From: Mytilus edulis
Lineage: Eukaryota
Assembly: GCF_963676685.1 (NCBI RefSeq)
Contig: NC_092344.1
Coordinates: 120,342,001 to 120,406,000, forward strand
Direction: 5' to 3'
DNA: 64,000 nucleotides
How positions within the stretch are numbered: position 1 is the first letter of the stretch; each line of letters opens with the position of its first letter. This document shows positions 1 through 64,000 of this stretch, piece after piece. The notes under the pieces are model-generated. The model was not told the origin of the DNA and did not search any database. It saw nothing but the letters and a program-made list of their open reading frames with translations. A program made the translations under genes and the position numbers.

Positions 1-102
1 TTTGTACATACGACTTGAGAATTGCTGTGGACAAGTTCATGTGCGAGAAACAAGAAGTCTCCAAATTTGGTGTTAGGGACTTAAAACTTCACAATCTGAT
101 TA

Positions 103-2900
103 TAAAAAAGAAGATGTGGTATGATTACCAATGACAGTCAGAGACAACTTTCCACAAGAGACCAAAATGACACAGACATTAACAACTATAGCTCACAGTA
201 TGGCCTTCAACAATGAGCAAAGCCCATACCGCATAGTCAGCTATAAAAGACCCCGAAATGACAATGTAAAACAATCCAAACGAGAAAACTTACGGCCATT
301 TTTATAAAATAAACCAGATGCTCCGCAGGGCGTAGCTTTATACGACCGCAGAGGTTGAACCCTGAACGGTTGGGGCAAGTATGGACACAACATTCAAGCT
401 GGATTCAGCTCTAAATTTGGATTGTGATTAAATAGATGACACAGCATAAGTTTCTGACACAGAATGAATGTGTTCTAATGAACTTAAAATTTTTGTTTTC
501 TCTTAGAGCAATTCACTATGCTGTTGAATATTAATCCTCTCAAAAAAATGTTTGAAGAAATTTTCTTTTTTATTTATGAAATTTCAAATGAGAAAAATTG
601 AACCCAATTTTTTTAATCACATCCCCCTTTCCCTTATTCCCAAAACTAATCTCAATTAAAATTTCTAATGGAGTTTGCAACAATAACTACTCATTTAAAT
701 ACATCTTAAAATATTATGATGTAAAAAAAACTGCTTGTTATCACTGAATGGTAAAGATTATTTTAATTTATCAGTTGGTAGTAAAAAGTGAATATACATT
801 GTATATTGTATATAACAAAGATTTAAGTTGATTCTGGACAAAGAAAGATAACTCCAATTAAAAAAAAATCTTGCTATTGCACAATATTTTGCAATTAGAT
901 ATTTCTTGCTTACTATTCTGGACAAAGAAAGATAACTCTAATTAAAAAAAAATTTGCTATTTCACAATATTGTGCAATTAGATATTTCTTGCCATTGCGC
1001 AATACTGTGCAATTGAAAAGACTTGCTATTGCACAATACTTAATATAATAATTTTAGATCCTGATTTGGACCAACTTGAAAACTGGGCCCATAATAAAAA
1101 ATCTAAGTACATTTTTGGATTCAGCATATCAAAGAACCCCAAGATTTCAATTTTTGTTAAAATCAGACTAAGTTTAATTTTGGACCCTTTGGACTTTAGT
1201 GTAGACCAATTTGAAAACAGGACCAAAAATGAAGAATCTACATACACAGTTAGATTTGGTATATCAAAGAACCTCATTTATTCAATTTTTGATGAAATCA
1301 AACAAAGTTTAATTTTGGACCCCGATTTGGACCGACTTGAAAACTGGGCCAATAATCAAGAATCTAAGTACATTTTTAGATTCAGCATATCAAAGAACCT
1401 AACTGATTCATTTTTTGTCAAAATCAAACTAAGTTTAATTTTGGACCCTTTGGACCTTAATGTAGACCAATTTGAAAACGGGACCAAAAGTTAAGAATCT
1501 ACATACACAGTCATGACAGTTAGATTCGGCATATCAAAGAACCCAAATTATTCAACTTTGATGAAATCAAACAAAGTTTAATTTTGGACCCTTTGGGCCC
1601 CTTATTATGTTGGGACCAAAACTCCCAAAATCAATACCAACCTTCCTTTTATGGTCATAAACCCTGTGTTTAAATTTCATAGATTTCTATTTACTTATAC
1701 TAACGTTATGGTGCGAAAACCAAAAAAAATGCTTATTTGGGTCCCTTTTTGGCCCCTAATTCCTAAACTGTTGGGACCTAAACTCCCAAAATCAATACCA
1801 ACCTTCCTTTTGTAGTCATTAACATTGTGTTTAAATTTCATTGATTTCTATTTACTTAAACTAAAGTTATTGTGCGAAAACCAAGAATAATGCTTATTTG
1901 GGCCCTTTTTTGGCCCCTAATTCCTAAACTGTTGAAACCAAAACTCCCAAAATCAATCCCAACCGTTCTTTTGTGGTCATAAACCTTGTGTCAAAATTTC
2001 ATAGATTTCTATTAACTTAAACTTAAGTTATAGTGCGAAAACCAAGAAAATGCTTATTTGGGCCCTTTTTGGCCCCTAATTCCTAAAATGTTGGGATCAA
2101 AACTCCCAAAATCAATACCAACCTTCCTTTTGTGGTCATAAACCTTGTGTTAAAATTTCATAGATTTCCATTCACTTTTACTAAAGTTAGAGTGCGAAAA
2201 GTAAAAGTATTCGGACGACGACGCAGACGACGACGCCAACGTGATAGCAATATACGACGAAATTTTTTTCAAATTTTGCGGTCGTATAAAAATGAACGAA
2301 AAACAAATATGTAACACATAAACAAACGACAACCACTGCATTACAGGCTCCTGACTTGGGACAGGCGCATACCTAAATAGTGTGGCGGGGTTAAATATGT
2401 TAGCGGGATCCCAACCCTCCCCCTAAACTGGGACAGTGGTATAACAGTACAACATAAAAACGAACTATAAAAATCAGTTGAAAAAGGCTGAACTCATCAG
2501 ATGGACAAAAATACAAGTGGACGTGGCCGGGTACTTGTACATCCTGACAACAAAAAGACACTAGGAACAGATCTGGGAGTACTCGCAGTTATCTGACAGT
2601 TAGTTCAAAGCCACTAACAACTAATTAAAAAAAATCATGCATCTAAAACTAAACTATCAATCCGTACACGTCCAATATCCAATGGATTTAGTGTAAAGAC
2701 GTCATAAACAGTCAGAGAAAAACATGACCTAGTGCAATGCCAAGTTACAGGTATCGATAGATTGCAGATCCATGAATGTGTATATGAATATAACATTCTA
2801 GTAATATTTAGTTTGCTTTTAATTTACTTATAACAAAATCAATACTTATACCAATAAAACAATATTCAATGATTTTATTACAATGTTGAATTGGTATCCT
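103..2900. repeat. Abundant interspersed repeat (aagaagatgtggtatgatt.. family) split by the HINE insertion; other copies near 27350-27590, 28515-28632 and 29020-29565 (inverted)
   Basis: Segments 103-311 and 2291 onward join into a sequence matching the reverse complement of 29170-29560. Confidence 0.7.
312..2290 (+). mobile_element. Helentron/HINE-like non-autonomous element, copy 1, with internal tandem subrepeats
   Basis: Subterminal inverted repeat TTATACGACCGCA..TGCGGTCGTATAA, (GAC)n tract, terminal stem-loop, and ~270-bp and ~175-bp internal repeats. It interrupts another repeat; a second copy is at 61545-63800. Confidence 0.7.
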
Positions 2901-3232
2901 TTTAGAATAAGTTTACAAGGATCATTTCTAAATTTCCGGGCACGGTTAACAACATTTCCGTAAAAATGAGGATGTGCTATCCCGTTTGAAATAAGTTTAA
3001 ACTGATTAAACTAAATATCGTAATAATACGTTAGTAGGAAGAAATTTGCAACTTGAGTTTTGAATACCCTAGCCAACTTGAAGCCCATCAGAAGTGGCAG
3101 AAACAACATACATGCAGTAAATGGATCTCATAAATAATAAATGCATCCGTATAAAAATCTCGTATCAATAAAGAGCGATTTCAGTTTTTTTTGTTTTTTT
3201 GTATGAAATGCCAATTTATATTTTCTACATAC

Positions 3233-3893
3233 TTGCTTTATTATACATCATATACTGTTCAGCACAATTGAAAGTTAGACCATCAATAGTAAACTTAGCT
3301 GGATGCCACTGACTGAATGGCGATTCTTTTCGCCAGAAGAATAAAAAATTCTCAGTCTCTTTTTGTATTCTGTCTCTCCCTTGTCGAGCATGTTCGCTCG
3401 ATTGTCCTCCAGCTCCATGGTCTCGAGATTTGTAATCTGATGAACTGTTCCCAGTAGATCCACTGTTTATGTTGTCACATGGTTTGTCACATGGTTGAGG
3501 TTTTAGTCTTTCTGCATTTGCTTTATTATGTCCACCAGGGAATCTATGAGCATTATGGTATTTATCGGTTCCTGCTCCACTCTGAAGCCTGATGTTGCGT
3601 CGTCTTTCTTGGTTTGTGTTGTTTTCCCTTTTATTGTCGTCTTTAGTAGAATTATTTGAAGAAGGCGTGTCATTTGTGAAATCCAATGTGTCTGGGGTAG
3701 AAAAAGGTATGGGTTGCGAATTCCATGTTCCTCCTGTCCCACTTTCTAAACTGTATGAGGGTATATACTTATCATTGTTGGCTTGTTCCGCTTCTACTGC
3801 TGATACATAGTCTACATTTGCGGTAACAGACAAATCAGAAATATCAGGGTACAAGTTCGACCGTCCATTTGAGATGTCTGAAGATTCTGCCAT
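3233..3893 (-). CDS. NADAR paralog A, large first coding exon (disordered N-terminal arm plus start of NADAR domain); downstream exons lie beyond the left edge
   Basis: ORF ends FFWRKESPFSQWHPAKFTIDGLTFNCAEQYMMYNKA (NADAR/YbiA N-terminal motif), then phase-1 donor GCA A|GTATGT at 3232. Acceptor ttttgtag at 3911-3912. No NADAR exon seen in 1-3232. Confidence 0.85.
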
Positions 3894-4569
3894 ATGTGAT
3901 TACAAGTGTTCTACAAAATATGAAATGATTTCACTTAGCATCGAGATTATCTTGTAGTGGGTTTCTTACTTTAGTTCCCTGTTTGTTTTTTTCATATTGT
4001 AAGTAGACAACTTTAAATAAAGATCTGTTAAAGTGGACTCCATGTATAAATGAAATTTTGCATACATCGGTAATACATATTTAATACAGTTTATACCAAG
4101 CCAAATGACTTGTAAAATCGGGTTAGCTTCACACTAGTTGTAAAATCTTATTTAAAAATTTTAAATGTTCATACAATTCCAGCAATCCAACGATGCTTCA
4201 CTGCTTCACGACAGAAATCCGTATGATAACATTTTTGTAGACCGGTGCTATCAAATTGGTACCTTTCATTATCATTTTTAATTTCAGTATTTCTGTTGAA
4301 AACGTAAGCATCAGATATTAGAATAGAAGGTTCTTAATATATATTGAATACTTCCAATTTATGCTGGTAATTTGTGTAATCATTGCTACATGATGATGGA
4401 TAACATTCTACAGGTGCAAGTAAAGAATAGAAAATTACGAGGATTAATAACAGGTCTCCTCTATCAATAAGCTCTACTTTATTTTATTTTCTACCCTTAA
4501 ACTTAATACATCACATCAAATATTGAGATGGAGACATGAAATATGAACTACATTTGTATGTCTTAATTC

Positions 4570-5815
4570 AACAAGAGTGCACGCGCTGAAATGTCTCGCC
4601 TTCTTCAATAACCATTGATATTATGTTGATGTCAATAATCCTAAATATTTTAGCTTTCCTACAACTATCACATAAACTAAACATGATCCAAGAAAATGAG
4701 GTCAAGGTCAAATAAACCTAAGGAGAAATACATATATATACACCTTACAATCATCCAGTACACTAAATATAGTTGACCTATAATTGCTTATAGTTTCTTA
4801 GAAATAGACTAAACCAAGAAAACTAAACATTGATCAGTGAATCATGAAAATTAGGTCGCGGTCAGATGTTAACTGCCAGACAGACATATACAGCTAACAG
4901 TCCTTCCATACAACAAATATAGTTGACCTATTGCTTATAGTTAAAGAAAAACAAACCAAAACACAAAAACTTAACACTGAGCAATGAACCATGAAAATGA
5001 GGTCAAGGTCAAACAAAACCTGCGAGACTGACGTGTACATCATAAAATATTTCTATACACCAACTATAGTTAACCTGTTGCATATATAGTATTAGAAAAA
5101 ATTACCAGACCTCCAAAACTTAACTTTGACCACTGAACCACGAATATGCGGTTAAGGTCAAATGATACCGGCAAGATGGACATGTACACCTTACAATTTA
5201 AGCAACTTGGTATCAATAGAAGCAGAATTGTCACAGGTTTATTTGTTTATTTGGATATATTTATTTTGTATATCAATTTCATTTTTTCACAAGATAAACA
5301 CAAATATTTTTTTCTGTTCAGAAATTCGCTATCTATTCAACCAAATTAAATTACAAAAAACTATTTTACGAGTTCACATCGAGAGAAAACAAAAACACCT
5401 GAAGATAAAACTATTACAAAATAAACAAACATTCCTTAGACAAGTCTACATCTTTGAAGGCCTTGTTGATCAAAATCCAACCATAAATGCCCTCAAAATA
5501 TTTTTTGGAAAAAAATGTATTTTTATATGAATTAATATATGGCAAAACATGCAGGTGACGAATACTTTTGGCCATGCAGTTATATTGATGACTGAAAAAC
5601 TTTATATTAAACCTTAGACCGAATCTAAACTGTAAACAAAAGTGAGTCCATTTTTCAATGAAAAGAAATATTTTCTAAATGTTGATCATAAAGTTCCTAA
5701 ATTCTATAAATGTGTGATAGATGCTCAGACTGAACCTATATGTCTGCTGTCGATGCCGACGACGGAATCTAGTCTCCTAGGATCGCTTTGTCTTGCTGTC
5801 GCAGGCTCGACATAA
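4570..5815 (+). mobile_element. Degenerate HINE-like element
   Basis: Begins aacaagagtgcacg..tgtctcgcc, has tandem 'aaaatgaggtcaaggtca' subunits, and ends with a hairpin-like tail near 5780-5815. Confidence 0.45.
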
Positions 5816-6561
5816 AGTGATCAGTGACAATTACATCCTTTTTGTAAATTAATTCAAATAATATGGTTCCACTTCAGCTGCCAAAACCTTCCTAAACATA
5901 TTTTAAGTACCATTAAAATCTAGATTGTTTGCCTATATATACTAAATTTACCATTGTATATGCGACTTATATTGTTTTTCATTATTTAGATTATTTAAAT
6001 ATATGCTGTCTAACTCTTGGAAAATCCATAGTTGTTCTCTATCCGGCTATACAAGGGATCATACAAATAATTATAATCATACTTTGGTGGTAAATATCCA
6101 AGTTGTGTGTCCTCAGTGGGGATTGTTGTGTCATTTTGTCGGTCTAGTTACTGACTAGTCTTGGTAAAACCCATACCTTTGTAGGTTATCCATTTATTAC
6201 AGCTCTAGACGGCATGTGTGTTAAGGCCAAACAACATACTGGTGTTTGACTCGACATTCCTACCTTACATTGTAATTTGTATGGACACTTTTAGAATCAT
6301 TGCAAATTGATTGCGTGTATTATACACTTCATATAAAATAAATAAGAAAACAATACCACAGACCGATTTTTCTGAATATAAAGTTAAACACATTTTTGTA
6401 TTGTGGCCTGCTGAAAATGAAAGTGAAACCGAAAGTAGAATTCAAATGGTTATTGTCAATTTACAAATATGTCCAACTTACACTCTTTCCTTAACATATT
6501 TTTTTATAATTATTAAAGTCAAATTTTATAATAATCAAAATCTAACAATAAGTGTACCTAC

Positions 6562-6651
6562 CTTTTCCCTTTATGAACTGAGCTTGATTTGTTTACTTCC
6601 GTTTTAGTATTTCACAAGGCGACTTTCTGAATGTGCAGGCGTTAGCAAACT
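6562..6651. promoter_or_regulatory. Putative compact bidirectional promoter / 5' leader region shared by NADAR A (-) and NADAR B (+)
   Basis: Minus-strand donor AAAAG|GTAGGT at 6561 lies 90 nt from the + strand ATG of B's micro-exon; ETS-like ACTTCCG at ~6595. Confidence 0.4.
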
Positions 6652-9600
6652 ATGGGAACAAAGAGGCAAAGAGGTACAATAAAATTAACGATAGTAATAG
6701 AATACTGTAATATGTATCACTAATAAATTGTTATTCAAAACAAAACAAACTGAACAAACTGTTTCGTTTCATTATTTCACATTCCTGCGGATCGGAGTTC
6801 AATGAAAAAACAGTTACGGATCGACTTAAAAAATCCGTAATGCAATAATTAATATTTGTTGTGGAAATACCCATTGAAATTTGTTTCTGCACACATATTT
6901 AAAACGTCCAAGTAATATTTTGTAAATTTATTTTTATCTCTGATTTTAGGGGGAACATTGAGTCCCACATTACAAAAAGTGTCCAAAAATTCGAAATGAA
7001 CATGAAAAAGGTTGAAAAGGCCAAACTTAGTTTGTGTTTCGAGTTCACTCTTTTCAGTGACAAAACAAGGAAATTGGGTATTTTTATTAATTTTTTTACT
7101 CCTGTTAACCTCAAATTTATGGGGACGCTCTATGTGGGTTTTTTTTTATACACAACCAAATGGGCCAATGAAACTGAGTTTAGAAAAATGAAAGTGGGAC
7201 AGATTTATATATATATCTATAAGTTTTTATGTTTCCGAATCCCTATCTTTCTGTTGGAAATTTGTGACATTTTAAGGCAAGTATTTGAGTACATTCAGGT
7301 CATTTGGTTTAAGGTGGATTGTTACCTCATTTTCAATTATACAGAACATAACCTTATTTTACTCACTGGTAGGAAAATCCTTTGTTATTGTGGCCAATTT
7401 AAAAGACACAAAATTAAATAATACAAAGACATTTCTGACAAAACTACAACAACTAAAATCTTACTAGAAATAACTTAATTGTTTGCCTACACGTTTTGAA
7501 TACGTATACAATGGGTATATACTAGTAGTTATCCAAGATAACTTCTCCTACAGTTTGAATGTTAGGAAGTTTTCACTTTAGTGTTTAGTGAGATTTTGTG
7601 CAAATATATTGCCGGTGTGCATGTGGCCAGGGTTTTGATGATTTTGTTGATTTTTTTACTCATTTTGGAGATAGTTGAACTTTGTCATTTCTGGAGTATA
7701 TACTTGCATAAGAGGTGCATAGCGTTTTCGGAAAACTCCTTCTTCATTGAACCATTGACTTGTGTGCTCCCATGCTTAACTTAGTGTATTTTACAATAAC
7801 ACTTTGCATCTGTGGGGGCCATCATTTATGTCTCCCAGACAATTGACTTTGTTGTAATACAGTTACTTCAGAGGGGAGTGCAGGGGCATCGTTTGTCTAG
7901 TTTTTGTCTCGCCTTGACGAAGTCAAAAAGCGAGACATAGGTATGCTGTTTCTTCTTCGGCGATGGTGATTGCGGCGACTGCGGCAGCGGAGTCACTGAC
8001 AATGTATTAGTTTGTGATTAGGTCTAGTTAATGGTAAACGATAAGTGATAGGTCAATGATTTTTGGTATGCAGTTGTATAAGCATTAGCATATCTCTGGC
8101 ATTTCCATTGAGATCATTTGGTCCTGCCCCCTCAGTAATGGTCTATTGACTTTGAAAAGTATACATTTTGCTAAATACGATCTTTTTTCTTTCCTTGAAA
8201 CCTATGTAAATGAGGATTACATACCAGAAAAAGTGCTGTGGTCGAAAATTGTCCGTCAGTCTATTTAAATTTATGAAGTGAACGGATGGAAAAGTAATTT
8301 AGAAAATAGAAATGAACTCAAACGGTATTCCCAAATTCATCCTACCCTCTGTGAACATAGATTAATTCGGTTGACAGTTTTATATCCCGATGCAAAACTC
8401 GAACTGTTCAGTAGTACTTGTAGCTTTAGGATCGGCAGCCATTAAGAAAGCTACATGTACTCTATGTAACAAACAGTCTTTTGATATCGTTAAACATTTA
8501 ATTATAGAGTGTCATGTTCTATTAACGGAAAAAAATGTTATGTTATGTTTTATAAAATTGTAGATGCACTTCCCATTCAAAAGTTCGTGGACATTTTCAA
8601 TTTAGACGACGATGACCTTGTTGAAGTACTATTAGGAGCTGTTGATGATACAGTATACGATTTCGATCCTTTAGATTGGTATAGAATGGTGTATTACATA
8701 GCAAAACATGTTTACCCCATGTTTAAAAAATTCAGACATGTATTATTTGAAAACAGGTTTAATTTTGAATTTTGAATAGACTTTGATTGAAAAAAATTGT
8801 GTTTTTGTTGTGTATACTAGAATATATGTGTATTGTGTGTTTAGGAATATCTAAATGTTTTTTTTTTTCATTGGGTATTTATCTCAAAATGTATGATATT
8901 TTGTTTATTGTGTAAATAATTACTTATTTTTTTTTTTATGCAAAATCTTCATATACATGGAGGAAATAAAGATTCATTCATTCATTCATGCATTAGTTTG
9001 TGATTAGGTCAATTCAAGGTGAATCATTAGTGGTAGGCCAATGTTAATTGGCATTTAGTTGTATAAGCATTAGCATATCTAGTTTCCATGGAGATTATTT
9101 GGCCCCGCTCCCTCGATCATGGTCTATTGACTTTGAAACATTTGCTTAGTTTATATGTTTTAGTTTGTGATTAGATCAGTTTAAGGAAGCTGACTTGTCG
9201 TGTTTTAGATTTTTTTGTCAGATTTTCGGAATCCTCTGGTGTTATCCATTTGAATACCTTGAAAAAAATTGCTCGGTGACCACCATTTTTCTTTTTGTAA
9301 ATCTTTTACATGTATAATGATAAGCCATCTGTAAAAATCTGAATATAAAATTTTAATCACTTTTTTTTGAGAACTTCAACTTGTCAATGGTAAAGCTATG
9401 AAGAGTCAAGAGAGAATATGTTCCCGCCAAAATTTCAATGGCTAATATATCGAAAACAAGCACGGTGACCTATATATTTTTTTTGCTCTTTGGATTCCTT
9501 TATTAATCCCCTATCTATATAAACTAGTTTTTTGAAAAGTTAATTACTTTGAAACTGAGAAGCGAACTCCCTTAAGATGAACTGCTGTTAAAAGCCTAGA

Positions 9601-12600
9601 ATGTTAAGTCAATGATATTTGATATGCAAATTTATTGGCATTTGCAAGTCTTGTTTCTATTGCCGGAGATTATAAAGCACCATTCCCACATCATGGTTCA
9701 TTGACATTGAAACTTTTACATAGTTTACCAATTTAATGTTTGGGTTTAGGTTTGTTTTCAGGGAACGACTTATGATAAGTCAATGATATTATTCGATATT
9801 TCTGCGTTTGTATTAAAATTGGCACATCTCATTTCCACGGAGATTGTTGTACCTTCAATAATAGTTCATTGACTTTGAATATTTGCATAACTTACATGTT
9901 AAAGTATTTCTATTTTAATATCAACATTTTCATTATCAAAATTACAAAAAGGCGAGACTTATTTTTGTGATAACAGTTTATTAATAATTTTTTCAGACTC
10001 GAATGAAGATGATGTCATCAAAGAAAGTCAGAGAACAGAAAGCAAACAACAAAGAAAAATGGATCATTATTTGACAAAGAAAGACAGTACTCAAATAAAT
10101 CGAGAAAAATCTCAAGTTCACAGTGGAGAAGAAACAGACAAAACAAAGGAGAAATATTCAAAGAATGATTTATCAACCCCTGATGTGAAAGACTCAGACA
10201 AGAGGGGGAAAGAGAAAAGTGAAACTGAAAGAAAATCCAAACACAAGAATCCACTTGATACAGAGAGTACAGAAATACCTTCAAAGCGAATGAAAATAGA
10301 CGAATGCAGCACTGTCAAAGACAAAAACCTAATGACGAATTATGTTGAATATGGACCAAAGGAAAAAGATCTAACAAATGAAGAAAATAGAAAGACTTCA
10401 ACAAATGATTTCTCTGTAGGTCATAAAGAATTATCAAAGAAACACAAGAAACGTAAAAAGGAAAAAAAGTCAAAATATTCACATAAGGATAAACATTCAC
10501 ATAAAGATAAACATTCACGCAAACACTCAAGTGAATCTGACAAGAGGTCAAAGAACTCGGACAGTAAGAAAAGAAATTCCCACAGAGTTGGCAGTGAACA
10601 TGAAAATGAGTCAAATCAACAACGACTTGATAAGGAAAAGAAGTCAAAACACACGGACAGTACTGAATCAGAAGATAATTCATCATATCCGCGTAGAGAC
10701 TCAGAAAAGAAGTCCAAACATTCACACAAGGACAGCACTGAATCAGAAGATAATTCACCATATCCCCGTAGAGACTCAGAAAAGAAGTTCAAACATTCAC
10801 ACAAGGACAGCACTGAATCAGAAGATAATTCACTATATCAGCGTAGAGACTCGGAAAAGAAGGCTAGAGATTCACATAATATACCTGAAACAAATGCAAC
10901 TTATCCACAAAGAGACCCCGAAATACACTCAGAGCAGTCCCACAGAAGTTTTTATAGTAGTGATTCAGAACCTTCGCCATCACAAGAAAGTCATTCATAT
11001 AAAGATATAACAGAAAAAACGAGCAACCGTTCAGACAAGAAAACGGAGAAAGGATACGATTTTACAAATAGTGATAGAAAGGAAAGTGGAGGGACACCCA
11101 AAAAATCCAGTCATTGCTCTAAAAATGATGATTATGCATCAAGTAGTAAACGTTATGAAGATAGTAGTAAATGCTCAAGTAGAAGTTACAGCGGAGCAGA
11201 GGGTTCCAGTAAAGACGAAAAATACAGCAAAGAAGACGAGGTGCAGTCACGGAAGCGTAATAGTGAACACCTTGATACAAGCCCATCTATTGATAAAAAA
11301 TATTCAAGTGAGAAAAAGGCACGGCATTCGCTTGGATGTAAAAGTACGCCAGAAACCCCAGAACGACATTTAAAAAAAGAAAAATCAATGTCTCCTAAGA
11401 AATCCGAACAACATGTGAAAAAAGAAAAATCAAAATCTCCTAAGAAATCCGAACAACATGTGAAAAAAGAAAAATCAAAATCTCCTAAGAAATCCGAAAG
11501 GAAGTTCGAAGAAACATTTGAGTCCAGCAATACTGATTTAAAAGAGAGACATATAAAGAACATTGATATACTTATAGAAAGTATGAAGGGAGAAAATAGA
11601 ATCAAGGATTCAGCAGAAAGAATACGGTATTTAGTGGGTACTGGTACACTTATAACAACCAGATATGATTTCGTCTATTTCTTTGGTATGGTGTCACCAT
11701 TTAGTCAGTTCCATTCTGCAAACTTCAAAGTCCAGAATATTATGTATACATGTGCTGAACAGTATATGATGCACCAGAAAGCAGGTTTGTGGAAATTTTC
11801 TTATTTTAGTGCGACGGTATCTGTGCAAAACTCAATCTTTATCATCGAAACATTTATTTTACATAGCATTATAAAAAAACATATGCCTCTCACTTATGAT
11901 ATATCATGAAATACAAGTAACATATTGGTAGTAGCGTTAGATCTCTGTATAAAGCTTCTTATTTTAGAAGGTAGAAGATCTGAACAATCAGTTTTAATAC
12001 AGATACCAAATAGTCTGTGGTACATGGCATAAAAGAGGGACGAAAGATACCAGAGGGACAGTCAAACTCATAAATCGAAAATAAACTGACAACGCCATGG
12101 CTAAAAATGAAAAGGACAAACAGACAAACAATAGTACACATGACACAACATAGAAAAGTAAAGAATAAAAAACACAAACCCCACCAAAAACTAGGGGTGG
12201 TCTCAGATGCTCCGGAATAGTAAGCAGATCCTGCTCCACATGTGGCACCCGTCGTGTTGTTTATGAGATAAAAAATCCGGTAAATAGTCTAATTCGGTAG
12301 GTCACATTCATGAAAGGAAAGGGGCATAAGTCTCGTGTTATTTTTATGATGCATCTGACAACAACTTAAATCTAGACCTTTTTCAGGTGATTGTTTCAGT
12401 TAATGAGTATTAGACTATTGGTTTACTAGTATATTATGTTAAGGGAAATTTTATTGTCCCTCCGTCAGGGTTCATTTGACCTAGACATTTCTCATGATTT
12501 ATGCATTGATCGACATTAAGCAGTCTGTTAGTCGGATGTTGTTAGAAATTTAGGTTAGCTATATTGGATATCTAGAATAGTTGTACGGTGTACATGTTCG

Positions 12601-15600
12601 TCTGACAGGCTTCTGAGACAAGTGCCTGTGATTGGATATCTAGAATAGTTGTACGGTGTACATGTTCGTCTGACAGGCTTCTGAGACAAGTGCCTGTGAT
12701 TGGATATCTAGAATAGTTGTACGGTGTACATGTTCGTCTGACAGGCTTCTGAGACAAGTGCCTGTGATTGGATATCTAGAATAGTTGTACGGTGTACATG
12801 TTCGTCTGACAGGCTTCTGAGACAAGTGCCTGTGATTGGATATCTAGAATAGTTGTACGGTGAACATGCTCGTCTGACAGGCTTCTGAGACAAGTGCCTG
12901 TGATTGGATATCTAGAATAGTTGTACGGTGAACATGCTCGTCTGACAGGCTTCTGAGACAAGTGCCTGTGATTGGATATCTAGAATAGTTGTACGGTGTA
13001 CATGTTCGTCTGACAGGCTTCTGAGACAAGTGCCTGTGATTGGATATCTAGAATAGTTGTACGGTGAACATGCTCGTCTGACAGGCTTCTGAGACAAGTG
13101 CCTGTGATTGGATATCTAGAATAGTTGTACGGTGTACATGTTCGTCTGACAGGCTTCTGAGACAAGTGCCTGTGATTGGATATCTAGAATAGTTGTACGG
13201 TGAACATGTTCGTCTGACAGGCTTCTGAGACAAGTGCCTGTGATTGGATATCTAGAATAGTTGTACGGTGTACATGCTCGTCTGACAGACTTCTGAGACA
13301 AGTGCATGTGATTGGATATCTAGAATAGTTGTACGGTGTACATGCTCGTCTGACAGGCTTCTGAGACAAGTGCCTGTGATTGGATATCTAGAATAGTTGT
13401 ACGGTGAACATGTTCGTCTGACAGGCTTCTGAGACAAGTGCCTGTGATTGGATATCTAGAATAGTTGTACGGTGTACATGCTCGTCTGACAGACTTCTGA
13501 GACAAGTGCATGTGATTGGATATCTAGAATAGTTGTACGGTGTACATGCTCGTCTGACAGGCTTCTGAGACAAGTGCCTGTGATTGGATATCTAGAATAG
13601 TTGTACGGAGTACATGTTCGTCTGACACGCTTCTGAGACAAGTGCCTGTGATTGGATATCTAGAATAGTTGTACGGTGAACATGCTCGTCTGACAGGCTT
13701 CTGAGACAAGTGCCTGTGATTGGATATCTAGAATAGTTGTACGGTGAACATGCTCGTCTGACAGGCTTCTGAGACAAGTGCCTGTGATTGGATATCTAGA
13801 ATAGTTGTACGGTGTACATGTTCGTTTGACAGGATTCTGAGACAAGTGCCTGTGATTGGATATCCATCTTCCATTCTACAGGTGAAATGTGTTCGGTGTT
13901 TAGAATGATTGCAAGATGTACATGAACACTTTGAAACATTGCACTTTAAAGAATCATCTGGAGGCTGTTTGTTCTCTTATTCAATATTTGGGTTTTTTTC
14001 AAAATTTAACAAAAAATTCCAAACTCAATTGGGCAACATTTTTTCTTATTGGAGCAAAACAAAATGAAATTGATTGTCAAAGTTCGTATTCTGTGTAGAT
14101 ATAGATCTAAATTTTTTAAATAGTTTATTTGTACCAGAGATAAGTAAGTATAACTCAAGTGGACTATATTTTTTTATTTTCAGTGCTGTTTGGTGACGAG
14201 GAAATAGCAAAGCAGATCATGGAAGAAACGAAACCTTTGAAAATGAAACGTCTTGGAAGAAAAGTGAAAAATTTTGATGCAGAAAAATGGGGAAATAAAT
14301 GTATAGAGGTGGTAACAAATGGAAATATGGCAAAAGTGAGTGTTTCATGTTTGTACAAAGTAAACAAAACAAAAAAGGGGTAACTAAACTACATAACACT
14401 GTCTAGATAAATAGAAAAAAAGACCAACACTTATCAACAGAAACAAAATACAGGAAACTTAACACCATTGAAAATTAGTTGAACTCGGGTTCTTAAGAAA
14501 GGAAGACTTATGCACCCACGGTAGTGGCATTCGTGGTATGACAAGAAATTAAAATGTATTATCGATGTTATTTAAACAGCATTCAACAATAGATTAAATC
14601 GTATTTCAGCTTTAATTGGATATATGGTCACATTGATAAGTGGAAGGAAGAAGCCCTATTGATTTTGAGGTTACCATGTAAAACATCAAATCATGGGTAC
14701 TTAAGAAAAGACCAAAATGTTTGCTGAAAAGTGTTTTCCGAATACAAAATCAAATACAACATATTTGACTGCAACCTTACTGGAATAGATGGTCATATAT
14801 AATAAATGAATACAGATCCATTAATTATCAAGTTATTTTGGGGTTGTTAAATCAAAATTGGCATATGGGATTGCAACCTTTCTTTTATAAATGGTCCTAT
14901 ATTATGAGAAGAAGCTTCTTTGTCATTTTGTTTTCAATACCTTAGTGGTTAAGGTAAAATTTTACTAGAATTAGACCATCATTTGTTAAGAACAAAAACT
15001 GATTTCAGTTGCTAAATCAAATACTAGTAATATGGATGGGGTTGAAATAACACGACATGTGACACATGTGGAGCAGGATCTGTTTTCCCTTCCGGAGCAC
15101 CTGAGAGCACCCAAGTTTTTGGAGGGGTTTTGTTGCTTATTCTTTAGTTTTCTGTGTTGTGTTTTGTGTACTATTGTGTGTTTGTCTGTTGGTTTTGTTC
15201 CTTTTTAGCCATAGTGTTGTCAGTTTGTTTTTTCGACTTTGAATTTGAATGTCCCTCTAGTATCTTCCGTCTCTCTTGAATAAGAATGAAAACATATACT
15301 TACATATAATGAAAGTTCAAAACTAGTATATAATGAGTAATAGTGAGTGTTAGTGGTACTGATTGACAAAACATTGTAAATGAATTAATGACATCATTTC
15401 CATAAAATTTTATATTTCAGTTCTCTCAGAATTATCTTCTGGAAAAAAGCCTATTTGATACACATCCCAAAATAATGGCGGAAGCTAGTCCACGTGATTG
15501 TTTGTGGGGTATAGGACTTGGTGCTGGTAATGAAAAGGCTTGGAATGTCAGGTCATGGAGAGGAAGGAACCTTCTAGGCTTTACTCTAATGGATGTAAGG

Positions 15601-15636
15601 GAAACGCTAATGAGGCAAAAAGGACATATTAAATAA
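6652..15636 (+). CDS. NADAR paralog B, ~725 aa; exons 6652-6673 (inferred), 9997-11784, 14184-14335, 15421-15636
   Basis: Spliced product contains SPFSQFH..CAEQYMMHQKA|VLFGDEEIA..KRLGRKVKNFD..W..GNMAK|FSQN..EASPRDCLWGIGL..WRGRNLLG..VRETL. All junctions are GT/AG with consistent phase. The 22-nt first exon (MGTKRQR, donor AG|GTACAA) is phase-compatible but less certain. Confidence 0.88.
8160..8988 (+). mobile_element. 3' fragment of a non-LTR retrotransposon (CCHC knuckle, (ATTC)n tail)
   Basis: Disrupted frame reading CTLCNKQSFDIVKHLIIEC followed by ORF 8509-8775; ends aataaagattcattcattcattca. Confidence 0.55.
9181..9575. mobile_element. TTAA-flanked MITE (Kolobok-like)
   Basis: TTAA-ggaagct ... 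gaactccc-TTAA imperfect inverted termini. Confidence 0.4.
12033..12325. repeat. Interspersed repeat (aagagggacgaaagatacc family); inverted copy at ~15050-15277, fragment at ~44728-44767
   Basis: Clear reverse-complement similarity between the copies. Confidence 0.75.
12563..13864. repeat. 68-bp minisatellite, 19 copies, in intron 2 of NADAR B
   Basis: Unit attggatatctagaatagttgtacggtgtacatgttcgtctgacaggcttctgagacaagtgcctgtg, nearly identical copies. Confidence 0.97.
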
Positions 15637-16412
15637 GATCGTTTATACATGGAAAAGAAGTTAAATGGAAACTTAAAAGACTTGTTTACAGCATATGAAA
15701 CCTAAATTATGTAGATTATGGAATTGTCTTTTTGTTGAAACAAAGTTATTGTCTATTTCTTTGATAATCAGTAAAGATTCGATGTTTACTTGACAGATTA
15801 AGGATTAATTCATCATAAATTATTTTGTGTATTTAGTATGAAAGTATCTGCTGTCATTATAGATTATTATTTGTTCAAAGACTGGTAAAATCTGTTAAAA
15901 TTGTCTGTGTACAAACATTGCTGTTGAATATATTGTTACATGTTGGGGTTTTTTTTGGTTTTTTTTTTTACAAATCCTTGAATAATAATGTTTCGTTTAA
16001 AAAAAACTTAGATAAAAGTCTAAACGTTGTTGTTTACTTACCATTTCTATAAATATTGACTATTGTTACATTTCTTTTACAAATTATTATTAAAAAAAAA
16101 TGTTTTACAAATCCTTAGATAAGAGTCTATGCTAAGTTGTTTACCAAGGTGTCACATGTCTATGTATTTGTTTTCTTTATCATTAAAACATCTTGATCAC
16201 ATTTGTTGAGTTTGTTCTAACAGTGACCTTCTTCAGTAATTTATTTTTAAAAAAATGATGTTAATTGAATTGAATAAATCCTATAATTTTAAGTCAGGAA
16301 TATAGTTGCTAACATCTACGTCATTTGGTCTCTTGTGGATAGGTTTCCAATTACAATCCTTCCAATTCTCCTTATTTTATATTTTTAACCAAACCACATT
16401 TTGTGTGTGCAT

Positions 16413-17668
16413 GTGTAAGTGATAAATTTGTCCTGGTAAAATATGTCTGGGCGGACAAATATTACCAGTATAAAAAGTCTATGGTTACAGAATTTACTAG
16501 TATATTTAGTCTGGTGTTAGTAATATATGTCCCCAGACTTATTTTCCTAGATAATCATGTCCTATAAAATCCTATAATAAATTCAATTATATTTAAACAA
16601 TGGATTTTAAATGTTATGTTTTAATAATGTTTAAGAGTTGCATAGTTATATTTTTGATAAAATTTATGTTCCCAGACTAATTTCCCTAGGAAATCATGTC
16701 CATGTCATTAATAGTCCTATGTTAAAATGGTCATGCCCTTAGTTTTAAAAGATGAAAATGAATGCGTTTTAATATTCATATTGTTAAAGCAGAACAAAAG
16801 AGTTGTGCATCAATATTTTCAATAAAATTTGTCTCCAGACTAATTTTCCTAGGAAATCATGTCCATATGTCATTAATAGTTCTAGGTTAAAATGTCCATG
16901 CCCTTAATTTTAAAAGGTAAGTGTAAATGATTGGTTATATTGCGGGAATTTCTCGCTACATTGAAGACCTGTTGGAGACCTTCTGCTGTTGTTTTTTCTA
17001 TGGTCGGGTTGTTGTCTCTTTGACACATTCCCCGTTTCCATTCTCAATTTTATAATATTGTTGAAGAGTTGTGCATCAATTTTTTAAATAAAATTTATGT
17101 CCCCAGACTAATTTCCCTAGGAAATCATGTCCATGTCATTAGTAATAGTATTCCTAGGTAAAAATGTCCATGGCCTTAGTTTTTAAAGATGATTATGAAT
17201 GCAATATGTTTAAGACAGAACAAAAGAGTTGTGCATCAATTTTTTTGATAAAATTTGTATCCAGACTAATTTTCCTAGGAAATCATGTCCATGTCATTAG
17301 TATTTCTAGGTAAAAATGTCCATGTCTTTTATTATAAAAGGAAAATGTTATAAGCAATGGAAACTCAATATTCATGTTTTAATTAGGTTATAAATAAATA
17401 AAGGAAATGTCCAATCTTAACTAAGATTTATTTTCCTACTATTTAGAATATTTTTATGATATAATAAAACTTTTAGAAAAACAAATCTTTGGACAATTTT
17501 TCCTAGGAAAACAAGTACCAGACAAATTTTACTAGCTATGGACTAAGTTTCCTAGGAACATTTGTCCTAGGACTTATATTCCTAGTAAAATCATGAACAT
17601 GGACTCTATTAACTAGGAAAAAAGTCTTGCAGACAAATTTTACTACCGGACCAAATTTACTGTTACAC
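16413..17668. mobile_element. Non-autonomous TIR element with internal tandem subrepeats and a nested short repeat (~16942-17053)
   Basis: Termini gtgtaa..aaatttg / caaattt..ttacac; five copies of ccagact(a/t)att(t)cctag..atcatgtcc. Confidence 0.55.
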
Positions 17669-18751
17669 TTGTCCCAAGTGTCGATCTTGTAAATCATTGG
17701 TTGCTGTTTGTCATTTTTGTGTCTAGGAAGTTAACAGACAATATTGAGGTATTGTATTTTTCATTTTGTCTGGCCTGCCACAGTATGCGATACTGAGGTT
17801 TTTTTCTCACTTGTTATGAGTAATGTATAAGTTACTATATTTGGTCTACAGGTTCCATGCAAAGTTTAAAAGTCCGTCAGACTGGTTTCAATTGACCTCG
17901 ACCTCATTTCAAGGATCAGTAATCAAGGTAAAAGTTGTGCGATTAGGTTCATTTCTCTACACTGTGCATTATGTTTAATAGGGCCGTTTAATAGATTAGA
18001 AAAAATAGATATGGGGGTATTCATCCATGACATAAAATCAGTACATGCACAGCAAAAAAACGCAAAAAAATCAATTTAATTGCTTTTCTTCATCTCAAAG
18101 TCACAGCGAGGCCTTCAACACGCACTTGTCTTTGAAACTGTTTAACATATAGACATAATTAAACATTAACATTAAAGTATATAGATGGATTTGTGAACTG
18201 GTAAACGTGTGCTTCACCACGGAGCAAAAAAAGCTATCACCTCAATGTAAGTTTAAGACGGCTCCTAGAACCGGAGCAGATTTCTTATCAAACTGAAACA
18301 ATTCGGGTAGACTTTGGCGTAAACAATATTTTATTATGAATTATACAAGTACATTTTATATACACATTCACGATGAGGATCTAGAAACAATCAACAAGTG
18401 CTTTAAGTTATGTTAATTTGTCTTCCGGGTAGACTTTGTTTGATGTAATACCACACAATCGGTTCCGGTTAAAAAGAACATACTGAAAAGAGTCAAAATC
18501 GTTCCTACGCATAGCCTGGCGTTATACCACACTATGTAGAATATGTTTATTGGTAATTTAGGATCAACTGAACTGGTGATCATTGTAAAACACCTTTTCG
18601 ACTGATAATTTTGATTTATACAAAAATGTATGAATTAATCTAAAAAGGAGGCCATTTTAATCCTTTACGCGGAATGCATCAATGTCTTGACAGTGTAAGA
18701 TCCCTCAAGTTCACATAGAACAATTTAAAAAATATGATGAGTTAAGATCTA

Positions 18752-19112
18752 GCTCCCTCGCTCTCTTCCTCTATTATCTCATGAATCTCTCGCTCCCTCG
18801 TTCTCGTCTATTATCTCATCTCTCGCTCGCTTGTTCTCGACTATTATCTCATCTCTCGCTCGCTCCCTCGTTCTCTTTTTCTATTCTCTTATCTCTCGCT
18901 CCCTCGTTCTCTTTTTCTATTCTCTCATCTCTCGCTCCCTCGTTCTCTTCCTCTTTAATCTCATCTCTCACTCCCTCGTTATCTTCCTCTTTAATCTCAT
19001 CTATCGCTCCCTCGTTCTCTTCCTCTTTAATCTCATCTATCGCTCCCTCGTTCTCTTCCTCTTTAATCTCATCTCTCGCTCCCTCGTTCTCTTCCTTTAT
19101 TATCTCATCTCT
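18752..19112. repeat. 36/39-bp tandem repeat overlapping the end of NADAR exon C
   Basis: Unit ctcatctctcgctccctcgttctcttcctctttaat, about 10 copies, extending past the stop codon. Confidence 0.9.
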
Positions 19113-19289
19113 CACTTTCGTCAAAGCTTGTCCAAGTAAATTCAGTCCTTTCCATGTTGACCTGTCCCAAGCCAAGGGGTCATTTTTATGAAGTCCAATA
19201 CCCCATATCTTGTCATGTGGACTGGTCTCCACAATAGTTTTAGGATGAGTCTCAACAATATTTGCCTTAAGTACTGCATTCTGAGAGAA
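18849..19289 (-). CDS. NADAR locus C: isolated terminal exon (C-terminal half of the domain plus an EEENEGARDEIK repeat tail)
   Basis: Acceptor tttcag|TTC TCT CAG; FSQNAVLK..VETSPHDKIWGIGL..WKGLNLLGQALTKVRDEI. Matching upstream exons are not found in the sequenced DNA. Confidence 0.75.
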   Translation of the reverse strand, partial: FSQNAVLKANIVETHPKTIVETSPHDKIWGIGLHKNDPLAWDRSTWKGLNLLGQALTKVRDEIIKEENEGARDEIKEEENEGAIDEIKEEENEGAIDEIKEEDNEGVRDEIKEEENEGARDERIEKENEGARDKRIEKENEGASER

Positions 19290-19301
19290 CTGAAACACAA
19301 A

Positions 19302-20074
19302 CAAACTAGAGGCTTTAAAGAGCCTGTGTCGCTCACCTTGGTCTATGAAGGACACATATGGATTCATGACAAAACTGTGTTTGTAGATCTTACTTAACTG
19401 AACATTCTTGCTACTTACAATTTTCTCTATCTATAATAAACTTGGCCCTTTAGATACAGAGGAAATTATTTTGTAAAAATTTACAAAACTTTACAAAATT
19501 AATGAAAATTGTTAAATATTGACTATAAAGGCCAATAACTCCTTCAGGGTCAACTGACCATTTTGGTTATGTTGACTTATTTTAGATCTTACTTTGCTGA
19601 ACATTATTGCTGTTTACAGTTTATCTCTATCTAGAACAGTATTCAAAATAATGACCAAAAACTTTCTTTAAAAATTACCAATTTGAGGGGCAGCAACCCA
19701 ACAACCAGTTGTCCCATTCATCTGAAAATTTCAGGATAGATAGTTATTGACTTGACAAACAGGTGAACTTCTTGTCAGATTTGCTCTAAATGCTTCGGTT
19801 TCAGAGTTATAAGCCAAAATCTACATTTTACCCCTATGTTATATTTTTAGCCATGGCGGCCAACTTGGTTGGTTGGCCGGGTCATCGGGCACCTTTTTAA
19901 AACTAGATACCCAAATGATTATTGTGGCCAAGTTTGGTTAAATTTGGCCCAGTAGTTTCAGAGGAGAACATTTTTGTAAAAGTTAACGACGACGACGACG
20001 ACGACGACGACGGACGACGGACGCCAAGTGATGAGGAAATCTCACTTGGCCCTGTGGGCCAGGTGAGCTAAAAA
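19302..20074 (+). mobile_element. HINE/Helentron-like element; related terminus at 63911-64000 (inverted, partial)
   Basis: Starts aactagaggct..gtcgctcacct, has (GAC)n, and ends ctcacttggccc..gggccaggtgagctaaaaa with a hairpin. Confidence 0.7.
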
Positions 20075-20411
20075 GGTGCACACAAAAGTTTCATTTATGG
20101 TAAACATTCAATTAATATATTCATTTTCTTTCGAAAGAAATAAAACATGCTGTTTGTCAGTATATATAATATATTTAACTAAACCTTTTCTATAGATATT
20201 TTTTATCTACATCTACAAACGTTTTTATAATAACAGAGAATATATACAGAATTACATTTAACCAAATGAAGATATGCATCTCATTTTAATTTTGTGTTGA
20301 TTTTGATTGATTGCGCGAGCGAGTTGGTTTTCCCTCTTTCTGTGGGAGGGATCGGAACATAGAAAAAAATATTTAAATCTTTTCCACATATCTTTTATCA
20401 ACGAATCTAGT

Positions 20412-21785
20412 TTGAGGTTCAACATATGTAAACGATTGTAATGAGGTTATATTAACTCCTACACAAGTTCCGTTATAGCATGTGTATTTGGGTACCCCTG
20501 AAATTTCTCCGGATGAAATATTGTTCACTCCTTGAAATTTAGAATCACGTAGACGGTATAGGGAAAACGGTAGTATTTAATTTTCCCAGCATTAGGTTGG
20601 CCTTTTGTGTACCCAAGGCAGGTGAAGGAAGTCAAATTAGGAGCGCTGTGATTGGATGTAAGGGTACAATATATTTTTTATTTATCTATGAATAACTGCA
20701 GTGTGTATATTTATAATATAAATTTTAAAACCTATTGAAATATTTTCTAGAGAATTATTCGAAAAGACTTGCAAAATTTCATAAATTTGGTGCAAAATGA
20801 CGGTGGGCATGGATAACATAAACAAGCTCCGTTGGAAGTTGGTCATGATACTATTTGGCTTTAATTTTTAAAACAGAGTAATAAAGTACTAACACAACAT
20901 ATAACTGTTTTATCCAGGTTTTTATCTTAAAAAGTGGTAAATTTAGAAAATGTTAACATTGTCGCCAATGGCAGAATAAATAGTACCGTTTTCCCTATAG
21001 AAACATGGTTATCTCTGAACTTTTTTTACTGNNNNNNNNNNNNNNNNNNNNNNNNNNNNNNNNNNNNNNNNNNNNNNNNNNNNNNNNNNNNNNNNNNNNN
21101 NNNNNNNNNNNNNNNNNNNNNNNNNNNNNNNCCCAATTACCAGACGAGAATCGTTCAAAAAATTTCCCCAGAATATCCCTATTTCACTCGCACTCCTCCC
21201 CCATTTCCCCTGGCTTCAAGTCCTCTCATTACCATGATCCTTGTCAATCTCCTCATTTAAATTCAGTGAAAAACTTACAAACCTGTGCAGAAAATCATAC
21301 GTTGTACCAAGAGCATTCGCATTTCTCGAAAATGTATATATATATTGATTTTATGACACCATTCGTTTATATTACTGTCATTACTTCACAACTGTTGTTA
21401 ACCGAAACCGAAACTACAAATGAATATGAATATCAGCCAGCTTGGTTAAACCTCTTTACTCAATATCATTTACTATAAATAGTTCTTTAACTATTATTTT
21501 TTTGAATATTCATGAATATGAAAGATATTTATAGAAATTCAATTATATACCGCGAAATGTATAAAAGGATAAAAGAAACTTTAAAAAGTTCATCACATTT
21601 TGTTTGTGAGCGTATTAAACTAGGTCAATAAATTTAAAGACAAATGACAAATGAATTTCAAAAGTAATAAATTATGAGGCAGGTTGACAAGCCGTTGTCG
21701 CTAGGGTACAGGTTTTATTATTGTACAGCTATATTCCGGTCTACGATTAAGAGGGCATAGCGCATACAAACATGTTGAACCTCAA
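20412..21785. mobile_element. TIR element (ttgaggttcaacat termini) apparently spanning the assembly gap
   Basis: ttgaggttcaacat at 20412 and atgttgaacctcaa at 21772-21785; no TSD evident. Confidence 0.45.
21032..21131. other. Assembly gap (100 N, probably unsized)
   Basis: Run of N. Confidence 1.
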
Positions 21786-24458
21786 TCCAACCTATTTTTA
21801 ATGTGCCTATCCAATGCAAAGAGCCTGTAATGCATTGGTTGTCGTTGATTATTTTGTCTTCCGTAATAGTTTGAAATTGTTGCGGACATAAATACTATTT
21901 ACTGGTTTACTTTTTACAATTGTTTCACATTATGTCATCAATTTAAAAGCTGACTCTACGGTATGGGTTGTGCTCGTTATTTTAGGCAATTTAGTGAGCC
22001 GTGATTGCTACAATCTTTTATTTTGGTATACATAATCATCCGGGTGCGGGAGTTTCTCGCTGCATTGAAGGCCCATGTGTGGCCTCTGGCTGTTGTCTGC
22101 TAGATATGGTCGGGCTGTTGTCTCTTTGACACATTTCTCATTTCCAGTCTCAATTTTATAGGCAAAGAAAACATTATTTTAATTCAGGATAGTCGGTATA
22201 AAACATATAAACATAAGCTCAGTTTTGATGAGCTTTTTACCAGTTACATATTAGACAAATTAGACAAATTCAGTCAGCAGGGTTTAAGGATATTAGTTGT
22301 TCGGTCGGTTAGTCAAATGCGTTTTGTTCAAATAAACATTTTCACATTTTTGGAATAATGTTGTTTGTGCTGTATTAAGAACCCTCTAACAAGGTTTAGA
22401 ATGATTATGTATACAGATTGCGTTTTTTATCCAACGCAATCGTAGGTTTAAACGTTGTTATCAATTTAGACTTGTTAATGTTTTTTCGTTTATGCTTGTA
22501 TTATATTTGCCTTCGGGTTCATATGATCTGTTCATCCTATTTCGACCCTATCTTTCAAAATGCATGAATCTTTCCTAAATTGAGGCAAATTTTATGGCCT
22601 TCCAAATACCGTTTCGATTCCTAACATCACTGAAGAGACATTAATTGTCAAAATCCGGATATGGTGTACACATTTGCACCTCATTTGCACCTCATGTTTG
22701 TGGTTTACCATCTTTGCCGCAAGTTTATTTTTTCTGTTTGATATTAAATTAATATTAAAATCCATTTTTTTTACATCTTGTGATCAATTTATTTGGCAAT
22801 CGTCTTTTTGAAAATGTTGTTTGTGCAGTATTTAGACCCCTCTACAACGAAATTGTTTTACATGCACACATATAACAATTGCGGTTTTTATCCAACGCAA
22901 TCATAGGTTTGAACGTTGTTTTTAATTTAGACTTGTTTATATATAATGTTTTATATCAAATGTTTTAATGAACAGGAATGAGTGTTCAACTTCGTACTTT
23001 ATTTGGCCCTTTAGTTGATCGTTTCTGGTAAGTCTTTTGTAGACAAAACATGCGTCTGTCGTACATATCAAAAGGCTGGTATCTTTGGTGAGTTGTGTTT
23101 TTGCCACATTTTTGGCTATTATGTTTCATGGTCTATGTGTCCGACCGTCCGTCCCGCTTCAGGTTAAAGTTTTTAGTCAAGGCAGTTGTTGATGAAGTTG
23201 AAGTCCAATCAACTTGAAACTTGGTACACATGTTCCTTATTATATGATCTTACTAATTTATTGCCAAATTAGAGATTTTACCCCAATTTCACGGTCCACT
23301 GAACATAGAAATGATAGTGCGGATGGGGCATCCGTGTACTTGGGACACATTCTTGTTTTCATATGTATTCTACTGTAGTTCTGTAAATGTGTTTCACTAG
23401 AAGTACGTCAGTGTATGTATGGTGCAGTGATGGCTTTTACAATTGTCGTGGTTTATAATAATTCTATAAATCAACTAAAACACAAGTACAAATGTCGCAT
23501 TATTTATCTATTTTAAAAACTTTATTTCATATATTAAAGACATAAATAAACAGATCTATATTTAAAATTTGTACCCAATGTTTATCACAATAAAATGTTT
23601 AAATGTGATAAAAAACAAATATACATGTATAAAATGTTTAAAAAATGTATAAACCTCTTGGGAAGTATGATATGCTACATCATAAAAATTAATATAAATT
23701 TAAATTAAGTGTTATTAGATAAATAGATAGATGGATAAAAAAAAACAATTAAATTAAATTTCATAAATATAAACATTGTAAGTGATAAAAATAAATCGTA
23801 CTTAAAATTTAAAATGTAAAACGTGCGTTGCTCAAAACACTTTTAGGTAATAAATATTGTATAATAAGAATAATATCATATAATTTCAGTGCATTCCAAT
23901 CAGATATTAAAACGGACCGCGCGAATCTTGATGTTTTAAGTCAATCACATGATGTAACAAAATATAAATTTGAAAACACTTGTTTCTTTCTACTAACTAT
24001 TTTATGATTTTTGATAGAAATGGTGGATCTAGTGCTGCAATTATGATAATGTAAACCCTGTAAAGTGAAAGTTCAATTTCTCATTTCAATCGCTTTATGT
24101 TTCTGTTTAAATGTTTTCACAGGCTTTGTACCTTCGTTATTCCAGACTTGTTCTACGACTTTTTCGAATAACTATTTATGTGCTTTCTTCAATGTGTCTA
24201 GGAAGTATGCTTTATATCAAACAAATTAAAATCTGTATCCGTTATATAGAATCTCAATTCTGAATGCTCCATTGTTCTCAAAGTTAGTTTGCATTGATAA
24301 GATTAGGAATACATTTGCTGGTTCTTTGTCACACGTCGGTTATTTTTTCTGCTCTGCTGTTATTACTTAAACTTGTTTCTTCCTCGTCGACTTTTTTGGA
24401 ATCAGAATCTACTAATCTATTCATTGTATTTTCTGTCGTTCTATCTTCCTTCGTTTCT

Positions 24459-26376
24459 TTATTTTGACACACAGTATTCTTGACTAGTTTCTATCTCCAT
24501 CAACTCATCTCTCACTTTAGTCAATGCTTTTCCAAGTAAATTTTGCCCTTTCCATGTTTTACAATCCCAAGCCAATGGGTTCTTTTCTTCGAGTCCAATA
24601 CCCCAGATTTTGTCCTGAGGACTAGCTTCGACAAGCATTTTAGGAAAAGTCTTTAGAATAGTCGTCTTAAGTTCTTTATTTTGTGAGAACTGAAATAAAG
24701 AATGGTTTGGATTAAACTGTTCCCCTGACATTCTTAAATAATCAATTTTGCTGCTTTTTTATAAAAGGAATTTACAAGGAAAGTACAAAAATCGTTCGTC
24801 ATCATGCATTCCTAATGAATTTTACTTAAATAAGCAAATTTTAAAAAGAAATGCAGTTTACTGATATTATTGAACCCTATCAGAAAAACACAAAAACAGA
24901 AAAATCTTAAAGAACGAATTCAACCAGTTCAGCATGGTTTTTCTTTTAAAAAAAATTGTTTGATGGTTATTTACTTTAGAAATATTACCTTTGCTTTATT
25001 TCCACGTTCAACAATTGCTGAACAGCTATCATCCCACAAGCTTTTGTCAAAATTTTCCACAAGTCGACCTAAATCCTTCTGTTTACGAGGATCAGAGGTA
25101 TTGAGTATTTTTTCTGCAGTCTGTTCATCCCCAAATAATACTAGAAAAGTTATAAAGCTACATATAATAAACTAAAACCTTGAATAATACTAGAAAAGTT
25201 ATAAAGCTACATATAATAAACTAAAACCTTGAATAATACTAGAAAAGTTATAAAGCTACATATAATAAACTAAAACCTTGAATAAGTGCTTCAAATACAT
25301 GTTGTTGTTAAAAAAAATCCGAGGTAACAGTAAATGTTCGTAGTAACATAGATAATTTAACTGTTACTCATATTCTAAAATAAAAAATAAAACAGGAGAT
25401 TAATTAATTAAACAGAGGGGAAATACCTCTACTTGGGAATTCTATTCATAAGTCTACACATGTATTTATCCTTCAACTGTGATCTACGATAAAAAGAACA
25501 ATTCTAACCTGCTTTGCTGTACATCATAAACTGTTCTGCACAGTTAAATTTGATCCCATCGACAGTGAAATCACTTGGATACCACTGACTGTAGGGAGAG
25601 TGTGATCTCCAAAAGAATTCATAAGCCTCGAACGCTTTTTGTCTCAATGCTGCATTCTCTTTGGGTTTTTTATTTGAATCACGAGTAGCTCCTTTACTTG
25701 CTTTTTGATCTCTTTTATTTTTTTCATCTGTTTTCACTTGTCCATTTTGATTTTGTTGCATATTTCTTTTGTCTCTCTGTTGGTTTTGGATATTGTTGTA
25801 AAAGTTGCCTTTGGCATCTTCAGGCTTTACATACTTTTTGTTTTTAGATTTTGCACCGGTACTTGCTTTATCGTCCTTGACGTCCACTTGTTGTTTGGAA
25901 AGAGTCTCTGTATTACAAGCTGCCTCAATATTTTGTTTATGTTTATCGTCCGTGTCATTATTTGATTTAGCACTTATAAAACTTAGTTGTGTTGCATCTC
26001 CTTTAGCACTATTTAAGCTGAAGTCCTTTATATTTTTATTTTCTACATCAACTGGTTCGATATCGTTCATACCTTTATTCCCACTAGCCCCCTCTGTAAC
26101 CTTATTTAGAGCAGACGTCTGATCTTTATCGGCAACTGACTTTGTGTTGTCCCCACTTTTGTTTGAATTATTGGATTTGTTCACATTATTCATCATATCC
26201 TCCTTTTCGTTAGTGCTTTCAGCACATGCACCCTCTTTAGTATTAGATGCTTGACTTTTCTCGCCAGTTACGTGACAGTCTGTGTTATATACTTGTGCAC
26301 CTATCTCAGTATTAACATGATTTGATTGACTGCTGATATTAAAGTCATTGTTTTCTTTCTGTTTTGTAGAATTCAT
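24459..26376 (-). CDS. NADAR paralog D, ~416 aa; exons 26376-25509, 25140-24989, 24689-24459
   Basis: FFWRSHSPYSQWY..CAEQFMMYSKA|VLFGDEQTA..DPRKQKDLGRLVENFD..GNKAK|FSQN..EASPQDKIWGIGL..WKGQNLLGKALTKVRDEL; GT/AG junctions; 152-nt middle exon. Confidence 0.9.
25134..25285. repeat. 49-bp perfect triplication including the acceptor of NADAR D's 152-nt exon
   Basis: aataatactagaaaagttataaagctacatataataaactaaaaccttg x3. Confidence 0.95.
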
Positions 26377-27789
26377 TGGGATCTTGTCGGCATTAACTTC
26401 AGGCTCCTTATTATCCTTCTTTCTTACATCTTAGTTTGTCGATTCTTTACGCACGGAAATAGTCAGCTTGACTTCAGCCTTTACTTAAAAAAAATCTGTA
26501 AAACTTAAATTATTTTATTAATATGTATAGTTATTTTAAAATATGAAGTATATACGTTAAATAATTGATATGTTTCAACGTGTCCCTAGGGACCGCTCTT
26601 TTAAAAGACAATTAATTGCGTAATATTTGTTTGGGCCGAGATTTAATGAATTTTAATATATTATGCAACTTATAACTGTTAATTCTGTATTTGATGACTG
26701 GAAGACATAATCACAGGTAAATGTGTAAATAAATAAACATGATAAATGCGATTAAGTTATTCAAGTTAAATCATTCGTACGATAAATTTCTAATCAAATA
26801 CTGTTTTATTTACAAGTCACTAAATGATCATTTAAATAAACTTACAGAATAAGTAAAATACCAACTGATCTCTTCCACATAAAAAAATGTATTTCACAAG
26901 CGACAGAAACAAATTGAAAGTTGTTTGGCAACGCCCACTCAAAACACTAAATATAATTATAAAATCGGATCGGATCAAGCCCTCATGATCCGTGAAATTA
27001 ATAAAACACATGCTTTGGCATTCAAAAAGCTTGAAGTGATTTTATGAATTTGTACATCCCTGGCTCAAAAATGTTTCCTGGTCCTGAACCTAAGGTCAAA
27101 ATATTGACACAACTTGTCTCATGGTACTATCAATGTCATCGTAATCTGGTGCTCCAAGTTCTCCTAGTATATCTCGCGGTACTTTGGTTTACTTTATTGA
27201 GGCACAGGTTCGGGATTCATGGCTTCCTAGATCTCGAAATCGCCCTGCACTTTCTAATCATTCTATAATATGTGCTGTTCTTTCGTAGGTCTATTTTGTT
27301 GTTGGTGCCAGTAGTGTTTTCGTATCTGTCTGGATGCTCAAAATAAGAAGATGTGATGTGATTGCCAAAGAGAAACTGAACTCTACACTAGAGATTAAAT
27401 GGCACCGCAATTAACAATTATTGTTCCAGTACGACCTGCAACAACGAGAAAAGCCCATACCACAGAGTCAGCTATAGATGGCCTGGAAATGACAAATGTG
27501 AAATAATTCAAACGAGTAACTAACGGCCTAATCATTGTACAAAATAATGAACAAAAAACCATTATGTTACACAGCAACAAACGACAATTTTTAATTTTTT
27601 TTTCATAGTTCTGATATTATTGTTTTTGTTTCGGGATTCAGGTACTAAGTTGCATTGGAGAATCCAGAGGGGACCCATCCGCCCTCCCCCTTTCGTGGGA
27701 AAAAATTTGGTTGATTATATAGAGAACCACTGACGCATGACTGGAGCCCCCCTTTTTAGGTCAGTCAGCCCCCCCCCCCCCCCCTTATG

Positions 27790-30270
27790 AAAAGTTCTGG
27801 ATCCGCCACTGAGTTGGGCAACCTTACCAACAACAGGTGCCAGCTCCTTTTTGTCTATCGGTTTCACTTATGCTTCATCTACTGTGACATTTCAATTTTT
27901 GGTGAAATTCTGCCTGTGATTCTAACATCTGTCATAGTTATATCATTGTATTGGTCACTTTATGTTGAGGCCTCCTTTGTAGCATCTTATGACAACTGGT
28001 TCGCTATCTCGCTTCTGGCTATATTGGAATGACCTGGACTCAAGATTAGGATGTTGATATGTCGTGTCCCCATATAATCATTAATGTATGTATTGGTGTC
28101 GATGTAATTAGAAGATTTCCATTTGAGTGTCATGATGCCAACAGCTGTCAGCTGGCTATCAGAAAATATGTTCACTGAGTTTTGACAATGCAATGGTCAA
28201 ATATCGTGAAGATAGCTACCAGGTCAGCAATAATGTTGAACCTCTACTGGTCACTGGTCTTCTTATGCTGGTTCCTTGTCTGTTTCCAGTATATATATAT
28301 AAACTGCTCCTTCTCCATATGGTCCCGAGTAATCCAGACAACAGCAACCTGTAAATGCTAGCACAGTTGAGTTAGAGCAAGTATAATGCCACGAACCACT
28401 TATTTTCTTTGAATCGTATGTTCTGTTCTTTCATTCTTTGAGCTTTCATATCTGCTGTAGTAACGGGGGCTCTCATCATCATAAGATCTGCATCAGCTTT
28501 GTAAATATAAATAAGAAGCTGTGGTATGATTGCCAATGGGACTCCACAAGAGACCAAGTGACTCATAAATTAACAACTATTGGTCACCGTACGGCCTTCA
28601 ACAATGAGCAAGTTCATACCGCATAGTCAGCTAAACACTGCAAGTAAACTCTAGCTACACAAGTTTAAAGTCCACTTTTGTTCCTTTAAACATGTCGATG
28701 GCTTGATTTATGTCCATGCCACATGGAGAATTTTGCTGTTCGTACGTTTCATTGTTGTTTATATATTCTTTAATCTGTTGTTTAATTGGCTCGACTATGT
28801 TTTTGTAAAGATTTTTTGCTAATTTTCGAACTGACATATTGTGTCAATAGGTTATATATTGGCCTCTACTACCATTGCTTCTATACCTGATGTTCCTGGT
28901 AGTCCTATGCAAACTGGTGGGCCTTTTCTTTGGATCAGTAGCTCCAAGTTTTTAAAATATTTTCAGTTGATGTGACCTGCGAAACTAGATTAGTGTTAGA
29001 TGCATGATTTTGTGTATTAGTTGTTAGTGGCTTTTAACTTGCTGTCAGTAACTGCGAGTGTACTCTCACAACAGTACTAATGTCTCTTTGTTGTTGGGAT
29101 ATACAAGTACGCGGCCACGTCCACTCTTTGTTTTGCTAAATAGATTTCTATTTGCATTCATCCTTCATCAACTGATTTTTATAGTTCGTTCTTATGTTAT
29201 GCTGTTACATCACTGTCCCAGGTTAGGGTGAGGGTTGGGATTCCGCTTACATGTTTAACCCTGTCACATTCTGTCTGAATGCGGTGCCTGTCCCAAGTCA
29301 GGAGCATGTAATTTAGTGGTTGTCGTTTGTTGATGTGTAACATATTTGTTTTTCGTTCATTTTTTGTACATAAATTAGGCCTTATTTTATTTCTCGTTTG
29401 AATCGTTTTAAATTTGTCCTTTCGGAGCCTTTTATAGCCGACTATGCGGTATGGGCTTTGCTCATTGTTGAATGTCGTATTGTGACCTATAGTGGTTAAT
29501 ATCTGTGTCATTTGGTCCCTTGTGGAGAGTTGACTCATTGGCAGTAATACCACATCTTTTTATATGGATATTCGAGAATGGACTGCATCATACAGAGGAG
29601 TACTTTTGCTTGATATTTTCCGTCTCTTTTATTTTATTACCCTGATTACTTTTCTGGCGTTATTGGTTCTTTCGTACTTAATTGGTGCGCATGTCTAACG
29701 TTTATTTTTTCATCCATTGTTACACCGAGTAGTTTGAGTAAAGGGTTGTTTTTAGATGTGAAATAACTGACATTTAGTGTTTCTATGCCATATCAATGTT
29801 TACATGTTTACATTTATTCTCCATTTTAGCCCATTTTAAGATTATATCAACAGTGTCTGCAGTCTTTTCTGTAACTTAACTGATATATTGTCTTTCGTTC
29901 CATATTATGCCATCGTCTGCAAACTTGAAGATTTGTCCGTTGGTGTTGTTTCTTGATGTCTGCTAAAAATATGTTCAATAGCCTGTGTGAGGATACTGAT
30001 CCTTGTGGTAAGCCAAGTTTAGTCTAAAATTGATCCTCGTGAATTCATTTACATGTAATATACAACCTTCTTGGTTTCAATCAATCCTCGATATTGTTCT
30101 AGATTTTTTTACATATTAAAGCAGATTTTTTTAGATATTAAAGCAGTCTAACTAGTTAAGTTAGGAAAGATCTTCATATCTTTCATTCTAGAATTACTCT
30201 TTCCAACAGCTTGCATAGTATGCATGTTAGGCTGGTTGGTTTATGGAAAGTTTAAAATGTTGAATAGTAA
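27790..30270 (-). mobile_element. Decayed LINE with RT and RNase H remnants (I-group-like), interrupted by other repeats
   Basis: Minus strand: LGLPQGSV and FKFADDG at ~29910-30020; RNase H-like IFSDSQ and PGHSNIARSEIANQL at ~27990-28175; many disablements. Confidence 0.65.
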
Positions 30271-32711
30271 CTACTTTTTCGGCATAAATTGTTTTGAGAA
30301 ATTTTAACATCTGGAATTTATCCTTTCAGTTGGTATTTTTCTTTTTTTTAAATACGATTTTCATCATTAAATCCATTGCTGATTTTTTTTTTTTTTTGAG
30401 CGACCATGATGAAGGTAAAGCCAGAAAGCGCTTCCAATGAACTCAATTTATAGAATATTTTTTCCTTGAAATTGTCTGTGGGCGTTCCAAATAAATACTT
30501 ATGGTAAACAACAAACGTTTACACTTGCAAATCTGCCATTAAACTCATTTATATATTAAACAGGTAAGGTGATAAAATATCTCCTTGACACACACCATTA
30601 AAAAAAATAAAAAAAATACCGAACTTCCAAGAAAATTCAAATCGGAAAGTTACTTCAAAGTCAAATGACAATATTAAATGCTCAAACAATATACAACGAA
30701 TGTAAAAACAACTGTCACATTCCTGACTTGACAGGCATTCCCTAGGTGGAAAATAGTGGATGCAACCTGGTTTTAATAACTATAGTAAGGACTTTAATTT
30801 AAATAAAGGTCGTAAAATATCATCATTGACGCACACCACAGCTATTAAGAAAAAAATAAAACAACAAACCTATCGAGATCCAAGGAAACTACAACTAGGA
30901 AAGTCCCCTATCAAATGGCAAAAAAAACAAAATCTCAAACACATCAAACGAATGGAAAACAACTTTTATATTCCTGACTTGGTATAAGCATTTACGTATA
31001 ACATTGTGGATTAAACTTGGTTGTATAGCTCCATATAAACCTTAAACGTTTCACTTGTATGATAGTCGCATAAAATTTCGTTATATTGAAAACAATGTGT
31101 GAATAAAACAAAGATATGATAGTTGAAAATGGCAGGATGTACAAGTACCGAGCCACGTCATTAAGATATTACCAAAAATGGAGTAATAGTATCCGTTTGA
31201 ATTCGGATTAACAACAAAAGATAATAAGGCCTGTTAGATGGGGAGACATTTTGCCTTGCAGATTTTTTGTTATTTTTCTTAAACGTGTAGACACACTTCC
31301 TGCACATCATGTATCAGATAAATTCAATTAGGACTTGGATGTGTATTATTTATCCATCATGTATGTTCATATTTACCAGAAACTTTATTCTATATATTTA
31401 TTTCGCTATGAAATTATAAAATTACCATACTAGTTCCACGTGCATGCAAAACTCGAAAAATCTGAAAGATCACACAGGTTTGTACTATTGCCCCTTATTA
31501 AGACAACATCATCAGTAAAATTCTGAGTTATGATTTGACAATGAAAAATTATTTTATGTGCTCATCTGTTTGACAGTTTGAATGTTTTGTGTGCTACTGA
31601 GTTTTGTAAATGGAAAGTCGTGGGCTAGATTTTGGTGTGAATTGTTGAATGAAGAAGAGTACTTGAGACCTCTTTTCTTGATTTCTCATTTCTCTTCTGT
31701 GTTATCTGAGGTCAATTGTTGTTTTTAACAATCAACGTTATTGCAACATTAACCATTATTACCTCATACATTAAGTAAAAAGAAATACATACTGTAACCA
31801 TTATATTTATTATGAATACTGTAAACATAATAAAGAAGGGATAACTATATAATTTATACGACGCATTTAAAAAAAAAAGATAATTTACACATTATAATCT
31901 TAAAAACAGCAAATTGATCACAGAGAGAAAAGTAAAAGAAATGCTGACAGTAAAATAACAATGGTACATAGTAAACAATATCTGGTAAATAATATATTTA
32001 TAATAAAAATTTATAAACTTCCTAAATATAAAGATAAATAATATACGTATTACTAAAATTCTTTGCATGATAAAATAAATAAACTAAGAAACAAATATGT
32101 ATTGCATGCCTGGTGACTTTTGGAGGTGACTGTAAATATAGTCAATAAACTCCTCATAGACATCCTGTTTAAAGTTACCTCAATAAATGACGAGATTGTC
32201 AATTAATGTTGATGTTAAATGTATACTTTAATACACTATATATTACAGTGTTTTACTTGTCAAGCGTGTGAGACCCTGCTGGGGAGTCATATGTTTTACT
32301 TGGCCTCAGAGAATGAAAATTATAAAATTAGGAGATCGGGTATGACTGCCTATAAGACTATCGTGTAACTCAAACTACTCAAATTCATTCATTCGTTATG
32401 GACGAAACAATGAGAAGAATTCCGTACTGCATTGTTAACTAGTTAAGGAGGTTCCTAGAAACAATTTTAAAAGAGAAACGATCTACTTGGTGTATCCTAA
32501 TTACAACAAATGACAGGAGAAATATAAGGCAAACAGCAGGCTATGACAACCGCTGAATAACATGCTCATATTTATGGACACGCTTAAATTTTAGAAAATT
32601 TGGCATGCATAAAAATTTTATAAAATGATTTTATTAACCCAGTTTTCTGAAATTGTAATTTTGGCAGTTTGAATGTTTGATCACAAAAATGGGTTTCTGT
32701 TCAATTTTTTT

Positions 32712-35700
32712 TTACATGTGTGTTATTTCTGATACTTTAGAAATGTCGACTGCATTTGGATTCGAATTGTCTGTATTATCGGCCTCTGGGATATTCATTT
32801 CAAGAGTTTGGCTATCCCCGGTACTTGTTTTGTCTATCTCACTAGTATCTGCCTCTGAGATAATAGATTCAGGCGTTTGGCTATCCCCGGTAATTGTTTT
32901 GGTTGTATCACTATTATCTGGATTCTCAACTGTTGTGTCTTCCATGTTTGTCTTATTTTCAACACTTGATGTACCATGAATATCAACAGGAAGAGCTTCT
33001 GGATTTGTGGTAAATTCTACTGTTTTATTGTCATCAACTAAATTACTATTTTCCTCTGATTCATCAGCTATATCCGTTATATCTTTTTCTATGGTATTGC
33101 CGCTCTTAATCGTTGTGTTTGGATATTCTTCACTTCGATTCTCCCCTTTCTTTTTTTCTTCTTTCAATTCATCTCTCACTTTGGTCAATGCTTTTCCAAG
33201 TAAATTTTGCCCTCTCCATGTTTTACAATCCCATGCCATAGGGTCATCTTCTTCAAGTCCAATTCCCCAAATTACGTCATATGGACTGGCTTCGACAAGA
33301 GTTTTGGGATAAGTGTCCAGGAGTATTCTTTTAAGGTTTTCATCTTGAGAAAACTTCAAAGAGAAATAGGATTAAGTAAATGAGAATTTTTAGAATATAC
33401 ATTTAGTCACTGTACTAAATGACTAGGCCGAAATTAAAAGCAAACGAATGTCATTCAGAGTTTTGTTTAAAGAATAGACCCTTTTGTGGCTTATAAACAT
33501 GAAAATTATCATTAATAAATACATTTACCAGTATTATATATATATGTTTTTCGATATTTCATATTAATTCCGGTAAATTTGACAACTTCCCTTCTTATGT
33601 TAACAGCTGCTAAATATGTGTCACGTGTCACTGAAGCTTTTTTAAAATATATTGTACCTTTGCTTTATTTCCACGTTCAACAATCGCTGAACAATTTGCT
33701 TCCCATAATTGTAGGTTGAAGTTTCTAACAAGCCTCCCAAATCTCTTTTGTTCTCGAGGGTCGGATTCTCTTAGCACATCATAAGCAATGTCTTCATCTT
33801 CAAAAAGCACTGTAAGATAGGATTAATTAAATAAAATAGTCTAGATCGGTGGGGGTTCTTTCAGAGATAAACATATTTATTATATTCGAAAAATAAGTTC
33901 ACCAGAGCAGACGTTTAAATTGTTTTTCAATATTCGGAATCAAAATAAAGTTTTACTTGCGTTTTTATTTACAAGATTTTTTTGATTATTATTAACTTCA
34001 GTGGTCAACCATAAAAGATTTGGGTTAAAAAAAATGCATATTAAGGAAACTAGTTTGTACGAATCGCTATTATATTACAGTCTTGATTTTTTATCGAAAA
34101 TAAATATGGGGATTGTGAAATACACCTTAAAGAATGTTATGTTTGGCATTTCAATAATCTGGTGTTTTGGCATAGTCTCTGTTTTAACATATTATTTGTT
34201 TTGGCTTGGAACTATTAAGCATGACATCTTGTGAAGACACCTGTTAATTTGATATCTAGATTCTTTTAAACCCAAAGGTGACTGGAAATAGAAGTAATGT
34301 CACTCTTGGTGTTCTTCCGACCGGCAGTAAAACCCTTCCCCAATTGGGCGTCTGTTTGGCTGTGTTGATGTACAAAGTCACAGTAACGTCCCGTCAGAAT
34401 GAGATGTTGAAACGATGCCTAATGTAAATAGAGTCGCACGCTCTCCGCACGTTACGCGCTCTTCATTTGCAACTCTGAAGGTTGCCTGTTGCAAGGCATA
34501 ATTGCTGGCCCTAACCAAAATACCCTCATTATCAAGTGGCAGTCTAAATTTCCCCGAACTTCATCCCGTACAGACTCTATTACAGGACCTACATATTATA
34601 TGTATTGTTTGTTTTTTTTAGTTCTGAACAGGCATAAATTATTTGCCACTGGGGGGGGAGGGGCTGAGGGGGTGTAGGCAAACAACCAGTCAACCATACA
34701 AAAAAAATATAATTCCCTTCCAAAATACCATATTTTATAGACAACAATAGATGAATATTTATATACGTCATACCTGATTAAAAAGTATACTTCTAAAATA
34801 TATTGCACATATGTAGATTTTAAGCTTGCCACAACGAGTCATATTTTGAGAGACCATAGTACATCAGCGATAGAAACTTCACACTTAAGCGAATACCATC
34901 GCAATTTAGCGTCATCATCGCACCTCCGAGTCGTACATATGGGACAATATCCCTAATGCGCCTTGAAATGAGGAACTCAAAAGTCACGTGTAAACAAAAA
35001 ATCTCTGTGCAGTGATATTTGACACATTTCTATGATAAACAAATGACTGAGCTGAACCATTTGTGTTAATTTAGAAAATAGGGGAACACAGAATAAATGT
35101 GTAAAAACTAGGGAGCTATTAAATGTGTTCAAAGTATTAAATTTTCAAAGAACTTATTGTGTTAAAAACAGGATTTTTTACCACCAGGAGCCGCATCACA
35201 AAATGATACTCGGGGTTTGCTAATTTACGGAAAAAGTAAGCTCACTTCGTACCCCGAAAATTTAACCACATATGTGAAAATGTCTCAGCTTCGAAACGAG
35301 CCATTATACATATCCAAGTTAACGATATGGACTGAGCAACAGAAGAAAACGTTACCATTACGGCCTATGGAGAAACTAATACGCATCTTGACCCATATAA
35401 ACATGATACGAAAAAAAATAATATACATGTACATGATATAATGTAGCTAGACTTACTTGCTTTGCTATGCATCATGTATTGCTCTGCAGAATTAAACGTG
35501 ATCCCATCGATTGTGAAGTCACATAAATGCCACTGACTGAAGGGAGAATGTGATTTCCAAAAGAATTCATATTGTTCTAAAGCCTTATTTTTTAACTCAA
35601 TTTCTTTTTCTGACAAATAATTGTAGTCGTCATTATAACTATCCAACATATTCTCTTTGAATCTGTTTTTTCTATTTAGTGTTGGTTTTTGTACATCTAC

Positions 35701-36288
35701 TTCGTGATTCACTGACAAGTCTTTGGCTTCTTCTGATAAATTCTTATCATCCATGGATTCAGTTTCACACTTGTCCGTTGATGAATTCTCTTTGAATCTA
35801 GTTTTTCTATCTATGGGCTTCTGTTCTTTGTTGTCGTCATCTGCATTCTGTTCCTTTGAGGAAAGTTCGGTTTGTTGGGTTTTATTCTGTTCATTTCCAT
35901 TTTGCGCGCTTTCTATAACCTCGTTATAGTTTTTATTGTCATGTAATCCTTGTGTGTCAGTGTGTAGATTCTCTGTCTCTCCAGGCTGTGTGGTGTTATT
36001 TAGGTTTAGTTGAGCCTCATCGCAAATAGCTTCGGTGTTATTCAACTTTTCTTGAGATGTATTAGCGATGGTATCGTACGGTTCGGTTTCCATCTTATTT
36101 TGCTCTGGTATATTTTCTGTAACACCAATGTTCGTGATTTCCGATATATTTTCAGTACCGACAACTTGCATGGTTTCTAACTTATTTTCTGGTCTTGGTA
36201 CATCAAATATCTCTGGTGCGGCTGCTTGTTCACATGTATCGGAATGTGCAACATCGTGGCCACTCGAATCTGCTTTACATTCGGACAT
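32712..36288 (-). CDS. NADAR paralog E, ~541 aa; exons 36288-35457, 33809-33658, 33353-32712
   Basis: FFWKSHSPFSQWH..SAEQYMMHSKA|MLFEDEDIA..DPREQKRFGRLVRNF..GNKAK|FSQD..EASPYDVIWGIGL..WRGQNLLGKALTKVRDEL plus acidic tail; GT/AG junctions; 152-nt middle exon. Confidence 0.9.
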
Positions 36289-39200
36289 ATTTTAGATGGT
36301 TTTTTTAGTAGATTATGAGATGTTAAAATCCTATATTCACTGAAAGAAGAAATCAAGCATAATTTCATTTGATATCTTATCTAGTTGACGTCAATTTTTA
36401 AATAATTATAATTGATCTTAAAACATAAAATACCAACAACACTAGCACACTGTGTAACTATAACAGGATTAAAATTACGATAGATATTAAATGAGCATAG
36501 AGCATGACTTAATTGGATTTAAATAGGAATATTTAGAACTTGTAAACTGCGGAAAGCACCCATATTGTGATAAGCACACATGTTCAAGGAATGTCACTGT
36601 TTCGTCATTCAAGAATGAATTAAAACATGAACACTTACTTTAAGAATGATTTATATATAGTATTTACTAGCGTGCGAGACCAACAATAACGTTGTTCAAA
36701 ATTTGAAACTTTAATGTAACCTAATGCACGTGCACTCCATATTTTAGTGGAATTAGAATATGGCTTTGATAACAAAGCTAAAAAAAAAGTCTCATTTTAG
36801 AATGACATCTGAAACTGTATATCGCTTATTTATAAAAAGCCAAGCTCTAAATCGTCCTAAATCTAGTAAAGTTGTGAATAAAGCATACCTGAAATACGTC
36901 TCTTGGGGGCTATAAAAGTGTGTAAGGCCAACGGAGACCTCCACTATATAATGATAAAGATGGTCTCCAGAATGAATATGGATATCCATTTGATAATACA
37001 TATATATCTACTTTTGAGGATAAGCCTTGACATTTGCATTCAACTCATTGTCTATGAAGAGTATTTAATAAGAATATGATTAATCACATTTTTTATTATA
37101 GTTAATTTAAACCTATAAGGAAGTATATTTATGATCTGGACTCAAACAATTCCAATATATATATAGCTGCCAATTTTACTTCTTTCTGACATTCCAAAGT
37201 TTAAATTCAGAATTAAGTTCAAATACAAGGACAGAACAGACAAAATCCAGTAAACAAATTAAAGATGTTTGGTTAGATGATTCCTGTAACGTTGACCACT
37301 ATATTTTGTTCAATATTATAAGGGACAAATGAGAGTGAGTGGCCCAGCGATCAGCCTACTTGTAACCATGAAATTTTATGAAATCTATTGAATTATATTC
37401 ATCAATTATACATTTTAAAGGTCCGCTTACCAAAGAACTGTTTTCCAATAAAACAAACTTTATACCAACTTGTGTTTTCTTTCTGTGAAAAGTGGATTTT
37501 CTGAAAACGAAAGTTGAACTGATAAACAAAAACTACAGTTAATTTTAGAATCCAGTCGGAAAACCCCGAAATATTTCCGTGCATTTTTCATTTGAGTTAT
37601 TTTATATAGAATAAAATAGTTATTATAAGCGTTGTTATATCGTTGTTGTTGGTGTTGTTGTTTTGTTGGTCCATTTACACGCGTAACGCGGGTATGTTTA
37701 TTCCAATCTTTACATGTGAGAGTGTCTCGATGGGAGTCCCTCATTTCTTTATTTTTTTGTAACATTTATCTCTTGTCTAGTGATTTTGTCAATTTTTGTC
37801 TAATATTTTTATTTTAGAACCAATTTATTCATTATTTTATTTTGCCCTTTATTTTGTACGTTTTGTCCACTATTCTCAATTCCTTTGGGTTTTTTTTCAC
37901 GGTCCTTCCGACGTTTTGTTCAATATTCCTTATTTATATTATGTAAACTATGTCCGTTTCCTCGTGTATAGATAACAGCAAACAATAAACAAAAGGTCTT
38001 CATTAATACATAAATACACTTGAAAAGGATCCAGGCTCCAACAATGTCCATTTCACATCATCCGATCGAATTTTAATGTTCTTTCCTTTGCGATTTTACT
38101 CTTCTTGTATTCGCGGGTTTTGTTTTTTTTTGTGTGCTGCCTCTTAAAAATACTAGTTTACAACAAATTTATATTTCGAGATATCTTCGTTTACATGAAT
38201 TCTATCAACTATAGATTAACCATCTGAGGGAGAGACAGTTGATTATTGTATAGTAATGCCATCAACAATATCGATCCACAGACTTTATAATTTTGAAGGA
38301 TTTGTGTAAATGAGCTTATATTTTTAATACACCCTGACACATTTCTTACGCAATTTTAAACCTTGTCGTATTTTTTTCATACACGTGTATTTTAAAGTGT
38401 AGTTGTCGAAATATAAGTTATTTAATCAATACACGACAGTTCAATTGACAATGCATTATGACTGTATATGTATAAGTTGTATTTGTTGGTATTAGCCCGC
38501 AACCGAGTCCAACATTCAGCACTGAAAGATTTCGCTCAAACCAGAGCTATGTACTTTCTTAACTTAATTTGGGTTTGGAGTGTTTCCTTGATATCAATTT
38601 AGTCCGAGATAGCTACAGTGACGTCTGACTGCTGGGGCCTAAGGAAAATCCTTCCTACGTCAGAGGAACCTATTATATACATTTACTTAGGGCCTAAATG
38701 TGAGTTTGAGATGAAGAACAGCAATAAGGACACTTTTTTTTTAAAACTTACATTTTGTTTACTATAGTGTTAAAATAATGATGCGTTCGATAGAAGTTCG
38801 TTTTTTACAACTCTATACTCGCCATGCAGAGGCATATTTGAAACTATGAGCCAAGTTACAACTCCACTAACTGGTTAAACATATATACAGATTTTAAGTT
38901 CGAGTTTGACATATTTTGGGTGTGACATAACATGGACATGAGGCAGTTGCAGAAATCATGCGCTATACATGTCTCACAGTCGATGTTACACGAACAGTAC
39001 ATTCAGTGGGTTTGATTGTATTACTCATTGTATTACTGCATGTGTGCACCGTTTCCTGCAGTCTGACAATTATTGTTGGTTTCTTGTGGATCGCAGATTT
39101 TATTTTTTTACCGGAATGAACCATCATTTCTCAAGTATGCTTATTTCATTTGTTTCATATATGGTTCACGAATTTGATTGTATTAACAACGAGAACTATC

Positions 39201-39291
39201 TGCTCTTTTCACAAAATCTTACGAGTAAACAATTAAATCTTAAGATTTGTGAAATTTATCACTTTTTCTCAGGTATATTGTCTATTTTATC

Positions 39292-42200
39292 ATGACTGGT
39301 TTCATGTGGTTCAAAGAATTAGTTGTTAACGGAACGAACCGTTTTCTCATTTTGTGTGTTAATTTCATTGGTTTCGTGTGGTTCAAAGAATTGATTGTTG
39401 ACGGAACGAACCGTTTTCTCATTTTGTGTGTTAATTTCATTGTTTTCGTGTGGTTCAAAGAATTGATTGTTGACGGAACGAACCATTTTCTCATTTTGTG
39501 TGTTAATTTCATTGGTTTCGCGTGGTTCAAAGAATTAGTTGATAACGGAACGAACCGTTTTCTCATTTTGTGTGTTAATTTCATTGGTTTCGTGTGGTTC
39601 AAAGAATTGGTTGATAACGGAACGAACCGTTTTCTCATTGTGTGTGTTAATTTCATTGGTTTCGTGTGGTTCAAAGAATTGGTTGATAACGGAACGAACT
39701 GTTTTCTCATTGTGTGTGTTAATTTCATTGGTTTCGTGTGGTTCAAAGAATTAGTTGATAACGGAACGAACCGTTTTCTCATTTTGTGTGTTAATTTCAT
39801 TGGTTTCGTGTGGTTCAAAGAATTGATTGATAACGGAACGAACCGTTTTCTCATTTTGTGTGTTAATTTCATTGGTTTCGTGTGGTTCAAAGAATTGATT
39901 GTTAACGGAACGAACCGTTTTCTCATTTTGTGTGTTAATTTCATTGGTTTCGCGTGGTTCAAAAAATTAGTTGATAACGGAACGAACCGTTTTCTCATTG
40001 TGTGTGTTAATTTCATTGGTTTCGTGTGGTTCAAAGAATTGGTTGATAACGGAACGAACCGTTTTCTCATTTTGTGTGTTAATTTCATTGGTTTCGTGTG
40101 GTTCAAAGAATTAGTTGATAACGGAACGAACCGTTTTCTCATTGTGTGTGTTAATTTCATTGGTTTCGTGTGGTTCAAAGAATTGATTGTTAACGGAACG
40201 AACCGTTTTCTCATTTTGTGTGTTAATTTCATTGGTTTCGTGTGGTTCAAAGAATTGGTTGATAACGGAACGGACCGTTTTCTCATTTTGTGTGTTAATT
40301 TCATTGGTTTCATGTGGTTCAAAGAATTAGTTGATAACGGAACGAACCGTTTTCTCATTTTGTGTGTTAATTTCATTTGTTTCGTGTGGTTCAAAGAATT
40401 GATTGATAACGGAACGAACCGTTTTCTCATTTTGTGTGTTAATTTCATTGGTTTCGTGTGGTTCAAAGAATTGGTTGATAACGGAACGAACCGTTTTCTC
40501 ATTTTGTGTGTTAATTTCATTGGTTTCGTGTGGTTCAAAGAATTAGTTGATAACGGAACGAACCGTTTTCTCATTGTGTGTGTTAATTTCATTGGTTTCG
40601 TGTGGTTCAAAGAATTGGTTGATAACGGAACGAACCGTTTTCTCATTTTGTGTGTTAATTTCATTGGTTTCGTGTGGTTCAAAGAATTAGTTGATAACGG
40701 AACGAACCGTTTTCTCATTTTGTGTGTTAATTTCATTGGTTTCGTGTGGTTCAAAGAATTGGTTGATAACGGAACGAACCGTTTTCTCATTTTGTGTGTT
40801 AATTTCATTGGTTTCGTGTGGTTCAAAGAATTAGTTGATAACGGAACGAACCGTTTTCTCATTGTGTGTGTTAATTTCATTGGTTTCGTGTGGTTCAAAG
40901 AATTAGTTGATAACGGAACGAACCGTTTTCTCATTTTGTGTGTTAATTTCATTGGTTTCGTGTGGTTCAAAGAATTGATTGTTAACGGAACGAACCGTTT
41001 TCTCATTTTGTGTGTTAATTTCATTGGTTTCGTGTGGTTCAAAGAATTGATTGTTAACGGAACGAACCGTTTTCTCATTTTGTGTGTTAATTTCATTGGT
41101 TAAGTGTGGTTCAAAGATTTGGTTGATAACGGAACGAACCGTTTTCTCATTTTGTGTGTAAATTTCATTGGTTTCGTGTGGTTCAAAGAATTGATTGTTA
41201 ACGGAACGAACCGTTTTCTCATTTTGTGTGTTAATTTCATTGGTTTCGTGTGGTTCAAAGAATTGGTTGATAACGGAACGAACCGTTTTCTCATTTTGTG
41301 TGTTAATTTCATTGGTTTCGTGTGGTTCAAAGAATTGATTGTTGACGGAACGAACCGTTTTCTCATTTTGTGTGTTAATTTCATTGGTTTCGTGTGGTTC
41401 AAAGAATTAGTTGATAACGGAACGAACCGTTTTCTCATTTTGTGTGTTAATTTCATTGGTTTCGTGTGGTTCAAAGAATTGATTGTTAACGGAACGAACC
41501 GTTTTCTCATTGTGTGTGTTAATTTCATTGGTTTCGTGTGGTTCAAAGAATTGGTTGATAACGGAACGAACCGTTTTCTCATTTTGTGTGTTAATTTCAT
41601 TGGTTTCGTGTGGTTCAAAGAATTAGTTGATAACGGAACGAACCGTTTTCTCATTTTGTGTGTTAATTTCATTGGTTTCGTGTGGTTCAAAGAATTGGTT
41701 GATAACGGAACGAACCGTTTTCTCATTTTGTGTGTTAATTTCATTGGTTTCGTGTGGTTCAAAGAATTAGTTGATAACGGAACGAACCGTTTTCTCATTG
41801 TGTGTGTTAATTTCATTGGTTTCGTGTGGTTCAAAGAATTAGTTGATAACGGAACGAACCGTTTTCTCATTTTGTGTGTTAATTTCATTGGTTTCGTGTG
41901 GTTCAAAGAATTGATTGTTAACGGAACGAACCGTTTTCTCATTTTGTGTGTTAATTTCATTGGTTTCGTGTGGTTTAAAGAATTGATTGTTAACGGAACG
42001 AACCGTTTTCTCATTTTGTGTGTTAATTTCATTGGTTTCGTGTGGTTCAAAGAATTGGTTGATAACGGAATGAACCGTTTTCTCATTTTGTGTGTTAATT
42101 TCATTGGTTAAGTGTGGTTCAAAGATTTGGTTGATAACGGAACGAACCGTTTTCTCATTTTATGTGTTAATTTCATTGGTTTTGTGTGGTTCAAAGAATT

Positions 42201-43490
42201 GATTGTTAACGGAACGAACCGTTTTCTCATTTTGTGTGTTAATTTCATTGGTTTCGTGTGGTTCAAAGAATTGGTTGATAACGGAACGAACCGTTTTCTC
42301 ATTTTGTGTGTTAATTTCATTGGTTTCGTGTGGTTCAAAGAATTGATTGTTGACGGAACGAACCGTTTTCTCATTTTGTGTGTTAATTTCATTGGTTTCG
42401 TGTGGTTCAAAGAATTAGTTGATAACGGAACGAACCGTTTTCTCATTTTGTGTGTTAATTTCATTGGTTTCGTGTGGTTCAAAGAATTGATTGTTAACGG
42501 AACGAACCGTTTTCTCATTTTGTGTGTTAATTTCATTGGTTTCGTGTGGTTCAAAGAATTAGTTGTTGACGGAACGAACCGTTTTCTCATTGTGTGTGTT
42601 AATTTCATTGGTTTCGTGTGGTTCAAAGAATTAGTTGTTGACGGAACGAACCGTTTTCTCATTTTGTGTGTTAATTTCATTGGTTTCGTGTGGTTCAAAG
42701 AATTAGTTGATAACGGAACGAACCGTTTTCTCATTTTGTGTGTTAATTTCATTGGTTTCGTGTGGTTCAAAGAATTAGTTGATAACGGAACGAACCGTTT
42801 TCTCATTTTGTGTGGTAATTTCATTGGTTTCGTGTGGTTCAAAGAATTGGTTGATAACGGAACGAACTGTTTTCTCATTTTGTGTGTTAATTTCATTGGT
42901 TTCGTGTGGTTCAAAGAATTGATTGTTGACCGAACGAACCGTTTTCTCATTGTGTGTGTTAATTTCATTGGTTTCATGTGGTTTAAAGAATTGGTTGATA
43001 ACGGAACGAACCGTTTTCTCATTTTGTGTGTTAATTTCATTTGTTTCGTGTGGTTCAAAGATTTGGTTGATAACGGAACGAACCGTTTTCTCATTTTGTG
43101 TGTTAATTTCATTGGTTTCGTGTGGTTCAAAGAATTAGTTGATAACGGAACGAACCGTTTTCTCATTTTGTGTGTTAATTTCATTGGTTTCGTGTGGTTC
43201 AAAGAATTAGTTGATAACGGAACGAACCGTTTTCTCATTTTGTGTGTTAATTTCATTGGTTTCGTGTGGTTCAAAGAATTGGTTGATAACGGAACGAACT
43301 GTTTTCTCATTTTGTGTGTTAATTTCATTGGTTTCGTGTGGTTCAAAGATTTGGTTGATAACGGAACGAACCGTTTTCTCATTTTGTGTGTTAATTTCAT
43401 TGGTTTCGTGTGGTTCAAAGAATTGGTTGATAACGGAACGAACTGTTTTCTCATTTTGTGTGTTAATTTCATTGGTTTCGCGTGGTTAAC
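39292..43490. repeat. 72-bp satellite, ~58 copies, between NADAR F and E
   Basis: Unit tggtttcgtgtggttcaaagaatt(a/g)gttgataacggaacgaaccgttttctcattttgtgtgttaatttcat; degenerate copies at both flanks. Confidence 0.97.
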
Positions 43491-44161
43491 AGTATTGATT
43501 GCTAACGGCCGGTGGGAATATTTGTTTCATGTGTGTCATATTCATTGGTTGCACTGATGTGTTAAGCTTTACAAATTGGAACCATGTTCTAAGATAGCCT
43601 TTCTGGTATGCACAAAGTGATGTTAGCTCTCGGGATTATACAATTGAAAAATCTGATTTCACGAATATCCATCTGTTAAAAGAGACAAGTTTTTTCAGGT
43701 TTTTTTTTATAGTTTTCTTCTGTAATTATTCCAACATCTTGTTTATTCGTGATAAGAGTTCCTGGGTAATTCTTAGTTGTTCTTGGTTAAGAGTTTAGAG
43801 ACGTTGGTGCTAATTTTATCAACATTTAGTTCAAACAGGTTGTAGAAGTTAAGAAAAATCCGTATTAGTATAAACATTCTAACAGAATTCTATCGTTACA
43901 AAGTCAGATGAGGTCTAGATTAGAAAAATCCATGTCGCGAAAACCAATGCAACTGCTTCAAGATACACAAACATTATTTTTTTTTAATTCTAGAATAAGA
44001 ATATCATTTTATTTACAAATTGTATTGTGAATGTATAATTCAAGCACTACATTTTTAAATATGAGAACAAATGCATTTGCAGACAATAAATATAGGAATT
44101 TGTACAATGAAATCGACTCCTAAAATTGTGAAATTAGCGTCTTATTCTCTTATTTTCTTCC

Positions 44162-46200
44162 TTATTCTTTTTGTTTTGCTGTTTTTTTTTCTGCTTTCTT
44201 TTTCTGTCGTTTTACCTTCTCTTTCTTTTCCACAAACCTATCCCTGATTTTTGTCAGGGCATGTCCAAGTAAGTTCTTTCCTTTCCAAGTTTCTTTATTC
44301 AAAGCTCTAGGGTCGTCGGCTGATAGCCCTATACCCCATATCGTATCAAATGGGCTGGCCTCAGCTAGAGTTTTGGGAAACGTTTTTAAGATAGTTTTCA
44401 TAAGGTCTTCATTCTGTTCGAACTGTAATAAAAAAAGAAAATGTATAACGCTGTTATTTAAATTTTAAAAATTACTATCAAAGTAAGGACGACGAGATGT
44501 TTTATAACTTGAATAGTACACAAGATAAAGGAAATCCACAAATTCCGGGATAAAGGTAGTTCCCAAAATTCTTGATACTAGTAACTAGAATATTATAGTA
44601 TTAAAACAGGATAACATGAATATAAAAATAGACTGTACTCGATCATTTAAAAAGAGTTTGTGAAAATAATGTATTGGTTCATGCACCTTAATTAACTTGC
44701 ACATAAATATTTTTCTTCATATGCAGCAGAGTTTGACTGTCCCTTTGGTATCGTTCGTCCCTCTTTTAATCATGTTTGTTAGTATATTTAACCAGATCAC
44801 TAAAACAATAAACTATATTACCTTGGCTTTGTTCCCACGAATAACTATATCCATACAGTTGTCATCCCATGTGCTCTGGTCGAAGTTTTTCACCTGACGG
44901 CCCAGTCTCTTATGTTCACGGGGTTCGTGTTCTGCTAGAATCTCAGATGCTGTTTCTTTATCTTTGAACAATTCTGAAAAAAATGTTTTTATTGATCAGT
45001 TTAATTCATTTAATTTGCAAAAATCATATATACATACTAGTAGCAAGGAGGTTATATGAGCTCATATAACCTCCTTGCTAGTAGTAATAACCTTAATTTC
45101 TTTCGTGTGATTTTCACTGTTTTAATTTTTTTTAAATTGCACTTGTGATCTACATCAAAACAAATTACAAGATGTACTTACGAGAAGACGAAAATCTTCT
45201 ATAGAAAGTTTGTTCATCTGTAGGAACATGTCTGATAAAAGTTTTAAAAATTCAGAATATTATACTGTTGGCATCTGCCAATATTAATTGATGAACGTGT
45301 GGGTAAAATAGTTGTATTGGTTTATGTTTGTAACTTACTTGCTTTACTATACATCATGAATTGTTCCGTGCAATTAAACGTGATTCCATCGACTGTGAAG
45401 TTACTTAGATACCACTGACTGTACGGAGAATGTGATTTCCAAAAGAATTCAAATTCTCTGTCATTCGCCGTGTCATATCTTCTTGATGTCTGGTTGTCTT
45501 TACTGGTTGGCCAGCTATGACGTTTTAATGTTCTCGAACTGGACGAGTTTCTATTGTTGTCTGACAAGTTGTAGTCACGTCTTTCTATCCTCTTAGTTGG
45601 CTTTATGTCTGTAATAGGTGACCAACTGTCGCGTCCTACAGAACTTCTTGTTGTATGTCTGTCTTTACTAGATGTCCAGCTGTCACGTTTGTTAGAACTT
45701 CTACGTGTGTCGTTGTATTCACTTGCTGACCAGCTGTCACCTCTGTCTGATCTTTTACGTGACCGACCATCTTTGCTGGTTGGCCAGCTACCATATCTTT
45801 CTGGACTTCTAAGTGCTTGTTTGGCTTTATGTGTTGACCTTGTGGTATCTGTTTCTATATCCCTAGTGTTATGGTTGTTTCTAATGGATGAGTAGCTGTC
45901 GTGTCTTTTATGTGTTTGACTGTCTTCATTGCTTGACCAGCTGTCGCGTCTTTTTATACTTTTGAATGACTGAATGTCTACATAAGCAGACCAACTGTTG
46001 GATCTTTCTGTTCTCCCTGAGTTTTGACTGTCTTCAAAGCCTGCCCAGCTGTTTCGTCCTTCTGACCTTTCATGTCTTTGATGTCGGATCTGTTCCTTTT
46101 GGTCTTTCCTATGCCTTTTGGCCGGATTATAAACCTCGACAGAATATGAGTTTTCTCGTTTCCCTGTGGTATTATGCTTTTTCCCTTCATGTGGTTCCAT
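44162..46200 (-). CDS. NADAR paralog F, ~424 aa; exons 46200-45339, 44973-44822, 44422-44162
   Basis: FFWKSHSPYSQWY..CTEQFMMYSKA|KLFKDKETA..EPREHKRLGRQVKNFD..GNKAK|FEQN..EASPFDTIWGIGL..WKGKNLLGHALTKIRD plus basic tail; GT/AG junctions; 152-nt middle exon. Confidence 0.9.
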
Positions 46201-46873
46201 TCTTTATTTACTGTAAACAAAGATAAAAAATTATACAGATATTCAGGTAAAAGATGAAAAAACGTGTTTAATTCATATCATGTTTTGTTGCATAGTATCA
46301 GTCAATTCGACAATTAATTAAGTCTCTTGATGCTCCTGTTCCCGGTTATTATGAATCTTTTAATGTGGTAGCTGATGTAGCAAATGCCTACGTCTGTTAA
46401 AAAAAATGAAAATCAATTGACTGTTCAGTCTGAGCAGTCTAAATTGTGATATTAACCGTATAACGATAAAAAGAAGTCATCTGGCAATTTTTGTTTATAT
46501 CTATTTAAACTTTTCATATTCCTCAAACAAACCTTAAATGATGTATTATTAATCCTCTCAAATTTATCGACTTCTATTCTTTCCCTCTCAAACTGGCATA
46601 TATATATGTCCCTATATGACACTGTTCGATACAAAGCTTTAAGAGTAATTAAGTCAATGGCTTGAGACATTGTGAGTTCATTATTCGATGTCCAAGCTCA
46701 AAACAACTTCGCCGTCTGTCATTTCACTAATTATTTGATTGTTTTCAAAGCTAGGACCATATTGGTTATCTTGTAAAGGACGGTATCAAACATTGCAAAT
46801 TAATTATTTGTTTGCGGCATCAGCAGATGGAATAAAACTTAATTTCAAATGTCCAATTTTAATAAAACATTTA

Positions 46874-48029
46874 TTAAGTTATAGTTATTGACCAAGCAAG
46901 TCGGTATATAGAATTTAATCTGCACAGCTCAGGTGACCCTTATTAACCCGAACGACGTAGGAGTTCGGGTTAAAGGGTCATCCTGAGCGCGTGCAGATTA
47001 AATTCTATATACCGATTTGATTGGCCAATAACTGTTTTAACACATGACGTCATTAATTTACGTGAACGTTTTACTTGTGGACGATATTCCTCAATCCACG
47101 GATCCTAGGAAAGTTTATTGTAGGGTAAAGAAAGGGGAAAATACGACTTGCATTGGTAAGTTTTAAATTGATAACTTTTTTTTAGGTTTAGACTTATTGT
47201 AAAATTGCAATTTAATGGTAGATTTTTTTTTTTAATGTTTCAATTAAATCTATTACCATTTTTTTTAATAGAGAAAGATAAACCGAGGAAGAATTAGATG
47301 TTATATTTTAAATTTTAAATGTTTAATAAACAGAAAATACTTTTCTCTTTCCAATCTTTTACTCCCCCTCCCCCAAATTATTTGTATCTACTGACAAGTC
47401 CATCTAAATGAAGTCTGATTGATCTCTAGCTAATCTCCCTGTTTTAAAACAAACTTAAATATGACCCCCTTCAAATTCGATCCAAAAATATGGGGAATAG
47501 ATATTCAAGAAGTCGTTATAAATTCCATTGAATCTAAAACTAGTCCAAATCAGATTTCTTTTATTCGGATATTCTTAGATACATTTCTTTTTTGGCGGAA
47601 GTTACCAAAAATTGTTTTAACTTTCTTTCTGACTTTAAAACACTAATTTAAGTTTTAAGTTGTACGCAAAATATAATACTTAAACATTTTATGTTCAAAC
47701 TAAGATGAAAAAAGGAATGAGAAACCTTTCTTTTTTCCTATTCTGAAACTACGATGTTTGTACAAAGTTCAGTTTTGTCGTAATTTCAAGGCAGATGGTG
47801 GATTCGGGGGTGGGGACGAACATGTCGTTCACCCAAGGATTGGACAAATTATCGTGTTTGCCTTAAAATCGTCAATATTGTTTTTAGTAAAATTAGGAAC
47901 CGCCCCTTAAGGTAAAAATAGATTTGAACTGTGCAGTATATCTGAGGTAGTTAATGCACACCTTTGCTGTGCATTATCCAGATTATAGCACAGTAAGAAC
48001 AAAGAGATTTTACTCTTGCCATGTGTTAA
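46874..48029. mobile_element. TTAA-bounded element with a long terminal hairpin (possibly Crypton-like non-autonomous), left copy
   Basis: TTAA at both ends, no TIR, ~150-bp fold-back at 46883-47033. The family assignment is inference. Confidence 0.55.
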
Positions 48030-48035
48030 TTGAGT

Positions 48036-49396
48036 TTAACACATGGCAAGAGTTAAATCTCTTTGTTCTTACAGTGTTATAATCTGGATAATGCACAGCA
48101 AAGGTGTGCATTAACTACCTCAGATATACTGCACAGTTCAAATCTATTTTTATCTTAAGGGGCGGTTCCTGGATTTTAAAAGGGGCGTTATTCTATCAAA
48201 TTAAAAAAAATATCACCGAGTGTAGCGAGACTAAAGACAAAATTGACGATTTTAAGCTAAAACACGATACTTTGTCCAATCCAAGGGTTAAAGACCTGTT
48301 CGCCCCCACCCCCGAATCCGCTATCTGCCTTGAAATTACGACAAAGTTGAACTTCGTACAAACATCGTAGTTTCAAAATAGGAAAACGAAAGGTTTCTCG
48401 TTCCTTTTTTTTTTTTTTTATCTAAGCTGGGACATAAACTATTTTATTATATTTTGTGTACAACGTAAATCTAAATCAGTGTTTTAAAGTTAGAAAGATA
48501 GTTAAAACAATTTTTGGTAATTTCTGCCAAAAAAGAAATGTATCTTAGAATATCCGAATAAAAGAAATCTGATTAGGATTAGTTTCAGACTCAATGGAAT
48601 TATAACGACTTTTTGGATAGCTATTCCTATAAAAGGACTATTTTTGGATCGAATTTAATGAGGATCATATTTAAGTTAGTTTCAAAACGGGGATTAGCTG
48701 GTTAGCTGGAGATCAATCAGACTTTATTTAGATGGACGTGTCTTAAAAAGTAATACAGTAGATAAAAAGGAAATTGGTTTGGGGGGGGGGGGGGGGGGTA
48801 AATGTTTTAAAAGAGAAATATATTTTCTGTTTATTTAACATTTAAAATTTAGAAAATATAAAATCTTCCTCGGTTTTTTTTTTCTCTAAGCATATCATTG
48901 AGGGAAAGAAATTCAAAAGCAATTAATCTAATTTAAACTCAATAACCCTTGCAGTTATTTTTCTTTTCATACACCAATTTGAAAGTACACAATATGTCAA
49001 AGTCTTAATCGTCACCAATTAAATAAAAATTGGGAATAAATTTAACGGAAACGATAAAAATAAATACACCATTACATCGCAATTTTAGAATGAGTCTAAA
49101 TATCAAAAAAAATATTAATTTTAAACTTACCAAAGTCGTATTTCCCCTACAAGAAACTTTCCTAGGATCAGTGGATTGCGGAATAACGTCCACATTTCTA
49201 AAACGTTCACGTAAATTGATTGCGTCATGTGTTAAAACAGTTATTGGCCAATCAAATCGGCATATGTAATTTAATCTGCACAGCACGAGATGACCCAATA
49301 ACCCGAACTCCTACGTCGTTCGGGTTATTTGGTCATCTCATGCTGTGCAGATTAAATGGCATATACCGACTTGCTTGGTCAATAACTATAACTTAA
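48036..49396. mobile_element. Second, inverted copy of the same element
   Basis: Reverse complement of 46874-48029 with substitutions and indels; TTAA at both ends. Confidence 0.6.
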
Positions 49397-49608
49397 TGAC
49401 TTCTTTAACATATCTCTGTTGGTCTCATTGTTGCCATGTGTTAATTGAGTTTAATGACTTCTTTAACATATCTCTGTTGGTCTCATTGTATGTTGACATA
49501 CGGATAAATTAATTTTGATAGTAATAACTATTCTTGCAGCTTAATTCAGGGTACCTAATTGGCACCTGTTATATCATTTTCAGTCATTCACGTTTATTTA
49601 TAAAGATA

Positions 49609-50374
49609 CTAGAACACACCCGTGATATCGCGGGTCCGGGACTGAATTAAAGTAAATAACTATGCGCAAGGCTGAAGCCTTATTTTTGTATTAGTATTGT
49701 CATCTGATATAGTCATGCCGATTATAAGATACACAGTTTTCTCTGCTTTCAAATCTTTCTGTTTGAACCTGTCGAACTGGAACTTATCAATTATTGGTAA
49801 TATTAATTATTTGGAAAACAAAAGGTCTTGGAATGGAGTATTTTTTTAATCAACAGCATTGTCCTATATTAGTTATAAATAAAGTTGAATTCTTTGATTC
49901 GATTGCTGTTTTACGTCATGCCCGCTAACAAATTGAAAACTGTACCTATACGCCTTATTTTTAGTCCAGATTTTTAGTATTCGTTTTGTTATCTTAGAAA
50001 GTCTTACTGATTAAAATATTACAATAGGTAACCATTTGACAATTTAGTAGTGTCAATCCTGTGGTTATGACCCGTGTATATAGCATATTAATCCTGAATA
50101 CACCGTTTGGTGGTGCGCCTGTCAGATGCGGAACGTACAGATAAGGTAATCGGTAACAGGTGAATATACTATTGGTATCGGTATCGGACTCGACCCGGAA
50201 CCTCTTAATTATTGGCAATATTAATTACGTGGAAAACAAAAGGACCTGGAGTGGTGTAATTTTTAATCTACACCTTTGTACTATATTAGTTATATATAAA
50301 GTTGAATTCTTTTATTCGTCGTTTTTACGTGATGACGGCTGACAAATTGGACCTCGTAATTTTAGTATTATAGA
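49609..50374 (-). mobile_element. Non-autonomous Helitron
   Basis: Minus strand 5'-TCTATAATAC..., subterminal hairpin CCCGCGATATCACGGG, 3'-CTAG, inserted between A and T; internal direct repeat. Confidence 0.85.
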
Positions 50375-50379
50375 TGAAT

Positions 50380-51150
50380 CCACACCTAATCGCCCCACTT
50401 TTTCACAAACTCGCCCCACTTTCTAAAAAACCGCCCCACTCTTGTTTACCAGCTCGCCCCACTTATGAAAAGGGCAAACTCCCGTTGCAAATAGTTATAA
50501 TAACATGGTCCCTTTATGAAAAGGGTTAAAATCCCGCTGAAATAAGGTCTGTCAACTGACCCCACTCATGACAAATAGATAAACCACTTATAAAAAAGAT
50601 GCAATCCCGTTGTATATCTTTGTCCCTGCCCACGTCAATACCTTTGAACACCAAAGCAAAGTGCTATAAAATCAAATTGCTGTTAAAAACTCTGTTTTTG
50701 CAATAAAGTTATATATAAATGTTAATCACGCATCAATAGTATGATTATGATACAATTAACAGGTTTCTTTTCAATTGTTATACAAATAACTAAGCTGAAA
50801 AGTATAAAGTTATTCTCCAATATTGATACAAAAATGTAAGTGCAATTATATTTTAAGAATGTTAAAAAAGTTTAATAAATTTCGTTTTTTTTTTTTGTAT
50901 TCTGCGGCTAGTTGGTAGACCTGAAAATTACATATATATATATATAGAAGTAGAATTTTCCTTTTTTCATGATAAGTGGGGCGAGTTGACAGGGGAAAAA
51001 TTAACTAGATTTAACCCTTTTCACAAGTGAGGCGATTTTTTTAAAAAGTAGGGCGAGTTGGTTAACCAGGTTGGGGCGATTTTTTTAATTTTTTTTAATA
51101 GTGGGGCGAGTTGGTGAAAAAGTGGGGCGATTTGGTGTGGGGCGATTTGT
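50380..51150. mobile_element. MITE with arrays of (t)cgccccact in inverted orientation
   Basis: Left cgccccact repeats mirror right agtggggcg repeats. Confidence 0.7.
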
Positions 51151-51383
51151 AGACTGCCTGTTTTTATTTTGTAGATGTATCTTGAATAACCTAAAGTTTA
51201 TAGTTCAAATTTTATTGAGAAATCCAGACACAAGATTCTAAGTTCTAGTTTTAAACATGTTTTTTTTTTTTAAATAAACGATCAATTATATCAAGATGTG
51301 TTTTATAACATTGATACATAGAACAGCCCGTGTGCGATCGTTCTGTTTGTGCCTTTACCGGATGTACAATTGTACCAAAACAA

Positions 51384-51420
51384 TGCGCATGCGTACATGC
51401 CTTTCAAATTTTTTAACGGA
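51384..51420 (+). promoter_or_regulatory. KIF2 proximal promoter motifs (NRF1-like, CHR-like, MYB-like)
   Basis: TGCGCATGCG at 51384, TTCAAA (reverse of TTTGAA) at 51403 and TAACGG at ~51414, all 75-110 nt upstream of the ATG. Confidence 0.35.
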
Positions 51421-51493
51421 TGACCTGAAAAAAATATGAAATTTTGATTTAATTTAAAATCTTTCTTGGATAATATATGAGCGTGAACTAGCC

Positions 51494-54400
51494 ATGGATG
51501 AAATGGGAAAATTGAAAGTCGGTGTTAATGTCGACATACAGAGGACTGACGGTAAACAATCAATATAATATGACCCCAATCGGTTGCTAATAAATAACTA
51601 TTTATGACTGGTCCTGGTCACTAAAACTTTTGTAAACTTAACCAAAATTTTAAAAACTATTTTTTTGGATGACTAATAGTGATTCAGTGTCTTGTTTTCA
51701 CTTTGAGAGGCTGTGGTACATCAATTCCCCCAAACTCCCAGAAAAACCTTGGATATGGACAGTATTTCAGAAAACATAAAATTATATATTGCCAAATGAG
51801 TTATTATCACAGGAGTTTGAAATACTAGCAGTATAAAAGGGGTATAAATATGCCAAACTCGACTATCACAGTTGTGCATCTCTCTTAGAGATAAGCGATC
51901 CATGTCTTGCATTAAATATGTTTATTCTTTGCCCACCCAAAATAAATAAAAAGTCAAAATGCCGAAATCGATGGGTCACTGTGAAAACTGTTAAAATATG
52001 GAAAAATAAAGGTTGACAGGTAGGTGAAACTTACATAAATGTAGAGATAAATGAAAAATGAACAGATTGATGCCCGATTTATATAATTCCAAGGCCGTCA
52101 GTCGGCATCAGAAGCGACGAAGCAGCGCATCTATTTTGGGTGGGCAAATATCCACTTTTTGATATGGGACGAGCTCTGACGTCCCACGGCCCCAGCTTGT
52201 CTGGCAAAACAGCTGTTGGACGTCAGAGTAATCTCGGACTACAAATTCTGTATTCCAAAAAGCGTGTCAAACATCTTTTATTCGTAAATTTTCTTCGTCT
52301 GCCACTGAAACTCTGTTTGGAGTTGTAACCAGATCAACTATGAACAAAATCAGTATTCTTACTTTAATAACTACCTATGCATGAATGACACTGCTGACAG
52401 AAGATAATTTATCCCAAAAGGAAAAATTACGCATTCCACACGCATTAACCCTCTTGCTGCCGGAGGGACACATATGTCCACAATCTAATTAAAAACCGAT
52501 CTCTCATCGCTTCTGTTTCTGATATGTCGCATGGGAGATCTAACGAAACCGGCTTTGAGGTCACATGTGAGTGAACTAAAAGTCATGAATTTATAAAGAT
52601 ATGCAAATGAGTTGACGACCTATTAATAAGCCAATCAAAAAAGTTTATGAATTATTATGACTGACGATTTCGTCGTAAATAAAATGAGTTACATCCCTTT
52701 GCCTTACGTTAAACTTCCAAGATCGTGGAAGACTCAATTTCATTGGTCGAAAAAGACACACCTACGAGGTCACTCACATGTGACCTCAAAGCGGGTTTCG
52801 TTAGATCTCCCACGCAACATATCAGAAACAGGAGCGATGAGAGATCGGTTTTTAATTAGATTGCATATGTCCATGTTTTGATTTTGCTCGTCCTCAACTT
52901 TTTTCGTAATTTACGAAACAGTTTTCACATAGACAAAAGTATTTCAAATCAATTTCGTCACTTAAATTTTGAAAGTGTAAAAATATTTTCGCATTCAAAT
53001 ACTATAAATCTACTTTTCTCTAATTTTTGTGCTATTTTCACATTTCCTGACCGGTGTGAGAAAAATATTTAAATGCCGGAATGTATGGTTGGATAAGGAA
53101 CCAATTAATTACGAATGTAACAATATTTATTGAGGCTACTGTTACATGTACATTGCGTTATTGTTACATGAAAAACAGCAATGTTCGCCGGAATGGACTA
53201 GTAATATGTACTAAATAATAAAAGTTGAAGACATTATCTTATATTTACAATACATACAAGTATAACATACATTTTTTTTTTATAGTACGTCCTACATGGA
53301 TTCTGAAATCGGTTTCGGACATCTCTTAAACTGAGTTTTACTATGCGTAGTGTTGTGCGTTTGTTTTTTTTCTACATTGGCTAGAGGTATAGGGGAGGGT
53401 TAAGATCTCATAAACATGTTTAACCGTTGCAATTTTGAGCTTTCTCAAGTCAGGAGCCTTTGCATGGCGTTTGTTAGTCTTGTAGCATGATTTTTTAATG
53501 TTAGTTTCTTGTGTAAAATTCATAGTTTAGTATGACGTCCGTTATCACTGAACTAGTATACATATTTGTTTAGGGACAGGCTGAAGGACACCTCCTACGG
53601 GTGCGAGAGTTTCTCGCTACATTGAAGACCCATTGGTGACCTTCAGCTGTTGTCTGTTCTATGTTCGGGTTGTTGTCGCTTTGACACATTCCCCATTTTC
53701 ATTCTCAATTTTATACATGTATACAGAAGTTCACAGTGTAAGTTCACAGTTAGCAAACTTTACTTTTGATGTATCAATTTTTGGTTTGTGCGTCTGTATA
53801 GCTGTATGAAATTTGTGTCTTGATATTGTTTCAGTTTCGTTTCAAACGCATCCCATGCAAGTTTAAAATTTTTCACCCAAACAAAATTGGTAATAGGAAT
53901 CTCTTCATCTTTTGTTCAAAGTATAATGACAGTAATACAAGTAGGTGTGCAGTTAAATACTTAAAAGTGAAGTTTTCTCAGCCCGAGTTTTCAACAACAA
54001 ACCATTGAACTATATTTTTCACCTTTGGCACTACTAATTTGAAGTAGTATCTTTAAGAACATCAAATCCATTAATACCTAAAACTATTTAAACACCATTT
54101 GTTGAATAATAATATTTATTATTTATTATTATAACAAGTATTATTTAGTAGACATGAATGAATTAAGCAACAAAACTATATAGAAGATTTAATTTTAATA
54201 AATCTAGCGTACATTGCTGTTTTTCATGTAACAATAACGCAATGTAACCGTAGCCTAAATAATTATTGTTACATTCGTAATTAATCGGTTCCTTACCCAA
54301 CTTTGCATTCCGTCAATTCGTCTCCAATGTAACAATAATATTTTTTATTATTGTTACATTTCCATGTAACCGTACCCAGTGCCTATAACTAATGCTTTGA

Positions 54401-57400
54401 ATTGTATTATTTGTAGAATTAGTTGTATTTGTATTCAATGTATTTTAAAAGGAAACTGAAGTGCCAAAAAAATCTATATGTTATGTCTGTTCCTATACAC
54501 ATGCATGACATGTACATGAAATTTATAATGTTAATTTAAAATACACTGTTAAACATACGTTTTAATTTATACCTATCTTGAAATGAATTTTCTCTTCTCC
54601 CTTTCCAAGAATTATATCAGCTTGCAGTTATTTTGACAATTACCATACAATTCCAACAGTTTTACAGTACATTTTGAAGTTTATTGTCACACATGACATG
54701 CCTTTGTTATTATATAATTATATGACACTTGTTGTTGATTGACATGTGATTGATTACACAAACAATTTATTGATAATTAACTGAAAATTTAAAACAGCTG
54801 TTTATTACCACAAATTGTGTGATAGTCATAATAGTTTAATATTCTAATATACAAAAAATTGAAGTGTAAAATATAAAAATGCATTACATACTTTTTAATT
54901 GATGTATTTTTACAGGAAGAATACATTCAGCAGTTATCAGTGGAACCAATCCAGAATCTAAGAGTGTCACTGTAGAATGGTTTGAGAAAGGAGAAACTAA
55001 AGGAAAAGAAGTAGGATATTAAGTACAACTCTCAGAAAATTCATTCTAAACTGTCTAATCCTAACACTTTAGATAACAATAATTAATTTATTAAAGTTTT
55101 CAAATTTATTTACAAATTATATGATATACATCATACAAATAATGATAAAATAAGACTAATAATCAGCAACAGTTGATGTTTGAAACACTAGTCTATAAAG
55201 ACATTTTTCTATATAGTTTAAAAAAAGAAAAAGGATGAATTTAAATCAAAATGGCACAACCGACAATTCATTGAATTGAGTATTAGTCCATCAGCTGGTA
55301 AGGCAAAATTACAGTTCTGTGTTACACCCCCGGGTACCGCAATTTTTTAGTATAAGTCTAAAGAGTAATGTCTGAAGAATATTTTAAGAGGTGTTAGACT
55401 TTTGAAAAAGTGTCCAAAAGGGGTTAAAAGGGGTCTTATTTAAGAGTATATCAAAAATTTTGTTTCACACATATATACAGAAAAAAGAAAAAATAACCAA
55501 GTATTCGGTACAATTACCCTTATTAAATTGAACAAATCATATCTTATTGATACGGAGGCTAATTTGTATTTAATTTTTAAATCGTATAGGACCAAGACAA
55601 AAAGGGGGAGGGTTATATTCAAAATGCATGATGTTGAATGAACCAAAGCATACATACTAGTTTTCTTGATAAAAAAGGTAAATTTTTTACATTGAAACAT
55701 AGAGCATCAAGTAACTAAAGGCAGTTGAACAAAATTCAAAGGTAAGAAAGGGAAAAAAACATGGAATCAATGGCAAACACAAACATAAACAATGTATATC
55801 ACAGTCATTATTGAAAAACACACATAGTACTAAAAAAATAAAAGAACTGTCAGGGTTTCAAGATCTATATTAAAGATCTTTTAACAACAGAATCACCACT
55901 TTTTAAGGTCACGAAGAAGGTCAATCCATAGAATCATCTTCATTTTCGTCAACGCCATCTACCGAATCATCATCACCATCATCTTTATCATCTTCGTCGT
56001 CATCGTCAGCCATATCAACGATTTGATTATTCTTGTTGCTACAATAACTTGTATATTTGCAGCCATCTGTACAGGATAAACCGTGTGGAATACATGAACA
56101 TCTTTTGGTGGCACAACCAACGCAGCTATACATGAACAGCTTATCAGTATCAATAAAGCATCTAACGCTGGCGGTTGGTCTATCCAATTGATGCTGATCA
56201 AATCGTTCTTAACAATCCAATCAGGGTTGTTTGGCGATGGAACAGTGTTGTGTTATAGAGTAGATTTACAAATCTTTGCCTGAATGTTGAATCGTTTGAT
56301 GTGCTTTAACATTGCATCTTTTGTTGGGTCAGTAGATGACAATGAATGTTTTTTGCATAGCAAAACAAATCTGAAATTCATTGATGTTATTATAATCGTA
56401 TCCATATATAGCACACAAAAACCTCTCGAGTGTTTTGACAGTTCTTCGCCTACCTCTTTAAAATTTTCACCAAAACGGGATAGACCTTCTGAAAACTCCA
56501 CTGAACGATTCAAAACGCCAAATGCTTTGCTTTTTCCTTTACCAGACAAAGCACTAACTGAATCACAACCACTAAAGGCGTGAAATCCTGTCAGTGCTCT
56601 ACAAACACTCTCCCCCAATTTTGCGCACATTGATTGCACATTTAATAATCTGCATTTGGAAGACGTACCTATCAGAAGAATAATATTTGAACTGATGCGA
56701 TTCTGAAAATAGCAGGCCAAAACTTCCACATCTGATTGATTTTATTACAATGGGATCGTAACCTTTGTCAGCTGCGTGTTTTGCACGAAGAAACATTTTT
56801 GTGTCGGCTTCTTCCTGTTTGCTTAGAAGCTCAGTGCATTTTACACTTGTCATTATTTCATTTTCAACAGTGATACAAATAAATCAATTCCTTCAAGTGT
56901 ATAAAATCTATAGGATTGTTTACTCCATTCCGACACAAGGATTAAACAAGAGCAACTTTTTTTCTACCAACTGACAACAATTTCTTCCATTGCCCAGGAC
57001 ACGATTGTGATGGTCTCGAAATTATTGTTATGATTTGCCCTCCCAAGGACCTGCGATCCCGTTCTAATTTTTTTTATGGATATTGTGGGATACTGATCAG
57101 TGACAAAATCAATGCGGGGAGCTCTATTTGAAACTGAAAGGATGGTTTTAAAAACAACATTTGCCAAACAGAAAAAGTACTTGGTATCCTTGTGATGGAT
57201 TGAATGACTGCCATGCCATCAAATATCCACATGCTTGCTTTCATCAGGAATAGCTTGCATTTGTTCAACGCCCTTTTCTAAAAGACCAGCAAGGACAGAT
57301 TTATTTGTCTTTACTAGTGTACCATCAACGTTTGCAAGAGACTATGGAAGAGGACCTTATTCAAACTTGAGGACCTCTCGCATATCCAACTGTCTTGTCT

Positions 57401-60400
57401 GTGCTATTACTCTATATCTACTTTCAATGTGTTGTTGTTCATATATCAGTTATTAACTGCTTACCTTTTATTTCCTTTGTTGAAAATGTAAGCAATGATT
57501 GTCTTTTAATTGGTTTGAAAATGCCGATAGACTTTTGAACAAGCCGTTCACTGATGAAATTGTCTGATGCAAAACTTTCCCTTTTTATAGGCGTCGCACA
57601 TTAATTCAGAGGAAGAAACAGTGCCCGATGACAAGCCTGATAGCTGCTCAGATGTCTCAAATGGGTTTGTCCACCTTTTCAGTGTTTGAACCAATTTCAA
57701 AACGTCAGTTTCATCTCATTTCATTCGAGTTTTGTCAAGTTCTGTTTGTGTGGATGTTTCAGGATTAACTATTCATGCCAAATCTCGACATTTTGATGAT
57801 ATTGAAGCTCTTTCATGTGCATTTAGCAACCAACGTTTAACAGAACCTTTATTCAAACTGAAACCAACAACGCCATCTCTTGTTTTGGTATCTCTGTTCA
57901 ACGTTTGCTCGATTGTTTGGTCAACTGGAGATCTAGAAAATCCATGAGAGCTTCTCTGAACACAAAAACCACCAGATGAAAGATATACATGGGCATCAGG
58001 ATATGTATTTGGCAGATTTTGCATATGAAGCAAATAGACTGACGTGTATCGGGAATAGTTTTGACGTAATATGCGAAAAACCATGGTAACATTTTTTCAA
58101 CACATGCCAAATGAAGTTTCTAATTTTTTTCCCTTGTTGCTCTTATAAATACCAATAAAAGTTCGACCATTTCTATGTAAGAATTCCAGAACTTTTTCAT
58201 TAGTTCCTCACTTAGATTGCAATAAACACTAAAGGCCTCAAATAGTTTACCAACATAAGGTGAAATTAGCAAGGTTTTTAAGTTGTTTTCTGTTAAATTT
58301 TGTCTGATTTGAGCTAAGATTGACAGAACAGATGCTGAAAATTAGGATCGAGAAATTCATTCTCATCATTTGAATTCAGCCAAGAACCAAATGCTTCCCA
58401 ACGTAATCGTTCAAAAGCTTCAAAAACAATTTTGAGCAATCGCAGCGCTCGATTATAATGTTTACCTTCACATACACCAGTCAAAGAACCTGACCCAATA
58501 ACTCCAGACTCCAACAGGAGAGCGCCCAGCCCTGCATCGCCAAACCGTTTCCAAATGACTGTTATAAAAGCACATGTAGTGTGACAATATGTACAAAATT
58601 TATAAAACAATAGTGAAGCAATATATTCAATCAAGAAGGAAAGAAAAATGATAAAAAGCACTATCAAATGAGAAACAATGTATATATTACGAAAAGAAAA
58701 TAAATAACAACCAGATGGTATGTCAAATCGACATAATTGTGTGCCAACGAAAGTAAAAAGTCTTAACAAATTCCCCAACTGACTATTTGACCTACGTTCA
58801 AAGCAATGTTTATCGATCGAATGACTTAACAATCTTAACTCAATCACCACATAGCTAAAACACAAAATGTAAAAAAGCACACCTTTATTGAGTTCGATAG
58901 AGTGCACCTTTTCAAAATGCTAAAAATTAACTTTAATTTGTAATTTTTTCATAAATATTTTGTTACACATTTACTTTTTAAAATAATTTGACTCACAAAA
59001 ACAATATAATCGACAATTAAATGTTTGTTTTCAGTTGCAAATTGATAAGCTTAAAGTGCGTATATGTGCACTCAGGTATGAATATATTGTCGACTGAATC
59101 GAAGACGGTAATTTGATGATTTCCGGTATTTTACGAGTATTTGCACGTACATTACGTTTTATTGAATAATTCATATTTTAGACCATATATACATACTGTA
59201 AATAGTTTAAACATTGTATACTGGTCAATTTTAAAGTTTTATTCACAAAAACGGATAATTGTATTACGAATTTCTTCATGAAATGAGAAAATATGCCTAA
59301 TTTTAACCCAAAAAATTGGATTGTTTGTAATGTAAATACACACTTTTTTAAAACAAAAAATCTTTAATTTTACATTAAATATGATAGTTTTATATCTGTT
59401 TTAGTTGTTTTAACCTATACTTTATTTTTTTTCAATCGCTTAATATTAAAAATTTTAATTACAAATTACTTAGTCTCGATAGCTAAATAAGGGGACCATT
59501 GTAAGGGACGTTTTTAAACCTCTTTTGGACACTTTATTTTTGGTCTAACACCTTGTATTTTATTAATAAGATACTGAAGTTGAATTCTATCAAAAAAAAT
59601 CGCGGTACCCTGGGGTGTAACACAAACTCCTTAACTAGAGCGCTTTTGAAAACTAGCTGATGGACTATATGGTCATGATGGTGTAAACAATAAAATAAAA
59701 AAAATATAAGGAATATAAAAGAGGTATACTCATGTACCAATTACTATAAAAAATATTTGTTTCTTTATTTTATTTAATGTCATTGTAGCAGGTTCTGACA
59801 TTTTTTCATTATTAGATTTACATGTATTGAACTGCATTCCTCACTTTGTTAGCATGGTTAGAGAGATTCTACAAATTGCTATTATAAATCATATTTGAAA
59901 AATAGGCAGCTCAGGCAAATACACCTTAAGCTTTGTGAAAATAATAACAGGGGTTTAGAAAATATATCTTCTAATGACAATGATGAAAGGAGATTTTGGG
60001 AGGTAGCAACCCAACATTTTCCCCAGAAATCCAAAAATTTAACCATTCTACAGATAATTTTAAAAAATGTGTATAAGGACAGAAAGTCACAATTATTTTC
60101 ATTGAGAATTTATCAAGAAAATTAGATAAATATTTTTTGGTTGTAAATATTGTCATGTTTGAACAGCTTAAATATTTAGCCAAATCATTTACTTTACATA
60201 AAACTGATTTTTAACAAATATTAAGCTGAATAATTTAAAATAAATATAGATTAAGCTATTATTTTGTTATGCAAAGCACAGAAAAAAATCAACTTAAACT
60301 GAATTTACAATTTTTGGACCTTTGACTGTTTGTTCTACATTGTATTTTATGATTGCATTGCATTATCATGATTATGTGATTTTCTTGTTATTTATAGATT

Positions 60401-60481
60401 GAGATAGAGGCTATATTTCTACTGAATCCAGATTTAGTCTCAGCCCCTGCACCTACAGGGAGGGAAAGCAAATCATCTAAG
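51494..60481 (+). CDS. KIF2A: Kinesin-13 (KIF2A/KIF2C-like), first three coding exons: 51494-51551, 54916-55010, 60398-60481; gene continues beyond the window
   Basis: Spliced peptide MDEMGKLKVGVNVDIQRTDG|RIHSAVISGTNPESKSVTVEWFEKGETKGKE|IEIEAIFLLNPDLV matches the kinesin-13 N-terminal domain; GT/AG junctions in phase. Missed by the ORF track. Confidence 0.88.
52481..52863. mobile_element. MITE with ~95-bp TIRs and a 10-bp TSD (Mutator-like)
   Basis: caatctaattaaaaaccgatctctcatcg.. / ..cgatgagagatcggtttttaattagattg, flanked on both sides by catatgtcca. Confidence 0.8.
53078..54312. mobile_element. TIR element with ~110-bp inverted ends and a nested interspersed repeat (~53325-53715)
   Basis: 53078-53185 is the reverse complement of 54210-54312. 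Confidence 0.6.
55284..59667 (-). mobile_element. Academ-like (AcademX-type) DNA transposon, decayed, in KIF2 intron 2
   Basis: TIRs TAGTCCATCAGCT..GTGTTACACCCC(C/A)GGGTACCGC; TAT 3-bp TSD (55281-55283 and 59668-59670). Frameshifted ORF with transposase-like GKHYNRA and DQTIEQTLNRD, XPG/PIN-like EEADT and FSGCD, and a Cys-rich C-terminus. Confidence 0.8.
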
Positions 60482-61059
60482 GTAGATTATATGAACAATT
60501 TAATCTGTGTCCAGGGTATCATATCCATGAAGAATCTTACATATTTCTTCAAGGAGCTTTAGTATGTTAAAATTTAAACAAGGCATTACACATTTTATTA
60601 TTTTTCATTCATATCAAAAGTAATCCAAATGAAAACAAAAGGAAATATTATTGTATTGTCATGGTTGTTACTATTAGTGTAATTAGTAAATCTTTGAAGA
60701 TGAATGTATATTTAATTAACCTAAATGTCATGGGAGAAGTGTATATTGATTATTAGTAACACTTAACAGTACTGGGATTATCACTATTTGACAGAATGAA
60801 CTGTTTTGTGTCAGACTTAAACTTATAAAAGGACCAACATCTTGTATGTAAAGTTAGACATATTATTGTTGTGAGTTATGAGTAATATGAGGAACTCATT
60901 TCAGGGGTCGAAACCAGATGGTGATGGGCCAACAAATAGACAACTTAATGTGGTTAAAAAAGGTATGGTATTGATTTGTTATTCACCTGGTGTCATTCTC
61001 TCATCTACATCATACAATGATCCATCAGCACATTGATGACTATACGTCAGCGCATCGCA

Positions 61060-63910
61060 AACAGACACTTAATAAAATATAATAACTAATGAGTACAATA
61101 ATTCAAAAATAATTTTGTGCAAAAACAAAACAAAAATTAAAACATTTACATATTTACAAACAGGTTGGATATCTAAATATACTGACTCTGGATCAGTATT
61201 TTAAACTGATCCAGGGAGTTAACACTGATGACGTTCAATGGAAGTGAGTTCCACAGTACAACTGTGAATGGAAAAAAGCTGTACTTGAAGTAATCTGTTC
61301 TTGTGCTAAATGTTTGGTATTGTAATGAATTAGTGAATCTGGTGTTTTTGACTGGCTGTGGTAAAAGGTAAAGGTTTGGGTCTACTGCAATGAGATGGTG
61401 TGAGATTTTGTACAGCATAGTTACTCGATTGATGTTTCTGCGAGTTTCAAGTGACTTCCATTGAAGATGGTCAATCATGAAAGTGACACTACTGGTGTTG
61501 TGGTACCTGTTGGTGACGTAGCGTGCTGCCCTTCTTTGTACTTCTTATACGACCGCAAAAATTTTAATTTTTTGGTGGTATATTGCTATCACGTCGTCTG
61601 CGTCGTCGTCGTCCGAATACTTTTAGTTTTCGCACTCTAACTTTAGTAAAAGTGAATTGAAATCAATGAAATTTTAACACACGGTTTATGACCACAAAAG
61701 GAAGGTTGGGATTGATTTTGGGAGTTTTGGTCCCAACGTTTTAGGAATTAGGGGCCAAAAAGGGCCCAAATAAGCATTTTCTTGGTTTTCGCACTATAAC
61801 TTTAGTTTAAGTGAATAGAAATCTATGAAATTTTGACACAAGGTTTATGACCACAAAAGGAAGGTTGGGATTGATTTTGGGAGTTTTGGTTCCAACAGTT
61901 TAAGAATTAAGGGCCAAAAAAGGGCCCAAATAAGCATTATTCTTGGTTTTCGCACAATAACTTTAGTATAAGTAAATAGAAATCAATGAAATTTTAACAC
62001 AAGGTTTATGACCACGAAAGGAAGGTTGGGATTGATTTTTGGAGTTGAGGTCACAACAGTTTATGAATTAGGGGCCAAAAAGGGGCCCAAATAAGCATTA
62101 TTTTTGGTTTTTGCACCATAACTTTAGTATACATGTAAGTAAATAGAAATCTATGAAATTTAAACACAAGGTTTATGACCATAAAAGGAAGGTTGGGTTT
62201 GATTTTGGGAGTTTTGGTCCTAACAGTTTAGGAATAAGGGGCCCAAAGGGTCCAAAATTGAACTTTGTGTGATTTCATCAAAAATTGAATAATTGGGGTT
62301 TTTTGATATTCCGAATCTAACTATGTATGTAGATTCTTAATTTTTGGTCCCGTTTTCAAATTGGTGTACATTAAGGTCCAAAGGGTCCAAAATTAAATTA
62401 AGTTTGATTTTAACAAAAATTGAATCCTTGGGGTTCTTTGATATGCTGAATTTAAAAATGTACTTAGATTTTTAATTATTGGCCTAGTTTTCAAGTTGGT
62501 CCAAATGGGGGTCCAAAATTAAACTTTGTTTGATTTCATCAAAAATTGAATAAATGGGTTCTTTGATATGCCAAATCTAACTGTGTATGTAGATTCTTAA
62601 TTTTTGGTCCAGTTTTCAAATTGGTCTACATTAAGGTCCAAAGGGTCCAAAATTAAATTAAGTTTGATTTTAACAAAAATTAAATTCTTGGGCTTATTTG
62701 ATATGCTTTATCTAAATATGTACTTTGATTTTTGATTATTGGCCTAGTTTTCAAGTTGGTCCAAATCAGGATTCCATATCAAGTATTGTGCAATAGCAAG
62801 AAATTTTCAATTGCACAGTATTGCACAGTATTGCACAATAGCAAGAAATATCTAATTGCACAATATTGTGCAGTAGCAATTAATTTTCAATTGGAGTTAT
62901 CTTTTTTTGTATAGAATAGTAGTTGATAATATATGTTGGAAATTTGCCAGACATGACTATGATGTCATTTTCTTTTTTTATTTGCCAATAACTTTATGTA
63001 AATAACTTCATTGGAAATTTGCCAATATAAAATGTTGCTGATGAAGCTTTTTTTCCTTATCTTATCTAAAATGTTTTTAGATAATGTATGTTGGACATTT
63101 GCCAGACATGACTATGATGTCATTTTCTATTTTTATTTGCCAATAACTTTATGTAAATAACTTCATTGGAAATTTCCCAATATAAAATGTTGCTGATGAA
63201 GTTTTTTTTATTGTTTTATACAATAAACAATGTATATTCACTTTTACTACCAACCAATCTTTACCATTCAGTGATAACAAGCACTTTATTTTACATTTTA
63301 ATATTTTATGATGTATTTAAAAGAGTAGTTATTGTTGCAAACTCCATTAGAAATTTGAATTGATATCAGTTTTGGAAAAAGGGAAACGGGGATGTGAAAA
63401 AAAAGGGGGGGTTAAATTTTTCTCATTTCAGATTTCATAGATAAAAAGAAAATTTCTTCAAACATTTTTTTGAGAGGATTAATATTCAACAGCATAGTGA
63501 ATTGCTCAAAGGCAAAAAAAACTTTTAAGTTCATTAGACCACATTCATTCTGTGTTAGAAACCTATGCTGTGTCAACTATTTAATTGTAGATTTAAAAAG
63601 TTTGAAGAAGAAATCTTTAATAGATTTGTAAAATCTTGACAATTTTTTTGTGTAAAAAAAAACCATGTAATGTCAAAAATTTTATCACAATCCAAATTCA
63701 GAGCTGTATCACGCTTGAATGTTTTGTCCATACTTGCCCCAACTGTTCAGGGTTCGACCTCTGCGGTCGTATAAAGCTGTGCCCTGCGGAGCACCTGGTT
63801 CAATGTTGTTTTTTTGTTTTTGGGTGTGAGGTGACCTAACTGAAGAGCAGTATTCTAAATTCAAACGTAACATGGATTTGTATGCCAAACTTTTTGTTTT
63901 TCCTGGTTTA
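61060..63910 (-). mobile_element. LINE (CR1/L2-group-like) 3' fragment split by a HINE insertion
   Basis: 63801-63910 reads AYKSMLRLNLEYCSSV..NIE and continues at 61544 into VQRRAARYVTNRY..LQWKSLETRR..SFFPFTVVLWNSLP. Confidence 0.8.
61545..63800 (-). mobile_element. Helentron/HINE-like element, copy 2 (inverted relative to 312-2290)
   Basis: Same termini and subrepeats as copy 1, in reverse complement. Confidence 0.75.
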
Positions 63911-64000
63911 TTTTTAGCTCACCTGACCCGAAGGGCCAAGTGAGCTTTTCTCACCACTTGGCGTCCGTCGTCGTCGTCGTCGTTAACAATTTACATTTTG

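Follow-up and report, generated by a model that had tools for sequence, protein, structure and literature searches.

The window, a stretch of 64,000 nucleotides from Mytilus edulis, contains six loci coding for NADAR domains (A to F), each where the initial annotation had placed it. The cluster is larger than that annotation claimed: nine NADAR loci lie in tandem over ~119 kb of a chromosome-scale contig of 126 Mb, with Z1, Z2 and Z3 upstream, beyond the window. The coding part of an intact gene is split into three exons by two introns with canonical GT..AG splice sites, the first (phase 1) following ..KA and the second (phase 0) following ..AK. The features of the window are the following.

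3233..3893, minus strand: A exon 1, NADAR profile 1-50, E 1.6e-6; donor GCA A/GTATGT, phase 1
10059..11784, plus strand: B exon 1, NADAR profile 10-49, E 1.5e-4 (last 61 codons searched alone)
14184..14335, plus strand: B exon 2 (152 nt), NADAR profile 50-102, E 8.8e-13
15421..15636, plus strand: B exon 3 with stop codon, NADAR profile 100-162, E 3.9e-18
18849..19292, minus strand: C last exon, NADAR profile 98-162, E 5.1e-19
21032..21131, no strand: assembly gap between C exon 3 and D, overlapping no recognised NADAR exon
24329..24689, minus strand: D exon 3; the assembly frame stops at 24459, the RNA form at 24329-24331
24989..25140, minus strand: D exon 2 (152 nt), NADAR profile 50-100, E 2.4e-11; both joints seen in RNA
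25134..25285, no strand: perfect 49-bp repeat (x3.1) in D intron 1, including the exon-2 acceptor and the first 7 nt of the exon
25509..26376, minus strand: D exon 1, 247-aa N/K-rich arm and first NADAR motif
32712..33353, minus strand: E exon 3, NADAR profile 99-163, E 2.8e-22, then a 148-aa acidic tail
33658..33809, minus strand: E exon 2 (152 nt), NADAR exon 2
35457..36288, minus strand: E exon 1, 235-aa acidic arm and first NADAR motif
39297..43508, no strand: 72-bp satellite (x58) between E and F
44162..44422, minus strand: F exon 3 with stop codon; the whole F model is database protein P0005
44822..44973, minus strand: F exon 2 (152 nt), NADAR exon 2
45339..46200, minus strand: F exon 1, 245-aa S/R-rich arm with seven [RK]xDSW-type repeats and first NADAR motif

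Joining of the exons yields open models of 697 aa for B, 416 aa for D, 541 aa for E and 424 aa for F, in all of which exon 2 has exactly 152 nt; the four genes are thus intact and share both introns, as first described. B exon 1 codes for a K/S/E-rich arm of 533 aa, with coding repeats of 75 bp and 45 bp, and the first NADAR motif. A had been recognised from its NADAR exon, which is real, and is intact as well (344 aa): exon 1 codes for a 178-aa disordered arm and the first motif and ends at the phase-1 junction after KA; exon 2 (155 nt) is situated 237-391 bases ahead of the window, and exon 3 at a distance of 3379-3597 bases. The NADAR exon of C is also real but is readable as the last exon only, coding for the carboxyl-terminal third of the domain and a tail derived from ten copies of a 36-bp repeat. 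C is the ortholog of P0011 of M. trossulus, a protein of 421 aa that is intact. The readable DNA as far as D shows no trace of C exons 1 and 2; these may be hidden in the assembly gap, whose place, 1.7 kb upstream of the last exon, is the expected one. ORFs drawn across this gap run through N, and the long ORFs on both strands of the satellite between E and F are artefacts. C and Z1 are fragments in this assembly.

Transcript evidence is limited to D and E. Both D joints (24689>24989 and 25140>25509) occur in RNA contigs from two studies as well as in raw RNA-seq reads, the second one in contigs X1, X2 and X24, and RNA depth drops in the introns. The only acceptor used in RNA is 25140; two units of the repeat that includes it are absent from one contig. 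D has its own UTRs, an RNA contig extending to 26874 as 5' UTR, and is present in 20 runs from 12 studies. Compared to RNA contigs of two runs, the assembly has one extra base at 24480 that removes 43 aa from the carboxyl-terminal tail of D, whose RNA-contig form is 459 aa long. For E, 12 raw RNA reads run from the end of exon 2 directly into 33353-33324. The two D introns and E intron 2 are therefore spliced as predicted.

The motif-based assignment to NADAR is borne out by the Pfam model (PF08719), which matches exons of all six window loci. Profile positions 1-50, 50-101 and 99-163 are covered by successive exons in every locus (in C, by the last exon). Exons 2 and 3 of every locus singly exceed the gathering cut-off of 35.1 bits and the first exons score 22-29 bits over profile 1-50. 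Complete proteins reach 173.9 bits (F, profile 1-162/163) and 177.1 bits (P0001, the ortholog of D). Scores with TIGR02464 are 153-161 bits against a cut-off of 73.7 (F, 159.5 bits). The F core is modelled by AF2 with pLDDT of 95-99, and its significant PDB matches in Foldseek are restricted to the NADAR of Phytophthora nicotianae var. parasitica (8bau; TM 0.73, E 3e-11) and Escherichia coli YbiA (2b3w; TM 0.77, E 5e-8); by sequence F matches 8bau with an E of 1e-17.

The catalytic Glu and Lys of the E-x6-K motif, which are E43/K50 in the P. nicotianae protein and E88/K95 in E. coli C7 NADAR (PMC11543638), are found in A, B, D, E, F, Z2 and Z3. Equivalents of E43, K50, K75, G78, R79, W89, E125, D130 and W133 are kept in all window copies. 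The position of E125 separates subfamilies, with Glu in YbiA-type, Asp in BC4488-type and His in phage-type NADARs. The YbiA-type Glu is present in A to F, Z1 and Z2, and is replaced by Leu in Z3, outside the window. Judged from these residues, the cores retain what is required for catalysis.

The amino-terminal arms, which precede the domain and differ from paralog to paralog, are intrinsically disordered, low-complexity sequences with 67-80% polar residues; residues 1-245 of F have pLDDT <50 and no secondary structure in the AF2 model. C, D and E carry additionally a disordered carboxyl-terminal tail. The arms had been described as unalignable between paralogs, which holds against shuffled controls for all pairs other than A and Z3 (z = 6.7). 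The proposed set of one conserved catalytic core with differing disordered arms is upheld. NLS-like basic clusters occur in B, F and Z2, and the arms of D, E, A and Z3 are devoid of basic clusters. Orthologous arms are 65-67% identical versus 90-92% for the cores; the arms change at about four times the rate of the cores and undergo indels and repeat slippage. They may direct the location or the partners of each paralog; the near-neutral appearance of their changes means, on the other hand, that they may have little sequence-specific function.

The positions and phases of the introns are identical in all copies, A and C included as had been proposed, and are the same in dispersed pseudogene copies on C10 and C11. 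The family thus arose by tandem duplication at the DNA level, as the initial annotation suggested. The lineage-specific expansion it envisaged is old rather than recent, because dS between paralogs is saturated, with cores 42-70% identical, and orthologs of D, F, C and Z2 are present in M. galloprovincialis, M. trossulus, M. californianus and M. coruscus. The duplications predate the split of the sampled Mytilus species. The cores evolve under purifying selection, as their dN/dS is 0.14-0.20 (D-E and E-F) and not near 1, while the arms evolve fast. When D is compared to other individuals, five of five differences in the core are synonymous and six of seven in arm and tail are nonsynonymous (Fisher p = 0.015).

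It is probable, from the conserved residues and the activities of related enzymes, that the cluster codes for intracellular N-glycosidases that clear ADP-ribose from nucleobases. The NADAR proteins would act inside the cell, stripping ADP-ribose from guanine-N2 and cytosine of DNA or RNA, the arm of each paralog would set its place of action or its partners, and the purpose would be to shield a filter feeder from the nucleic-acid ADP-ribosylating toxins that it meets. Removal of base-linked ADP-ribose was reported for representatives of four NADAR families assayed in vitro, and YbiA-type and sponge NADARs remove both G- and C-linked ADP-ribose (PMC11125620, PMC12945103). A more specific version, offered tentatively, sees the cluster as a diversified innate-immune battery in which the disordered arm of each paralog sends the same eraser to a distinct compartment, condensate or partner, and which protects the DNA and RNA of a filter feeder from pierisin-, ScARP- or DarT-like genotoxins of bacteria or of other bivalves. 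C. elegans irg-1 and NADARs of ladybirds (cited in PMC12945103) fit this picture, and the battery would be, if real, the animal counterpart of bacterial NADAR antitoxins. Pierisin/Scabin, enterotoxin and DarT-type writers were found neither in the genome nor near the cluster, in searches that had no positive control.

It is unlikely that the proteins are instead small-molecule N-glycosidases of the YbiA kind, which clear riboflavin-pathway or similar ribosylamino compounds from food or microbes and do not act on nucleic acids. TIGR02464, exceeded by far, is an equivalog_domain model for riboflavin biosynthesis intermediates N-glycosidase, the fold matches that of E. coli YbiA and the product of Z2 is named 'N-glycosidase Npun_R5314-like' in RefSeq. 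However, the genome has no match to GTP cyclohydrolase II (RibA, PF00925) or lumazine synthase (PF00885), searches whose controls were positive in 10 and 14 of 14 genomes, respectively. Without a riboflavin pathway no endogenous substrate is expected, rendering a riboflavin role unlikely; the gene models show no fusion to RibA or RibD. At least seven paralogs with long disordered arms, some bearing NLS-like clusters, fit metabolic housekeeping poorly, and YbiA-type NADARs themselves hydrolyse ADPr-guanine and ADPr-cytidine in vitro (PMC11125620, PMC12945103).

Homologues of CARP-1 occur reportedly mainly in Bivalvia and NADARs were proposed as erasers of the linkage that it makes (PMC12945103, PMC11543638), so that the cluster might serve self-immunity against a CARP-1-like DNA ADP-ribosylating toxin of the mussel, as a eukaryotic counterpart of the DarT1-NADAR pair. 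This is doubtful: the genome gave no match to Scabin-like PF22596, Enterotoxin_a PF01375 or DarT PF14487, a weak negative as searching proceeds exon by exon and no control genome was positive, and the sole ADPrib_exo_Tox match is an ecto-ART-type gene (PF01129) on a different chromosome. No ADP-ribosyltransferase (ART) gene was found in the 144 kb examined around the cluster. KIF2, which the initial annotation took as a neighbour of the array, was not found in these 144 kb either.

There is little probability that most copies are drifting duplicates with no distinct function and that the arms are junk low-complexity sequence made by slippage. Arm substitutions do look near-neutral, repeats grow and shrink between species, Z1 and C are fragmentary and pseudogene copies exist on other contigs. 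Against this, seven open three-exon models persist despite the saturating divergence, the core dN/dS is low, D and E are expressed, and paralog-specific orthologs keep their own arm in M. coruscus, M. californianus and M. trossulus. An artefact of assembly or haplotypes, or contamination by bacteria, might be suggested by the gap inside the array, the 92-93% identity between Z1 and the 3' part of Z2 and one search in which the closest named relatives outside Mytilus were Bacteroidota. This reading has practically no chance of being correct. In line with the earlier rejection of haplotype copies, it is refuted for the window copies by the divergence of cores and the unrelated arms, the GT-AG introns confirmed by RNA, the size of the contig, the many runs with D and the orthologs in five Mytilus assemblies.

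The cluster is a real, expressed expansion of a known enzyme type. A literature search for NADAR with Mytilus or bivalves found no paper on it, in agreement with the view that such a cluster had not been characterised in an animal; the genes are, nevertheless, already annotated in RefSeq and UniProt, and arrays exist in abalone and amphioxus. RefSeq names are misleading: such labels as 'peptidyl-prolyl cis-trans isomerase G-like' and 'protein starmaker-like' are artefacts to which the low-complexity arms gave rise. The physiological role of animal NADAR hydrolases is an acknowledged open question (PMC11125620). The mussel provides a natural set of at least seven expressed or expressible paralogs with one core and varied arms, including Z3 that naturally lacks the subfamily Glu. 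The set lends itself to asking if base-linked ADP-ribose is erased in vivo by the NADARs of animals, if these enzymes react to infection and what the arms contribute.

Among known systems, the best match in sequence and fold is the NADAR of P. nicotianae var. parasitica (8bau; Schuller et al. 2023, PMC11543638), a eukaryotic stand-alone enzyme with guanine-ADPr hydrolase activity (PMC11543638). The ADP-ribose contacts enumerated above are common to it and the mussel copies, which lack its contacts D86 and R93. The Phytophthora protein is a single domain of 189 aa with no disordered arms, and no tandem gene family was described for it. E. coli YbiA, one of the 'ribA/ribD-fused' N-glycosidases of TIGR02464, belongs by profile to the same subfamily (~160 bits) and shares the fold and the conserved Glu, but its gene is part of an operon in a bacterium and its substrates are riboflavin intermediates, while the mussel genes occur in several copies, contain introns and join the domain to long disordered regions.

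The DarT1-associated NADAR antitoxins share the fold, the E/K pair and the K115-equivalent Lys (position of K75). The mussel proteins read [AV]-E-[AT]-S-P-x-D, with the YbiA-type Glu and without the Asp of DarT1-linked NADARs (PMC11543638), which is D171 of E. coli C7 NADAR and lies two residues before the superfamily Glu position. DarT (PF14487, no control genome being positive) was found neither adjacent to the mussel loci nor elsewhere in the genome, and the loci are not toxin-antitoxin operons.

NADAR had been presented as a domain studied mostly in bacteria, phage and plants, but molluscan carriers are listed (snail, quahog and vent snail; PMC11125620, PMC12945103) and a sponge enzyme was assayed. 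The latter, from Amphimedon queenslandica, is like the mussel proteins an animal NADAR and removes G- and C-linked ADP-ribose in vitro (PMC12945103, PMC11125620); a protective role against bacterial genotoxins was proposed in the same studies, whose accounts do not include the Mytilus cluster, its exon structure or the arms. C. elegans IRG-1 (C07G3.2), the product of an infection response gene, is listed as a DUF1768 (= NADAR) protein induced by Pseudomonas aeruginosa PA14 (PMC3527274). It is a lead, the M. galloprovincialis ortholog of Z2 being named 'protein irg-1-like' in RefSeq.

Tandem units of the cluster type are found in other marine invertebrates, with three NADAR domains in Haliotis rufescens and two in Branchiostoma; charged disordered linkers are present in the abalone multi-NADAR protein. 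In the tree, units cluster by species, a pattern suggestive of independent local duplications. The Haliotis and Branchiostoma units are annotated as one polypeptide, whereas each mussel unit is a gene in its own right, with separate start and stop codons.

The six loci A to F carry the NADAR (PF08719) motifs where the initial annotation had placed them, a motif scan locating A, C, D, E and F on the minus strand and B on the plus strand, and in an exon-by-exon search each of their exon pieces matched the Pfam NADAR profile. First exons cover profile positions 1-50 (22-29 bits), middle exons positions 50-101 (38-50 bits) and last exons positions 99-163 (67-80 bits); the first exon of B yielded its match only when its last 61 codons were searched alone. 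Every splice site is canonical. GT follows exon 1 one base past the ..KA codons, intron 1 being in phase 1; exon 2 begins after AG and ends with ..AK followed by GT (phase 0), while F[SE]Q marks the start of exon 3. The architecture proposed for B, D, E and F (phase-1 intron after KA, 152-nt exon, phase-0 intron after AK) therefore holds, with exon 2 measuring exactly 152 nt in all four and script-joined exons giving open models of 697, 416, 541 and 424 aa, respectively. These models, built from the window sequence, served for translation, alignment, dN/dS and trees, while whole-protein searches were run with database proteins, for example P0005 and P0001 (the Mytilus galloprovincialis ortholog of D). 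The F model and P0005 agree letter for letter, and this protein matches NADAR with 173.9 bits (positions 1-162 of 163), TIGR02464 with 159.5 bits and the Phytophthora NADAR structure 8bau with an E-value of 1e-17. The remaining ORFs of the window gave no Pfam match. They include degenerate transposon-like minus-strand ORFs downstream of the cluster (55900-58900 and 61173-61478), one of them resembling a LINE tail.

The following features bear on loci A and C:
3379-3597 bases before the window start, minus strand: exon 3 of A
237-391 bases before the window start, minus strand: exon 2 of A (155 nt)
21032-21131: assembly gap, touching no recognised exon

A is intact and codes for 344 aa. The gap lies 1.74 kb upstream, in the sense of C, of the only readable exon of this locus, and its distance to the end of D exceeds 3 kb. 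ORFs that had been listed across it contain N. What is readable of C is its last exon with a tail encoded by a 36-bp unit repeated in tandem 10 times, and a profile search in all six frames detected no remnant of its exons 1 or 2 between C and D. The C exon is 79% identical to residues 241-384 of P0011, an intact M. trossulus protein of 421 aa, the core part being near-identical. Given this intact counterpart and the lack of an exon 1 or 2 remnant, either C is truncated in the sequenced individual or it is complete and the gap conceals its 5' exons.

A genome-wide NADAR search, followed by a survey of the 80 kb of the same contig upstream of the window, added three loci. Z3 and Z2 are intact, code for 240 aa each and have the two intron positions of the window copies, exon 2 of Z3 measuring 152 nt and that of Z2 161 nt. 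Z1 is a 3' fragment that copies the last exon of Z2 and part of its intron with 92-93% identity. The array first described as six loci is thus real for those six, but the cluster holds nine over about 119 kb. Its proposed proximity to KIF2 was not confirmed, as a scan of 144 kb revealed no kinesin motif. In Z3 a Leu replaces the catalytic-site Glu125 (residue numbering of the P. nicotianae NADAR, PDB 8bau). Exon 2 and the first part of intron 2 of Z3 lie about 15.3-15.5 kb ahead of the window and, just past the exon 2 donor, the exon end and 5' splice site are repeated inside the intron.

Transcript data are available for D and E. Two runs, each from a different study and guessed to be of the RNA kind, have contigs that cover the D exons at a depth of 15-45 and the introns much more thinly, and that contain the joints 24689>24989 and 25140>25509 exactly as predicted; both are CT..AC on the plus strand, equivalent to GT..AG on the strand of the gene. 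In raw reads of a run recorded as RNA-seq the first joint occurs in three reads and the second in one. The D transcript extends unspliced out to 26874 (5' UTR) and past 23900 (3' UTR); with its own 5' and 3' UTR, D counts as a gene of its own. In twelve raw RNA reads placed on the last 36 nt of D exon 2, the sequence passes with no mismatch into the first 30 nt of E exon 3, and on the opposite side these reads agree with the interior of E exon 2, showing that E is transcribed and its intron 2 removed as predicted. Joints in contigs and reads hence confirm the splicing foreseen in the initial annotation for both introns of D and for intron 2 of E. At least half of the sampled words of D are present in twenty runs from 12 studies.

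Base 24480 is absent from both contigs of D. Without it D gains 43 residues, with a stop at 24329-24331, and the extended tail matches that of P0001; the extra base is either an allele or an assembly error. Intron 1 of D also features a perfect 49-bp tandem repeat of 3.1 copies (25134-25285), which duplicates the exon 2 acceptor along with the adjoining 7 nt of exon sequence. The 3' splice site is thus present three times in identical form at 49-bp spacing, but only the copy at 25140 is used in the RNA, and one contig from another individual lacks two of the units.

Paralog cores are 42-70% identical and dS is saturated or undefined in most pairs. In D-E and E-F, the pairs with estimable dS, the dN/dS ratio suggested as a check on the core is 0.14-0.20 and not near 1. 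The D ortholog is 96% identical in the arm and 99% in the core in M. galloprovincialis, 66% and 90% in M. californianus, and 65% and 92% in M. coruscus. F has orthologs in M. trossulus and M. coruscus (67% in the arm and 92% in the core for the latter), C in M. trossulus, M. californianus and M. coruscus, and Z2 in five species. The duplications are therefore older than the radiation that gave rise to these species, in which every paralog retains its own arm. When D of the window is compared to reads or contigs of other individuals, all five differences in the core are synonymous, while six of the seven in arm and tail are nonsynonymous (Fisher p = 0.015 versus the core); this small sample points the same way as a conserved core and a changing arm.

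In trees the Mytilus sequences form the groups (A, Z3, Z2) and (F, C-type, E, D), with B outside both. An abalone protein with three NADAR domains has all of them in one cluster, and the same holds for an amphioxus protein with two. Resolution is lost at the deep nodes, including the placement of bacterial sequences, and a short NADAR query (P0007) matches almost only unnamed metagenome proteins. The deep origin of the Mytilus NADARs may be vertical descent or ancient transfer.

The disordered amino-terminal arms ahead of the core are 73-533 aa long, and their charge ranges from -27 (E) to +26 (B). Residues that are polar or promote disorder make up 67-80% of them, against just 11-23% for hydrophobic ones. 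The initial view that they cannot be aligned stands for every pair but A and Z3 (z = 6.7), local alignment scores being no higher than with shuffled sequences. AlphaFold2 modelling of F with a 60-sequence alignment left residues 1-245 devoid of secondary structure, at a pLDDT below 50, while the core reached 95-99 and was followed by a helical K/E-rich tail. Coding tandem repeats occur in the arms of B (75-bp and 45-bp units) and F (seven [RK]xDSW-type units). Repeat number varies between species, the M. trossulus F protein having a 66-residue insertion. Such variable coding repeats account for arms diverging beyond recognition although they share an exon with a conserved motif. No relative of the B arm was detected among 1.84 billion representatives, the only matches being to the NADAR segment of B. 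The ESM Atlas returned only generic NADAR clusters. By inspection, no amino terminus resembles a signal peptide; basic clusters resembling a nuclear localisation signal are present in B, F and Z2 and in none of the other copies.

NADAR sequences are also dispersed in the M. edulis genome (G000). Cluster-type copies with the same exon borders but with stop codons are found on contigs C11 (L016/L025 and L030) and C10 (L027, E-like, 68% identity), and represent dispersed pseudogenes from DNA-level duplication. A second type, with His at the Glu position, occurs as near-identical elements on several chromosomes (L011/L012/L013 at C1:99.02 Mb, C4:28.63 Mb and C6:56.79 Mb; also L006 and L010). The L011/L012/L013-type copies, 98-99% mutually identical, have a 144-aa NADAR ORF with His at Glu125 as in phage NADARs, with an SGNH/GDSL-like esterase ORF either adjoining it or fused to it; these copies resemble a mobile element with a NADAR domain as cargo. 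L017/L018/L019 (C3:52.92 Mb, C2:96.14 Mb, C5:26.56 Mb) show a divergent NADAR domain inside open frames of more than 1000 aa built of SRVVSPSRDSVRSRMPVP-type tandem repeats.

Two tandem arrays lie within the window. A 72-bp satellite of 58 copies (95% matches) separates E from F at 39297-43508. Several of its frames are stop-free on both strands, leading to artefact ORFs of 300-600 aa with spurious Pfam hits, and the long ORFs at 39282-43557 were accordingly rejected as genes. A 68-bp array of 19 copies (97% matches) at 12563-13864 occupies much of intron 1 of B.

The equivalents of E43, K50, K75, G78, R79, W89, E125, D130 and W133, which are the ADP-ribose binding and hydrolysis residues of the solved NADAR, are kept in all window copies, and their cores would be catalytically competent. 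Glu at the E125 position is the mark of the YbiA type, and the only significant PDB matches of the model are 8bau and YbiA. NCBIfam names this NADAR type 'riboflavin biosynthesis intermediates N-glycosidase'; neither GTP cyclohydrolase II nor lumazine synthase was found in the genome, while control genomes did match. ADP-ribose is removed in vitro from bases (guanine and/or cytosine) by YbiA-type, phage, DarT-linked, stand-alone and sponge NADARs (PMC11125620, PMC12945103). We infer that the cluster proteins are, somewhat probably, intracellular erasers of base-linked ADP-ribose, whose arms would modulate location or partners.

Searches for writer enzymes of the pierisin/Scabin, enterotoxin and DarT kinds with PF01375, PF14487 and PF22596 gave no genome match, a weak result as no control genome matched either. 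These weak negatives lower the idea of a self-immunity role. A PF03496 match was rejected as a writer, since it belongs to a C10 gene of ecto-ART type that has no relation to the cluster. The ORF L039 (C10:20159529-20159882) is intronless, codes for 227 aa and has an NAD:arginine ADP-ribosyltransferase domain (PF01129, E-value 4.9e-13), of ecto-ART and not pierisin type.

RefSeq and UniProt contain the cluster genes, with names that derive from the low-complexity arms, like 'peptidyl-prolyl cis-trans isomerase G-like [Mytilus edulis]' for P0005. A literature search targeted at NADARs of Mytilus or bivalves and at the RefSeq product names found no paper on the Mytilus cluster or on any animal NADAR gene family expansion. 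The cluster supplies experimenters with a natural series of paralogs for asking what the function of animal NADARs is. Arrays of NADAR units are also present in abalone and amphioxus annotations. Mollusc NADARs were already listed, Mytilus not being among them (PMC11125620). CARP-1 homologues are reported mainly from bivalves, and a protective role was proposed for metazoan NADARs (PMC12945103).
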